Shown here one piece after another: positions 1 to 64,000 of a stretch of 64,000 nt of DNA (within the stretch, counting starts at the first letter, position 1; each line of letters starts with the position of its first letter). The position numbers and the translations under genes were made by a program. The notes beneath the pieces were generated by a model. The model had not been told where the DNA came from and searched no databases. It was given only the letters and a program-made list of their open reading frames with translations. The DNA comes from Macrostomum lignano (lineage: Eukaryota): positions 124,001 through 188,000 of the forward strand of contig NIVC01002183.1 of the NCBI GenBank assembly GCA_002269645.1, in the 5' to 3' direction.

Positions 1-57
1 GACCCGGAGCTGGTAGAATTTTCGAATGCGAGGAAGTTAAAATATTAAATTACAATT

Positions 58-460
58 TTCCGCCCCCTAAGATCCTACATCCGCCCCTTAAGACCCTAAA
101 TCCGCCCCCCTAAGATCCCCAATCCGCCCCTAAGATCCTAAATCCGCACCCTAAGATCCCCAATCCACCCCTAAGATCCTAAATCCGCCCCTAAGATACT
201 AAATCCGCCCTCTAAGATCCTAAATACGCACCCTAAGATCCTACATCTGCACCCTAAAATCCTAAATCCGCACCCTAAGATCCTAAATCCGCACCCTAAG
301 ATCCTAAATCCGCACTCTAAGATCCTAAATCCGCACCCTAAGATCCTAAATCCGCACCCTAAGATCCTAAATCCGCACCCTAATAAAATCCTAAATCCGC
401 ACCCTAATAAAATCCTAAATCCGCGCCCTAATAAAATCCTAAATCCGCACCCGAAGATCA
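58..460. repeat. 21-bp minisatellite (CCGCACCCTAAGATCCTAAAT)n in intron
   Basis: Tandem copies directly visible; they explain ORF 171-482. Confidence 0.95.
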
Positions 461-482
461 TCCACCCGCCGCTGACATTCAC

Positions 483-969
483 CTTCCATCAGCAGCCTCG
501 GCAGCGGCAAGAGCCTCGGCCAGATGCTCGGCCGCTTCGTCCGGCTGGCCGGCCGCCATCGCGTCCTCACCCAGGTTGATCAGCGCCCGCGCCCGCTCCC
601 CGGCGCTGCCGGCAGCCTCGGCCAGCCGCAGCTGCTCCCGGTGCCAGCTGGCCGCCTCGGCCGGCCTGCCGAGCTGCCGGTGTAGGCAGCCGATGCTGCC
701 GAGCTCCGCCGCCTGCGCCAACGGCCGCCCGGCGCCGCGCCAAATATCGGCGCATCGACGGTGGCTGGCCAGCGCGCCAGCCGGGTCGCCGGCCGCGGCG
801 TACAGGTGGCCGAGGCTCGAAAGCGCCTTCGCCACCGTTTCGTCCAGGCCGAGACCAGCGGCCAGACGGAGCCGCTGCCGCTCGTGGCGCATCGCCGCCG
901 ACCGGTCGCCCTGAAGGAGGCGCGCCGCGCCCAAATTGCCGTGCGCTCGGCACTGGCCGGCCTCGTCAC
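483..969 (-). CDS. TTC28: TTC28-like TPR protein, coding exon (gene continues left of the window)
   Basis: Translation GDEAGQCRAHGNLGAA...ALSSLGHLY...ALASHRRC...AELGSIG resembles TTC28 TPRs. AG acceptor at 970-971, GT donor at 481-482. Phase-1 join with exon 5753-6037 gives LG|DE. Confidence 0.85.
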
Positions 970-1687
970 CTGCGGGGTTGATTGAGAGGCCTGTCTGTCC
1001 TAGTGTCTGTCCTAGTGTCTGTCCTAGTGTCTGTCCAATCTGTCCTAATTTCTGTCTTGGTGTCTGTTTAGAGTACAAGTCTAGACTAGGTTGAGAATGC
1101 CTTGAGGGCAGCTTTTTCCCCTTTTCAAAGTGAAATTTGGGATTTGCCATGCCCAGTTGAGCTGCATGACTCATGCATGCACAGATCAGAGTGATTTATG
1201 AGCCTCAGTGAATAATAGAATTAACAACTCAGGAATACCGCCGCTAACATGCAGCAGTTCTAGGTTACTTGTCACCTTCAAGATTTCAATGCAATTTTAA
1301 ATTGATCGACAGCTTTATAATTCTAGTCTGGGCATTCAACTAGCGAGCATGAAATTCCTGTCAGGCTGGGTCTCTTGCGGCATTGCTGCCCTGGAGCCTC
1401 GAGAGGGTGATAAATCCTTGTCTCCCATGGCAAAATAGGCAGAATTCTGCATTATCCAGAAATGCATCAGAGATAAAAGGGGTTTTATAGTTGCAGAAGT
1501 TTCCGTCCCGTTCCAGTTGCCATGCATTTGTGCGTTTGGCATCCAGCCATCTTTTTCTCGTCGTATAAAATCTGGCCCGAAGAGAAAATATTTACATTGC
1601 AGTGTGCACTGTTGCGCAATACATTGCTAGGAAATGTCAGAGAGATAAAAGCTTATCCCAGTTGGAAGCACTGGCCTTCACCACTCA

Positions 1688-2230
<543 letters not shown>

Positions 2231-2789
2231 ATCTCTAGCTTAAATCTCGAGAGTCCCGGCTGTCATCACCGATTTCCCAAACTGGGGACAACTATTTCGG
2301 TTCAGAATGGGGCGGACAAAATTATCCAGGAGCTTCCAAGAAGGCAAGTTAGTCCCTAAGCGACCTTTGACTGACAGGTGCTTTAAGGAAGCTTGGCCAG
2401 TTGCTCCGAGTGCAAGGCACCCCTGCGTCCAGAGGCTCCATCTGTCTTATGAACCGCTATCTGGAGATCTCTGAGGCTTTAACGATGGGGATTTTAAGCG
2501 ACAAAAAAGATCAGGCGCACTGATGGGATGCGTGACTCTAGGGAAATCAGTTGATTAGCTAATACAGTTAGCACTTTTCTGTCCCGATCCCGGTGGGATA
2601 TTGCTAGCTAGTTTGGAAGCCGGAGAGCCGAAAAAACGGGTCCTTTGTTTAACATGCTCATCATCTCATGATGGCTGACAATTTTGCTTGGTCGAGTCTG
2701 GCATTGGGTAGCAACAGTCCATTCTATCTGTCATATCCAGTCTATTCAGTCTTATTTATTCTCTCAATAACTTTTCCCTAATTTCTCTG

Positions 2790-3105
2790 GTCTCCTCTCC
2801 TCTCCTTTCCTCTCCTCTCCTCTCCTCTCCTCTCCTCTCCTCTCCTCTCCTCTCCTCTCCTCTCCTCTCCTCTCCTCTTCTCTCCTCTCCTCTCCTCTCC
2901 TCTCCTCTCCTCTCCTCTCCTCTTCTCTTCTCTCCTCTCCTCTCCCCTCCTCTCCTCTTCTCTCCTCTCCTCTCCTCTCCTCTCCTCTCCTCTCCTCTCC
3001 TCTCCTCTCCTCTCCTCTCCTCTCCTCTCCTCTCCTCTCCTCTCCTCTCCTCTCCTCTCCTCTTCTCTCCTCTCCTCTCCTCTCCTCTCCTCTCCTCTCC
3101 TCTCA
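2790..3105. repeat. (CTCTC)n microsatellite
   Basis: Direct observation. Confidence 0.97.
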
Positions 3106-3719
3106 GACCAGCTTCTACTCGTACAACAGACTTAGCAATATCGCAGTGCCAAGAAAAGAGTCAGAGCTAATGGCAATAAAACCCAGGCCGCTGCTTTTTA
3201 CTACAAGATTTCTCTCTATAAAAATAATTCCACTTTCTCTGGCTACAAACGGCGGTGACCCAGTTGCAAGATAAGTCGTAACACGTCCAGGCGACCCAAT
3301 ACACAGACTGCAAACAGCGCCTCACTTAATAAGAATGATAATTTGCGCGAAACACGAGGGGCCATCAAGAACTGGCAGCTTTGGATAAGTTTTGAAAAAA
3401 AGCAGAGCCCAGTTACTGCGCAGTTGGATCCGGGGCACGAATATTAATTCTTAATTTGTCTGCGCAAAACTTCTCCCTCCACCTTTGACCTCGGCAACAC
3501 CGAAAGAAAGAAAAACGAAAATAAGGAAATCATTTCACGTAGCGCTTTGTCAAACTCGCGTTAGATGCTGAAGAAAGATATTTTATTGTGCTTTTTGCAC
3601 TTTTGCGCACTTTTTAATTGCCCTCTGACCTGTCGGTGACTCTTTTAAGTCGGTTATAGCCAGCTGCTATAACCGACGTTTTTTCTCAGCAACTAATTTT
3701 TCTCTTCTTCCCATCATTA

Positions 3720-5165
3720 TTCTCTCCCCACCTCTCCCCATTTTCCCTATCCCTCCCCACTTCTCCTCACCTCTCCCCATTTTTCCCCATCTCTCCCCAC
3801 CTCTCCCCATTTTTCCCCATCTCTCCCCACCTCTCCCCATTTTTCCCCATCTCTCCCCACCTCTCCCCATTTTTCCCTATCCCTCCCCACTTCTCCTCAC
3901 CTCTCCCCATTTTTCCCCATCTCTCCCCACCTCTCCCCACCTCTCCCCACCTCTCCCCACCTCTCCCCATTTTTCCCCATCTCTCCCCACCTCTCCCCAT
4001 TTTTCCCCATCTCTCCCCACCTCTTCCCATTTTTCCCCATCTCTCCCCACCTCTCCCCATTTTCCCCATCTCTACCCACCTCTCCCCATTTTTCTCCATC
4101 TCTCCCCACATCTCCCCATTTTCCCCATCTCTCCCCACCTCTCTTCATTTTTCCCCATCTCTCCCCACATCTCCCCAACTCTCCCCATTTTTCCCCATCT
4201 CTCCCCACCTCTCCCCATTTTTCCCCATCTCTCCCCGCCTCTCCCTATTTTCCCCATCTCTCCCCACCTCTTCCCATTTTTCCCCATCTCTCCCCGCCTC
4301 TCCCTATTTTCCCCATCTCTCCCCACCTCTCCCCATTTTCCCCATCTCTACCCACCTCTCCCCATTTTTCTCCATCTCTCCCCACATCTCCCCATTTTCC
4401 CCATCTCTCCCCACCTCTCCCCAATTTTCCCCATCTCTCCCCACATCTCCCCAACTCTCCCCATTTTTCCCCATCTCTCCCCACCTCTCCCCATTTTTCC
4501 CCATCTCTCCCCGCCTCTCCCTATTTTCCCCATCTCTCCCCACCTCTTCCCATTTTTCCCCATCTCTCCCCGCCTCTCCCTATTTTCCCCATCTCTCCCC
4601 ACCTCTCCCCATTTTTCCCCATTTCTCCCCACCTCTCCCCATTTTTCCCCATCTCTCCCCACCTCTCCCCACCTCTCCCCATTTTTCCTCATTTCTCCCC
4701 ACCTCTCCCCATTTTTCCCCATCTCTCCCCACCTCTCCCCATCTCTCCTCATCTCTCCCCACCTCTCCCCACCTCTCCCCACCTCTCCCCATTTTTCCCC
4801 ATCTCTCCCTACCTCTCCCCATCTCTCCCCATCTCACCCCACCTCTCCCCATCTCTCCCCACCTCTCCCCATCTCTCCCCATCTCTCCCCATTTTTCCCC
4901 ATCTCTCCCCACCTCTCCCCATCTCTCCCCATCTCTCCCCATCTCTCCCCATCTCTCCCCACCTCTCCCCATCTCTCCCCATCTCTCCCCACCTCTCCCC
5001 ATCTCTCCCCATCTCTCCCCATCTCTCCCCACCTCTCCCCATCTCTCCCCATCTCTCCCCATCTCTCCCCACCTCTCCCCATCTCTCCCCATCTCTCCCC
5101 ATCTCTCCCCATCTCTCCCCACCTCTCCCCATCTCTCCCCATCTCTCCCCATCTCTCCCCACCTC
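3720..5165. repeat. (CCCCATCTCT)-type 10-mer satellite with higher-order variants
   Basis: Direct observation; explains the MGRGGERWG ORFs. Confidence 0.97.
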
Positions 5166-5752
5166 TTCCTGTTCTCCGAACCTCTCCTACTGAAAAAGGC
5201 GCAGCCTCCTGACCTGAGCCTAAATCTCCAGTAAAAAGTTTATTGGAGATTGAGTAGAGCAGATTCCCTTACTGCAGAAGAAAGTTAACTAACGTCAGAC
5301 ATGCAAACTCTAATTTCAAATCAAAGGATGAGCTTAACCACGTCTGAACTTCCTGTCGGCTAAGAGTAAGAAGCACATCACCCTTGTTAATTTTTAATCT
5401 GGAAATTCAGACCCCATTTGAAGTTGATCCGTTTACAAGCGCAGCTAAGAAAGCACAAAGCAGTGGGTTTGGTTGGAAATAATAAAACATGAATAGAATG
5501 GAGTACTGAGGTATCACCTTGACAGTGACCTCTGTCAGCTCATCCTTGGAGCTGGGAGCTGAGCTGTCAGGGACTTGTTCTACCTAGCATGAATTTTTAA
5601 TTCAATTTTCAGTCTCTCAGAAACAAAAAAGATTTACGACTCAAAGTTAGACAGACAGATTTACAACTCTACCTCATGAATCCATGAACTGAGCTAAAGC
5701 ACTTATGAACTCATTAAATCACAAAATAATTGAACTCGAATCGTTAACTGAC

Positions 5753-6037
5753 CAAGTTTCTCAGCCGTGGCCAGGTCCTGCTGCATGAGGCAAACCGCCC
5801 TGTCGAGATTCCCCAGCAGCCAGTGCGCCTTGCTCAGCGCGCTGATCACCGAAGCCCTCAGCCTGCCAAAGTCCGCCCCGCCGCCCGTCGGCAGGCGCAG
5901 CGCGCTCTCCAGACACGTCGCCGCCTGCTTGTGCAGCCCGCGACTCTCCAGCTCCTGGCCGATAGCGGCGGTGATGACGAACGGACTCTCGGCCATAGAC
6001 AGCTGGCTGAGCTGGGCTCGAGTGGCTCTGAACTGGT
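5753..6037 (-). CDS. TTC28: TTC28-like coding exon
   Basis: DQFRATRAQLSQLSMAESPFVITAAIGQEL...LRASVISALSKAHWLLGN...MQQDLATAEKLG resembles the TTC28 N-terminal TPR region. Canonical AG (6038-6039) and GT (5751-5752). Confidence 0.85.
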
Positions 6038-6054
6038 CTGCAAGTTTTCCGAGG

Positions 6055-6055
<1 letters not shown>

Positions 6056-6089
<34 letters not shown>

Positions 6090-6179
6090 GACTAACTAAC
6101 TGACTAACTAACTAACTAACTAACTAACTGACTAACTAACTGACTAACTAACTAACTAACTAACTAACTGACTAAAGTT

Positions 6180-6235
<56 letters not shown>

Positions 6236-6363
6236 GTTATTTCCAGATTGGCTTTCCAGCTGCCTTAATCGTTTCCGGTGATCTTGTGTGCGTGCTTTCA
6301 GCTTGATTGGCTGCGGCAAGCAAGCTCGAAAGAGCTCGCTTCGCTCGCTCTTTCTCGCTATCT

Positions 6364-6397
<34 letters not shown>

Positions 6398-6398
6398 C

Positions 6399-6469
<71 letters not shown>

Positions 6470-6488
6470 CAACTAACTAACTAACTAA
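6056..6488. repeat. (CTAA)n microsatellite filling an intron, interrupted by a ~125-bp unique insert (~6236-6362)
   Basis: Direct observation. Confidence 0.95.
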
Positions 6489-6493
6489 CGTAC

Positions 6494-6635
6494 CTCCGAT
6501 AGGTGACTCCATGGCGCAGTCGATCAGGTCGCAAAGTCGGCTCGCATCGTCGGAGTTCTGGCCGAGACTGAGGCAGATGGCGGCGGCAGTGTCCGCGAAC
6601 TGGGCCATGGACTGGCCGCTGGTCGATGGAAGGCC
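6494..6635 (-). CDS. TTC28: TTC28-like coding exon (possible frameshift near 6606)
   Basis: MAQFADTAAAICLSLGQNSDDASRLCDLIDCAMESPIG resembles the TTC28 segment preceding the next exon. GT donor 6492-6493 is phase 1 and in frame with exon 5753-6037. Confidence 0.7.
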
Positions 6636-7119
6636 CTGATGAAGAGTAAATGTAACTCTTATGGATCCGCTGTGTCGCATGAAACTTTCATTATTAATTA
6701 CTGTACGTTTATCGCAGAGGGAATAAATTCTGAGGCTCTTTTGTGTTTTCTATATCCATTTTTTTTGGTTGTGCTACACGATTGTTAAATGATATATCCA
6801 AATGCAAGCTGAAAGTGCCGATTGCCATTCAAGTTGAGTGTCGGGTTGCCATTCCGGCTTCCTCAGCAACCCGATCTTCGCGCTTGAAGCGTGACTGGGA
6901 ATTGAAAAGCCGTCTCGAAAAAGAATCGAGAAACGCGATATTCTGATAGTAGCTCGTAGCTGCGCGCTGCTTGTCTTTGTCTGTCCGCTGGCCCTGTGCT
7001 AATTGGGCTTGGTTTCATTTCGGAGATCAAGTCAACGCCAGCTTTATTAAATAGGGTATCTCCCCTGACTTATGATGCATATATTAATTGCTAGGAAATA
7101 ATAGTTTTTTAATTTTTTG

Positions 7120-7640
7120 GTAGTGGGAGAAGAGAGGAGAGGTAGTGAGTGGAGGGGAGAGGTAGTGAGTGGAGAGGAGAGGTAGTGAGTGGAGAGGAGA
7201 GGTAGTGAGTGAAGAGGAGAGGTAGTGAGTGGAGAGGAGAGGTAGTGGGAGAAGAGAGGCAGTAGGAGAAGAGAGGAGAGGTAGTGAGTGGAGAGGAGAG
7301 GTAGTGAGAGGATAGGAGAGGTAGTGAGTGGAGAGGAGAGGTAGTGAGTGGAGAGGAGAGGTAGTGGGAGAAGAGAGGCAGTAGGAGAAGAGAGGAGAGG
7401 TAGTGAGTGGAGAGGAGAGGTAGTGAGTGAAGAGGAGAGGTAGTGAGTGGAGAGGAGAGGTAGTGAGTGGAGAGGAGAGGTAGTGGGAGAAGAGAGGCAG
7501 TAGGAGAAGAGAGGAGAGGTAGTGAGTGAAGAGGAGAGGTAGTGAGTGGAGAGGAGAGGTAGTGAGTGGAGAGGAGAGGTAGTGAGTGGATAGGAGAGGT
7601 AGTGAGTGGAGAGGAGAGGTAGTGAGTGGAGAGGAGATGT
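7120..7640. repeat. 20-bp purine-rich minisatellite (GAGAGGTAGTGAGTGGAGAG)n
   Basis: Direct observation. Confidence 0.95.
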
Positions 7641-7802
7641 AGAGGGAGGAGAGAGGAAAGAAGGGGCTTACGGATGGGGAGAGGGAGATGCAGGGGTGAG
7701 AGAGACCTGAGGAGATATACAGGAGAGAAAGGCGAATAGAAGACGGGACCAAGGGCAGACAACAAGAGGACAAGAAATGAATGGAAACACTTGCATCAGT
7801 AC

Positions 7803-7915
7803 CCGTGCATGTCGGGAACTGCAGGGCCAGCAGCCACTGCTGAATCAGCTGCAGTAATTGAAGGACTCTCAGCGGGGGTTCCCAGGTTCGCCAGATTGAC
7901 TTCTGTCACTATTCT
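7803..7915 (-). CDS. Candidate upstream exon of the TTC28-like gene
   Basis: GC-richer open island with a GT donor at 7801-7802; phase 2 would give ...VPDMHG|AFHR. Similarity is weak. Confidence 0.3.
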
Positions 7916-8159
7916 CTAATTGCTACTGTATAGCAGTGCACCTAATTAATATTATTATTAGTCACCAGTGCGCCAAGCCCTATTTTATATTCTGTCTGTA
8001 TTGTGCCAATCAGTGTGTAAACTAATCTTTGATTAATGTATAATAAATGGTTTCCGTGATCATCTGCACACTGTCATTTAACTTAATTGTAGTTGACATG
8101 CCGAGTGAGTTAGCTGGGGTAAAGCTGTAGTTACAAGAGTTGCCCATTTTAGCGCAAGG

Positions 8160-8740
8160 CTTTATGGAGAGAGGGTAGGGCTCTAGGGGGAGAGGGTAGG
8201 GGCTCTAGGGAGAGAGGGTAGGGCTCTAGGGAGAGAGGGTAGGGCTCTAGGGAGAGAGGGTAGGGCTCTAGGGAGAGAGGGTAGGGCTCTAGGGGGAGAG
8301 GGTAGGGGCTCTAGGGAGAGAGGGTAGGGCTCTAGGGGGAGAGGGTAGTGGCTCTAGGGAGAGAGGGTAGGGGCTCTAGGGAGAGAGGGTAGGGCTCTAG
8401 GGGGAGAGGGTAGGGGCTCTAGGGAGAGAGGGTAGGGGCTCTAGGGAGAGAGGGTAGGGGCTCTAGGGGGAGAGGGTAGGGGCTCTAGGGAGAGAGGGTA
8501 GGGCTCTAGGGAGAGAGGGTAGGGGCTCTAGATAGAGAGGGTAGGGGCTCTAGGGAGAGAGGGTAGGGGCCTTATGGAGAGAGGGTAGGGTCTCTAGGGA
8601 GAGAGGGTAGGGGCTTTAGGGAAAGAGAGTAGAGGCTATAGGGAGAGAGGGTAGGGGCCCTATGGAGAGAGGGTAGGGTCTCTAGGGAGAGAGGGTAGGG
8701 GCTTTAGGGAAAGAGAGTAGAGGCTATAGGGAGAGAGGGT
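8160..8740. repeat. G-rich 19-20-bp minisatellite (GGGAGAGAGGGTAGGGGCTCTA)n
   Basis: Direct observation. Confidence 0.95.
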
Positions 8741-9189
8741 AACGCTACTAGTAAAAATTTGAAGAAAAGGGGAATTTAAAGCCAGCAGCAGCCGACCGCT
8801 TTGTCCTCGCGGCAGGGGTGGCTTCGGCCCTGATGACATTTTCCTTCTGCTAGGAGCTGTTTAAAACTCCCATCGTCTATTTGTTCGGTTTTTTCCCTGT
8901 CTTTAAGCTTCTCAATCGTTAACTGCCTCGTCTCTCTCTTCTCCTTCTCTTTCTTTCTCGCGCACAAAAGAAACAAAAGAATTTATGTTGAGTTTCGCCG
9001 TGGGGTGCAAGGGAAGGCAGCAGCAGGCCATGCTGAAGTTGATTTGCTTGTGCAGAAATACTAAAGACAGTTGTGCAGCTCTCCCAGAGTCAGTTGAGGT
9101 CACTGCTCGTATGGTGAATAGTTCTTATATTACAATAATTCACTCTTGTAAGCTGCTGTCAGTGTGGTGTTTCAAACATCTAAGGGATA

Positions 9190-9317
9190 TGGCAGACTCA
9201 TCTATGGGATATGGCAGACTCATCTAAGGGATATGGCAGACTCATCTATGGGATATGGCAGACTCATCTATGGGATATGATAGACTCATCTATCGGATAT
9301 GACAGACTCATCTATGG
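9190..9317. repeat. 22-bp minisatellite (ATATGGCAGACTCATCTATGGG)n
   Basis: About 6 copies visible. Confidence 0.9.
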
Positions 9318-9344
9318 GTTATTGAACGCACATGTAACAGCAGA

Positions 9345-10170
9345 ACTCGAGTAGGGAGACACAGATACTCCATTGGGGAGACACAGAGACTCCAGTGGGG
9401 AGACACAGACACTCCAGTGGGGAGACACAGACACCCCAGTGGAGAGACACAGACACTCCAGTGGGAGACACAGACCCCAGTAGAGACACAGACACTCCAG
9501 TGGGGAGATACAGACACTCCAGTGGGGAGACACTCCAGTGGGAGACACAGACACTCCAGTGGAGAGACACAGACACTCCAGTGGGAGACACAGACACCCT
9601 AGTGGGGAGACACTCTAGTGGGAGACACAGACACTCCAGTGGAGAGACACAGAGACTCCAGTGGAGAGACACAGACACTCCAGTGGGGAGACACTCTAGT
9701 GGGAGACACAGACACTCCAGTGGGGAGACACTCTAGTGGGAGACACAGACACTCCAGTGGGGAGACACTCTAGTGGGAGACACAGACACTCCAGTGGAGA
9801 GACACAGAGACTCCAGTGGGGAGACACAGACACTCCAGTGGGGAGACACAGACACTCCAGTGGGGAGACACTCTAGTGGGAGACACAGACACTCCAGTGG
9901 GGAGACACTCTAGTGGGAGACACAGACACTCCAGTGGAGAGACACAGAGACTCCAGTGGGGAGACACAGACACTCCAGTGGGGAGACACAGACACTCCAG
10001 TGGGAGACACAGACACTCCAGTGGGGAGACACAGACACTCCAGTGGGGAGACACAGACACTCCAGTGGGAGACACAGACACTCCACTGGGAGACACAGAC
10101 ACTCCAGTGGGAGACACAGACACTCCAGTGGGGAGACACAGACACCCTAGTGGGGAGACACAGACACACG
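9345..10170. repeat. ~22-bp minisatellite (GGAGACACAGACACTCCAGTGG)n
   Basis: Direct observation. Confidence 0.95.
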
Positions 10171-10221
10171 CTCTGTAATGGTAGACACAACAAAGGAATG
10201 GTAGACACACTGTAATGGCAT

Positions 10222-10836
10222 CTATTCTTCATCAGATGCTGACAAAGTCTGTTTCCTGAGACTCACCGGAGAGCTGCCAGTCAGAGAGCACCGGTCAACG
10301 CTGCGAGACCGGCTGTGCTTTTGCTGCTGCAACCGTCTGCCAACAAGCTTGAACTTCGACAAAGCAGCGGACGAAGCTGACGATGACGACGGCGACGAGC
10401 TCGTCGAAGACTTTGACGATTTCGTAGAATTCGACGATTTCGATGACGACTTGGAAGATTTCGACGAAATTGACGAGGCCGCTTCCACAACGGCGCCGCT
10501 GTCAGTCGTGGTGGCGGCCGACACCACTGAGGCGAGCTCCGTCAGAGACCCGCCGCCGCCGCCTCCGCCGCCTCCGCCGCCGCTGTTGCTGCCGCAGCGA
10601 CTCGACTGAGCCGTCGAGTTGAAGAGCGACGCCAGACGAAGCCCGCGACCGAACCGGCGAAGAGACACGGCTGGCGACGAGGCCGAGGCGGCAGCGGCAG
10701 GAGTTGTGCTTTGCTCGGAGGTATTCGAAGCCGGTGGGTGCTCGAGGCCGACCTGATCGGGGCAGGCTTGGCTGCCTGCCTGGCCAGCTGGAGCGGGTGA
10801 GCTGCCGCTGGCCCACTTCAGCATGATGCGGTGTAG
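10222..10836 (-). CDS. Candidate Ser/Gly/Ala-rich terminal coding exon of an unidentified gene
   Basis: GC-rich 200-codon open frame ending in TAG at 10222, with a possible acceptor near 10837. No recognisable domain. Confidence 0.45.
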   Translation of the reverse strand, partial: LHRIMLKWASGSSPAPAGQAGSQACPDQVGLEHPPASNTSEQSTTPAAAASASSPAVSLRRFGRGLRLASLFNSTAQSSRCGSNSGGGGGGGGGGGSLTELASVVSAATTTDSGAVVEAASSISSKSSKSSSKSSNSTKSSKSSTSSSPSSSSASSAALSKFKLVGRRLQQQKHSRSRSVDRCSLTGSSPVSLRKQTLSASDEE

Positions 10837-12073
10837 CTGTCAGCCTGGCTGCGTGTGCCAACGCCCGGGGGTGAGTCAGGAATCCAGCCTGGCGAACGCT
10901 CTGAGCAGCGGCAGGCAGCAGCAGGAGCAAATAGTGCTGTTTGCTCTGGCGGAATTGCCTCTCCTTACTCGAGCTGCTTGTGTTCCACCGATTGTTGCGT
11001 AATTGCCAGGTGCGTCAGAGAAGCAACTCTCCCTGGTCTGGTGTTCCTACTCAATGCAGAAGCTGGCTGCTCAGGCGGAGAGCTGCAGAAGGGAGCGTGG
11101 GAAGCCACGGGGGAAGTTTTGCTGCATTGAAAACCGTAGAGGCCGTGTAGGCTTTCCTAGAAATAGAAATGCAGCGGATGGCCTGTTTCTCTTCTCCTTC
11201 CTCACACCCGACTGACTGCCCCCGCTCTCTCCTCACTCTCTCCCCTTCTCTCCCCCCGGCCTTGGATTCGCTGGCTCGCAGCCAGCACGCGCTGCTTTGT
11301 CTATTTGGCCTTAGCAGCCGCAACACTGGCACGGATGCGGGCTCTTGGCTTGAAGAATGATATATATATATATTAATAGGCATTCAATGCAGCGAAATTG
11401 GGGACAGGAAAACGTCTGCTTATTCGGACTAATTCGGAAAAAGTTTATGAGTAACATTATCAAATAATATTAGCCACATGCCAAGAAATATAACGCTACT
11501 TAAGCATGCAAAATGCATTGCTGAGATAATTAAAATTGTCCAAGTTTACAGAAAGCGACTCAAATGAGACTTGCCGAAATGAATTGGTAAGAAGAAAAAA
11601 ACACACAGACAATTAGACCGGACCATATACTTGAGCTGCATTGTGCAATTCACTAATATTATTACATAATCGGCGGTCTAGCTTAGCAACACATAAAACT
11701 CTCTATGCTACCAACTCTATCTGTATATAGCAAATAGGTAAGGACGCCTAGGAACGTGTCTGCACAGAACTCGTCAGGCAGCGTCAGTTCTACGGCGCCA
11801 ACTAAGCGCCAATAGCGACAATAAATCGCCACTTCAGAGAGGAATAGAGTGAGAGACAGAGGGTGAGCAAATCAATGAAGCAAGCTCCCATTGAATTATT
11901 TACCATTAGGGGAAAAGGGGACACATTTTCGGCCAGCTCCGCCCACTGCAGTAGCAGCTGACAGTATTGGAGAGTTTTGACCAAGTTTTAAGCATTGTTT
12001 TTGAGCCGCGAAGCCCAGTTCACTTTCACTCCCTGAGTTGAGAGTTCTACTGTGCGTTTATATGGACACGATA

Positions 12074-12548
12074 CTGTGAGCTCTGTGAACTGTGAGATCT
12101 GTGAACTGTGAGCTCTGTGAACTGTGAGATCTGTGAACTGTGAGCTCTGTGAGCTCTGTGAACTGTGAGCTCTGTGAACTGTGAGCTCTGTGAGCTCTGT
12201 GAACTGTGAGCTCTGTGAACTGTGAGCTCTGTGAGCTCTGTGAACTGTGAGCTCTGTGAACTGTGAGATCTGTGAACTGTGAGCTCTGTGAACTGTGAGA
12301 TCTGTGAACTGTGAGCTCTGTGAACTGTGAGATCTGTGAACTGTGAGCTCTGTGAACTGTGAGATCTGTGAACTGTGAGATCTGTGAACTGTGAGCTCTG
12401 TGAACTGTAAGATCTGTGAACTGTGAGCTCTGTGAACTGTGAGATCTGTGAACTGTGAGCTCTGTGAACTGTGAGATCTGTGAACTGTGAGCTCTGTGAA
12501 CTGTGAGCTCTGTGAACTGTGAGCTCTGTGAACTGTGAGCTCTGTGTG
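12074..12548. repeat. (TGTGAGCTCTGTGAAC)-type minisatellite
   Basis: Direct observation. Confidence 0.95.
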
Positions 12549-12599
12549 ATTCCTCAAATATCTCAATCTCCGTCTGACCCTTTACTCTTCATTCTTTGA

Positions 12600-12906
12600 T
12601 ATTCAGAATATTTTTCATTACATGTGCCCCAATGTGCAGATATGCGACCGACAGCTCAGCCGCAGCTATTGCGCGGCGCATCTGAAGGCTGCGTACGGCT
12701 GTTCAGTCCAAGAACTGGGGAGGGGGTCGCCACACACACTCAATTACTCCAGCTAATGCTGGCACCCATTTTCCAGCTGGGTGAACTGAAGCAATGCAGA
12801 GTTAAGTGTCTTGCTCAAGGACACAAATTGTCCTAAGTGGGTCGAGAATCGAACCCCAGACCTTTCAGTTGTGAGACCGACGCTCTGACCACTAGGCTAC
12901 AACCCC
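12600..12906 (-). mobile_element. tRNA-derived SINE with a Meta-domain-like core
   Basis: Minus strand head GGGGTTGTAGCCTAGTGG...GGTTCGATTC (A and B boxes, 12841-12906), followed by TGTGTCCTTGAGCAAGACACTTAACTC...CACCCAGCTGGAAAATGGGTGCC, which resembles the MetaSINE core as I recall it. Confidence 0.75.
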
Positions 12907-13712
12907 TTCGATCGGAATGCATTGAGGTTTGATTTTGTAAATTTAGTGTTAAGAAGGTAAAAACTCCCGTCTCGCTGATGCTTTGGGGAGCCTACATAGT
13001 GTTGCGGAAACAGGCCTCGATCGAAATTTACAGCGTCCCCTCTGCTTGAATTGTTTCGTGTTGTTTACCTATTAGCTGAGCAGTGCTCAAATATGTATAT
13101 ATGCGATAAAAAACTTTATTGTCTGAATTCTCACACATTTCAGGCAAAAAAAGTGTTTATTGTTTTACTGCATTTGTTTTCGCCAAACTGTTCCAGAGTG
13201 CAATTTACTGGTAGTCGAGAATTCGTAGACGTCTGGTACGGACAGGGGCGATAGTTTGGGTGTTAACCCAGCTACTGCTGCCGACTGCACTACTAAACTC
13301 GGCTATTTTTAGAACAACTCTCGTAAAAGCTCGTATTTGTCGAACTTTTTACATATTTTAAATTGCTATTTTAGCCCTAATGTGGGGTTTTACTGACTGA
13401 AATACATTTAGCTGTATCAGGGCTTATTTTGTACCGTAATATCTTTATAGTATATTTTATTTAAAATCGGCAAATTTTAGCATAAAACACTACTATAAGT
13501 AAAAATTCAATGCATTGAAACTTTTTAAAGTAACATTTTGAGAGAGATTTCCGTAACTGCAACGACCTAAGGAATTGGTTGTAGTCAAGGATTCTGAAGG
13601 AAGGATGTCCTACGCTTTATCACCATCGAAGATCAAGAACATGATGGCTGATCTTCAGAGAGCCAAAAGTTATGGTTTTGAGGTCAAGCAGGATATGTAT
13701 AAGATAACAAAT

Positions 13713-13797
13713 AGAGTTGAGGGATGTATTTATTTTAGCACCGAGGGCCGAAGGCCGAAGGCCCGAGGGGTTTAAGAAAAATACATCCCTCAACTCT
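13713..13797. other. Perfect 19-bp inverted repeat around a GAGGGCCGAAGGCC loop, upstream of a Crypton recombinase
   Basis: AGAGTTGAGGGATGTATTT (13713-13731) and AAATACATCCCTCAACTCT (13779-13797). Confidence 0.9.
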
Positions 13798-14090
13798 GTG
13801 TCATCTCACTTAAATCCATATACTAGAAATGAAAATCTTGCTTGTTTGTTTGTACGAAATGCAACCCGCTAATTTATATAACAGCTAGTAAGAAATCTCC
13901 GGGTTGTATTTAACTACAACCCGCAAATTGCCCATAGACATCAATACTGTATTGGGGGTGTGGGCGCGAAGCCATAGACATATTTTATAAAGACAGACAG
14001 ACGACAGATAAATAGCAGGAAAGCCTCACTGAAACAAATTTAACTTCAATTAATTGACTCAAGTTAATTTCACTTTAACTGAAACAAATA

Positions 14091-15255
14091 ATGGCAGAAC
14101 TAAGACTTATTTTAAACCCGTTGGTTGATTATTCCAAAGACTACGTCGGAGACTATGATCCAAATGTGCTTACGATGGACGATTTAGACCTACTGCTGGA
14201 CGCTAGTGCAGATTTGCGGAACCCTACGCATTGCAAGAGATGCGATCGTCGCGTGAAGAACCTGGTCCATCAACGTTGCCAAAGGACTTGACTCTCGATA
14301 TGGTTCGATCACTTAACGAGTCGACAAAGCCTGCCAATACCGCCAATCGAAACAAGTGGTCCGTTGGCGTCTATGATAGGTGGCGCTCTGGGCGTTCCAA
14401 CGTGCTGTGCAAGAACTTAGCGATGATGAGCTAAACGAATACCTTCCTGTTTTCATTCACGAAATGACCCGTGCCGATGGGACTCAAAATCCGCCAAACA
14501 CACTCGTGTCGATTGTTGATAGTCTGCAACAAACTATCTGCAAGGTGCGTAAAGTTGATTTCTTTCGCAATGAGCGATTCAGCATTGTGCGTGAAAGTCT
14601 GGACGCCGCCATGAAGATTGGGATAAGAAATGGCTTAGGACTAGCCAGGAAATCTGCTGAAGTTGTTGGCTACGAAGATGAGGAGAAACTTTGGGAGAAA
14701 TTGTTTGGCGACAAAGATCCTACGAGTCTGATCAGAACTTTGTTTTATCTTAACGGCTTGCATTTTGCTCTACGTGGCGGTCAAGAACATAGTGCCCTGT
14801 GCATTTCGCAATTCAGTGTGCAAGAGCGAGAGGGACAGAAATGTCTTGTTTACCAAGAGATGGCCACGAAGACGAATGCTGGTGGATTGCGCGACACTCG
14901 CTTCAAACCAAAGGAAGTTCTTCACTTCGCCAATGCAGCCAATCCGGAACGTTGTCACGTTCGGCTTTTCGAGCTTTTTAAGAAAGTCAGGCCTAGCCAG
15001 AGTAATAGATTTTACCTTCTGCCGCTGAGGCAACCATCGGAGAAGCAATGGTACTCGAATCGTCCAATTGGCAAAAACACCCTGGCAAAGTTTCTGCATG
15101 AATGTGCACTGAAGCCGAGATTTTGGGCCACAAGACTAATCATAGTCTACGCGCTACGTGTGCTACACGTCTTTACCAAGCTGGCATTGAAGAAGACCCG
15201 CAAATTTTCGTTTTCCAGTTATATTCATAATCTCGTTTTTTGTCATCCAGAATGA
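14091..15255 (+). pseudogene. Crypton tyrosine recombinase (DUF3504-like), frameshifted and 3'-truncated
   Basis: LFYLNGLHFALRGGQEH, WYSNRPIGKNTL and, in a shifted frame, TNHSLRATCATRLYQAG. The final GH...Y segment is missing. Confidence 0.9.
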
Positions 15256-15906
15256 AATATAAAATATACAACCCGAAAAAATACAAATTCTAGCTCGATG
15301 TTTTGTGTCTATGGTAAAATTACTCTCTTCCGGGCTGCGGTTATTATTTCAGCACTGCTGTTACACTTTACTTATGTCTTGCGTTGTGAAATTCGTTGAA
15401 TTTGTATGCCTCACTTCTGACTACAAGTATCTGATAGAAATATCCAGATAAGTATAAGTTATTACCCGTTTATTCGTTTCTGTGGCAGGGAGCTAAGGCT
15501 GCGGATTTGGAAGCGAATTCAAAGCCTTAGCTCTCGGCCGTAGACTTGAATAAACGGGGAATAATATATTTATTCGTCACTTCTCTATTGATGCTGTCTG
15601 TGGTTAAAAACACTAGAGAACATTACACTAACAGTGAAGCAAAGAGAGCTGTTTCTTCCTCACTTGGCTGGGCCGTGTCTATGGTTCAATGCTTTTTTCA
15701 TTTCTTTGGCCTGGTCCAAGTTTGGAAGAAATATATTCTTTCCGTTTCTTTCTGTCTATGGCCCAAAGTCCCCGGCTTCGAGCTTGCTTCTAAACCTCGG
15801 CTGCGCCTCGTCCAAGAAACGAGCTCTCAGCCGAGGAATTCGGGCCAAAGAAGGGAAGAAACGGAAAGAACTTATACTTCTTTTCGATTCCCTCTATTCA
15901 TCAGCC

Positions 15907-18841
<2,935 letters not shown>

Positions 18842-19589
18842 ACTACGTTTGGCTGATCCGTATTGACAATATGGCTACTCTACATGCTCCCCTATTAAAT
18901 TCATTATTAATTGCATTATAGTTTCCAAATAAAACTCGTTTCCACCTTTTATTGGCCCGCTTCTTTGGCCCGGTGCCTTTTTCTATGACTCGGCCAAAGA
19001 AAGAAATAAATGTGCGACCAAGTGGGGAATAAGTATAAGATAAAATCCCCCCCCCCCAGATTTGTTTTTTTGGCGTATAGAATGGTTGAGGAGGCCTAGA
19101 AGCGCAGTCCGAAGCCATTCTTTACGCCATAGACAGCAAATCTAGAGGGTGTTATCATATTTGAACCTAAGTGTGGCTCGGCCAGGCACTGTTCTGCACT
19201 AGCTGATTTCACGGCCCGGCCGTGAAATATTTCCTGACCCGGCCATAAAATAAAATGCGTTACATACAATAGACACTGGACTGAGCCACACTGGGGATTA
19301 AACAGAGATAAAGGCTGGGGCACAGCAGAAAAGTTTTTCTAAGTTATTAGAACATTTATTATTAATTTGTCAATGGTGTTTGCTAGGCTGAATTGCCTGT
19401 TCGTGTGAGCATCACTAGAGAGGAGACTCTCGAGAGATATAGCAACCGATAAATGAAATAAAAGCTGAATCTGAGAGCTCGGCACCTGAGAGGTGAGAGG
19501 CCGAACTGACTTACAATCGAACAACTACGAGCTATCAATTGAGATTAGAGACGAGAAATGTTGCTAGGTATACTGTTGTTAGGCCTCAG

Positions 19590-20700
19590 TTCTAAACCAG
19601 ACGTTCGAAGCTTGATGAAGTTTCAGTTTCTGCAAGGAAAAAAGCCACCGGATATGTTTAGGGAGCTTCAGTAAGTGCTTGGCAACTGTGCACCAACTGA
19701 GCAGACAGTTCGAAAATGGTACCAGCTATTCGCTGAGGGACGAGAGAGCGTTGAAGACAATGATCGCTCTGAAAGGCCGATGACAGCAACCAACGAGACT
19801 GCTGTGAAGACAGTGCAGGAACTCCTGGATGATGATCGGCGACGGACTTGCGAAGAGTTGGCAGAAGACATTCGTGTGTCAGTAGGAAGCGTCCACACCA
19901 TTCTGACTGAGCATCTTCACCTGCAAAAAAAGTTCAGCAGGTGGTTGCCACACCTGCAGACAGGTGAGCAAAATATGCAGCGAACTGTGGCTTCAAGCAG
20001 CCACCTGTGTCGGTTCCATCGTGAAGGAGAGGATTTTTTATCGAGAATTGTTGCTGGAGACGAGACGTGGGTTTACAGCTGGGATCCTGAGACAAGGTCC
20101 CAGTCTGCCGAATGCCTTCCAGCACATTCTCCAAGACCTCAGAAGGCCATCAGGAAGTAGGGTGCGATGAAGATCATGCACGTCATGCTTTTTGATTCCC
20201 AAGGAATCGTGCTGAACTGGGCAGTCCAACAAGGAACCACCGTCAATGGGGACTACTACAAGTGGATTCTGCAGGAGAAGTTGCGCCCAGAAATACGAAA
20301 GAAGCGCCCTGGTCTGCTGGAATCTGGCGTGATGCGCCAGCACATCGCAAGCACAACGTCGTGGAACTCCTGAGCAAATGGGGCTGGAAAGTGCTCGAAT
20401 ATCCACCTTAGTCGCCTGATTTTTCGCTATGCGAATTTTTTTATTTCCATCTGTGAAGAGGCACCTTCGAAGCATTCGATTCGACAGCGTCGAGCACATC
20501 GAAGCTGCTTGTAATCTAACTGTTCGTCAAACGGACGCGAGTGATGTGAGTTCCGGAATCAGAGGTCTGGTACATCGCTGGCAAAGTGCAAAGACATTGG
20601 CGGTGAATATATTGAGTGACAGAGTCATGTTAAACAATTTAACAGTGTTTTCATAGTTCCAGTTGTTTTGTGTTCAGTTTTGTAGGGCACCGAAAAGAAC
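19590..20700 (+). pseudogene. mariner transposase, degenerate
   Basis: APTEQTVRKWY, VAGDETWVYSWDPETRSQS, FLFPSVKRHLRSIRF; contains stops and frameshifts. Confidence 0.9.
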
Positions 20701-21060
20701 TTTTTGAATGCACCTTTTGGACCAATGTGCTGGGCAATGTTACTCCGAAGAAGTTACTCAGGACACTTTTCTATCTAAATTGGTTGCATATTGTCCTTAG
20801 AGGAGGAGAGGAGCACAGCGCTATGACAACCGATTATCTGTCAATTGAGATTAGAGACGAGAAACGGTGCTTGGTATACCGTAAATGTGTTTCAAAGACT
20901 AACGCTGGAGGAGAGTTGGCCAGTCACAAAAAGAATTAAGCCAAAGAAGGCTGTCCACTTTGAGTCTACCGATTCTGTTAGGCGCCATGTGAGCCTATTT
21001 GAAAAAATACTTACTCAAGTGTCCAGACCTGTTTCTATTGGCAACCGTTGGTCAAGCCCG
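20700..21060 (+). pseudogene. Crypton recombinase core fragment
   Basis: LLRTLFYLNWLHIVLRGGEEHS...CLVYRKCVSKTNAGG, homologous to the 14091 and 36051 copies. Confidence 0.85.
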
Positions 21061-21248
21061 GTGTGAAGTGGTTTTCAAATCATTGAATCATTGGACGAGT
21101 CCATCTAATGCTTCGCCACTCGCGACTGCGAGCATTATCTACGGCTAAGACATGCCACACACGCGCATTTTCTATGACCGAAACGAGTCCCGAGAATTTT
21201 GTTTTTTGGTGAAAAGATCACATAAAAGAGTTAGGGGAATTATGTCGG

Positions 21249-21765
21249 CCATAGACTAGGACTTTCCTAAGCTTAAAACTATATCTGTAAGGGACTGTTT
21301 TCTAAGACAGGAGCAGAAAAATTCGGCTCTCGTCTCAATGTTGGAAATCTTTGAATGGAGTTAGCGACAACGAGCTAGCTTTAATACTGCACAAAGCTCT
21401 ACGGATCACAACGACGAGGACGAACTAAAGAATTTTATTAACTTTCTCACGGATCTTCAGGCAAACACTGAAGATTATGTTTCGGGAGTCGAATTGCCAG
21501 AAGTACCCGAGTCCGTGGCTGCCGACATGGACAAAGTCGAGTTGGACTCGTTACCGCGATCTACAAAAAACAAATTATGCAACAGGGAGGTTGACTTCAT
21601 TCGCAAGCATACAGCTGAAGAGGTAGAAAACGTGACAAAGGATAAGATTGGGGACTATCTTCGTTTTTACTAATTTGGACTAAAGAAAGCTGATGGAAGT
21701 CTGTGTTCGCCTGCTACGCTTGTGTGCGCTCGAGCTGGTGTGCAGCGTTACCTTAAATTACATTA
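21249..21765 (+). pseudogene. Crypton (third subfamily) 5' fragment
   Basis: SSTDHNDEDELKNFINF...MDKVELDSLPRSTK, then KKADGSLCSPATLVCARAGVQRYL. Starts at a CCATAGAC. Confidence 0.75.
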
Positions 21766-22330
21766 CATTACAACGACGCTAGGATCGGGGGGGGGGGCGC
21801 TAGCGCGCACACGATTGCGAAAAAGAGGGGCAGGGCAGGTCGCAGCAGTCTGGGGGGGAGGGGGTCAGTCCAATTGCCTCCAGGTCGGCAACAAGTGTCT
21901 CCCGGAGCGTCTGAGTCCGCCCTTGGCCGCGGCGGAACCGTTCGGTTACCTTAGCGTTACCTTAGAATGGTACTGAAGATGAAGACAGGCATCCATTTAT
22001 GCATTCTTTATTGTCTATTGTATTTTTTGTTACGTGTTTCAAATAAAATGTTGGCTGATTTTTCAGCACGTTTTGTTTATGGTTCTAGTGTTCTTTGGAA
22101 GCCTGAACTAATAGCGTTATTAGGACAATCATTAGGACTCATACGAGCAGAATAAAGGTAGATTGTATAGTATTCAATTAAGTTACATACTATACAAGTG
22201 AATTGTATTTATACTTTTAAGCAGCGCCATGTCATTATTCCACACTTTTTTGCTCTGGTGCTATTGGTTGTTTTTGCGATTTACGAAACACACGAGAGCT
22301 TATACGAGGTCTACCATATACTTAGATATG

Positions 22331-23428
22331 CCATAGACAAAACAATTTCCTCAAAGTCTGTCTTTGATTATGTTATGCGATTCTTAAAAATTAAAACACC
22401 CTATTGGAAAAATCTTTCCGTGGACTCGCTAAACGGAGTCAAGATGGACGAGTTGCAACTGCTGTCTGAGCTTAGTTCAACGGACCATCACGATGACCAG
22501 GCCTTGCGGGATTTCATTGATTGGATTGAGAACGACCATGGAACTGAAGAACTGCCGGACCTGCCGGAAGTGGATGGCCTCAATGAACAGTTGATCTCGA
22601 CAATTCCCACGAGCTCTACCGAACGACAAGGCTGGTAACCTGCGCATCGCTACTCAACAAGTACGAGGCATAAATTGATTTAACTCTCTGATGAAACGCC
22701 TGAGCCAGCGGTGCAGCTTGTCTCGAGAGTACACCAACCATTGCATACGAGTGACGAGAATCGCTGACCTGAAAGAGAAAAGTCATAGCCTGAGTGACAT
22801 CATGTGTATTACCGGGCAAAAAAGTGAACGAACTATGCGGCGCTACCGATCGAGCCGTCTTCACCCCTTCGACGGCTATACGCAGTGCCTTGGAGCGCCC
22901 AATAGACTCAGCCGAGCAACCGACAGTCAAAAAGACTCCCAGTCTGAAGACCAGTGCCAAAACGAAATCCCCAAATGAACTTGTCACCACAAGCCAAGAA
23001 GTGCATCTATCTAGCGGTAAGTCAGGCAACCATGCAGTCACAGAGAGCTCTTATTAGTAGGAAACTTGAGAAGCCTAATTCAGGAAAAATTATTCTTGCA
23101 TTTGCAGTGCTAAATAGCCAGGGTCAGGTGTCCAGCATATTCGGGAACTGCCTCTTTGAGAACTGCACCTTCAATTTCGGGGCGAGTAAGTAAACATTCG
23201 CTGTAAAATGTTGACTACAAACTGACGAAGTGTGTTGCAAAAGTTAAGCTTAATTTAATATATTTTTTATGCTTTTTGGCGTTTTCAACATTGCATTTGT
23301 TCGATATCAATTAATAAATATATGTGTTCATTTTTTCAAGGAAGCCTCTACTGTCAAATTATTCACAGGTTTATCTGTTAAAATACACTTAATAACAGCT
23401 ACGTTATTTCAAATCCTTATGTCTATGG
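22331..23428 (+). mobile_element. Internally deleted Crypton (third subfamily) bounded by inverted CCATAGAC...GTCTATGG
   Basis: N-terminus SSTDHHDDQALRDFIDW joined to YTNHCIRVTRIADL...ITGQKSERTMRRY, ending FGNCLFENCTFNF. Confidence 0.8.
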
Positions 23429-23449
23429 CTTAGAACCTGAAAAGTGTGG

Positions 23450-24600
23450 AATAATGGCCAAAATATTTTGTTATTGCGTCTGGGTTCTTGCGGCTGGACC
23501 AGGGACGGTCATGAAAATAGGCAGACAAGCACTGTGGAAACATGGCAGACCTACCGACAAAAAGTTCCACCCAGCGTCGGGCGTTGCCTCAAGATTTCAG
23601 TGTCCAAGGTGTGGTGGAAAACACAAGGAAAAGTCCTGTGTCAGCCATGGGAAAGGCCTGTCGGAAATGTGGTAAGATGAACCACATTGAGAATATGGGC
23701 AAGTCAAGAGCAGGTAGTCAGGATCATGAGGCGCAGGCGGGAAACGCACAGCCGGCGGATGTTCTGTCCGTGGTGCACGCTGCAGCAGTCAATGACGACC
23801 CTATCTGTCAATATCCCTAGTGTGCTCCGCCAAAGTCCGGGATCAGGAAGTTCAGTGTCAGCTTGAGTCGGGCGCTACAGTTTCGGTCATGTCCAGCAGC
23901 TTGTGGAAAAGCATCGGCAGACCTCGCTTACGACTGAGCAATGCAGTCCTGATCGGCTACATGGACAAACACAAGTTTGACCTGCTAGGCCAACTGACTG
24001 TACCGGCAGTCTAGAACAAATGACAGATCCAAGTCACATTCCAAGTTGTAGCTTCGAGCAGACGCTTTGCCTTACTTGGCAGAGATGTTTTACATTTCGA
24101 CCTGAGTGCAATCATAATTGGACACTCCGACACGCAGAACGCGGGACAGGAACCCTCAGACAGTGCACCAAAGAGGCACACTTAGAGCTCAAGGGCGAGG
24201 GCAAGCCGAAGTACATCAAGACATGCCCGATTCCGTTCGCGCTGAAGGACAAGCTCAAAGCAGAAATCGATGAGCTCCTAAAAGACGAGATCATCGAACC
24301 GGTAAAGTTCTCAGAGCGGGCGTCGCCAGAAGCCAAATGGAGGTCTCCGGTTGTGCGTGAATTATAAGCAAACTGTAAATCCACAGCTGGTCAACGAAAG
24401 CAATCCATCGCCGACTCCGGAGAAGGCATTTGCGGCAGTCTCAGGTTGTAAGGTCTATACGATTTTGGACTTAAAGAAAACCTACAACCAAATAGAGCTC
24501 GACAACACGTCTAAGGACCTGACTGTCATGGCCACTCCGCTTGATATTTTCGGCATCAAAACGGCGCCAATAATTTTTCAAAGGTTCATCACTGAAGTTG
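23450..24600 (+). mobile_element. Gypsy (Mag/K02A2.6-like) gag-protease-RT fragment
   Basis: Knuckles CPRCGGKH and CRKCGKMNH, protease LESGATVSVM, RT PIPFALKDKLKAEIDELL and ILDLKKTYNQIEL. Confidence 0.85.
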
Positions 24601-24629
24601 AAGAAGAATTGTGCTTTTCTTCTCAGCAG

Positions 24630-24960
24630 GTTTGCGGAATTAACCGGCTGAAAAATATGATGCAACGTCTTAGTAAGAAGTTAAATTTGTCAAGTGACTA
24701 TACGAATCAAACAGGTCACGACCTCAGCAGGATCATGTGTGTGTGTTACTGGCCAAAAGACGGAACGGACTGTTCGATGGTACCTCTCAAGAAAAAGTGA
24801 TTGCGCTGTTTGTCAAACATCAGCAGCTATAAGCGCTACCTTAAAGCAACCAATCGGGAAAGAAGGTCAGCCATCGTGTGCAAAACAGAAGCCTTGAACA
24901 CTCTGAGTCAAGACGTGCATCTTTCAGCAGGTAAGAAGAGTGGAAGAGCTCTGGGTGTCC
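24630..24960 (+). pseudogene. Crypton recombinase C-terminal fragment
   Basis: GINRLKNMMQRLSKKLNLSSDYTN and TGQKTERTVRWY, similar to 22691-22850. Confidence 0.7.
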
Positions 24961-25311
24961 TGGGACTGGGAAATTCTGTCTCAGCCACGCTATTCGCCTG
25001 ACTTGGCTCCGGCGGACTTCTACGTTTTCCAAGGATAAAGGAGAGTCTTCGTGGTCAACGTTTTGCCGTTTCAACGTTTCAACGGTGGAATTAATAACAG
25101 TGCTTCATCAGCTATCCGGCATCTGGCCATTGGCGGTTGCAGCCCTGCCTTCGAGGCGTGGCTGCGCCGCTGGCAGAAATGCGTTGACCTTGGCGGCAAA
25201 TTAGTAGAGTAAATATGAGTTCATTTTGCGGTTGCAAAGTTTTTTTGATTGTGGATTCACTAGTGTGTCTTTTATGGTGTAGCGAAACTTACTTTTGGAA
25301 TAGCCCTCGTA
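24960..25311 (+). mobile_element. mariner 3' end with right TIR
   Basis: YSPDLAPADFY motif and terminal ...TTTTGGAATAGCCCTCG followed by TA. Confidence 0.8.
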
Positions 25312-25999
25312 AACCGCAACTTTAGGACTTTCAGGATGTACCTCCAGTGTTTTTCTGATAAATTTTTCATTTTTCTGTTAGAAATATCCAAGCTCAAGTT
25401 TTACGAATGTTTGAAAATTGCCATTTCAAAAGCTGCACGTTTACCTTAAACAGTTAACAATTTGGATCTGTGCTGGCGTCAGTAACGGGCTGAGGGCTTA
25501 TTTGTTGTCTTTTCCGATATGACTACTGCTCGTAGTAGTGCTACTGTTAAACATGAAGGATTCATTTCTCCATGCTGTTAAACTGTTACATAAATACACT
25601 TGTTATGAACTTGCTCCTATTTGATTCGTTGTCTATGACAATCGCAAAAGTGTTAAACAATAACGTTTTGATATTGGTATTGCGTCGAAGTGAAAGTTTG
25701 CGACAATGGTAGATTGTCAATGGTAGAACCGTGTGGACACTCGCATTGTTGTATGGCCTGTCGTATGCCTGATTGTTAAGCAACGCCATGAGCAACACTT
25801 ATGCCATGGCGAGACATAGACAAAAAATTTATCAAACTTAGCATTATCTACCTTTGAGTCCGTATATATAATATTATTGTCTCATGATTTCGCAGTAAAA
25901 GTATGTTGAATAATCTGTCATTATTAAATGTTTGATAATGCATGTTTAAACTTGGATTATGATATGAGCCATAGACGTTGAAGTTGGACTCAGATAATG

Positions 26000-26797
26000 C
26001 CATAGACAATTAAAGTTTTACCCAGAAAACAAAGTGGGTAGTGTTAGACTAAAACTAAGTTAATAGGATTGAGCAGAGAATTCGACGACTGCAATACTTA
26101 TAAGCAATGTCTGCTTCACACCTTATCAGCTGGTACCATCTGCCAGCTGATAGTCTCCACGGCGTTACATCCAGCGAATATTCTTTCCTTGCGGAGCTTA
26201 GCAGTGCTGATCACCGAGAAGATGCCCAACTGGAGGATTTCATCCACTTCATTACCGATCATTCGCGATCTAAAGAGCAGCTGCTTGGTGTCGTTCCACC
26301 GGACTTCGAAGAAGGAAAAGATTTAATTGCTACGGACAGCATGGATAAGGCCGAGTTGGATTCGCCACCGTGCACAACCAAAGACTAAATTTTCTCCTAC
26401 GGTGACGTGTTTGTCATGCCACTCGCGACGACTGATCATTATCCATCTCCGAAACCTTTTTGGCTAAGTAAAAAAATGTCTCCAGTGTCTTCTCAGGCTG
26501 CCACTTCTCAAATTGCACGTTCAACTTAAGCAATTAGGCCTACAGTCGCTAGTAATAGATCGTCTGCTTTGTTAGGAAGATGCTTAGGAATTAAGAATAC
26601 TGAGCTTAAAATACATCAAAACTTACTGTTCTATTCTGTATTGTACTGTACTGCTTTCAAACGTACCTTTTGCAAATTTCTCAAAGAATGCCATTTTTGT
26701 GTTTTCGTGCATAATTAACAAATATGCTTAAACGTGTATTATATTGTATCACTAGTTTTACTAAATATAAACCCTGTTATTTGACCATAGTCTATGG
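26000..26797 (+). pseudogene. Crypton (third subfamily) 5' fragment between CCATAGAC and GTCTATGG
   Basis: AELSSADHREDAQLEDFIHF...MDKAELDSPPCTTK, homologous to the 21355 and 22444 N-termini. Confidence 0.7.
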
Positions 26798-27389
26798 TCC
26801 AAAGTTGAAAAAAATCGTTTACAAGGCCTGCTGACATGCCGCCGTGCGGTGAATGCGTCTGACGGTCGGCAAATGAACTGCTGGAGTATCTTCATAACGA
26901 ACAATTGCAAACTGTAATGGAGGATGGTACTGGGACAATTGTGCCGTACTACTTATTGTGATTAATTCTCACCGTTAATATATTATTGCCTTTACTCTTT
27001 CTTGTTCGCATTTGTTGTCTCTGTTGAAAAATAACACAGCATTATCCTAAAAGCTAATTTTTGACTATGTGCATTCAATTCCGACAACCACGCTTTCTAA
27101 AACGACACTGCTTTTAATTAAAAAACGTTTGTAGAAGCTACTTGTCCTGTCAAGCAACTATGGCTGGTGTATTTCGTCAAACAGCGCTTATTAAGTGCTT
27201 ATTAAGTGATCAATAGATTCAGTCAAGCAGCCGACAGTCCCAAAGATTCCGAGCTTGGATACCGGTACCAAAGAAAGCTCATCAGGCTTTTATCTTTTAA
27301 ATTATAAGTTTTGAAATTATAATTGAGCACCTATATTTCCCTTTTATAAAAACATTCAACATGGATCAACTCCTTTTTACAGTGCTAAA

Positions 27390-27652
27390 TCATTGGGCTA
27401 AAGTGTCCAGCATCTCTGGGAACTGCCGCTTTGAGAACTGTACGTTCACTTTGGGTGAGATATTGATTATCGTATCTTTAAATCTTGACTACAAACTTAT
27501 GAACTGCACTGTGACATTTATCATGAACTCTTATGTGTAGCTGGTACTTTAGTTTGATTGATTTTTTTCCTTTTGTTTATTTTCTTCTTGTTGTTCTGTA
27601 TTTATTGACAAAAGTACTCTGCGATGAATGTTTTGCATCCAAATGTCTATGG
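27390..27652 (+). pseudogene. Crypton (third subfamily) 3' end
   Basis: GTGTCCAGCATCTCTGGGAACTGCCGCTTTGAGAACTG resembles 23128-23170; ends at GTCTATGG 27645. Confidence 0.65.
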
Positions 27653-27934
27653 TGTACTAAAAAACTGTGGAATAATGACCGAAAATTGTTTCAATTGTTT
27701 GCTTGTGTAAGTATATGTACAATGGGGATTATTTTAGCCAAGATTATTCCGTGGCCATTATTACAGGAGAGAAAAAGGGGTGGATTAAAGCATTGACAAA
27801 AAAGCGAAGAGGCAAGAGCTCTGTTTGGGAGAGAGAAGAAATTTAGAAGGTTTGCCGATGGGCCATAATTTTAACAGAGTATATGGGTTGGGTTGAACCA
27901 TAGACAAAAAGCGAAGAAGAAATGAGCTAAGATC

Positions 27935-28800
27935 ATGGCAACCAAGCGTCAACCCAACTTCGTGCTTGGAGAAAAGGAAGAGTTGTTGAATTACGTCAAC
28001 AAGTACCTAGATACTATCAATTCCAAGGATCAGATAGTCGAGACGCAAAGGAAAAAGAAAGCTTCCTTTCTTCTTGCATCTCGACTATCTGCAAATAGTC
28101 GAGAGTCGAGATGCAAAGGATGCATCCGATAGTAGAGATGCAAAGGATGCATCCGATAGTCGAGATGCAAAGGAAGAAGAAAGCAGTTTGGGAGACTATC
28201 GCAGCTCGCATCAACGCCATTGGTACCAATAAGCGGACGGGTGAAGAATGCCGCAAGAAGTGATTGTGATTGTGTGAGAGTCCGAAGTCACAGCGAAGAT
28301 GCAGTCGCAACGGCAGGACAAGCAGGCCACAGGAGGCAGCTGATCCAACTGCAGCTGTTCTTACTTCTTTTGAGCAGAATACCGCTGTAATGATAGCATT
28401 GTAAAGTATCATCAGAGTTTCCGGCGGACAAGATCCAATGCAGACAGACTGATTCCTCGGATCGGTGCTCGAGCCCATTTAATGAATTGTCTGGCCCATT
28501 GGCACTGATGATGCCAAATGGCTCAGCTCTGAGCGAACCCCGCACGAGACTAGCCAGGCCTGTGGATCGTGGACGTCTCCGAAGATCGGGACAAAATTGA
28601 GTGCGCCGTGATGAACGACACGGAAGGCATCTGTAAATGTGAAGAACAGAGACAGCAGGTGGAAAGGGAACGCCTGGAGGTAGCGAAAGACCGGCTGGCT
28701 ATCGAGCGTGAGCGACTGGCTATTGGGAAGGCTCGACTGGAAGTTGAGACAAAGAACATGAAAACACTGGATGTCGTTGTCAAAAAACATTCAATGTCAA
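27935..28800 (+). pseudogene. Harbinger-associated Myb/SANT-like protein with coiled-coil tail
   Basis: MATKRQPNFVLGEKEELL...AVWETIAARINAIGTNKRTGEECRKK*, then ERERLEVAKDRLAIERERL. Confidence 0.8.
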
Positions 28801-28888
28801 TTTTTAAGGTTAATTGTTTAATTGTTGAGCTTTTCTTATTTAATGCTTATCACATATTCGTAAATAAACAAACAAATAGATGGAGACC

Positions 28889-31800
28889 TTAATCAGCTAG
28901 CAGCGAGCCTCTTTTGGCCATAGACAATATTCTTAAGCTGTTCTCGTTACTGTCTCTAAAATCGAATAAAGCCAAAGTTAGAGCCCGTCAAGGGTTTACA
29001 ACCGCACTATCTCACTTCCACAAAATAAATTCCACTGCGTTTTGATTTACTCGCTACAAAGTGGTAGCAGAGCGTTTGGTATGGAGGACGAACAGCAGCA
29101 GCCGTTAGCGCCCGAAGCTGGAGCCCTGGCGAAACCAGTACAAGAGGCCTTCGTGCAATGCATCGCTATCAAACCTCCCGCCTTCTACCGGAAGTCGCCT
29201 GAGATCTGGTTCCGGCAACTGGAATCGCAGTTTACTCTGGCTGGAATCACCCGCGCTGCGACCAAGTTCCATCATACGTTAGCGGCCCTGCCTGAGGACG
29301 TTGCCTGCTCGATCGACCTAGGCACAGAGGACTACGCCTCGCTTAAAACATCGGTGCTAGAAGCTTTGCGCACCAACCGACACCAACGAATCGAGGAGGC
29401 CCTCGCCGCGGTGGAGCTCGGGGATCGCCGCCCATCTCAGTTGGTAACCGACATCAAGCGGCGATTCAGCGAAGTAGGCTTACAAGTCGATGACAGCATT
29501 ATCAAGTCTCGACTCCTAACTGCACTGCCCACCTGGCCCACATCCGTTCCGCCTTGGTCGGTCACGAAAAGGCGGAGCTGGACGCGTTTGCGAAGATCGC
29601 CGACAGCATGCTGGCTTGTGTCGCCGGTTGTGCCACCCCGTACGCCTCTGTAAACCGCACCTCGGCCACCGGCCAAGAGCACCCGAGAGGCAACGCTGGT
29701 TCTTTTCGTAGCAGGAAGCCCGACGACTCGCGCTCCAACCGGAACTCACGCCGACGACCCAAGATCTGCAACGGTCATCTCTACTACGCCACCGATGCTC
29801 GCACCTGCCGACCATGGTGCCAGTGGCCAGGCTCGAAACCGCCGAAATTTTTAGAGAGCCATCAGCCCACTAGCCCACTCCGGCTCAGTCCCGGGCGTCT
29901 AGCCCAACGCCAAGCCAGGTGTCAAACTAGTTGGTCACGTGCCTCGGCCGAGCCGCGACCCGTCAAAGGCCACCACGCTGCTGCTTCGGCCAATGTTGTG
30001 TCACACTTGCTATCCCCGGCCTTCGTAGACCATACCCTGTGACGTTCATTGTTACTAGTACTGCGCGTTCGACATCTTTGCGTTCGACTCTCTGTTCTTC
30101 TAGTGATTCAGTCCCTCAAATCAACACCACCACGCTGCTTGAGCCCACCACACCGCTTGCTTGGTTCCCTTGAGTTCTGGAAGCTCCGGACTACACTGCA
30201 GCATCCGCCACGTCGGTTCGACATCGTATTGAGACCACTGGCGAGCCCATTTTTTGTCGACCGCGACCGCTTGCCCCTGCCAAGTTCGCGGTTGCAAAAG
30301 TGGAATTCGACAAGCTCCTGCGACTTGGCATCGTCCGCCCCTCCGCAAGTCCGTGGGGCTCCCCGTTTCACACAGTAAAGACAAAGGACGGCTCCTGGAG
30401 ACCTTTCGGAGACTATCGAGCCTTAAACGCGGAAACCGAGCCAGACCGCTACCCTATCCCTAACATCAACCATTTACATCATCAGCTGCACGGTGCAAAA
30501 GTTTTCAGCACCCTTGACGTCGTCAAGGCCTATCACTTCGTTCCAATGGCAAACGAGGACATCGAGAAGACGGAGATTCACGACGGTACACATTGACCTG
30601 GTCGGACCGTTACCGCCTCCTGAGTCTGAAGATCCCGGGCCGAAGCCTCGCTACCTACTCACCATTATCGATGCCTACTCACGCTGGTTCGAAGCAGCAC
30701 CGCTTTCGAACATTGCCGCCACATCAGTCGCACAAGCCATCCTGGACACCTGGATTTCTCGGTTCGGCCCACCTTTGACGCTGATCAGTGACCAGGGATC
30801 CCAATTCTGAGCGGAGCTCATGAAGAACTTGAAGGATCTACTCGGCATCCACCACATCCGCACTTCAGCCTATAATCCGAGAGCTAACGGTATCATCGAA
30901 AGTGCACACCGGACGCTAAAGGTCGGTTTGAAGGCGCGCGGCAAGAACTGGCTGCAGTAGCTGCCCGTCGTGCTCCTGGGCATGCGCATTTTCCCAGATG
31001 AGTCAGGTGCCTCTCCGTTCTCCGTTGTTATGGGTGAGCAACCGTTGGTCCCACCAGTCGTCACCGACACTTCTGGGCTCAAGGAGCTCTCGACTAGTCT
31101 ACGAGCTACATCAGCTTTTCTTCCCATACCGGCAGCCGAGAACGCGAGAGATCTCGGGAGAGAGCCAAAGCGAGAGAGCCAGCCGCGCTGAGTTCGTGCA
31201 CACACGCCTGGTTGCGGTTGGACCGTGTGCGACGGCCCCTGGAGGCTCCTTACCAAGGCCCGTACGCGGTACTGGACAGGCAAGACACCAAAATGACACT
31301 CAAGATCAACGGCAAGCCTACCGTTAGTGTCGATCGATCGTGTCAAGCCCGCCACCCTACCAACAGCCCAACAAGAGCAGCCAGCAGCTACACCGGCCAA
31401 GCCAAGCGACGCGCCCGCCTCTAACACAAGGTCGCGCAGCGAAAATCGCGTGCTATTCAAGAGCGAGACCTCCGTGCAAATCTTATAGAAGGACAGTCCA
31501 CCTAGCAATACCCGACAGTGTTCATAAACTGATCAACCTATTGCTGTGGCTATAAGCCAAGCCGAACTATAAACAAAATGATTTGCTTCCCAGCGCACCG
31601 TACGCTTTAGTGATTTACGCGTAACAAGAGCAAGCTAGGCTTGCAGAAATAAATAATAAGACAAGAGTCGAAGATCGGCTGGTTAATTTAACATTTTAAG
31701 TTCCAGATTTGCTCATTTGATTTTTCATTAAAAAAACAGAAGACACAACACATATGACCTCTGCATTGCTTACCTACTCGTTCCCCTGCGCTGTTCGAAA

Positions 31801-32044
31801 TTTTGTCTCGGATTATCTAATGCATAGTGATGTACTTCCTCTAGGAGGGGAGTATCTTGTAGCAGTGAGAAGCATTAATCAGCTAGCAGCAAGCCTCTTT
31901 TGGCCATAGACAATATTCTTAAGCTGTTCTCGTTACTGTCTCTAAAATCGAATAAAGCCGAAGTTAGAGCCCGTCAAGGATTTACAACCGTTCTATCTCA
32001 CTTCCACAAAATAAATTCCACTGCGTTTTGATTCACTCGCTACA
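28889..32044 (+). mobile_element. Gypsy LTR retrotransposon, internally deleted, 5' LTR truncated
   Basis: LTRs 28889-29058 and 31858-32044 (TGTAGC...GCTACA, about 6 differences). Gag IKPPAFYRKSPEIWFRQLESQF, RT GDYRALN, integrase VHIDLVGPLP. Purine tract ~31843-31852. Confidence 0.95.
29062..29075 (+). other. Primer-binding site complementary to initiator tRNA-Met
   Basis: TGGTAGCAGAGCGT immediately after the 5' LTR. Confidence 0.75.
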
Positions 32045-32256
32045 ACCTCTACTCGTATACAGAATTTTTTAAATCGGAATGAGAAAGCAGTAAAACGTTT
32101 TTTTAAAACGAATTTAGTTCAATTGAACCAAAGTAACAGCGATACAGCACCATAATTCGCATACCTGGAAGTGACACTGGGTCCACTGTTGTATTGTTGT
32201 CTATGGTATACCCAAGAAATATATCGTATTGATATAAATACATCGCAACAGCCACA

Positions 32257-33100
32257 TTGTACAGGTTTTCAAGGCTGAGGGGACAACGTTGTCCGACGGA
32301 AAAATCTAATTCATTGAGCGTGCTACCCGAATGGAATCCAGAAGACATACGTCTCCCTAGCTCTAAGGTATTCGACGACAAGGTGGCTTTTCGATACTGC
32401 AAATTTGTTCGATGTATTTTGAAGTTCTGGAAGACAGTAAACTGCAGCAATCCCCACTTGCATGTAAAGCTAAATGATCCTAATCGAAAGCAGTATCGTC
32501 TGTCTCTGATGAACGTCTCTTTTTCTTGCGTGCTTTTGCAGAGGCCGTTTCTGAGCGTGGCGGTGGTAGAGGTCGTCACCAGCGCTTTACTGCTGAGACA
32601 AAGACTGCACTATGTAATAGCCTTTCTGAATTGTTGAAATGTGCTGCAAGCTCTTGGAGGCTTGGAGTAGTACATACTCTTGGAGTACATACTCCTGTAC
32701 ATAATCTTGGAGTATGTACTGCTCTCTACATTCCGCGCAGATCCTTTGGAAGGCGAATTCGGTGTGGACCGTCAAATGAGTGGCGGAAATTACTTTATTT
32801 CAGTTGAGCAGGTGCTGCTAAGTGCCCGGCTCAGGCGCATGAAGTTCTTTACCAACCTGGAACTGACTATCCGCTATCGATGCCCGTATATGCTCGGTCA
32901 ATCACCGAGCATGACAATTCTAACAAAACTGCTCGAACAGTGCCCAAAGTTATGTTGAAAATCCATTTAGTGCTAAGCCAGTCGTTCTGCGACTATTGTC
33001 AGTGTTCTTCTTAGAGCAAAATTCTTGCAACTGCACCTGCGAAGGTCAACCAGAACGGAAGTCGGATCGTAGCACTGTCTGTGAAAATCATCCCACAAAC
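32257..33100 (+). pseudogene. P-element/THAP9-like transposase fragment
   Basis: FVRCILKFWKTVNCSNP and DPLEGEFGVDRQMSGGNYFIS. Confidence 0.75.
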
Positions 33101-33202
33101 AGAAAGCGTTTCTTTTTATTGTCTAACCACCAGGGGCCAATTTTACGAAGCACTGGTTAATAACCAGTGGTAAAAAATCACTGGTAGCCTATCAGTTACC
33201 AG

Positions 33203-33986
33203 GGGGTTGTTTCATATACGACTTGTAGTGGCTACTAGTGCGACTAGTGACATGTTACACGTGAATTTCGTTTCATAAACTTTAACAAAGCTACAAGTTC
33301 CTACAAACTACAGGATAGTTACAAGTTCGTGCTACAAGCGTTTTGTTTCATATAGTGTCTATGGCTACGAGCCCCACCACGTGTAGTGGCTGACAAGTTG
33401 AAGAGTCGTCTTCTTTTTCTCAAGCTTGTAAATTTGTTTTCAAAGCACACATTCATCTAACCTCACTCACTAAACGCGAGTTCCTTTGAATCTTTTTGAC
33501 TTCGATTATTAGTACGCTTAGATAAGTAGTATGTTATTTGACTCGTCTGACGAGGAGAGTGACGGTTCCGTCGAACTCAAGCGCCGGCGCACATTCAAAG
33601 ATCGTGTGAATTTCATCTGGGACGTCAACTACAGCGACCAAATAATGTTCTTTTGACTTCGCCTATCTTCTCTAACAGAAGCGTTTTCTCACTTGCAGAG
33701 AGAGGCATCTTCGGCGAATAAGCGAATGTAAAAAGCCAGCGTGGAAGAAAGACGTAAATGTATTGACTATTTTTTGCTTCCAGAAGCTTTCTCTGCCTCC
33801 TCAGGGACGTAGACACTTGTACCATAGACGATAAAGTGAATAGCTACAAGCTTTGTTATACTTGTACATTTTTTGGCTAAAATCTACAAGCAGACTTTTG
33901 AAACACTTTTGCTTGTAACTTGTACCCTGTAGCTATTCAGCTTGTAGTTTGTAGCTTGTAACTTGTACATTATATGAAACGCACCC
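33203..33986. mobile_element. Nested mini-Harbinger retaining only the 5' ends of both genes
   Basis: Termini GGGGTTGTTTCATATA / rc GGGTGCGTTTCATATA, CAG and CTG flanks, CTACAAG subterminal repeats. MLFDSSDEE...RRRTFKDRVNF (+, 33531) and MPLSASEKTLLLEKI (-, 33708). Confidence 0.7.
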
Positions 33987-34259
33987 CTGTGCTGATAATT
34001 TCGATTTTACGAAGCACTGATAAAAGATGTTGCTTGGTCGATAAGTAGCCAACCAGTGCGTAAAATTTTGTGAATGGATTGAAGCTCGCTTGCTACCAAA
34101 TTTCGAAGTTGGCCCATAGACAAATAAAACAAAAGTCGCGACAAGTAGAAGGGGACAAGAAATCGTCTCTTAAAAGTCGCTTTGTATTTCTCCATTTCTG
34201 AGTGGAAAGAGCTCACTAGCTTTCTTGGTTCGCCACTGTGACTCAATAGAGCTTGGGCC

Positions 34260-34560
34260 ATGCTGTCCAGGGATCAGAAGCGTTTGTTTTTGCGCGAAAT
34301 TTTAGAGCGCAAAGAAATCCTGTTTAGAAGCTTTACCAACACCAGTGATGGAAACCAACGGAAGAAGGAAGCATGGTCGGAAATAATTGAGGTGTTGCGC
34401 GCAAACGGATACACGGATGCGGCCACCGTGCAGCATACCCGTGACGTGACGTGGAAGAACCTGCGGAGTACGACTCTAAAGAAAGTCGACAACAGTAAAC
34501 AGACTGGCGCTGCTGGAGGCAAGGCAGCTGACTTATCTGATGTAGACGAGATCGTCCTAC
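34260..34560 (+). pseudogene. Harbinger Myb/SANT-like gene, 3'-truncated
   Basis: MLSRDQKRLFLREILERKEILF...RKKEAWSEI...TWKNLRSTTLKK...TGAAGG. Confidence 0.85.
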
Positions 34561-35579
34561 GAGATCGGCAGAGAATCACCAACGACGCAAAGACTCCACA
34601 CAATCGCAACGTTCTCAATTTCAGCGAAATACTGCAGAACTGCACCGTCATCAATGGCACCCTCGTGTACGATGCACAAATTATGCAGCACTGAACAAGC
34701 TTTCACGATTTCACTGGCGTACGCGGGTCCCTTGGCTCTTAACATGCGCAGACATGGAAATCAGACTTTTAACAAGCCAATGGCCCTTTCAACGATGCTG
34801 CGTGTGCGGCGATGAGCCGAGTTAAACCGATTCTCTGCCTGAGTCAGGTTGTTTCGTAGAACGGGGGGAATCAACTACTGAAGGCAGGGATATAGTGAGT
34901 CACCAAGCAGGACACACCCAGGAAAAAAGCGGAAGCCGTGTCGCTCCAAACTAGTAAACAGATTGGAGTTTCGTAGCACACGTGCATCGTTCACGCTACC
35001 TGGCTACGAGGAGTTCACATAGAAAAGTTGGTGCTTCGGTCCGCAGACAACCATGACATTCAGTGAATGTCCGCCCTTTCTGTCCACGAACTGAGCCTCG
35101 TTCTCATGTGGGGTGCGAATATTAATCAATGTTCCATCTACTGCGCCACATATGCTAGGCATTTCACCAAGCTGAAAAAATTCCACTGCTAGATTCTCCA
35201 CACCTTGCTAAGGGGCCAGCACACGACATCTTGAAATAGTGTATCATTAATGGCCCGAGTGACACGCTTTACAACTTGACACACTGTTGCCTCAGACGGT
35301 CCATGTGCTTCCTTGATCAAATGGTAATACGAGTTTGTAGCGTAGAAACGTAGCGCCGTCAGTATTTGCTGATTAGGTGTCAATGCGCAGCTACAACGAG
35401 TTTGTCGCTGGAGCACAGGTCCGCTCTGGCGTTCCAACTCTTCAAACGTATTTCTGTTCAATCTGAAGCGTTGAACAAAGTCCCTGTCGTCCTCAAAGAA
35501 TTCTCTCTGGATGTATCTGTGCGTTCTGTGCTCGTTGAACGGGCTCTTCGTTGATATTCCACAGTTGAAGAAGGTCCAT
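34557..35579 (-). pseudogene. Harbinger (HARBI1-like) DDE transposase with stops
   Basis: ILTALRFYAT, GAVDGTLINIRTP, RKGGHSLNVMVVC, LLGDSLY, VKACSVLHNLC. Confidence 0.9.
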
Positions 35580-35642
35580 GATTTTGATATTTATCCTGCT
35601 TCGAGGGTGGATTAAAATTTGCTTGATTTTATGAATCAGATT

Positions 35643-35733
35643 AAACATGCCTTTTGAGGGAGTTATTTATATAAATCACGAGGGCCGAAGGCCCGAGGGA
35701 TTTATGAAAATAACTCCCGAAGAAGGCATGTTT
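35643..35733. other. 26-bp inverted repeat around a CGAGGGCCGAAGGCCCGAGGG loop, upstream of the intact recombinase
   Basis: Arms 35643-35668 and 35708-35733 with 3 mismatches; same loop core as 13713-13797. Confidence 0.85.
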
Positions 35734-36050
35734 TATCTCATATAAACCATAGATAAACTCCGGGATAATATTAGATAATACCCCGGAGTTATAATATAAT
35801 CCTGCAAATACAAAAAAGAAGTGTCTATGGCCAAAATGCCTACTAACTGAGAGGTGGGGTCGAGGGGGCGATGAGCCCCCGCGGGGGTGTGGGGGCAGAG
35901 CCCCCACGTAAACAAACACTTATAATTAATTGTCTATGGTCTAAAGTGATGTATGTTCTTAAAAGCTACACGTCGGGAGATCAGGTCTGACTTTCATTTA
36001 AGTTTCGACAGTTCATTCATTTATTACAGAGTCTATCGAAAGGCTTTTCG

Positions 36051-37442
36051 ATGCGTCGAATTCCTAATCCACTCGTCGACTATTCAAAAGATTTTATTGG
36101 CAACTTCGATCCAAACGTCCTACCGCTCGATTTCGTAAAGTCACGCGCTGGTGGAGATTTTCAAGATCATCAGTGGCTGGCGACTGAGATGAAAAGATAT
36201 GAAGAAGAAGTGGAGTTGGAAGATTTATACGAGATAGAGACGTTTGAGACACCACTGTTGGATGGTGGCGGTCGTTTTGCTATAGTCGACAGTGTTGCCG
36301 CGCTGAACGAGTCTGTCCGTCCAAAGGGCACAATCAATCGGAACAACTGGGCCCTGCGAATTTTCCAGGCATGGGTGAGCTCTCGTGTCAGTGAGATCGG
36401 CATGAAGCCCATCACCGAGTTCAGCTGTGAGGAAATCAATACGATTCTCGGTCGCTTCATCCACGAGGTGCGAAAGGTCAACGGCGAGCGTTATCCTAGA
36501 GGGTCATTAGTATCGATAGCCGCTGGACTCAATTCGGCCATTCGAGAGGTCCAGCCGACAGTAGATCTGTTCAAGTCAATGGAACTACGGCCATTCAGGG
36601 ACTCGTTGGACGCTGCCATGAAACTGTCAACCGCCGCTGGTACTTCACTCAACAGTAAGCCAGCTGGGATTTTAAGTGTTTCTGACGAAGAAAAAATATG
36701 GCAGTCTGGAGTCCTCGGCTTGGATAATCCTGATCAGCTGACCAAGACGCTCTTTTTTCTCAATGGACTCCACTTTGCTCTACGTGGAGGTGAAGAGCAT
36801 TCGAATCTGATGCTTTCCCAGATAACAATTGAAATACGCGACAACGAAGAGTGTCTTATTTACCGAGAAGCCTCATCAAAGACCTACCATGGCGGCTTGA
36901 ATGACAAACGTCGCAAACAAGTGGAGCGGTTGTACGTCCCTTCTCACGCTAGATCCGTCTGTCATCTACAAGCGTTCAAGACTTATCTAAAGGTGCGTCC
37001 CCCAGACGCTACACGATTCTACCTCCAATCGGCCAAAAAGTGGGATAGCGGTGCGGCGTGGTATTGTAACAGACCGATTGGCAAAAACTACATGTGCAAA
37101 ATGATGGCTACGATCACCGAGGATGCTGGCGTGCCCAAGCTGACAAACCACAGCCTGAGGGCAACATGTGCGACGCGTCTCTTTCAAGCTGGTGTGGACG
37201 AGCAGCTTATAATGGAGCGTACTGGCCATCGCAGTGTCGACGGCGTACGTGCGTACAAGCGAACATCTACGAACCTAATCAAGTCGTCTAGTCTGGTGGT
37301 CGATGGCAGGCCGATTCAAGAAGCCACGACCTCATCTGGTGCATCTGGAAGTGGTGGCCACAGCTTCGTATTCAACAACTGTTCCGTTGTTCAAAACATT
37401 TGTACGATGGGTACCTGTAGTCGACCTGATGGATTGCTATAA
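36051..37442 (+). CDS. Intact Crypton tyrosine recombinase (DUF3504-like, 463 aa)
   Basis: Uninterrupted ORF with R (LRGGEEH), HxxR (HSLR), H (TGHRS) and Y (VRAYKR). Confidence 0.92.
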   Translation: MRRIPNPLVDYSKDFIGNFDPNVLPLDFVKSRAGGDFQDHQWLATEMKRYEEEVELEDLYEIETFETPLLDGGGRFAIVDSVAALNESVRPKGTINRNNWALRIFQAWVSSRVSEIGMKPITEFSCEEINTILGRFIHEVRKVNGERYPRGSLVSIAAGLNSAIREVQPTVDLFKSMELRPFRDSLDAAMKLSTAAGTSLNSKPAGILSVSDEEKIWQSGVLGLDNPDQLTKTLFFLNGLHFALRGGEEHSNLMLSQITIEIRDNEECLIYREASSKTYHGGLNDKRRKQVERLYVPSHARSVCHLQAFKTYLKVRPPDATRFYLQSAKKWDSGAAWYCNRPIGKNYMCKMMATITEDAGVPKLTNHSLRATCATRLFQAGVDEQLIMERTGHRSVDGVRAYKRTSTNLIKSSSLVVDGRPIQEATTSSGASGSGGHSFVFNNCSVVQNICTMGTCSRPDGLL

Positions 37443-38060
37443 ATCGTTAGCTATACGTAACAAACTGAAATAATATGCGAACATACTGGTGAAAACTGTT
37501 TTGACCATTGCAATGATCTGTTAAATTCAATTTTTTATCATATTGCATGTTTAGTGTCTATGGTCAGAATCAACTGACTGAAGAAATATACCGACAAATA
37601 AAATCCCGGAAAAACTAAGATTATCAAGTCATGTAACATCCCGCGACTTGAAAAAATGTACCGGAAAGTTGCGTTATCTATGGTTTATCTACGATTTCTT
37701 ACCAGTGGTAGACTGATAAGAGCTTGGTAAAATTGGATTCAGCACCTCTGCCACACAAAATTGTCTATGGTTATCGATGGTTGATGAGTGGTAAAAAATC
37801 ATTGTCGTTTGACCACAGCATGCAGGAATGATTTTTTCGATTTATTATCGTGCAGGAATGTCTGTGTCTATGGTAGAAATCACTTGACATACGTTAGCTT
37901 ATCGTGCAGGAATGACTTCATTCCTGCACGATTTAACAATTTATTTTTAGAAGCAACTGAATATGTAATCAATAACAATATGGAAGAACAAAAAGGATAA
38001 TAAGTGGAACTAGGGAAACAGTTAATGAGTCTATAGACCTACTCACACCCCTCTCGGCAT

Positions 38061-39556
38061 TTACTCGAAAATAAACTGCACAACATTCGTTTCGCCGTTT
38101 GCCAAAATCTTCATCCGCTTAGTGGGGGCTGCTACAAGTGTGGTGGTCGATTCTTCAACAACCAGTGACTTCTTGACAGTTGACATTGACGCTGATCCGC
38201 ACGGGTCGGTAGTCGCAACAGCCCTTGTAGGAGCGTCGCTCAGGGCGCACGGGTCGGTAGTTGTAACAGCCCTTGCAGGAGCTTCGCTCAATGTAGAACT
38301 TGGTGCCGGCATAGTTCCAGCTAGAGCGACTGTCAGCTGATCACTCATCCCTGCCATGATCGAGTCCCTCTTCTTGCCTCTCCGGATGTATCGTTCTACC
38401 GACGCGCTATTCTGTGAATAGAGGTGGTGTTTAATAAATTCCTTGTCCATGTGTCAATAAACTTACTAAGAATAAAGAATTGCTCACCTTGTGACCTGTC
38501 ACCTTCGCAATTTTTTTCGACAGAAAAGCCAGCTTCATGCAGCTCCGTAACAACTGTAGGTCGCACACAATGCGGAGTGTACAGCTTGGACAGGTTAGCA
38601 TTCGAAGAGATCTTCTTGAGCAACGGCCCCAAAGTGTTGATTCCAACTGGTACTTTGGTGTACCAGATGCCATCCGCATTCACTCGTGGTTTCGGACGCA
38701 GAAAGAAGTCCTCCTGATTCCAACCCGGCACGGCAGTAATTTTCGACAAATAAAGCTTTGAGGTGCTGCCTTGCAACTCGATCGCCATAGCTCCGTTTGA
38801 TAGGGCCTTCTCTCGGAATGAACGAACAGTGAGACCTCGTAGCCATTCTCTGCCGCGATTGCCAAAATAAAATAACACATTGAAATATACCTCTTCTTGC
38901 AAACGTGTTGGAGTGCTTCTGTCGAAGTAAGAAGCAAGCTTGACAAGGTCGTCCGACTCAATGGCTTCGTAATGCTGCACTCGACCACCGGACTTCAAAT
39001 ACGCATTGCAAACATTCTTCACCATCAAATTCGCGCTATGAAAAGCCTCGTGAGCGATGATATTGAGGCCACGTAATTTCATAAAGTACCTGAACAGTGC
39101 GGCTCGAATTCCTACGATTGTATTCGGCGAATAGAAGCTGCCGTCTGACTTACGCAGAGTCGCATAGAAGTAGCGGACCCATTTGGCAATTTCTTCCACC
39201 GAAGCAGTCGCGTAATCCACTTTTAAATTATTCTCCGCCAACCAGGCCGTCAAGCGGTTGATCACAGCTTTCTCCTTAGAGACAGTCGAATGACATTCGT
39301 TGTCGCTTTCCAGTTGAGCGGCCAGACTTTCCAATTCGTCAAGGTTACACAAGGTTTCCGGATCCGAGCTGAAAAGTTTCTCTAATTCCTCGCTGAACGT
39401 GCAATCCGCTATCAGTGCAGTCAAATCGTCGCCCGTCCTCTCAAAGTTGCTGGACACACTTTCAATAAACATTTCGTCGCCACTTAATCCAGACACCGTA
39501 GCGTAGCGAAAATCAATTAATGGAGGATTCAGAGCCGAGTCGATTACAGACGCCAT
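38061..39556 (-). pseudogene. Crypton recombinase (second subfamily) with a 76-bp intron, a 1-nt frameshift and a probable core deletion
   Basis: FGNRGRE, YTPHCVRPT, VTGHK|NSASVERY across GT-AG intron 38412-38487. An extra A in the A7 run at 38511-38517 shifts the frame. Ends KRMKILANGETNVVQFIFE. Confidence 0.85.
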
Positions 39557-40135
39557 AGTCAATAAGCTTTATACACTTTTCTATAAACTCTCCACTCAAT
39601 TTTCATCTCTTCTTAACGTTTCTCGAAAACCGTGCAGGAATGACTTTGTCTATGGTCAAAAGACAATGATTTTCTTCGTGCTTTTGCCATTGACGCACTC
39701 GTTTTCGTGCAGGAATATTACATTGTCGGCTGATTTTCCATGCAGGAATGGCATTCTTGCACTCTTTTGCGTGCAGGAATGGATGTCTATGGTAAAATCT
39801 CACTGAAAAAGCATTAGGCGCAGAAATGCATTCCTGCACGGTTTTGTGCATTCCTGCACGATGAATCATCCGACAATGGAATTCCTTCACGTTCACTCGT
39901 GCGTGAAGGACATCGTGCACTCGTGCATATGTCATTCCCGCACTCGTGACCGTGCAGGAATATATCAGTGCTTTGTAAAATGGAGATTGGTAAGTGCTTC
40001 GTAAAATTGGCCCCAGAAGCAACCGTGGTGAGGCATCAAAAGACGTCTATGGCCCAACCTATCTCAAGAATTCGTTTAGCAGATTTAGCAAGTGCAGCGT
40101 GGTAGAAGCTTGTCTATGCAGCGAGCGAAATCACC

Positions 40136-43020
40136 ATGAATCATAACGAGACGCACATTCAGTTCAACGCTTTCGTTCGCTCTAAGCTTGAAAAATCTGC
40201 AGCAGAATTAGAGGAGGATCTCCGGACCACACTGCCAAACAACTGCCCAATTTGAAGGACAATTTACAGGTGGTTTCAGCACTTCAGTAGTCCTGCGTGT
40301 CGCCAGATCTGGTCAATCATGTTCAACCAGGACGACAGAGAACACCGACGTCTTCAGCGACCAAGTCAAGGAAGACCCTAGACAGTCGGTCAGGGAGCTA
40401 GTGGACTGCTTGGAGATGGATTTCAAGACAGTCTATTATTGCATCCTGACAGAGGATCTCTATCTCCGCAATGTCTGCTCAGTCTGGGTGCCCCATGAAC
40501 TCAATGCCGACCAGCGGCAGGCTCGTATGAACTGCGCCAAGCAGATCCGCAAGGTGTTCAGCGACCAAGGCTTGGAGGAGATTCTAAACTGCCTGGTTGT
40601 TGAGGATAAAACCTGGCTCCACCTGAATGGGAAAGGCATCAAGACACACAATCGCTGCTGGCTGGGTGCTGGGGACTCCAGGTGAATCGGATTTGACCGG
40701 AGGGTGCGCCAGAGATTCCCAGACGAAGTCAATAAAGTACTGACCATAGAGGAAAGAATATAATGGAGGGCTAATCTGAGCCAGTTATTTTTGTTTCGCT
40801 CAATCTTCACTTTTAACATCCCTTTCCCCCCGTTCCTTCCTATTGGCTCGTCACTGCCATAGACAAACTCGTTCTCGTCTCGGTTTTTTGTTTTCGCCCC
40901 CACTGAAAGGAATGTCACAGCCACAGAATATAGACAGAATGCCCGATCAGCCCTCTCACAGAAAAATCTGCCGCAAAAAGTATTTGCATATTTAGCTACT
41001 TTTGTGGTGAAGAAAGATAGTAGTCACTTATACTTACGCGTATGCGGCTTGGGGGGGGTTGTGCCATAGACGACTGAGACTGCAGTCTTATATATATATA
41101 CTGTATATTCTGTGGCCGCTGCTGCTGCTACTGACATGAATAAGGCAGTGGTTAGCGGCAACCAAGGCACCAACAGAGACAACTATAACAGTATGACAGC
41201 ATCAAGAATGCACTGCATATAGCTGCCAGAACTACGCAAACAAATTTCCTGCACAAACGAGATTTCATCGATTCCCAGCAAACCGTGAAAGGTACGTTCA
41301 TGTACCGTCAGATAAATTCCACGAGCCGCGTGTTGGCGCCAGTGTTAGAGCTTTGTTTCTCAGTTCAGTTCAAACTCTCATACGAACTCATTCTGATGAG
41401 CACAACAAACGCTGTACTATATTGGTTTAGCAACGCTGTACACCAATCTGAGGCTCCACCATTGGTGCAACAGTTCTGGCGCAGAACAGGAAAAGCAGAA
41501 GAGGGACTGCACTTGTACCAGTGCAGTGCAGAGAAAGCTGAGGCGACTGAACGCTGATTGAGGAATGTAATCGATTGGGGAAAGTGTACATGTAATGTGA
41601 ACTGGAGCAGCGAATACATGTTGGAGTAAATTGGTGAATTAATAATAATAATTAAATTATGTTTCAAATATGTTATTTGTCTCAAATAAATGATTGGTTG
41701 AAACGCCTACGGTTTTATTCCAATTTTGGCACTGCCAAACCCGCTAATTTTCAATTCTGGAGCAATATCTACTTTTATAGAATCACACGCAGAGTCTATA
41801 TATATACATATAGAATTTTCATAACTACTGCTCTGCTTCACCACAAAAGTAGTTTGTTTGCATTTTAATTTCCAACCATCACGCGACAGCCGATCGGGCA
41901 TTCTGTCTATATTCTGTGGTCACTCACATCAAAATATGCTTTTTCAGAGTTTCAGTTTTTTTGTGTAGTACAACTAAGCTGACATGCCATTCGCTGCCAG
42001 AATCGCAGGCTCTGACATCATCATGCAACAAGGGGATCAGTCTCCTGGAAAGAGCAGAAAGCGACTCAAACCCAACTCTGTGCCTAAGCCGAGACTTCTA
42101 GCGGACAACCAGTTGGATGCTTCAACCTCAGAGGAGTCACAGCATTCTATGGCGAATCAGAATCGTCAGAAATGAAATGCAAGTCGGCTAAAGGAGAAGC
42201 TGACTGGACGAGAAGAGATGTAAGTTTACAAAAGCTGTAAAGAAAGCTGTTTCGCTCGCAGGCCAGCTCTAAAGCTTCACGCTCATACGTATGTGCTATT
42301 TGCCGAAGTTGAAGCTGTATCGCAGGCAGCTGTCAACAGTTACTTTTCGCCTGCAGAGAGTTTTGGTTGAGCTAAAAAAGATGAAGAAGCATTCAAAGTT
42401 ATACTGCAAGGCCATCGATTTCGTGCGGTACTTTTTTACGGACAGTGGGAGGATTCTGCTGAAAGAGAATTGACCTAATGTACAGAGGGACGCAGATTGA
42501 ATTTTTGTTCAAAGCCTTGCATGCTGTTTCCACGGGCATATAGTCATGCATAGTCCACGATATTACTTTCAGAGGGGGCCGGAAACAAAACACGAGACGA
42601 AAACGAGTTTGTCTATGGCAGTGACGAGCCAATAGGAAGGAACGGGGGGAAAGGGATGTTAAAAGTGAAGATTGAGCGAAACAAAAGTAACTGGCTCAGA
42701 TTAGCCCTCCATTCTATTCTTTCCTCTACTGTCAGTACTTTATTGACTTCGTCTGGGAATCTCTGGCGCACTCTCCGGTCAAATCCGATTCACCTGGACA
42801 ACGAGTGAATCTGCTTTGGCAGAGTGCCTACAGCCCGGGCTTTAACTTTTGCGACAGATTTCTGTTCAAATGGCTGAAGACTACAAGAGGAGTTTCACAT
42901 TACAAGATGACAAGCAGGCCGCGTTGCACTGGTTCTCGCAGCTTGAGGACAAGCACCTGCAAGCTGAGGTGGAGAAGCTGCACGAGCACTGCCAGAGGAT
43001 GATTGACATCTACTTTGTTG
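40136..43020 (+). pseudogene. mariner-like transposase split by a long-TIR element, middle deleted
   Basis: RTIYRWFQHF and VVEDKTWLHL on the left; AYSPGFNFCDRFLFKWLK on the right. Confidence 0.8.
40679..42796. mobile_element. Long-TIR (~250 bp) THAP-carrying element, P/Galileo-like
   Basis: CAGGTGAATCGG...CCGATTCACCTG with near-identical long arms. THAP pieces CTAYSCQN...FHRFPANRER (~41205-41290) and RKRLKPNSVP (~42057-42090). No TSD seen. Confidence 0.75.
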
Positions 43021-43162
43021 AGCGATACAGTTTTGTTCGCCTGTGGTTATCAGTTAGTCTGTTTTCCCCCAGAGACATTACATATGACACAACCAAAGTA
43101 TATGAGAATAAACTAAACGAGTTTACCATTTTATCAAAAGCAATTGTGAATCGATGAGGGTC

Positions 43163-44056
43163 TTGACTTACTTGACTTAGCTGCAGGGCTGTCCCGGAGG
43201 GGACACAGCGGGAAGGCGCGGGCGCCCATTCCGCTAGTCCCTGAACGGCCGACGCGTCGCTATGGACGGAGGGTTGGCGCCGCCCAGGGAGGTCCCCCAG
43301 TGTCGCCAGCAGCTATGGTGCTCTCTGGAAAGGAGAGTTCAGCCCTGCGGGTGGCCCGAAGGTAGCGCATGAGCTGATTAAAGTTTTCGGGTTTGCACGC
43401 TTCAGTAATAGATGTGTGTGGTCCGAGGTAAGTGAGTCTGGCCCGCGTGAAGGCGGGACAGATGCTGACGAAATGCTCAGCGGTTTCGTCACCTGAGTTG
43501 CAGAAACTACAGGTGGCGTTGGTGGCGTTGCCCTGCAGGTACTGGTGCCTGGAGAAGCAGCCGTGACCAGAGAGGGTCATGGTGGCAGCCCGGATGTCTC
43601 TGCGCGAGAGGCGCAAGAGGAGCTTCCGGAGCTGGTGAGAGGGCTGAGGGACAGCGCTTCTAGATTGCCTGCACTTCGTGCGGTTCGCCCAAGTCGAGCG
43701 GTGCTGAGTCCTGATCCACGCTTTGATGCGCGAGTCGATGACACAGCCAGGAATCGGGACAAGAGGTTCGGGGCCGAGAGAGGAGCCGGAGGCACCAACT
43801 TTTGCAAGGGTGTCAGCCAACTCATTTCCTCGGATCCCCACATGCCCCGGAACCCACTTAAGGGTAATTTTGTTGGCGGAACCCAACACATTGAGGAGTT
43901 TGATACAGTCAAGGACTGTAGCAGAGTTGGTGCTGCAGCCACTGATGGCGTGCAAGGCAGCTTGGCTGTCCGAATGGAAAATGATGTTCTTACCAGTAAC
44001 GCCAGTGGCGAGAAGCTCTGCAGTGCAGGAGCTGATGGCCAGAACTTCATTTTGGT
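43163..44056 (-). mobile_element. 5'-truncated LINE with RNase H (LOA/Lian-like)
   Basis: SDSQAAL, WVPGHVGIRGNELADTLAK, SGHG...CSFC...ETAEHF. (CTTGACTTA)2 tail and 10-bp TSD GATGAGGGTC (43153-43162, 44057-44066). Confidence 0.92.
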
Positions 44057-45229
44057 GATGAGGGTCAGTCACAGAAATAGTTATAACATATCTCTCCATT
44101 ATTCATTCATTTATGACCATCAGAATGGCTGAGAAGTTGTTTTGATTATTAAAAATGAATAAACTGGAGACATAGTATTTTCCCCCAACTTGGCCCCGAT
44201 CTTCCTGATCGATCGATTCTGATTCTGAAAATTTGCGAATAGGACTGACGACATTAATGACAACTTTGCCACTATTGACGCTGATATAGCTAGATTTGTT
44301 GATTTGATATTTACGGACGGAACCACTACGGAGACATCCACAAGCCCTCGCTTTAATCTCACGCTTTAGTTTCCCGTCCTGAGTGATTAAGAAGTCCTTG
44401 TGTCGGATTTCCATCCTCCAATTATTTGTACTTTCTGTTTTGCAATTCAGCCTTGTACTTTGCAGTTAGCCGACTCCCTTCTTCTACCATGCTCTTCCCC
44501 ACAGACAATCTCAATCGTTAATTCACCATAGATTATACAACTAACCTGTTCATTCTGTTAGTATAAATACAAGTTAAACTCGCGGCTTAAGCCCTTCACC
44601 TCCTTCCTTTCTGCGCCACTAATCACATATTATTAGTTATTAGTTTATTGTCTATTCGACACCTTGCATATGCCGAACGATTTCTGCACCGCCAGAGATA
44701 TGATTGCATCACAGACAATAGCCCTTTACAGTACATAAATGGTATAAGCGTATAAGCGTTTTACAGTAGACATTTAGCAGCCGCTTAGCCGCTGACAGTT
44801 CGAAAATGATTTCATTAAAAATATCTCTGAACTTGTGCCATTAATCTGTCACAAGAGTCTATCAACTGGAATTACGCTGGTAATGTGCCTAAACTATAAA
44901 CATATATTCTTACGTGATTTAGATACCGTTAAGCTGTTTTCCCTCTTAAAAAGCACGAGTGAACAAATGAACGAATCGCTGCGTGCGGTGCAGCGTCGCC
45001 CGAGACCGGTTCCGCGAGCAGCCCGATGAGGGAGACCTTGCTGAGTTGTGCTGGCAGTTGCTCAGCCGGTCATTGCTTGACGATTGGTTTTTAGTTAACG
45101 GATTTGCCTTTTCGAATAAAACAACTGGAAACTTGCAACTGTCAGTTTGAGAATCAGCATATCGCTTACGCTGGAATGCGATGCTTCTCAAAATGGAATT
45201 GGTGCTGTTTTAATCCAGGACAACAAACT

Positions 45230-46310
45230 GGTGTTCTACGTATAAGCAAGCAGTTATCCAGTGCGGAGCGCAAGTACTCACAGATAGAAAGGGAAGCACT
45301 CGTGATTGTCTGGGGAGCTCAGTGTCAGAGATTTTTGGCCGGTCGTCGTTTAACTCTCAGAACAGACCACAGGCCTCTGACCAACATATTTGGATCGGAT
45401 CAAGGCTTGCCTCCTAGAGTTTCAGCTCGTCTACAACGTTGGGCTCTTATGCTGATGGAATTTGACTTCACCATTCAATATCAGAAGTCTCAGCTCATGA
45501 AGTCCAACGCTCTGTCCCGCTTGGTAAACGATGAACCTGACCAGACGCACACTATTGGCAATGTTGGTGTACCAACTCCAACGATGTCAATCCAGGAGGT
45601 AGAACGACATGTTAAGTTGTATCCGGAGATGAAGAGTTTAATGGAAGCAATCCGAAAAGGCAATTTCAACAGCTCGAAACTTCGGTCGTACAAACCGGTG
45701 TCTGATTCATTGACAGTGCAATTAGGTGTGATTATCCGAGATTTGAGGATCGATCTGCCGAAGTCTCTCCGAAGTAGAGCTTTGGAAGACGCTCAATCGC
45801 TCATGCTACGCATTTGGGTGTCGTCCGAACAAAGTCGTTGTTAAGATCTCAGTTTTGGTGGCCTGGATTGGACAAGGGTTTCATCAGATTCGTTGGTAAT
45901 TGCAGCACGTGCAAGTTTGTGAAACCGAATAACAGAAATTATCGCGCATCCTAGCCGAAAACTAACGAGTCTGGAGAAAGCGTTCATGTGGATTTCGCAG
46001 GACCAATACAAGGTCAGTACCTGCTGGTGATAGTAGACGCCATGTCCAACTACCCAGAGGTGTACCTGACCAACAAGAATATGGAGCCGGAGACAGTGAT
46101 TGCAAGGTTTCGTCGCACATTCTCCCAATGAGACGTCCCGGAGACAATTGTCACTGACAATGGGCCAAGTTTTGTTTCGGCTGAGTCACAGGAGTGACTT
46201 CACGGAATTGGTTGTCAGCACATCACTAAACCTCCGTACCACCCGCAATCAAACGGACTCGCCGAGCGCTTCGTTCGCACGGTCCAAGAATCGGTGGCAG
46301 CCATGGGCCT
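45230..46310 (+). mobile_element. Gypsy (K02A2.6-like) RNase H-integrase fragment
   Basis: YSQIEREAL, TDHRPL, RLQRWAL, VHVDFAGP, PPYHPQSNGLAERFVRT. Confidence 0.9.
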
Positions 46311-46384
46311 TAGTAAAAAAATATATGTTTATAACCGACTCAGGCGAATAGAAGAAAATCTTAAGAGACAGACGCCTTTTCAAA

Positions 46385-47640
46385 TCAAACACGATGGCTG
46401 AGATCTGGAGTGAAGACGTGGAAGAAGAAGTTCAAGACGAGCTGTTTGAAGAGGAAGGCGAAGAAGGAACAGAGGAAGACGATCAGGATGAAAAGATGAC
46501 AATCCAGAAGGCGCAGAGGGTCAACAGCCCCCCGTACGTACAACAAGATCGGTGACAGCGATGGACGCCGGATCATTGAAACCTTTGAAAAAAAGGACGA
46601 CTTCGTCGCTCTGGCATGACAGCTGAACATCAAGCGCACGACTGCGTACACGATTGTGAGATCCGAGAGAGTGGACAAGCTGCCTAAAGGAGGTGCTAGG
46701 CGAATCAAAGGGGACGCAAAGATGCAGGAGTTCATTTGTGCTCAGGTGGAAGACAATCCTCTGATTTAACCGAAGCAACTCAACTCGCTTCTGCGCCAGC
46801 ATCTGCCAGCTTAGCTGGTCGCCACTGACAAGACCGTGAGTGCTAAGTTGAATGGGGCTCTTTACACCACCAAGCTAACCAGGGACCTGCCTGCGGGACG
46901 CCACTCGTGCCTGCGGGACGCAACTCGCCACACGTAATTCAAGAACGAGTGGACTTCTGTGAATGGATCTGTTCGGCTGAGGTTGTTTCTGTGCACAAGA
47001 TTTTCGGCTTCGAAACGTGGATGCACCGATCGCAACGACGATCCCAACGTGGAGAGCACGTCTACAGGCAGGTCGGCTCGCAGAAGGTGCTCCGCGTGAC
47101 TGTGCGTGTCGCAGTCTACCGGCATTGTGCAGTATCAGACGTACGACAGGGGAATGACCAAGGAGCGATTCGGAGAATTTTTGCACATCACCATCGGCAA
47201 CTTTAATTCGGAGTTCCCAGGATCGCAGTGCCACATTGTCATTGACAACGTTAGCTCCCACAACGACGCCGAGTACTACGAGGTGCCAGATTCTGCCACG
47301 ATCAGGCGACTGCCTCCATACATTCCCTTCCTCACTCTAGTGGAGAATGCCATTTTCTGTTGGAAAGCCGCTGTGAAGCGCGAGTTGGCGGCTCACCAGC
47401 AGTTGTTCATTGCTCCTACTACCGAACAACTCGGAGGTCGAACCGTGACTGCTCATCGCAAGGAGACCCTCATGGCCATGATACAGCAGACGGCACAATG
47501 CGTGACAGCGGACAAGTGCAACGCGTGGTTCAACCACATTTTCACCTACTTGCAAAGATACTTTGTTCGACAAGCTATTTTAGATGGTTTATTTGTAACA
47601 GACGCGTGTACTGTAGCGTTGCAGGTTGCAGCATTGTAGG
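46385..47640 (+). pseudogene. IS630/Tc1-like transposase (DD32E spacing), degenerate
   Basis: HTH region KRTTAYTIVR; IVIDNVSSH...LPPYIPFLTLVENAI. Confidence 0.8.
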
Positions 47641-47899
47641 TTCCTGCTGAGTGCTGAGACTGTCCTAATGTTTACCGTTTCAAGTTGAAAGTGTTTATTT
47701 TGATTGTCTTGTGTTTGTTTTCGAATTTTCACTAATGGCAAGTGGAACAAAAAAGAGAGAAAATCCATAGACCATTTTGTCTGACTGAATCGAAAGGACT
47801 CGGTTGAATATGAAAGAGAGTCTTAATTTAATTTCGATCAATCCTGCGGAGGTACACTCGAGTTTCTAATTTCAAAAACTCAATCGACTCCTCGGGACC

Positions 47900-48130
47900 T
47901 GGTCGTATACGAGCTGCTCGGGCACAGCAGCAGTTAGCAGTGGCTCACCAACAGCACTCACTGAAGAGCATTGAAGCCACCGAAGCGCAGGCCCAACCAA
48001 CGAAGCGGTGCAGGCAGTGCTACAGGAACGGCCAGGCCAAGAAAACCGTCATATGCTGTGGCTCATGTGAAGGCAAGCCTGGACTGTGCGCAGTCCCCTG
48101 TTTCGCCGACTGGCGTGCCGTACAAGTATA
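47900..48130 (+). pseudogene. piggyBac C-terminal cysteine-rich domain fragment
   Basis: KRCRQCY...TVICCGSCEGKPGLCAVPCF. Confidence 0.8.
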
Positions 48131-49511
48131 AATTAAAGTTATTTTACTTCCCAGCTTTCGAAGCCAAAAGTAGCTCCTATTTAATTTACTTAAGCAATAT
48201 GGCATCTGCTTACAAAAAGGATATTATTATTGCTTTTTGCAGTCAGTTTGAGCTTAGCAGCAGTTGGCTTAACTCACAGTGGCAGAGCGCTACACTCGAG
48301 ACAACTGCTGCCCCCAGTCTATGCCATAGAAAGTGACTGGTGAGCAAAGAATTCATCTTTGGAGCATTCACTTAGTCTGTAGCGCCTTGTTTCCCACTGT
48401 CCCTGCGTTTAATAAAAGTACTTTCTTTTGAGTGCCCACAAGCTAGGTTGTCTATGGCCCAAACTACAACTTTCGGTTTCAGCCCCAAACAAACTGTACT
48501 TTATTTTTATTAAATGGACGCGATCGCCTCCCAGCCGAGAGTTAACCTTTCGCTTAACTTAATCAATCATCTTCATCTTTTGGTAGCCAGCGTTACAATT
48601 CCTCTCGTGTCTGCTAAAGGATTAACATCGCTCTATAACCTACAAATCAGCAACAATATGAGCTTGGAAGATGAAGAGAGCGACACTATAGCTATGAAAT
48701 GGCTTCAGAGTAGCAAGGTGACGGCCCGCAGCCAAGAACATGGATAAAGATTAGCGATGAAATGCACTGCACAGCGTAGTCATTGTTCTGGAGCTGTCTA
48801 TGCTTGTACTTTTGCGTCTGGGGTTTGCAATAGCTATATGTACGTTCAATTAGGTTATCATATTTATGTTGCTCGTACGTACAGTCCCCAATTATTGATA
48901 GCACCACTTTCACTCTTTACTGATCGCCCCACCCCTATACGCTCAATCGTGTATTGAACGCTTCCATTCAGCTTATAAATGTCGACCTAGAGTATCTCGC
49001 TCAAATATACCATTTTCGTTTTTATCCCTTTATAGCTAATTGTCTCGATTCCATCTCTATATAGTTATTCTAGCAACCAATCATCGAAGCCTTGGACAGA
49101 GGTGAGCGACCAGTCGAAATCACGGAATGGACGAAGATTAACGTCAAGAGTTATTTCAATTAAACGTCAGTAGAATGAGACTGGAGTCGCACTGCCGGAG
49201 CAATTCGAAGCCAACTGGAACGTCTTTTTTAACTAAACTCCCGTCGAGGAGACACACGAATGCCTGAAAGCCGCAATCAAGCGCACGATGGCACTGGCCG
49301 GGTCCAGCGGAAACTGGCGCCCCTCTTTGATGCCGCTGTACCAATGGTACATGATCCTCATGCAGAGGATCGCCAGAGGCGACAGTGGAGGTTACGGCTG
49401 CGAAGTGTGGCTGATAGTACCGTCATTCATTGCGCCGTCTGCTAGCCTGTATTGCCGGCCAGCCAATTGTTTTATTTTAAGTTGATGAGTCCGACGAACA
49501 TTAACATAATA

Positions 49512-51256
49512 CCGTGTGCGCAAAAGGTATCCGGACAAAATCTTGTTGGCTTTGCTTTCCGAGAGTTTGACATACTCCGGGAATTTAAAGCATCATTTGT
49601 ATAATATGTCTATGGCCCAACTTCTGCCTGGAATTTTAACCCTGATATGCAAAATGGACTCATGCTGTTCATCCTTTTATTTCGAAAGCTTCGTTTTCAA
49701 TCCGCGGATTTGCCATCCCAAGTTGTCACAAAATGGCAAGCTATTCCTTGGATCTCAAGAAGCGTGTCGCTACCGACTTGACTTCTGGAATGAGCGTGCG
49801 AATGTGTGCTGAGAAGTACTCAGTAGGGAAGAGCACCGTCGGTGATTGGAAGAAGCTGCTGGATTCTGGCGACAGCCTGGAACCGAAGGAGAAATCGGGA
49901 CGGCCGCGGACAGTCCGGACACCAGACTTCATGGCCAACCTCGAAGCCAAGCGGGCAGAAGACCCAACGAAGACGATGAGGCAAATTGCCCGAGAGGAAG
50001 GAGTGCATGAGAGCAATGTCCGCAATGCATTTCGGGAGATGGGCGTCAGGAGCTTCGTGCAGAGGGAGATCCCCATGCTGAACGCGGATCAGCTGGGGCT
50101 TCGGGTTCAACGGTCACGGAGGCTCCTGAATGACCTCAAGGCCTCTCCCGGAGTTGAAGTCATCTTCTTCACGGATGAAAAGAACTTCACGCAGACACCC
50201 TACCGGAATCGCAGCTCTTCGCGCGTGCTGGCCAGGAGCAGTGAGGAGCGGGACGCCTTCAACTCGCCACAGATTAAGCACCCGGCAACCATCATGGTCT
50301 TCGGCCTCGTCGCTTCTGATGGCAAGAAAATGCAGCCAATATTTTTTGACAAGGGGTACCGACTGAATGGAGACGGGTACCTTGATGTGCTCCAGAAAGT
50401 GCTGCACTGGATTCGCAGTAACTATCCTGACAGGGTGCGGCCGGATGGCAGTTTTGCAGATGGCTGGAACTTTCGCTTCCAGCAGGACTCTGCTCCAGCA
50501 CACACTCGCAATGACGTGCAGGCCTGGCTCAGCGCTCACTTCGGGCGCAAGCGCGTCTGGCTGAAGGAGGACTGGCCAGCCTACTCACCGGATCTAAATC
50601 CCCTGGATTTTTCGATCTGGAACCAGGTTGACAAGCGGGCCTGCAGAAGCTTCCACACGTCCCTGGACTCGCTGAGATCTGCCATTCATGAGGCTTGGGA
50701 ATCAGAGCTGACTCCGGAATATCTGGTGAGATGCTGCAAAGCGTTTCGTGGTCGTCTTGAGAAGGTGATTGCCCAAGGAGGTTCTCCAATCGTGGATTAA
50801 ATCGAGTCTGGCATGCAGAGCCGCTTGTTGGAACCATTTGAGCAGCACATTTCAGCAAGTGGGCCAGGTGATTGATTCGAGGAAGTCTGACGATCTTGAA
50901 CTCTGTTAGAAAAAGCGACCGCTTCTTTAAATTAAGTTTCACTTTTGTTGCTCAATGCCCGCGTTACGTTTCTCTTGTTCGCATTTTAGAAAAAAATCGT
51001 TTTTACGTTGTTAAATCGAACACGAGCTTGAAATTTCGCGATTTACGTCATCTACCTTTAATTAAGCCATTATCACCTTTCCAGGTGAAAATAGACCGAC
51101 CTGTTGCATTGGCCACTTTGCTGAAAAACGAGCTACGACAATTTGTTGCATTAAATTGCGATGTGAAAATTCATTGATTTTGGGTACAACACGTGCATAT
51201 TTATCTGTCCTTCTCTGCAACACATGCAAGTGTCCGGATACTTTTTGCGTACCCGA
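49512..51256 (+). mobile_element. Full-length maT-like Tc1/mariner element
   Basis: 26-bp TIRs (CCGTGTGCGCAAAAGGTATCCGGACA; 4 mismatches) with TA on both sides. Confidence 0.9.
49733..50800 (+). CDS. Intact DDD transposase (355 aa, maT-like)
   Basis: FFTDEKNF, FQQDSAPAH, WPAYSPDLNPLDFSIW. Confidence 0.93.
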   Translation: MASYSLDLKKRVATDLTSGMSVRMCAEKYSVGKSTVGDWKKLLDSGDSLEPKEKSGRPRTVRTPDFMANLEAKRAEDPTKTMRQIAREEGVHESNVRNAFREMGVRSFVQREIPMLNADQLGLRVQRSRRLLNDLKASPGVEVIFFTDEKNFTQTPYRNRSSSRVLARSSEERDAFNSPQIKHPATIMVFGLVASDGKKMQPIFFDKGYRLNGDGYLDVLQKVLHWIRSNYPDRVRPDGSFADGWNFRFQQDSAPAHTRNDVQAWLSAHFGRKRVWLKEDWPAYSPDLNPLDFSIWNQVDKRACRSFHTSLDSLRSAIHEAWESELTPEYLVRCCKAFRGRLEKVIAQGGSPIVD

Positions 51257-51649
51257 TATGAACTTCTCGTGCTTACGTTTCAAATCACTTTCTTTTTCTG
51301 TGTTCCATCGTAATGTTTTGGTTTGAATTCATTTTACTACATTCCTTTTTCGATAATAAGAATAAAATCAAAATCCAAAAGGAGGAAACGGACTAGGTTG
51401 AATGCTCCAAAGATTAAGGGCCGTATGCAGAAAAGCTAGTCTTTATAAAAACACTAGATAAGTAACTTAATGCAAATTCGCTCGATGTCTGAATAGCCTA
51501 CTCTCTTCTGGGCATATGAGCGCGCAAGACTATCGATTTTTGTTCTGCCACGTCCGCGCTATGGTTTAAGCCATAGATAAAAGTTTCTCTAAAAGGAATC
51601 AATGATCGACTGCACATAAGATTTCCGGACAAACCAGCTGTTTGGATGA

Positions 51650-52410
51650 CTACACTAAGCCGACAACTGGAGGGCCATGCGTACACTATCAAACTTGTTT
51701 GAGACGTGCCCGCAGAACGCAATTCCCCGGCAGTCCTAGCAGAGCGTGAAGCTTTTTATAACTGGTGGTGCTCGGCCGATGTTATCAATGCTCCCAAGGT
51801 GTTCATCGATGAATTCAGATTCGACACCTGGGCGCGACGTCAACAGGGAAGGTCGCTCCGCGGTCAACGGGCCTACAGAACCGGTTCCGGCCAAAAGGGC
51901 ACTCGCATCACCATCTGCGTCGCTGTTTCGCCTCAGATTGGTCTGATCCACTATCAAGCGTACACTCGCGGCATGCCAAAGGAGAGATTCGCCGAATTTC
52001 TGCAAATTGTGATGGGTAACGCTCAAATGGCCTGGCCGCACCAACTTGCATACCTTATTTTTGATAATGTCAGCAGCCATAATGACGCTGAATTACAAGA
52101 GGTTGTGGGACTGGCTGAGTTCCGTCGACTCCCTAGATACAGCCCATTTTAACACCCGTTGAGAGCGCCATCTCCGCATGGAAGGCGGCCATTAAAAGTG
52201 AACTCAGTGACAGCCGCGAAGTTTTCATCAATCCATCCGACGAAGCTCGCGCTGGGCGTACACTGGCTGAATATCGAAGGGACGAGCTGATGCGCTTCGC
52301 CGATCTAACAGTGAACGACAGCGTCACTCAGGACAAGTGTCTTCAGTGGTACAGTCACTGCTTCAGCTTTGTACCGAGATGCATGGCCAAGATGCACATC
52401 AATGGAGACT
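51650..52410 (+). pseudogene. Second IS630-like transposase (paralogue of the 46385 copy)
   Basis: VFIDEFRF, LIFDNVSSHNDAE...RRLPRYSPF, then a frameshift. Confidence 0.8.
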
Positions 52411-52699
52411 GAAGGGCCACACTTGACGTGACTTCGATTTTCTGCTTTTGTTCCCTATGACACTGTACATGTATTGGACGACATTTGTTTCGTCTTACGT
52501 TTAGTTAATAAAATTTTGCTGAATTTGAATGCGACTTTGGTTGAAATTGAATGCAAAAAGGTGTAGTAGGGGTTCACCATGGCTTTCCTATGAGAAATCA
52601 GAGCGAAAGCAAGGAGTATAGATTTTTTTAATTTTCTCGTTTGCAAGAGCGCTATTTCGTTTTCATTTAAAGAAGTAAAAACAATTGTCAAAATGGCTG

Positions 52700-53351
52700 T
52701 TCAAAATGGAAGTTCAATGAAGCGTGGCTGCTTTCTATCTCATCGATCAAAAGTCTGACCAGGTCGCTGATGCAAAATTACGATTTTCAGTACATCTGCA
52801 CTAGGAGGCTAACTCAGGATCACGTTGAGGTGCGTTAAACAACATTTTACTGCTGTGCATTATTAATTATTGTAGCCTAGCCATTATTAAAATAACAACT
52901 TATTCAAAAGTTAAATTTTCGAAATATTGTAGAATCTTTTAGCGTCATCAGAGGTCGCAATGGGTTCAATGAAAAGCCAGAACTTCCAGCCTCTATTTGG
53001 TGCCCTCCGATCGGTTTCTGCGAGTGGCATAATGAGACCCGAGTCAAAAACTGGGTCGTTCACATTGGATTGACAGCACCATCGGAAGCAGTTCTAGAAA
53101 GTTTCATGCTTTCGGAATCTTTATTTGGCTCACTACCGAAGACTAAATTGCTGCAGAATCTCGTGAGCCATTCAATATTGAGACACTTCCGACACGCAAA
53201 TGTGACCTTCCCCTCGTGCTCAGTGCATCCGGAGATCGTCTGGCGGCAACTGTGCGTCAAGTTCGCTCGTCTCAGACTGCATCACTGGTGCCGCTGTGAG
53301 GCCAAACCGCTGAAGGATAGGACAGTGCAGCGCAAGCAGAAAGATGAGTAA
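52700..53351 (+). pseudogene. P-element transposase C-terminal fragment with intron
   Basis: TRRLTQDHVE|NLFSVIRGRNGFNEKP across a GT-AG intron (~52830-52931); ends FARLRLHHWC. Confidence 0.8.
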
Positions 53352-54044
53352 ACTCAAGTAGCCTTTGTATTCGTATAAAACATTTGTATTTCGTTCTTTG
53401 TATCCCATTCGTTAACTTCAATTTTTTCATGCACATTTGCGTTAACTGACTGGCTTAAACTAAAAAACTTCATTTGTTTTCAAAAATGCTTTTGTCTTTC
53501 CCTAATGCTATACATGCATAATATTTATTTTTGTGAAATAATCTTTGTATACATGAAAAGTTGATACGACCTTGTGACCTTGTGCATAAAAATACACGTG
53601 CATGCCACTATTAACAAGTTTTAAAACCAAGCCACATTTTTTGTTCAAAGTTTTCATTTCCCATCCGTGTAAATAAATGTCATACCTTTTTAATCTGGAT
53701 CAAAATCTAAATATAAAATTAACACTTTACTCGATGCACAAATAAATCCAATAAACTCTAATACAGACACGCCTAATTGAAAGTAGCTTGTTCATGAAAT
53801 AGGCGAGTGAACCATCTAGTGTTTATATTATCTAGCTCGTATGGTCGTAACTAAGGAGAAGAATCTAGGCTACTCTACTCTAGGCTAGACCAAGCGCCAA
53901 ACTCAAGGTCAAGTTTTAAAGAAATCCCCCATATTCTATGTGCCAAAGTCAGCCATCTGACGCGCCCTGCTTTAACTGACTTTGCTTGCGGGGTCGCGTA
54001 TTTTGTTGTTGTTTGTTGTCAGTAGAACATAAAAACGGAGCACA

Positions 54045-54560
54045 ATGAAAAGACAAGCTCTTACACTTGTTTCTTCTGCGCTACTAAATGTCACTGCTAC
54101 ACATATGTCAGCAAAAGACTACGAAGACATTCTTCTCGATGCCCTTGCAGGGACATTCGTCTGCCATTTTGTCGAAGGGCCAAACGCCTGTATGCCAGAA
54201 ACGACGAGCAAAGGCCTGGGAGATCGTGCCTGCTCTGGCCAATGAGCAGTGCAAGACTAGCTACCCTTTTGAAAAGTTACAAAAAAGTTGAAAGAACATC
54301 TTGCAGCGAATCAAGGAGAAAAACGTACAGAAAACCGGTGACGGACCGCCGCCTGAAAATGTCGTCTACTGACTTGAAGGTGCTGCAAAAAATTGGCAAC
54401 GACAATCCACGAGTGACGCCATTGTCTGCTGACTTGAGCATTGGCGTGGCAGAGGAAGCCAGCTCGAGACCACCATTTCCGTCTGTGACATCAGCAAACC
54501 TAGTGGATTGCTCCGCGTCACAAATTAGCCTGAGCTCGCGATTGAATGCTCGCTGTCAAC
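54045..54560 (+). pseudogene. Harbinger Myb/SANT-like gene, degenerate
   Basis: RAKAWEIV...LQKS*KNILQRIKEKNVQKTGDGPPP. Confidence 0.7.
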
Positions 54561-55250
54561 CTTCTTGATTTTGATACGGAGTGAGCGTAAAAGTCGTAAT
54601 CAGAGTCACCAACTAGATGTCCATGCCACTCGGATTCTAGTAGAGAAAACGGTACATCCAGCTGCTCCGGAATATTTTAGAATCATGAGCAGAACCTGGG
54701 CCACATAGCGGAAACTTCGAAGAAACATGTAACTAGCATGGAAAACAGCCTGGACATTGATTGAATGAAAGCCTTTGCGACTGATAAACTCGTCTGGAAA
54801 ACGATCATTCGGAGGTCGCCGAATTCACACATGCGTGCAGTCAATAGTGCCGATAACGTCGGGCAGTTCACTTATCAGACTGAAGGAATTCGAAACTTGA
54901 CCTCGCTCAAGCACCGAATCAGGGAAGGCGATGTTGTTCAGCCTCAAGTGCAAAGCACATACGACGTCCCTATAGCAACGGGACATAGTACTCTGGTTAA
55001 TGCCTCCGAGGGCTGCTAGGTTTTGTTGAAACGAACCAGTTCCTAAATACGACAGCGTCAGGCACAACTGCAGCGTTGGTGATAAACTCTTATTCCTAGA
55101 GGGCTCTCTCTGTGGGTCGGTTTCAATCAAATCAACACAAGGGAAATCAGCGATATCGGCTCAAATCTGAAAAGTCTCTTGACATATCAAAGTCCGAAAA
55201 CTGTTGCAGTGGTTCGATCTAGACGATCTTGAAGCACTTGAAGATGATGT
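54560..55250 (-). pseudogene. Harbinger transposase fragment
   Basis: LQLCLTLSYLGTGSFQ, INQSTMSRC, VIGTIDCTHV, RKGFHSINVQ. Confidence 0.88.
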
Positions 55251-55419
55251 CTAAGATCACTCTGCATTAATCCGAGAGCCACCACAATATGAACTGAAGC
55301 CCTGATCATTGAGCGGCAGAGAGGTGCGATTGACAGGTTTTGAGAAGCTTGATAGGGCATTTAATTGGTGGGAACGTGGATTTTAAATCGATTGTCCTGT
55401 TCTGTTTTGTTCTAAATTT

Positions 55420-55791
55420 GGGGTCGCTTCACAAGCTCGAAATTTCACAACCTCGAAAAGCACTTCCTTTCACAAACCCGAAACTTCATGAGCTCGAAAT
55501 TTCACAACCTCGAAAACCATTCTAGCAGCCCACTTTCACAAACTCGAAACTTCATAAGCTCGAAATTTCATATCCTCGAAAATTTTAGCAAGCGACTTCA
55601 CAAGCTCGAAATTTCACAACCTCAAAAACCATTTTAGCAGCCGACTTCACAAGCTCGAAATTTCATATCCTCAAAAATTTTAGCAAGCGACTGCTGTATA
55701 CGTTTACTTTAGTCGTCCTTGTGTGTAACCACCGTAAGTGGACACTTATTGTCTATGTGCAACAACTTACGAAGCTCATGAAAACTCGACC
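55420..55791. mobile_element. Harbinger-type MITE with subterminal (TTCACAAGCTCGAAATTTCA) repeats
   Basis: GGGGTCGCTTCACAAGC start, repeat array 55428-55700, weak inverted end at 55771-55791. Confidence 0.5.
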
Positions 55792-58648
55792 TGAGATCCC
55801 TACTGTGTATTCAATAATGCACACTTAATTATCCTATATCAATCCTGCGCATGTTTTCATTTAATTTTCTCCGTTAAGTTTACACAAAATATTTCTGTTC
55901 AGTCTGAACCTGAATGTATATTTTTGAGAATACATGTTCACCAAATATTTAACTTTCCTGTAATGCCGACAAATCATTTTTAAATTGAGGACATAGAAAT
56001 TACGAGTAACTTCTCTGTCTTAAAAATTCAAATGCACGAAAAAGCTCAAAAACACTTACCGCTCAGAAACCAGCCGAGCTTGCGCGAATTCTATGCAAAG
56101 TTAAAGATTACCAATTGCTATACATTGTTACGTACATGTAGTGTAATCTCTGAAGAGCTAATAGGAAAAATCGAAAGCTTATTTTGCTTCTGTGATGCTG
56201 ATATAGCCTCAGGGACTGTCACTGATTAATATTTGTCCTTATGAATTGGCCTACCCTGTTTAGAACTCTCAGGAAAATTTATCCTGTAATTTCAGACTGG
56301 ATCGTGCTAAAGTCTTTGGGTTGCTATCAGTTTTAAGACTGAATTTTATCGATCGATATCTAACCACCGTTTGGCGCATGCAAAGCTCAATATAGTCTAT
56401 GGCCATCGTATGCAAGTTTGATTCAAACCGCGCTCTAACATAGATTTTGACCATAGACACTGACAGAATCTACATGTATATATCAATCAATTACAGTCAT
56501 CGAGCGTACATGCTCAGTATTTATATAGCCGCCGTGTCCCAAAAAAGCTTACCATTTTAATTGACACATGTTTCGGCTCACATGCCCTGATATCTAGCTA
56601 AGCTACATACTGTGATAAATACAATATAAATATATTGCATGCACGATAAGCAATTATTTAGGCCCTAGACAAACCTATTTTTGGAGCGTTCAGAGATTTT
56701 AAAGCTATTGGCCCTAATTGCCTATCGCCGGTCGGCGAGTCCTACCAGTCTTTCTCCAATAGCCGCAGGTACAGCACAAGAAAATAAAGAACACGAGGGA
56801 ACACAAACCGAAAGATTTAGAGAGTGATAATCCTATGTGATACAAACTGATAATTGGCTAGACGATTTAATTTGATACTTCAAGTTACAAGATTTAAATT
56901 CAAAGCGGCGCAGATAACTAGAGTTGACAAAACGACGATAACGGTTAATAATAATAATTAGATTACGCAACTGGCAAGCAGATCTCAGCTGAGAAGAAGA
57001 GGAAGGAGGCACCGAACACAGGACCACGGAGAAAGACTCCTAACCCCTGGCCTAAGCCAGAACCTACACTCAAACGAGAGCCCTGCCGAATCGACCGTTC
57101 AACCGAGTACCGACTAAGTTCTATCGGCACTGCCCTTCAGTGTGACACTGAGGCCCTCGGGATCGAGGCCGCGTACTTGATCAGATCCGACTGTCTCTAT
57201 CTAACCGCGCTTAATAGCGACGACGCCAGACAAGGATGCCGAATCGTTACGCTATAAGACTGAAGCGTTCGGGCGGGGGACAAAAACACGGACCGGGGGT
57301 GACGAAATCAAAACGTCTCAAAGCGCGAACCAAAGGGAAACAGGCCACCGGCCGGGAAGCTGGACAAGACAAAACCGGGGAAAGAGAAGGCGAGATCCGA
57401 CCGCCAAAACACACTTTCATATATAGTCAAAGTCAAACCCTCACAACCCCTCAAAACCCCCCTCAAGCCGGGTGGTGGTCGTCTGGCCGGCCGCTTGCTT
57501 AAGCCGAATTGCACTGTGCCCGCGGCGCCGGGTAGAACTGGAACTTGCCGCGTGCCAGGGTCCAGGCCGGTTCTGATTGGCTGACTGCGCAAAGCTGGGG
57601 TTCGCAGACAAACTCAACCCTCCGCTGAGTCACAGTTGGCGTCTGACTTCTAACCTGTTTACGCAAAATTGATTCTAACTAACAAGGAAAAAGTACACCA
57701 AAAACGTATGACTAAACTAAAGCAAAATAACAATTCAATAACAATAATGCAAAACCTAACTAATAGAATACAAGGCTGTCGCAAAAGATGCTCACACTAC
57801 AATACCGAAAGGAAACCTGTGTAAAAACCTGTAAATTCTAAAAACCGCATTTGATTTAGGAGAGCAATCCGAAATTGATGCTGTCATGGTCTTTATTTTA
57901 AACCTTTTTTCTGCCGGATCCTATCTGAAAAATGTTTTATTAGTAGCTATAGTGACAAAACGGCTAAGAGGATAGATGTTAGCTAATGTACCTGTATTGT
58001 AAATATATTCTTTCTGGAGAAATTGCACGTATAACGTATATTTCTACATGTATATCTTAATTACCTTTCTACATATTAATATAGTACATCACCCTTAAAA
58101 CTTCAGTTGTACTTATTTCATATACAAATACAGTAGCGTGTCGAAAAACTTTCCCAGGGCAGCAGTGACGCGACCAGAAGTTTGGAGAGAGCTGATCTTG
58201 GTGCAATGCATGTGATGGGCCATAATGCAGTGAAAATCCTGGAAATGTGGAAGCTAGGTAGGCCAGTTTGGCAAAAATTCTGTTGCTTCCTTAAAGTTCT
58301 TCTGGGTCTGTAAAATGTGAAAGGCTTTGCAGACAACTTCGGGCAGTAATATTGAACAACTAATACTGCATCTATTTGATAATAACAATTCAATTTACAT
58401 TTCGTCTATCGCAGTCACCTTCGCCTTCTTAATCAGCTTGCTTTACTCGCCATGAGACAATTATGGTTTAATATAGCTTTCAATCCCCCCATAAGATTTA
58501 AATCTAAATAATACACATAAGCTCTTCTTTGTAACCAATATTTTTTGTTTAAAATTAACTAAAGGTTCATAGAAAACAGTGCTAATATTTTGAGGCGGCC
58601 CGGCGGAGAAAAGAAAATGGGATTTAAAAATTTAGTTAGTTGGTCGGT

Positions 58649-59002
58649 CGTTGCGTTCGCACGAATAAATCCGGAAAATCGCGCAGACGAATCGCAACGT
58701 TATTTTCTCCTGTTTTACTCCGGCTGCAGGGATCCTCAAATTCCGGGGGGAGGGTATAGTCGTAATCGTAGCTGAGCGGTGGTTTAGCGGCACGGTCGAA
58801 TTCAAATGGTAGATACCGAAGATTCTGACACCGTAAATTAATGCGTCGATTTGTTGAGCTGATTACTATCAGTAGGGTAGAGCTGCCACCACCGTAATTC
58901 TCGTATTATACGGAACGAATAAGTCTCAGAGCTTTCTTTGAGATGAGAACTTTGAGTTGTTTTACGTCCCACGGACAAATAACTCAAAATAGGCTATGGC
59001 TT
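58649..59002 (-). repeat. LTR-like segment, copy 1
   Basis: Roughly 85% identical by eye to 59994-60340. Confidence 0.65.
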
Positions 59003-59942
59003 AAAGATTTACGTAAATATTGGAGACAAAGATGTATTAATGGTTTATTAACTGTTTGGCGGTTAAAGCTGAATAAAGTGTAGCAGGTCAGGTTAACTAG
59101 GAAATAATATTGTGTTACTAAATGTACGACTGAGACTGACTTTGCGGGCGCCGAGGAGCTAAACTACAATAACAAAATTAAGGCTTACAATTTAAAAGCT
59201 TCGCAGTCGGAATAAATAAGCTTAGTCGAGCAAGATAATGAGAGTAGGCTAGCTAAGTAAGCAAAATGAAACGCAAAGCGCAAACGATTGAGGGAGAAGA
59301 GACGAGGGTTTTAAACACGCAAAAGTGGGAGATTAGATAGTGCAGAGCAGCCAGCGATCCAACAGGTGGGGGCAGACGCTGGACATTGTGGTGGGCACGA
59401 ATGAACACAGTGTGGGCGAAAGGGCAAAAATTCTGGGGAAACAACGAAAATTAACAAAAGATCCTTAGAGGGGACGTTAGTGGGTCAGAACATGGAAAAC
59501 AGAGAAAGTCGCACTTGGACAGGCAAAGATGTTCCACGCTGGGGATAAACTGACGTCAGGCGGTCAGAGCACGGACGACTTGTCATGCAAAAATTAATTC
59601 AGCTAAAATTAATTAAGTCACAAATTTCAAGTGGCAACTCGCCTGCACAGTTTCGAAAGCAAACAGTGCTCAGGTTTTTTAATTTATTATTGTGGATTTG
59701 GTAATATAATTTTGCCGCTCTAATAAAAACTTATTGTGCGACGTTTTTTCAGTATGCCTAAGGATGCACGCAAATTCAGCGACAAACAAATTCAGCGACA
59801 GAGATTCACAATGGACTAATTCGGCGAAAGCGAATTCGGCGACACGTCTTTTTATAGCTAGCCTAAAGACAAGTTAAAGCAAATGAGGTGGGGGCGAAGA
59901 AAGAAAATTAAACTTGGGGTTTGACTTGAAATCGGTCGGTTG

Positions 59943-60340
59943 CTGACACCATGAATGAGGTGGGAGCGGATTCCACGTTTGAATTCCTGCCGGCGTTGCG
60001 TTCGCACGAATAAATCCGGAGATGTCGCGCAGACGAATCACAACGAAATTCTTTCTCCTGTTTTACTCCGACTGCCGGGATCCTCGAATTCCGGGGGAGG
60101 GTAGTCGTACCGTAGCGGAGCGGTCGTGTAGCGGCGCGGTCGTTCAAATGGTAGACACCGAGATTTTGACACCGTAGATTAATGCGTCGATTTGCTGAGC
60201 TTGTTACTTTCAGTAAGGGTAGAGCTGCCACCACCGTAATTTATGTATCACGGAACGAATAAGTCTCAGAACTTTCTTTAATTGAGAACTTTGATTGTTT
60301 TACGCCCCGTGGGCAAATAACTCAAGATATGCTATGGCTT
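59943..60340 (-). repeat. LTR-like segment, copy 2, with PBS-like TGGTGTCAG
   Basis: On the minus strand ...CA is followed by TGGTGTCAG (59943-59951), resembling a tRNA-Leu PBS. Confidence 0.6.
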
Positions 60341-60469
60341 GTGGATCAACGAATAAATAGGATGTAGCTTTTATTTATTATTTATTATTATTATTATTAT
60401 TTAATATTATTATTTTTATTTTTATTTATTATTTATTATTTATTGTCAGTTATTAATTATTAGCAGGCA

Positions 60470-62580
<2,111 letters not shown>

Positions 62581-64000
62581 TAATTATTAGCAGGCAGGTT
62601 AAAATAGTTAGTTAGTCGATCGAGATAAATTTGCTGCGGCACCGGGGTGCCAAATCATAAAAGAAGTTCACTAATTGATAAACTTATTAAGCTTGGTTAT
62701 CAGGCGAAGCAAGATAGATAGCGAGAGCAAACAAAATAAATGTGTGCGAGAATCAGCAAGTTAAACGGAGCAGAGGATAAAAGAAAGGGCAAGGAAGGTA
62801 ACAGAATTAGCTCATGAAAACAGGGGATTAAATAGGGGCAGCGAGCAATTCCGCGGGTGGGAGCAACTGCTGGATGCAACAGTGGGCACCTATGGGCATA
62901 GCATGGACAAAAGAAAAACCGGGAGCATAAGTGCAACTTAACAAAGTTCTGCAAAAAGGATAATAACAGCCAATTCGCATGGAGCACGTGGTGGAACAAT
63001 GCCTGGACAAGCAGAAGCAAACCACACTAGGGATCGCTGCTGGCGGCGGCGGCGCTGCTCAGCGAGGTGCCCACTCGCTGAGCCAGGCTAGCTGTGTTTT
63101 GTTAAATTGGACATCCCGCGTCTTGAGAAATGTGAGTGGTGAATGAGGGCCACTTGACATATTTTTATTTTGTTATTTTTATTTGCATAGCATATTTTTG
63201 CGAATTCCTTCCCCGACATTGTAAACAATGGAAAGACCTAATTAGGCATAGGAGAAAACCATTTTTCTCGTTTTTTCCAAGTCCCAAAGGTTTTTGCTTA
63301 CGAGGTCGCTCAGCCTGAAATTAACGAACATTTCTTGGAAAGGACTTAAAACTGAATAAGAATAAATGATAGATAAAACAAACTCAGTTAAAAATGGAGA
63401 GCTAATCTGCATTATAGAATACGATTCTACAAAAGGAATTATTCAAATCATACGCAATTGTTTTTGCTTCATTAATTCTCGGCGAATTTGCCTAGATTGT
63501 CGCCGAATTTGCTTTCGCCGAATTAGGCCTAGTCGATTATGAATCTCTGTCGCCGAATTTGTTTGTCGCCGAACTGGTCAGCACCCATGCCTAAAACACA
63601 CTGCTAGTTTAACAATGTGTGGGTTTCAGCAAAAAAAGATATTCAGAGTTCAGACAGACACTTAAATTAAAAACAAATTAAAATATATTAGATAAGAATA
63701 TTAGATCTTAATTTTGAAAAGTTTATATTGACAATCTTTTTAAAAATATTCTATTGAAGAACTACTGAATAGGCCTATTTTAACATTGAAAATTGACTAT
63801 TGAAATTCCATTGAAAATCGATTAGTAAACTAGGCCTATTCTACAAATTACCATATCTAATTATAATAATAATTGGTTTGTGTAAGGCCTACTCAGATCT
63901 TAAGGATTAATAAAGGCAAGCCAATGGTTAATAATCAATATCCAATGATACAATTAAGAAGGCAAGGGGCTGCCAAGTAGGGGGAACCTAGAAAAAATCA

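Follow-up and report, generated by a model that had tools for sequence, protein, structure and literature searches.

The CCAAT box is a sharp short word that lies 5' of gene starts in either orientation and often occurs twice. In Macrostomum lignano, heat-shock elements are present in the LTRs of LTR retrotransposons (6 of 137 LTR families, with several independent origins), and the promoters of M. lignano LTRs can be tested via reporter plasmids injected into eggs (PMC12801592). The m1/m2 motif pairs are carried by the CERP2/CELE2 MITEs, occur in Caenorhabditis germline promoters and are associated with the THAP protein HIM-17 (PMC9757741). The Ruby motif, CTGTTTCA, belongs to nematode piRNA genes, which are host loci, and precedes the small-RNA 5' U by a constant interval (PMC7884074).

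Here we describe an 8-mer of M. lignano, GTCTATGG, that resembles each of these systems in part. Its likeness to the heat-shock elements consists of the same organism, a host-factor-type site in the promoter part of a transposon and independent origins (PMC12801592); however, those elements belong to a universal, already described motif whose factor is known, whereas GTCTATGG is shared by DNA transposons, Cryptons and an LTR element, and is far more frequent in the window (the whole 64,000-nt stretch of DNA analysed). A short lineage-specific motif tied to transposons and promoter activity, with a possible transposon-derived DNA-binding protein, is what likens it to m1/m2 (PMC9757741), but in that case one related MITE family pair spread the motif to host genes, whereas GTCTATGG occurs in unrelated autonomous superfamilies within otherwise unrelated sequence, which speaks for convergence and not descent. 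The Ruby motif is likewise an invariant 8-mer that is locally very dense and occurs in either orientation (PMC7884074), although GTCTATGG has no comparable fixed distance, with no conserved position beyond +13, and travels inside the transposons themselves. With CCAAT box/NF-Y elements it shares a sharp, orientation-free and often doubled upstream word, but the sequence differs and the distances for GTCTATGG were measured to the ATG and not to the transcription start. To our knowledge GTCTATGG matches no named motif, and we found no published report of it in the literature.

Results

The window contains 40 exact copies of GTCTATGG/CCATAGAC on both strands, relative to 1.40 expected from 100 dinucleotide-preserving shuffles (sd 1.15, maximum 4 copies). 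A transposon nest at 13.9-56.5 kb holds 39 of them, at a density of ~0.9 per kb versus one copy in the remaining 21 kb of the window, and an exact scan of both strands found no copy 3' of 56458 in the window. All 39 positions listed in an initial annotation of this DNA were recovered, and the single copy it had reported in the first 13.9 kb is present at 5993 (Table 1). The ATG within GTCTATGG opens only short ORFs (median 10 aa), with the sole exception of the copy at 5993 (97 aa), which is probably a chance occurrence, as 1.4 copies are expected by chance.

The word is sharply bounded. Between 13 and 57 kb each of its 24 one-mismatch variants has at most five copies, compared with 39 exact ones, and the variants sum to 43 relative to ~31 expected. 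A longer extension of the 8-mer, as previously proposed, is real but looser than the form given then: per-position counts over 40 copies yield T-GTCTATGG-Y-N-N-A-A-A, ~15 bp in full, with T at -1 in 30/40, Y at +8 in 37/40, and A at +11, +12 and +13 in 30/40, 24/40 and 19/40, respectively. No position past +13 was conserved among the 40 copies compared, and apart from the extension the flanks (+-30 nt) are unrelated, with a median identity of 28%. Only three pairs of copies are repeat-derived: one pair sits in the LTRs, and the other two in paired inverted arms.

Table 1. Copies of GTCTATGG in the window and the element features associated with them
Positions	Strand	Feature	Context
5993..6000	-	Motif, outside nest	Its ATG initiates host TPR-gene exon ORF 5703-5996(-)
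13932..13939	-	Motif	159 bp 5' of Crypton A ATG (14091), opposite orientation
13972..13979	-	Motif	119 bp 5' of Crypton A ATG, opposite orientation
14091..15255	+	Crypton A gene, frameshifted	DUF3504 and QRICH1 domains
15307..15314	+	Motif	52 bp 3' of Crypton A ORF end
15677..15684	+	Motif	230 bp 5' of Crypton B ATG (15907), same orientation
15754..15761	+	Motif	153 bp 5' of Crypton B ATG, same orientation
17163..17170	+	Motif	3' of Crypton B homology, in 268-bp segment between inverted-repeat arms
17347..17354	+	Motif	Left inverted arm (17340-17402) of THAP-pseudogene element, 194 bp 5' of ATG 17541, inward
18496..18503	-	Motif	Right inverted arm (18448-18510) of THAP-pseudogene element, inward
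19127..19134	-	Motif	~550 bp 5' of Mos1-like mariner fragment 19675-20157; no element assigned
21249..21256	-	Motif	106 bp 5' of ATG 21355 (Crypton-like), opposite orientation
22331..22338	-	Motif	113 bp 5' of ATG 22444 (Crypton family 2, copy 1), opposite orientation
23421..23428	+	Motif	~230 bp 3' of Crypton family 2 copy 1 C-terminus; kept in copy 2
25969..25976	-	Motif	138 bp 5' of ATG 26107 (Crypton family 2, copy 2), opposite orientation
26000..26007	-	Motif	107 bp 5' of ATG 26107 (Crypton family 2, copy 2), opposite orientation
26790..26797	+	Motif	Within decayed Crypton copy 2; no element assigned
27645..27652	+	Motif	~185 bp 3' of Crypton family 2 copy 2 C-terminal homology
27898..27905	-	Motif	37 bp 5' of Myb-like ORF ATG 27935, opposite orientation; Myb_DNA-bind_5 weak, E=0.015
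28889..29059	+	5' LTR, 171 nt	Short LTR retrotransposon; gag, reverse transcriptase, integrase remnants
28918..28925	-	Motif	nt 30-37 of 5' LTR, 163 bp 5' of gag ATG 29081
31875..32045	+	3' LTR, 171 nt	96% identical to 5' LTR
31904..31911	-	Motif	nt 30-37 of 3' LTR
32199..32206	+	Motif	154 bp beyond 3' LTR; no element assigned
33357..33364	+	Motif	No element assigned
33822..33829	-	Motif	121 bp 5' of ATG 33708(-)
34114..34121	-	Motif	146 bp 5' of Harbinger Myb_DNA-bind_5 ORF ATG 34260, opposite orientation
34260..35590	.	Harbinger/PIF genes	Myb-like ORF 34260-34694(+); decayed DDE_Tnp_4 transposase, minus strand (35004-35201 and neighbouring ORFs)
35823..35830	+	Motif	228 bp 5' of Crypton D ATG, same orientation; kept in L001
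35932..35939	+	Motif	119 bp 5' of Crypton D ATG, same orientation; kept in L001 (123 bp there)
36051..37442	+	Crypton D, intact 463-aa tyrosine recombinase gene	QRICH1, DUF3504, Phage_integrase
37556..37563	+	Motif	114 bp 3' of Crypton D stop; 3' copy also in L001-L004
37763..37770	+	Motif	3' flank of Crypton E (gene on minus strand)
37866..37873	+	Motif	3' flank of Crypton E, adjoining CGTGCAGGAAT repeat
38396..39562	-	Crypton E gene	Weak DUF3504 match; distant from Crypton D
39648..39655	+	Motif	99 bp 5' of Crypton E ATG 39556(-), opposite orientation
39785..39792	+	Motif	236 bp 5' of Crypton E ATG 39556(-), opposite orientation
40045..40052	+	Motif	91 bp 5' of mariner-like ATG 40136, same orientation
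40857..40864	-	Motif	Left 240-nt inverted arm (40677-40916) of element inserted into mariner at 40136
41064..41071	-	Motif	Inside element inserted into mariner at 40136
42611..42618	+	Motif	Right 240-nt inverted arm (42559-42798) of element inserted into mariner at 40136
47765..47772	-	Motif	Between DDE_3 fragment and piggyBac-type zinc-finger fragment; no element assigned
48450..48457	+	Motif	No element assigned
49608..49615	+	Motif	96 nt inside 5' inverted terminal repeat start (49512) of intact Tc1/mariner; 125 bp 5' of ATG 49733
49733..50800	+	Intact 355-aa Tc1/mariner-superfamily transposase gene	
56395..56402	+	Motif	First of convergent pair 56 bp apart; no element assigned
56451..56458	-	Motif	Second of convergent pair

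The initial annotation had placed a copy upstream of transposon genes in either orientation, and this was borne out at all 14 starts examined, each with a confirmed ATG (six copies in the orientation of the gene, eight opposite). The distances are 37-236 bp, typically 90-160 and often ~105-125, and are not an unbiased statistic because the starts were taken from that annotation (33531 was left out), where they had been chosen after the motif was seen. They comprise Crypton, Tc1/mariner and Harbinger starts, one LTR element and one THAP pseudogene element; ten copies have no gene-start assignment. Recognisable transposon coding sequence makes up 33% of the region and contains none of the 39 copies (P ~2e-7 under uniform placement). 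The motif is also intrinsic to the elements, as had been claimed, since it lies inside a mariner inverted terminal repeat boundary, in both LTRs and in two pairs of inverted terminal arms. In the 5' LTR it precedes AATAAA at 28965 and 29024, a position that fits U3.

The superfamily labels assigned earlier hold for Crypton, Tc1/mariner, PIF/Harbinger (matches to DDE_Tnp_4, HTH_Tnp_4 and Myb_DNA-bind_5) and the LTR element. The THAP gene at 17541 is a frameshifted pseudogene whose THAP match, 21.4 bits, falls below the Pfam cut-off of 23.9, and its element is therefore given no superfamily here. Pfam did not confirm a Myb-like product for the ORF starting at 33708(-), whose ATG is present. Crypton B has Crypton homology at 16389-16904, and the two diverged copies of Crypton family 2 have kept ATGTCTATGG within a 3' flank that is only 60% identical. 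That GTCTATGG might double as a Crypton end motif agrees with the 3' copies beside Crypton ORFs (15307, 23421, 27645, 37556, 37763 and 37866), which a simple promoter role does not explain; however, each Crypton family has separate subterminal repeats of its own, and these are better candidates for recombinase sites. The CGTGCAGGAAT repeat occurs nine times, only around Crypton E.

The closest relatives, from another genome (Crypton L001-L004, mariner L017; related contigs from runs SRR316284xx), retain the motif. In the mariner relative (74% aa) its orientation is unchanged and its distance from the start of the inverted terminal repeat is again exactly 96 nt, with the sequence between terminal repeat and motif not alignable to that of the window mariner. 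The closest Crypton relative (67% aa) has retained two 5' copies and one 3' copy; its 5' non-coding region is 59% identical to that of Crypton D and shares with it only six identical runs of at least 7 nt, two of which are TGTCTATGG. The mariner at 49733 also has an identical copy, isolated, intact and with the motif, elsewhere in the M. lignano assembly (GCA_002269645.1, Mlig_3_7). Around the Crypton and mariner homologues of other organisms (~78 kb; L005-L012, L015-L016 and L018-L023) there was no motif excess, the one site found, in two duplicate contigs, being about what chance would give. Another M. lignano locus (L014) has 4 copies in 21 kb relative to 0.44 expected. These results support the view that GTCTATGG belongs to the transposons themselves, across unrelated families, and that it behaves as a selected cis-element, not as a repeat copy.

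Discussion

Unrelated flanks, the lack of copies in coding sequence, positional conservation and absence elsewhere are what convergent adoption of the site of a lineage-specific host factor predicts. From these sequence comparisons we consider it probable, though well short of certain, that GTCTATGG is a lineage-specific, orientation-independent, promoter-proximal candidate protein-binding site, which unrelated transposons acquired independently and have kept under selection. The initial annotation had proposed a host transcription-factor site adopted convergently; a lineage-specific cis-element under selection stands, and we infer protein binding, an activating effect on transcription and the host origin of the factor. 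Its further suggestions, that the site is specific to the germline or stem cells and that a domesticated Crypton or THAP protein reads the motif, gained no support from this analysis. Many transcription-factor sites tolerate degenerate variants, and the near-absence of such variants of GTCTATGG is unusual and counts against our reading.

Is the motif confined to transposons? It is possible, but in our judgment rather unlikely, that GTCTATGG serves Macrostomum generally as a proximal-promoter element, frequent at ordinary host genes and with nothing transposon-specific about it, a reading that differs from a site adopted by transposons only in scope. Three of the L014 copies are additional to the mariner copy and lie outside recognised transposons, and the non-transposon rate of ~0.1 per kb is above chance (0.02 per kb). 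Among the three host genes visible, a sample far too small to decide the question, the TPR exon has the motif on its ATG and the nuclear-receptor ORF in L014 has a copy 473 bp upstream, whereas the 1 kb preceding the Sdh_cyt gene in L014 contains no copy. The contrast in density between the nest and the rest of the window also argues against a general element, as does the fact that a small foldback element, with inverted arms of 78 nt, encloses one of the additional L014 copies.

A role in host defence, in which GTCTATGG would be the recognition word of a factor starting piRNA precursor transcription, for which the nematode Ruby motif is a precedent (PMC7884074), or a repressor site, appears improbable. 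The very sharp 8-mer, its occurrence in both orientations, its density in a nest of transposon fragments resembling a piRNA cluster and the copies 3' of Crypton genes would all suit such a role. Yet its position has been kept across 26-33% protein divergence, whereas a defence target would be expected to disappear; an intact mariner standing alone elsewhere in the genome carries it as part of the element, so that it is not tied to the present locus; and nothing conserved beyond +13 could mark a small-RNA 5' end.

We think it very improbable that the motif serves transposition, as the site of a host architectural protein in the transposition complex or as a Crypton crossover or terminal site. 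Such a role would accommodate the 96-nt mariner offset fixed in two lineages, the copies within inverted terminal arms, those that flank Crypton ORFs on both sides and the variant CCATAGATA/TATCTATGG, which lies close to each end of Crypton D in inverted orientation. However, tyrosine-recombinase, DDE and LTR elements move by unrelated chemistries, and we know of no transposition cofactor common to them; moreover, in the mariner and the LTR element the motif occupies a single end, or U3, the Crypton-flanking copies are direct in some families and inverted in others, and each family has its separate subterminal repeats. Finally, a non-functional origin, by chance or compositional excess or as what is conserved in a single dispersed short repeat (MITE or SINE), has a negligible claim despite the few repeat copies, and is refuted by the shuffles (at most 4 copies, n=100), the flank identity and one-mismatch variants at background; conservation across genomes also speaks against it.

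We return, then, to a site adopted convergently by transposons. A sequence-specific factor of the Macrostomum lineage would recognise the ~15-bp extended word, and the site would have been gained independently by several Crypton families, Tc1/mariner, Harbinger, an LTR retrotransposon and inverted-terminal-repeat elements, after which purifying selection would retain it in the 5' non-coding or LTR region, often as two copies and in either orientation. Transcription is the one requirement common to tyrosine-recombinase, DDE and LTR elements. Judged from its position, the most likely role of GTCTATGG would be to act close to the promoter, in either orientation, as an activator site through which the element draws on host RNA polymerase II transcription, and in this it may work much as a CCAAT box or heat-shock element does.

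Results

A single invariant 8-mer in the transposon nest

We counted 40 exact copies of the 8-mer CCATAGAC/GTCTATGG in the 64-kb window, against a mean of 1.40 and a maximum of 4 in dinucleotide-preserving shuffles. Thirty-nine of the copies fall within 13932-56458, one is at 5993 and none lies beyond 56458; the positions listed in the initial annotation were all correct by this exact-match count. The word is sharply defined, for between 13 and 57 kb each of its 24 one-mismatch variants has at most five copies versus the 39 exact ones, and the variants sum to 43 versus ~31 expected, a slight excess that is as expected from decayed old copies. Read in the GTCTATGG orientation, the preference extends into the flanks as T at -1 (30 of 40 copies), a pyrimidine at +8 (37 of 40) and A at +11, +12 and +13 (30, 24 and 19 of 40, respectively). 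The flanks are otherwise unrelated (median identity 28% over ±30 nt), with only three homologous pairs of copies, namely one LTR pair and two inverted-arm pairs. Since the core of a dispersed repeat (MITE or SINE) would require homologous flanks, that origin fails, and the shuffle count, the background level of one-mismatch variants and the unrelated flanks together exclude both chance and a dispersed repeat. Within the flanks we found no TATA-like partner word at a fixed distance from the motif; all that stands there is a generally A+T-rich tract of ~10 nt to one side (5' in the GTCTATGG orientation). No Rfam family or tRNA was found in the 64-kb window.

The surroundings of the motif are summarized in the table. 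A homologue search with a TPR exon of the host gene returned no match, and the two GC-rich ORFs beyond the nest had no Pfam match, although in sequence they resemble the endonuclease and zinc-knuckle regions of a LINE.

Coordinates and composition of features in the window (positions are those of the window)
Feature	Position	Description
Host gene	1-13.9 kb	TPR-repeat exons on the minus strand (479-1174, 5703-5996), with long tandem-repeat arrays between
Tandem repeats between TPR exons	1-13000	Kilobases long; strong strand skew; GC skew -0.66 to +0.30
Palindrome immediately 5' of Crypton A	13705-13805	Folding z-score -7.2
Cryptons	13.9-57 kb	Several families
Tc1/mariner elements	13.9-57 kb	Mos1-like and others
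Harbinger/PIF element	13.9-57 kb	Myb_DNA-bind_5 ORF and DDE_Tnp_4 remnant; also a separate HTH_Tnp_4 fragment
Short LTR element	28889-32045 (in 13.9-57 kb)	gag (DUF7041), reverse transcriptase and integrase between 171-nt LTRs
Other fragments	13.9-57 kb	More reverse-transcriptase and RNase H fragments, piggyBac-type zinc-finger fragment, LINE-like ORFs
THAP pseudogene element, inverted repeats	16992-17071/18524-18603 and 17340-17402/18448-18510	Two nested pairs, 98% identical; arms contiguous on the right, 268 bp apart on the left
Motif copy in the 268-bp segment	17163	
Palindrome immediately 5' of Crypton D	35632-35740	Folding z-score -9.4
Motif variant near both Crypton D ends	35743-35757, 37670-37684	CCATAGATA/TATCTATGG, with ATAAACCATAGATAA inverted
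Crypton D gene	36051-37442	Pfam PF00589, PF12012, PF25561: tyrosine recombinase with DUF3504/QRICH1-type N-terminal region
CGTGCAGGAAT repeats, two flanks of Crypton E	37849-37930, 39631-39961	
Inverted-arm element	40677-42798	2.1 kb; 240-nt inverted arms, 93% identical; nested 31-nt inverted-repeat pair inside; inserted into mariner-like gene starting at 40136
Conserved block in mariner 5' region	49700-49715	CGCGGAT(N)TGCC
Intact mariner	From ~49511	355-aa transposase gene (49733-50800); stretch aligned to a second M. lignano locus ends at 51200
GC-rich ORFs	60487-62489	249 and 262 aa; GC 0.56; motif absent nearby

Position relative to genes and element boundaries

None of the 39 copies in the nest lies in recognisable transposon coding sequence, which makes up 33% of that region (P ~2e-7 under uniform placement). 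At the gene starts we examined, the ATG was at the expected place and the motif lay 37-236 bp upstream in 14 of 14 cases, a set that is not an unbiased sample because it was supplied by the initial annotation. The proximal copy was 91-163 bp from the ATG in 12 of the 14 and 106-125 bp in seven, and upstream copies were frequently paired at irregular spacings (31-137 bp). The motif ran in the same orientation as the gene in six cases and in the opposite one in eight, and this lack of a fixed orientation speaks against a core promoter element of the TATA, initiator or DPE type.

The motif sits within the inverted terminal repeat or LTR boundaries of the elements. In the intact mariner it begins 96 nt inside the inverted terminal repeat, and in the LTR element it forms nt 30-37 of the LTR, upstream of two AATAAA signals, which by its layout is the place where U3 would be and gives indirect support to a site upstream of the transcription start. 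The initial annotation had also counted a THAP gene at 17541 among the genes preceded by the motif. Both inverted arms that bound this element do contain it, but the gene itself is a frameshifted pseudogene whose THAP match (21.4 bits) falls short of the Pfam cut-off of 23.9 bits.

We rejected the possibility that the motif is a coding start, since the ORFs that begin at its ATG are short (median 10 aa). Only the copy at 5993 departs from this, its ATG being the host TPR exon's start codon; this is probably the chance copy, because 1.4 are expected by chance.

Crypton flanks and ends

Cryptons have an additional motif 50-230 bp past the ORF (15307, 23421, 27645 and 37556), and their flanking copies are arranged as direct repeats in Cryptons D and E and as inverted repeats in Crypton A and family 2. 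The Crypton copies other than D give partial Pfam matches. A separate 11-mer, CGTGCAGGAAT, is confined to the two Crypton E flanks, with nine copies versus 0.03 expected, and is a subterminal repeat specific to that family; in Crypton D and its relative on contig L001 the repeat found instead is ATATAATCCCGGAG. The 5' copy of the motif variant at Crypton D is within a ~65-bp block that is nearly identical in L001. The long palindromes beside Cryptons A and D have arms of 20-35 nt and a GC-rich centre, GGGCCGAAGGCCC, and a weaker palindrome is in the same place in L001 (20-115); these structures may mark a Crypton end or recombination site.

Retention in related elements

The Crypton most closely related to Crypton D (P0001, 67% amino acid identity) came from contigs L001-L004 of the runs SRR316284xx, and it has the same layout, with a pair of motif copies upstream of the ATG, the nearer of them at 123 bp, and a third downstream of the stop. 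The 5' non-coding regions of Crypton D and L001 are 59% identical where they can be aligned and share only six identical runs of at least 7 nt, two of which are TGTCTATGG. The same run set yielded the closest mariner relative (P0122, 74% amino acid identity, contig L017), in which both the orientation of the motif and its 96-nt distance from the start of the inverted terminal repeat are exactly as in the window, while the 69 nt between repeat and motif cannot be aligned. Contigs of this set look genomic because L017 has microsatellite sequence outside the repeat. In the window itself, two diverged copies of Crypton family 2 both retain ATGTCTATGG in a 3' flank that is 60% identical. By these alignments the motif was retained in related elements while the neighbouring non-coding DNA diverged. 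The otherwise diverged mariner 5' region also has a second conserved block, 20-70 bp upstream of the start codon (L017 ~220-235).

At a second M. lignano locus, L014, we found four motif copies in 21 kb versus 0.44 expected, one of them in a mariner and one in a foldback element. The latter (18359-18660; 78-nt arms, 79% complementary) has the motif just inside its left arm and is ~1.7 kb upstream of a nuclear-receptor gene. The intact mariner of the window is identical over ~1.7 kb, but for one base, to that at the L013/L014 locus, which adjoins a Sdh_cyt gene, and an identical transposase is encoded on NIVC01000269.1 (assembly GCA_002269645.1); the accession NIVC00000000 belongs to the M. lignano assembly Mlig_3_7 (PMC5730564). 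As the element is identical yet the left flanks at the two loci are unrelated, these are two separate copies of a young mariner-type element, and their near-identity suggests very recent activity.

Controls from other organisms (marine metagenomes, GCA_012263305.1 and further runs) gave ~78 kb around Crypton and mariner homologues, in which there was one site, in a reverse-transcriptase gene and counted twice owing to duplicate contigs, about the chance rate. The density of the motif in M. lignano elements and its conservation in relatives, set against its chance-level occurrence in these controls, indicate that it is specific to the host lineage and not to an element family. Unrelated elements within that lineage maintain the motif.

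Discussion

The regularity described here is clean and surprising, and a function for it is predicted from sequence. It is nearly certain that the motif belongs to the transposons themselves and is kept there by selection as a functional element. What, then, would such different elements need in common? As those bearing the motif are mobilized in chemically unrelated ways (by tyrosine recombination, by DDE cut-and-paste, or by reverse transcription followed by integration), the shared need is host transcription. Because the motif is short, sharp, non-coding and orientation-independent, lies ~100-150 bp before the ATG, is often duplicated and is kept in place, it is probably the promoter-proximal binding site of a sequence-specific host factor. 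Such a site would work in the manner of a CCAAT box or heat-shock element, and the length and invariance of the motif would suit a factor whose footprint is long, such as a multi-zinc-finger protein. The core of the initial annotation, that unrelated transposons converged on the site of a host factor, is thus the best-supported reading on the sequence evidence to hand; it leaves over the 3' Crypton copies and ten copies with no assigned gene start.

Transposons with borrowed host transcription-factor sites are well known. M. lignano itself offers the closest parallel: a few of its LTR families gained heat-shock elements independently, and through these their transcription is induced by heat (PMC12801592). 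In Caenorhabditis, one third of germline promoters came from MITEs that bear a pair of motifs associated with HIM-17, a THAP protein (PMC9757741). Unlike either of these, the motif is nearly invariant, matches no site that we could name and is common to at least four superfamilies, by convergence and not by descent. No Smad, Cdx/Caudal, Pbx-Hox, RFX X-box, YY1, SRF, NF-Y or GATA site as commonly described fits it, and a Cdx-like variant, GTTTATGG, is not enriched between 13 and 57 kb. The M. lignano spliced leader (PMC8629364) is unrelated in sequence. The full-text literature returned only primer noise for the 8-mer and nothing linking it to Macrostomum or to flatworms; it goes unmentioned in the M. 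lignano papers on the genome, on trans-splicing and on heat shock in LTRs.

It is possible, though rather unlikely, that the motif is a general host promoter word, a reading that overlaps that of a host-factor site and that a sample of three visible host genes does not set apart from it. We consider it improbable that one master factor peculiar to Macrostomum reads the motif as a code and thereby licenses, or marks, most of the active transposon families. Such a factor might come from the DNA-binding domain of a transposon (THAP, Myb/SANT or Crypton-derived) and might act as a shared germline or stem-cell switch exploited by the elements, or the motif might serve a host system for starting small-RNA precursor transcription from transposons; the tissue specificity and the domesticated Crypton or THAP reader proposed in the initial annotation found no support here. 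Also quite improbable is a defence-related or piRNA-promoter word like the Ruby motif of nematodes. That motif has a small-RNA start signal at a fixed downstream distance, whereas no position beyond +13 is conserved among our 40 copies, so such a signal is missing, and the motif is conserved inside the elements. Very unlikely, finally, is a transposition cofactor site or Crypton recombination or terminal site, for the motif is also in the mariner, Harbinger, LTR and inverted-arm elements, is one-sided in the mariner and the LTR, varies in arrangement between Cryptons, is absent from Cryptons of other taxa and exists beside separate family-specific subterminal repeats such as that of Crypton E.

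About 75% of the M. lignano genome is repeats. If a host-factor site is the correct reading, a single factor may control the expression of a large share of one animal's mobile DNA; the idea of one factor is based on an invariant 8-mer that is common to tyrosine-recombinase, DDE and LTR elements and is kept in place across related genomes. M. lignano has transposon-active stem cells and germline and is the only flatworm with routine transgenesis (PMC5730564, PMC12801592), by virtue of which the motif is directly testable with reporters. Naming the factor would offer a way to study how transposons become active in regenerating animals, and the motif or its factor could supply a compact promoter module for transgenes.
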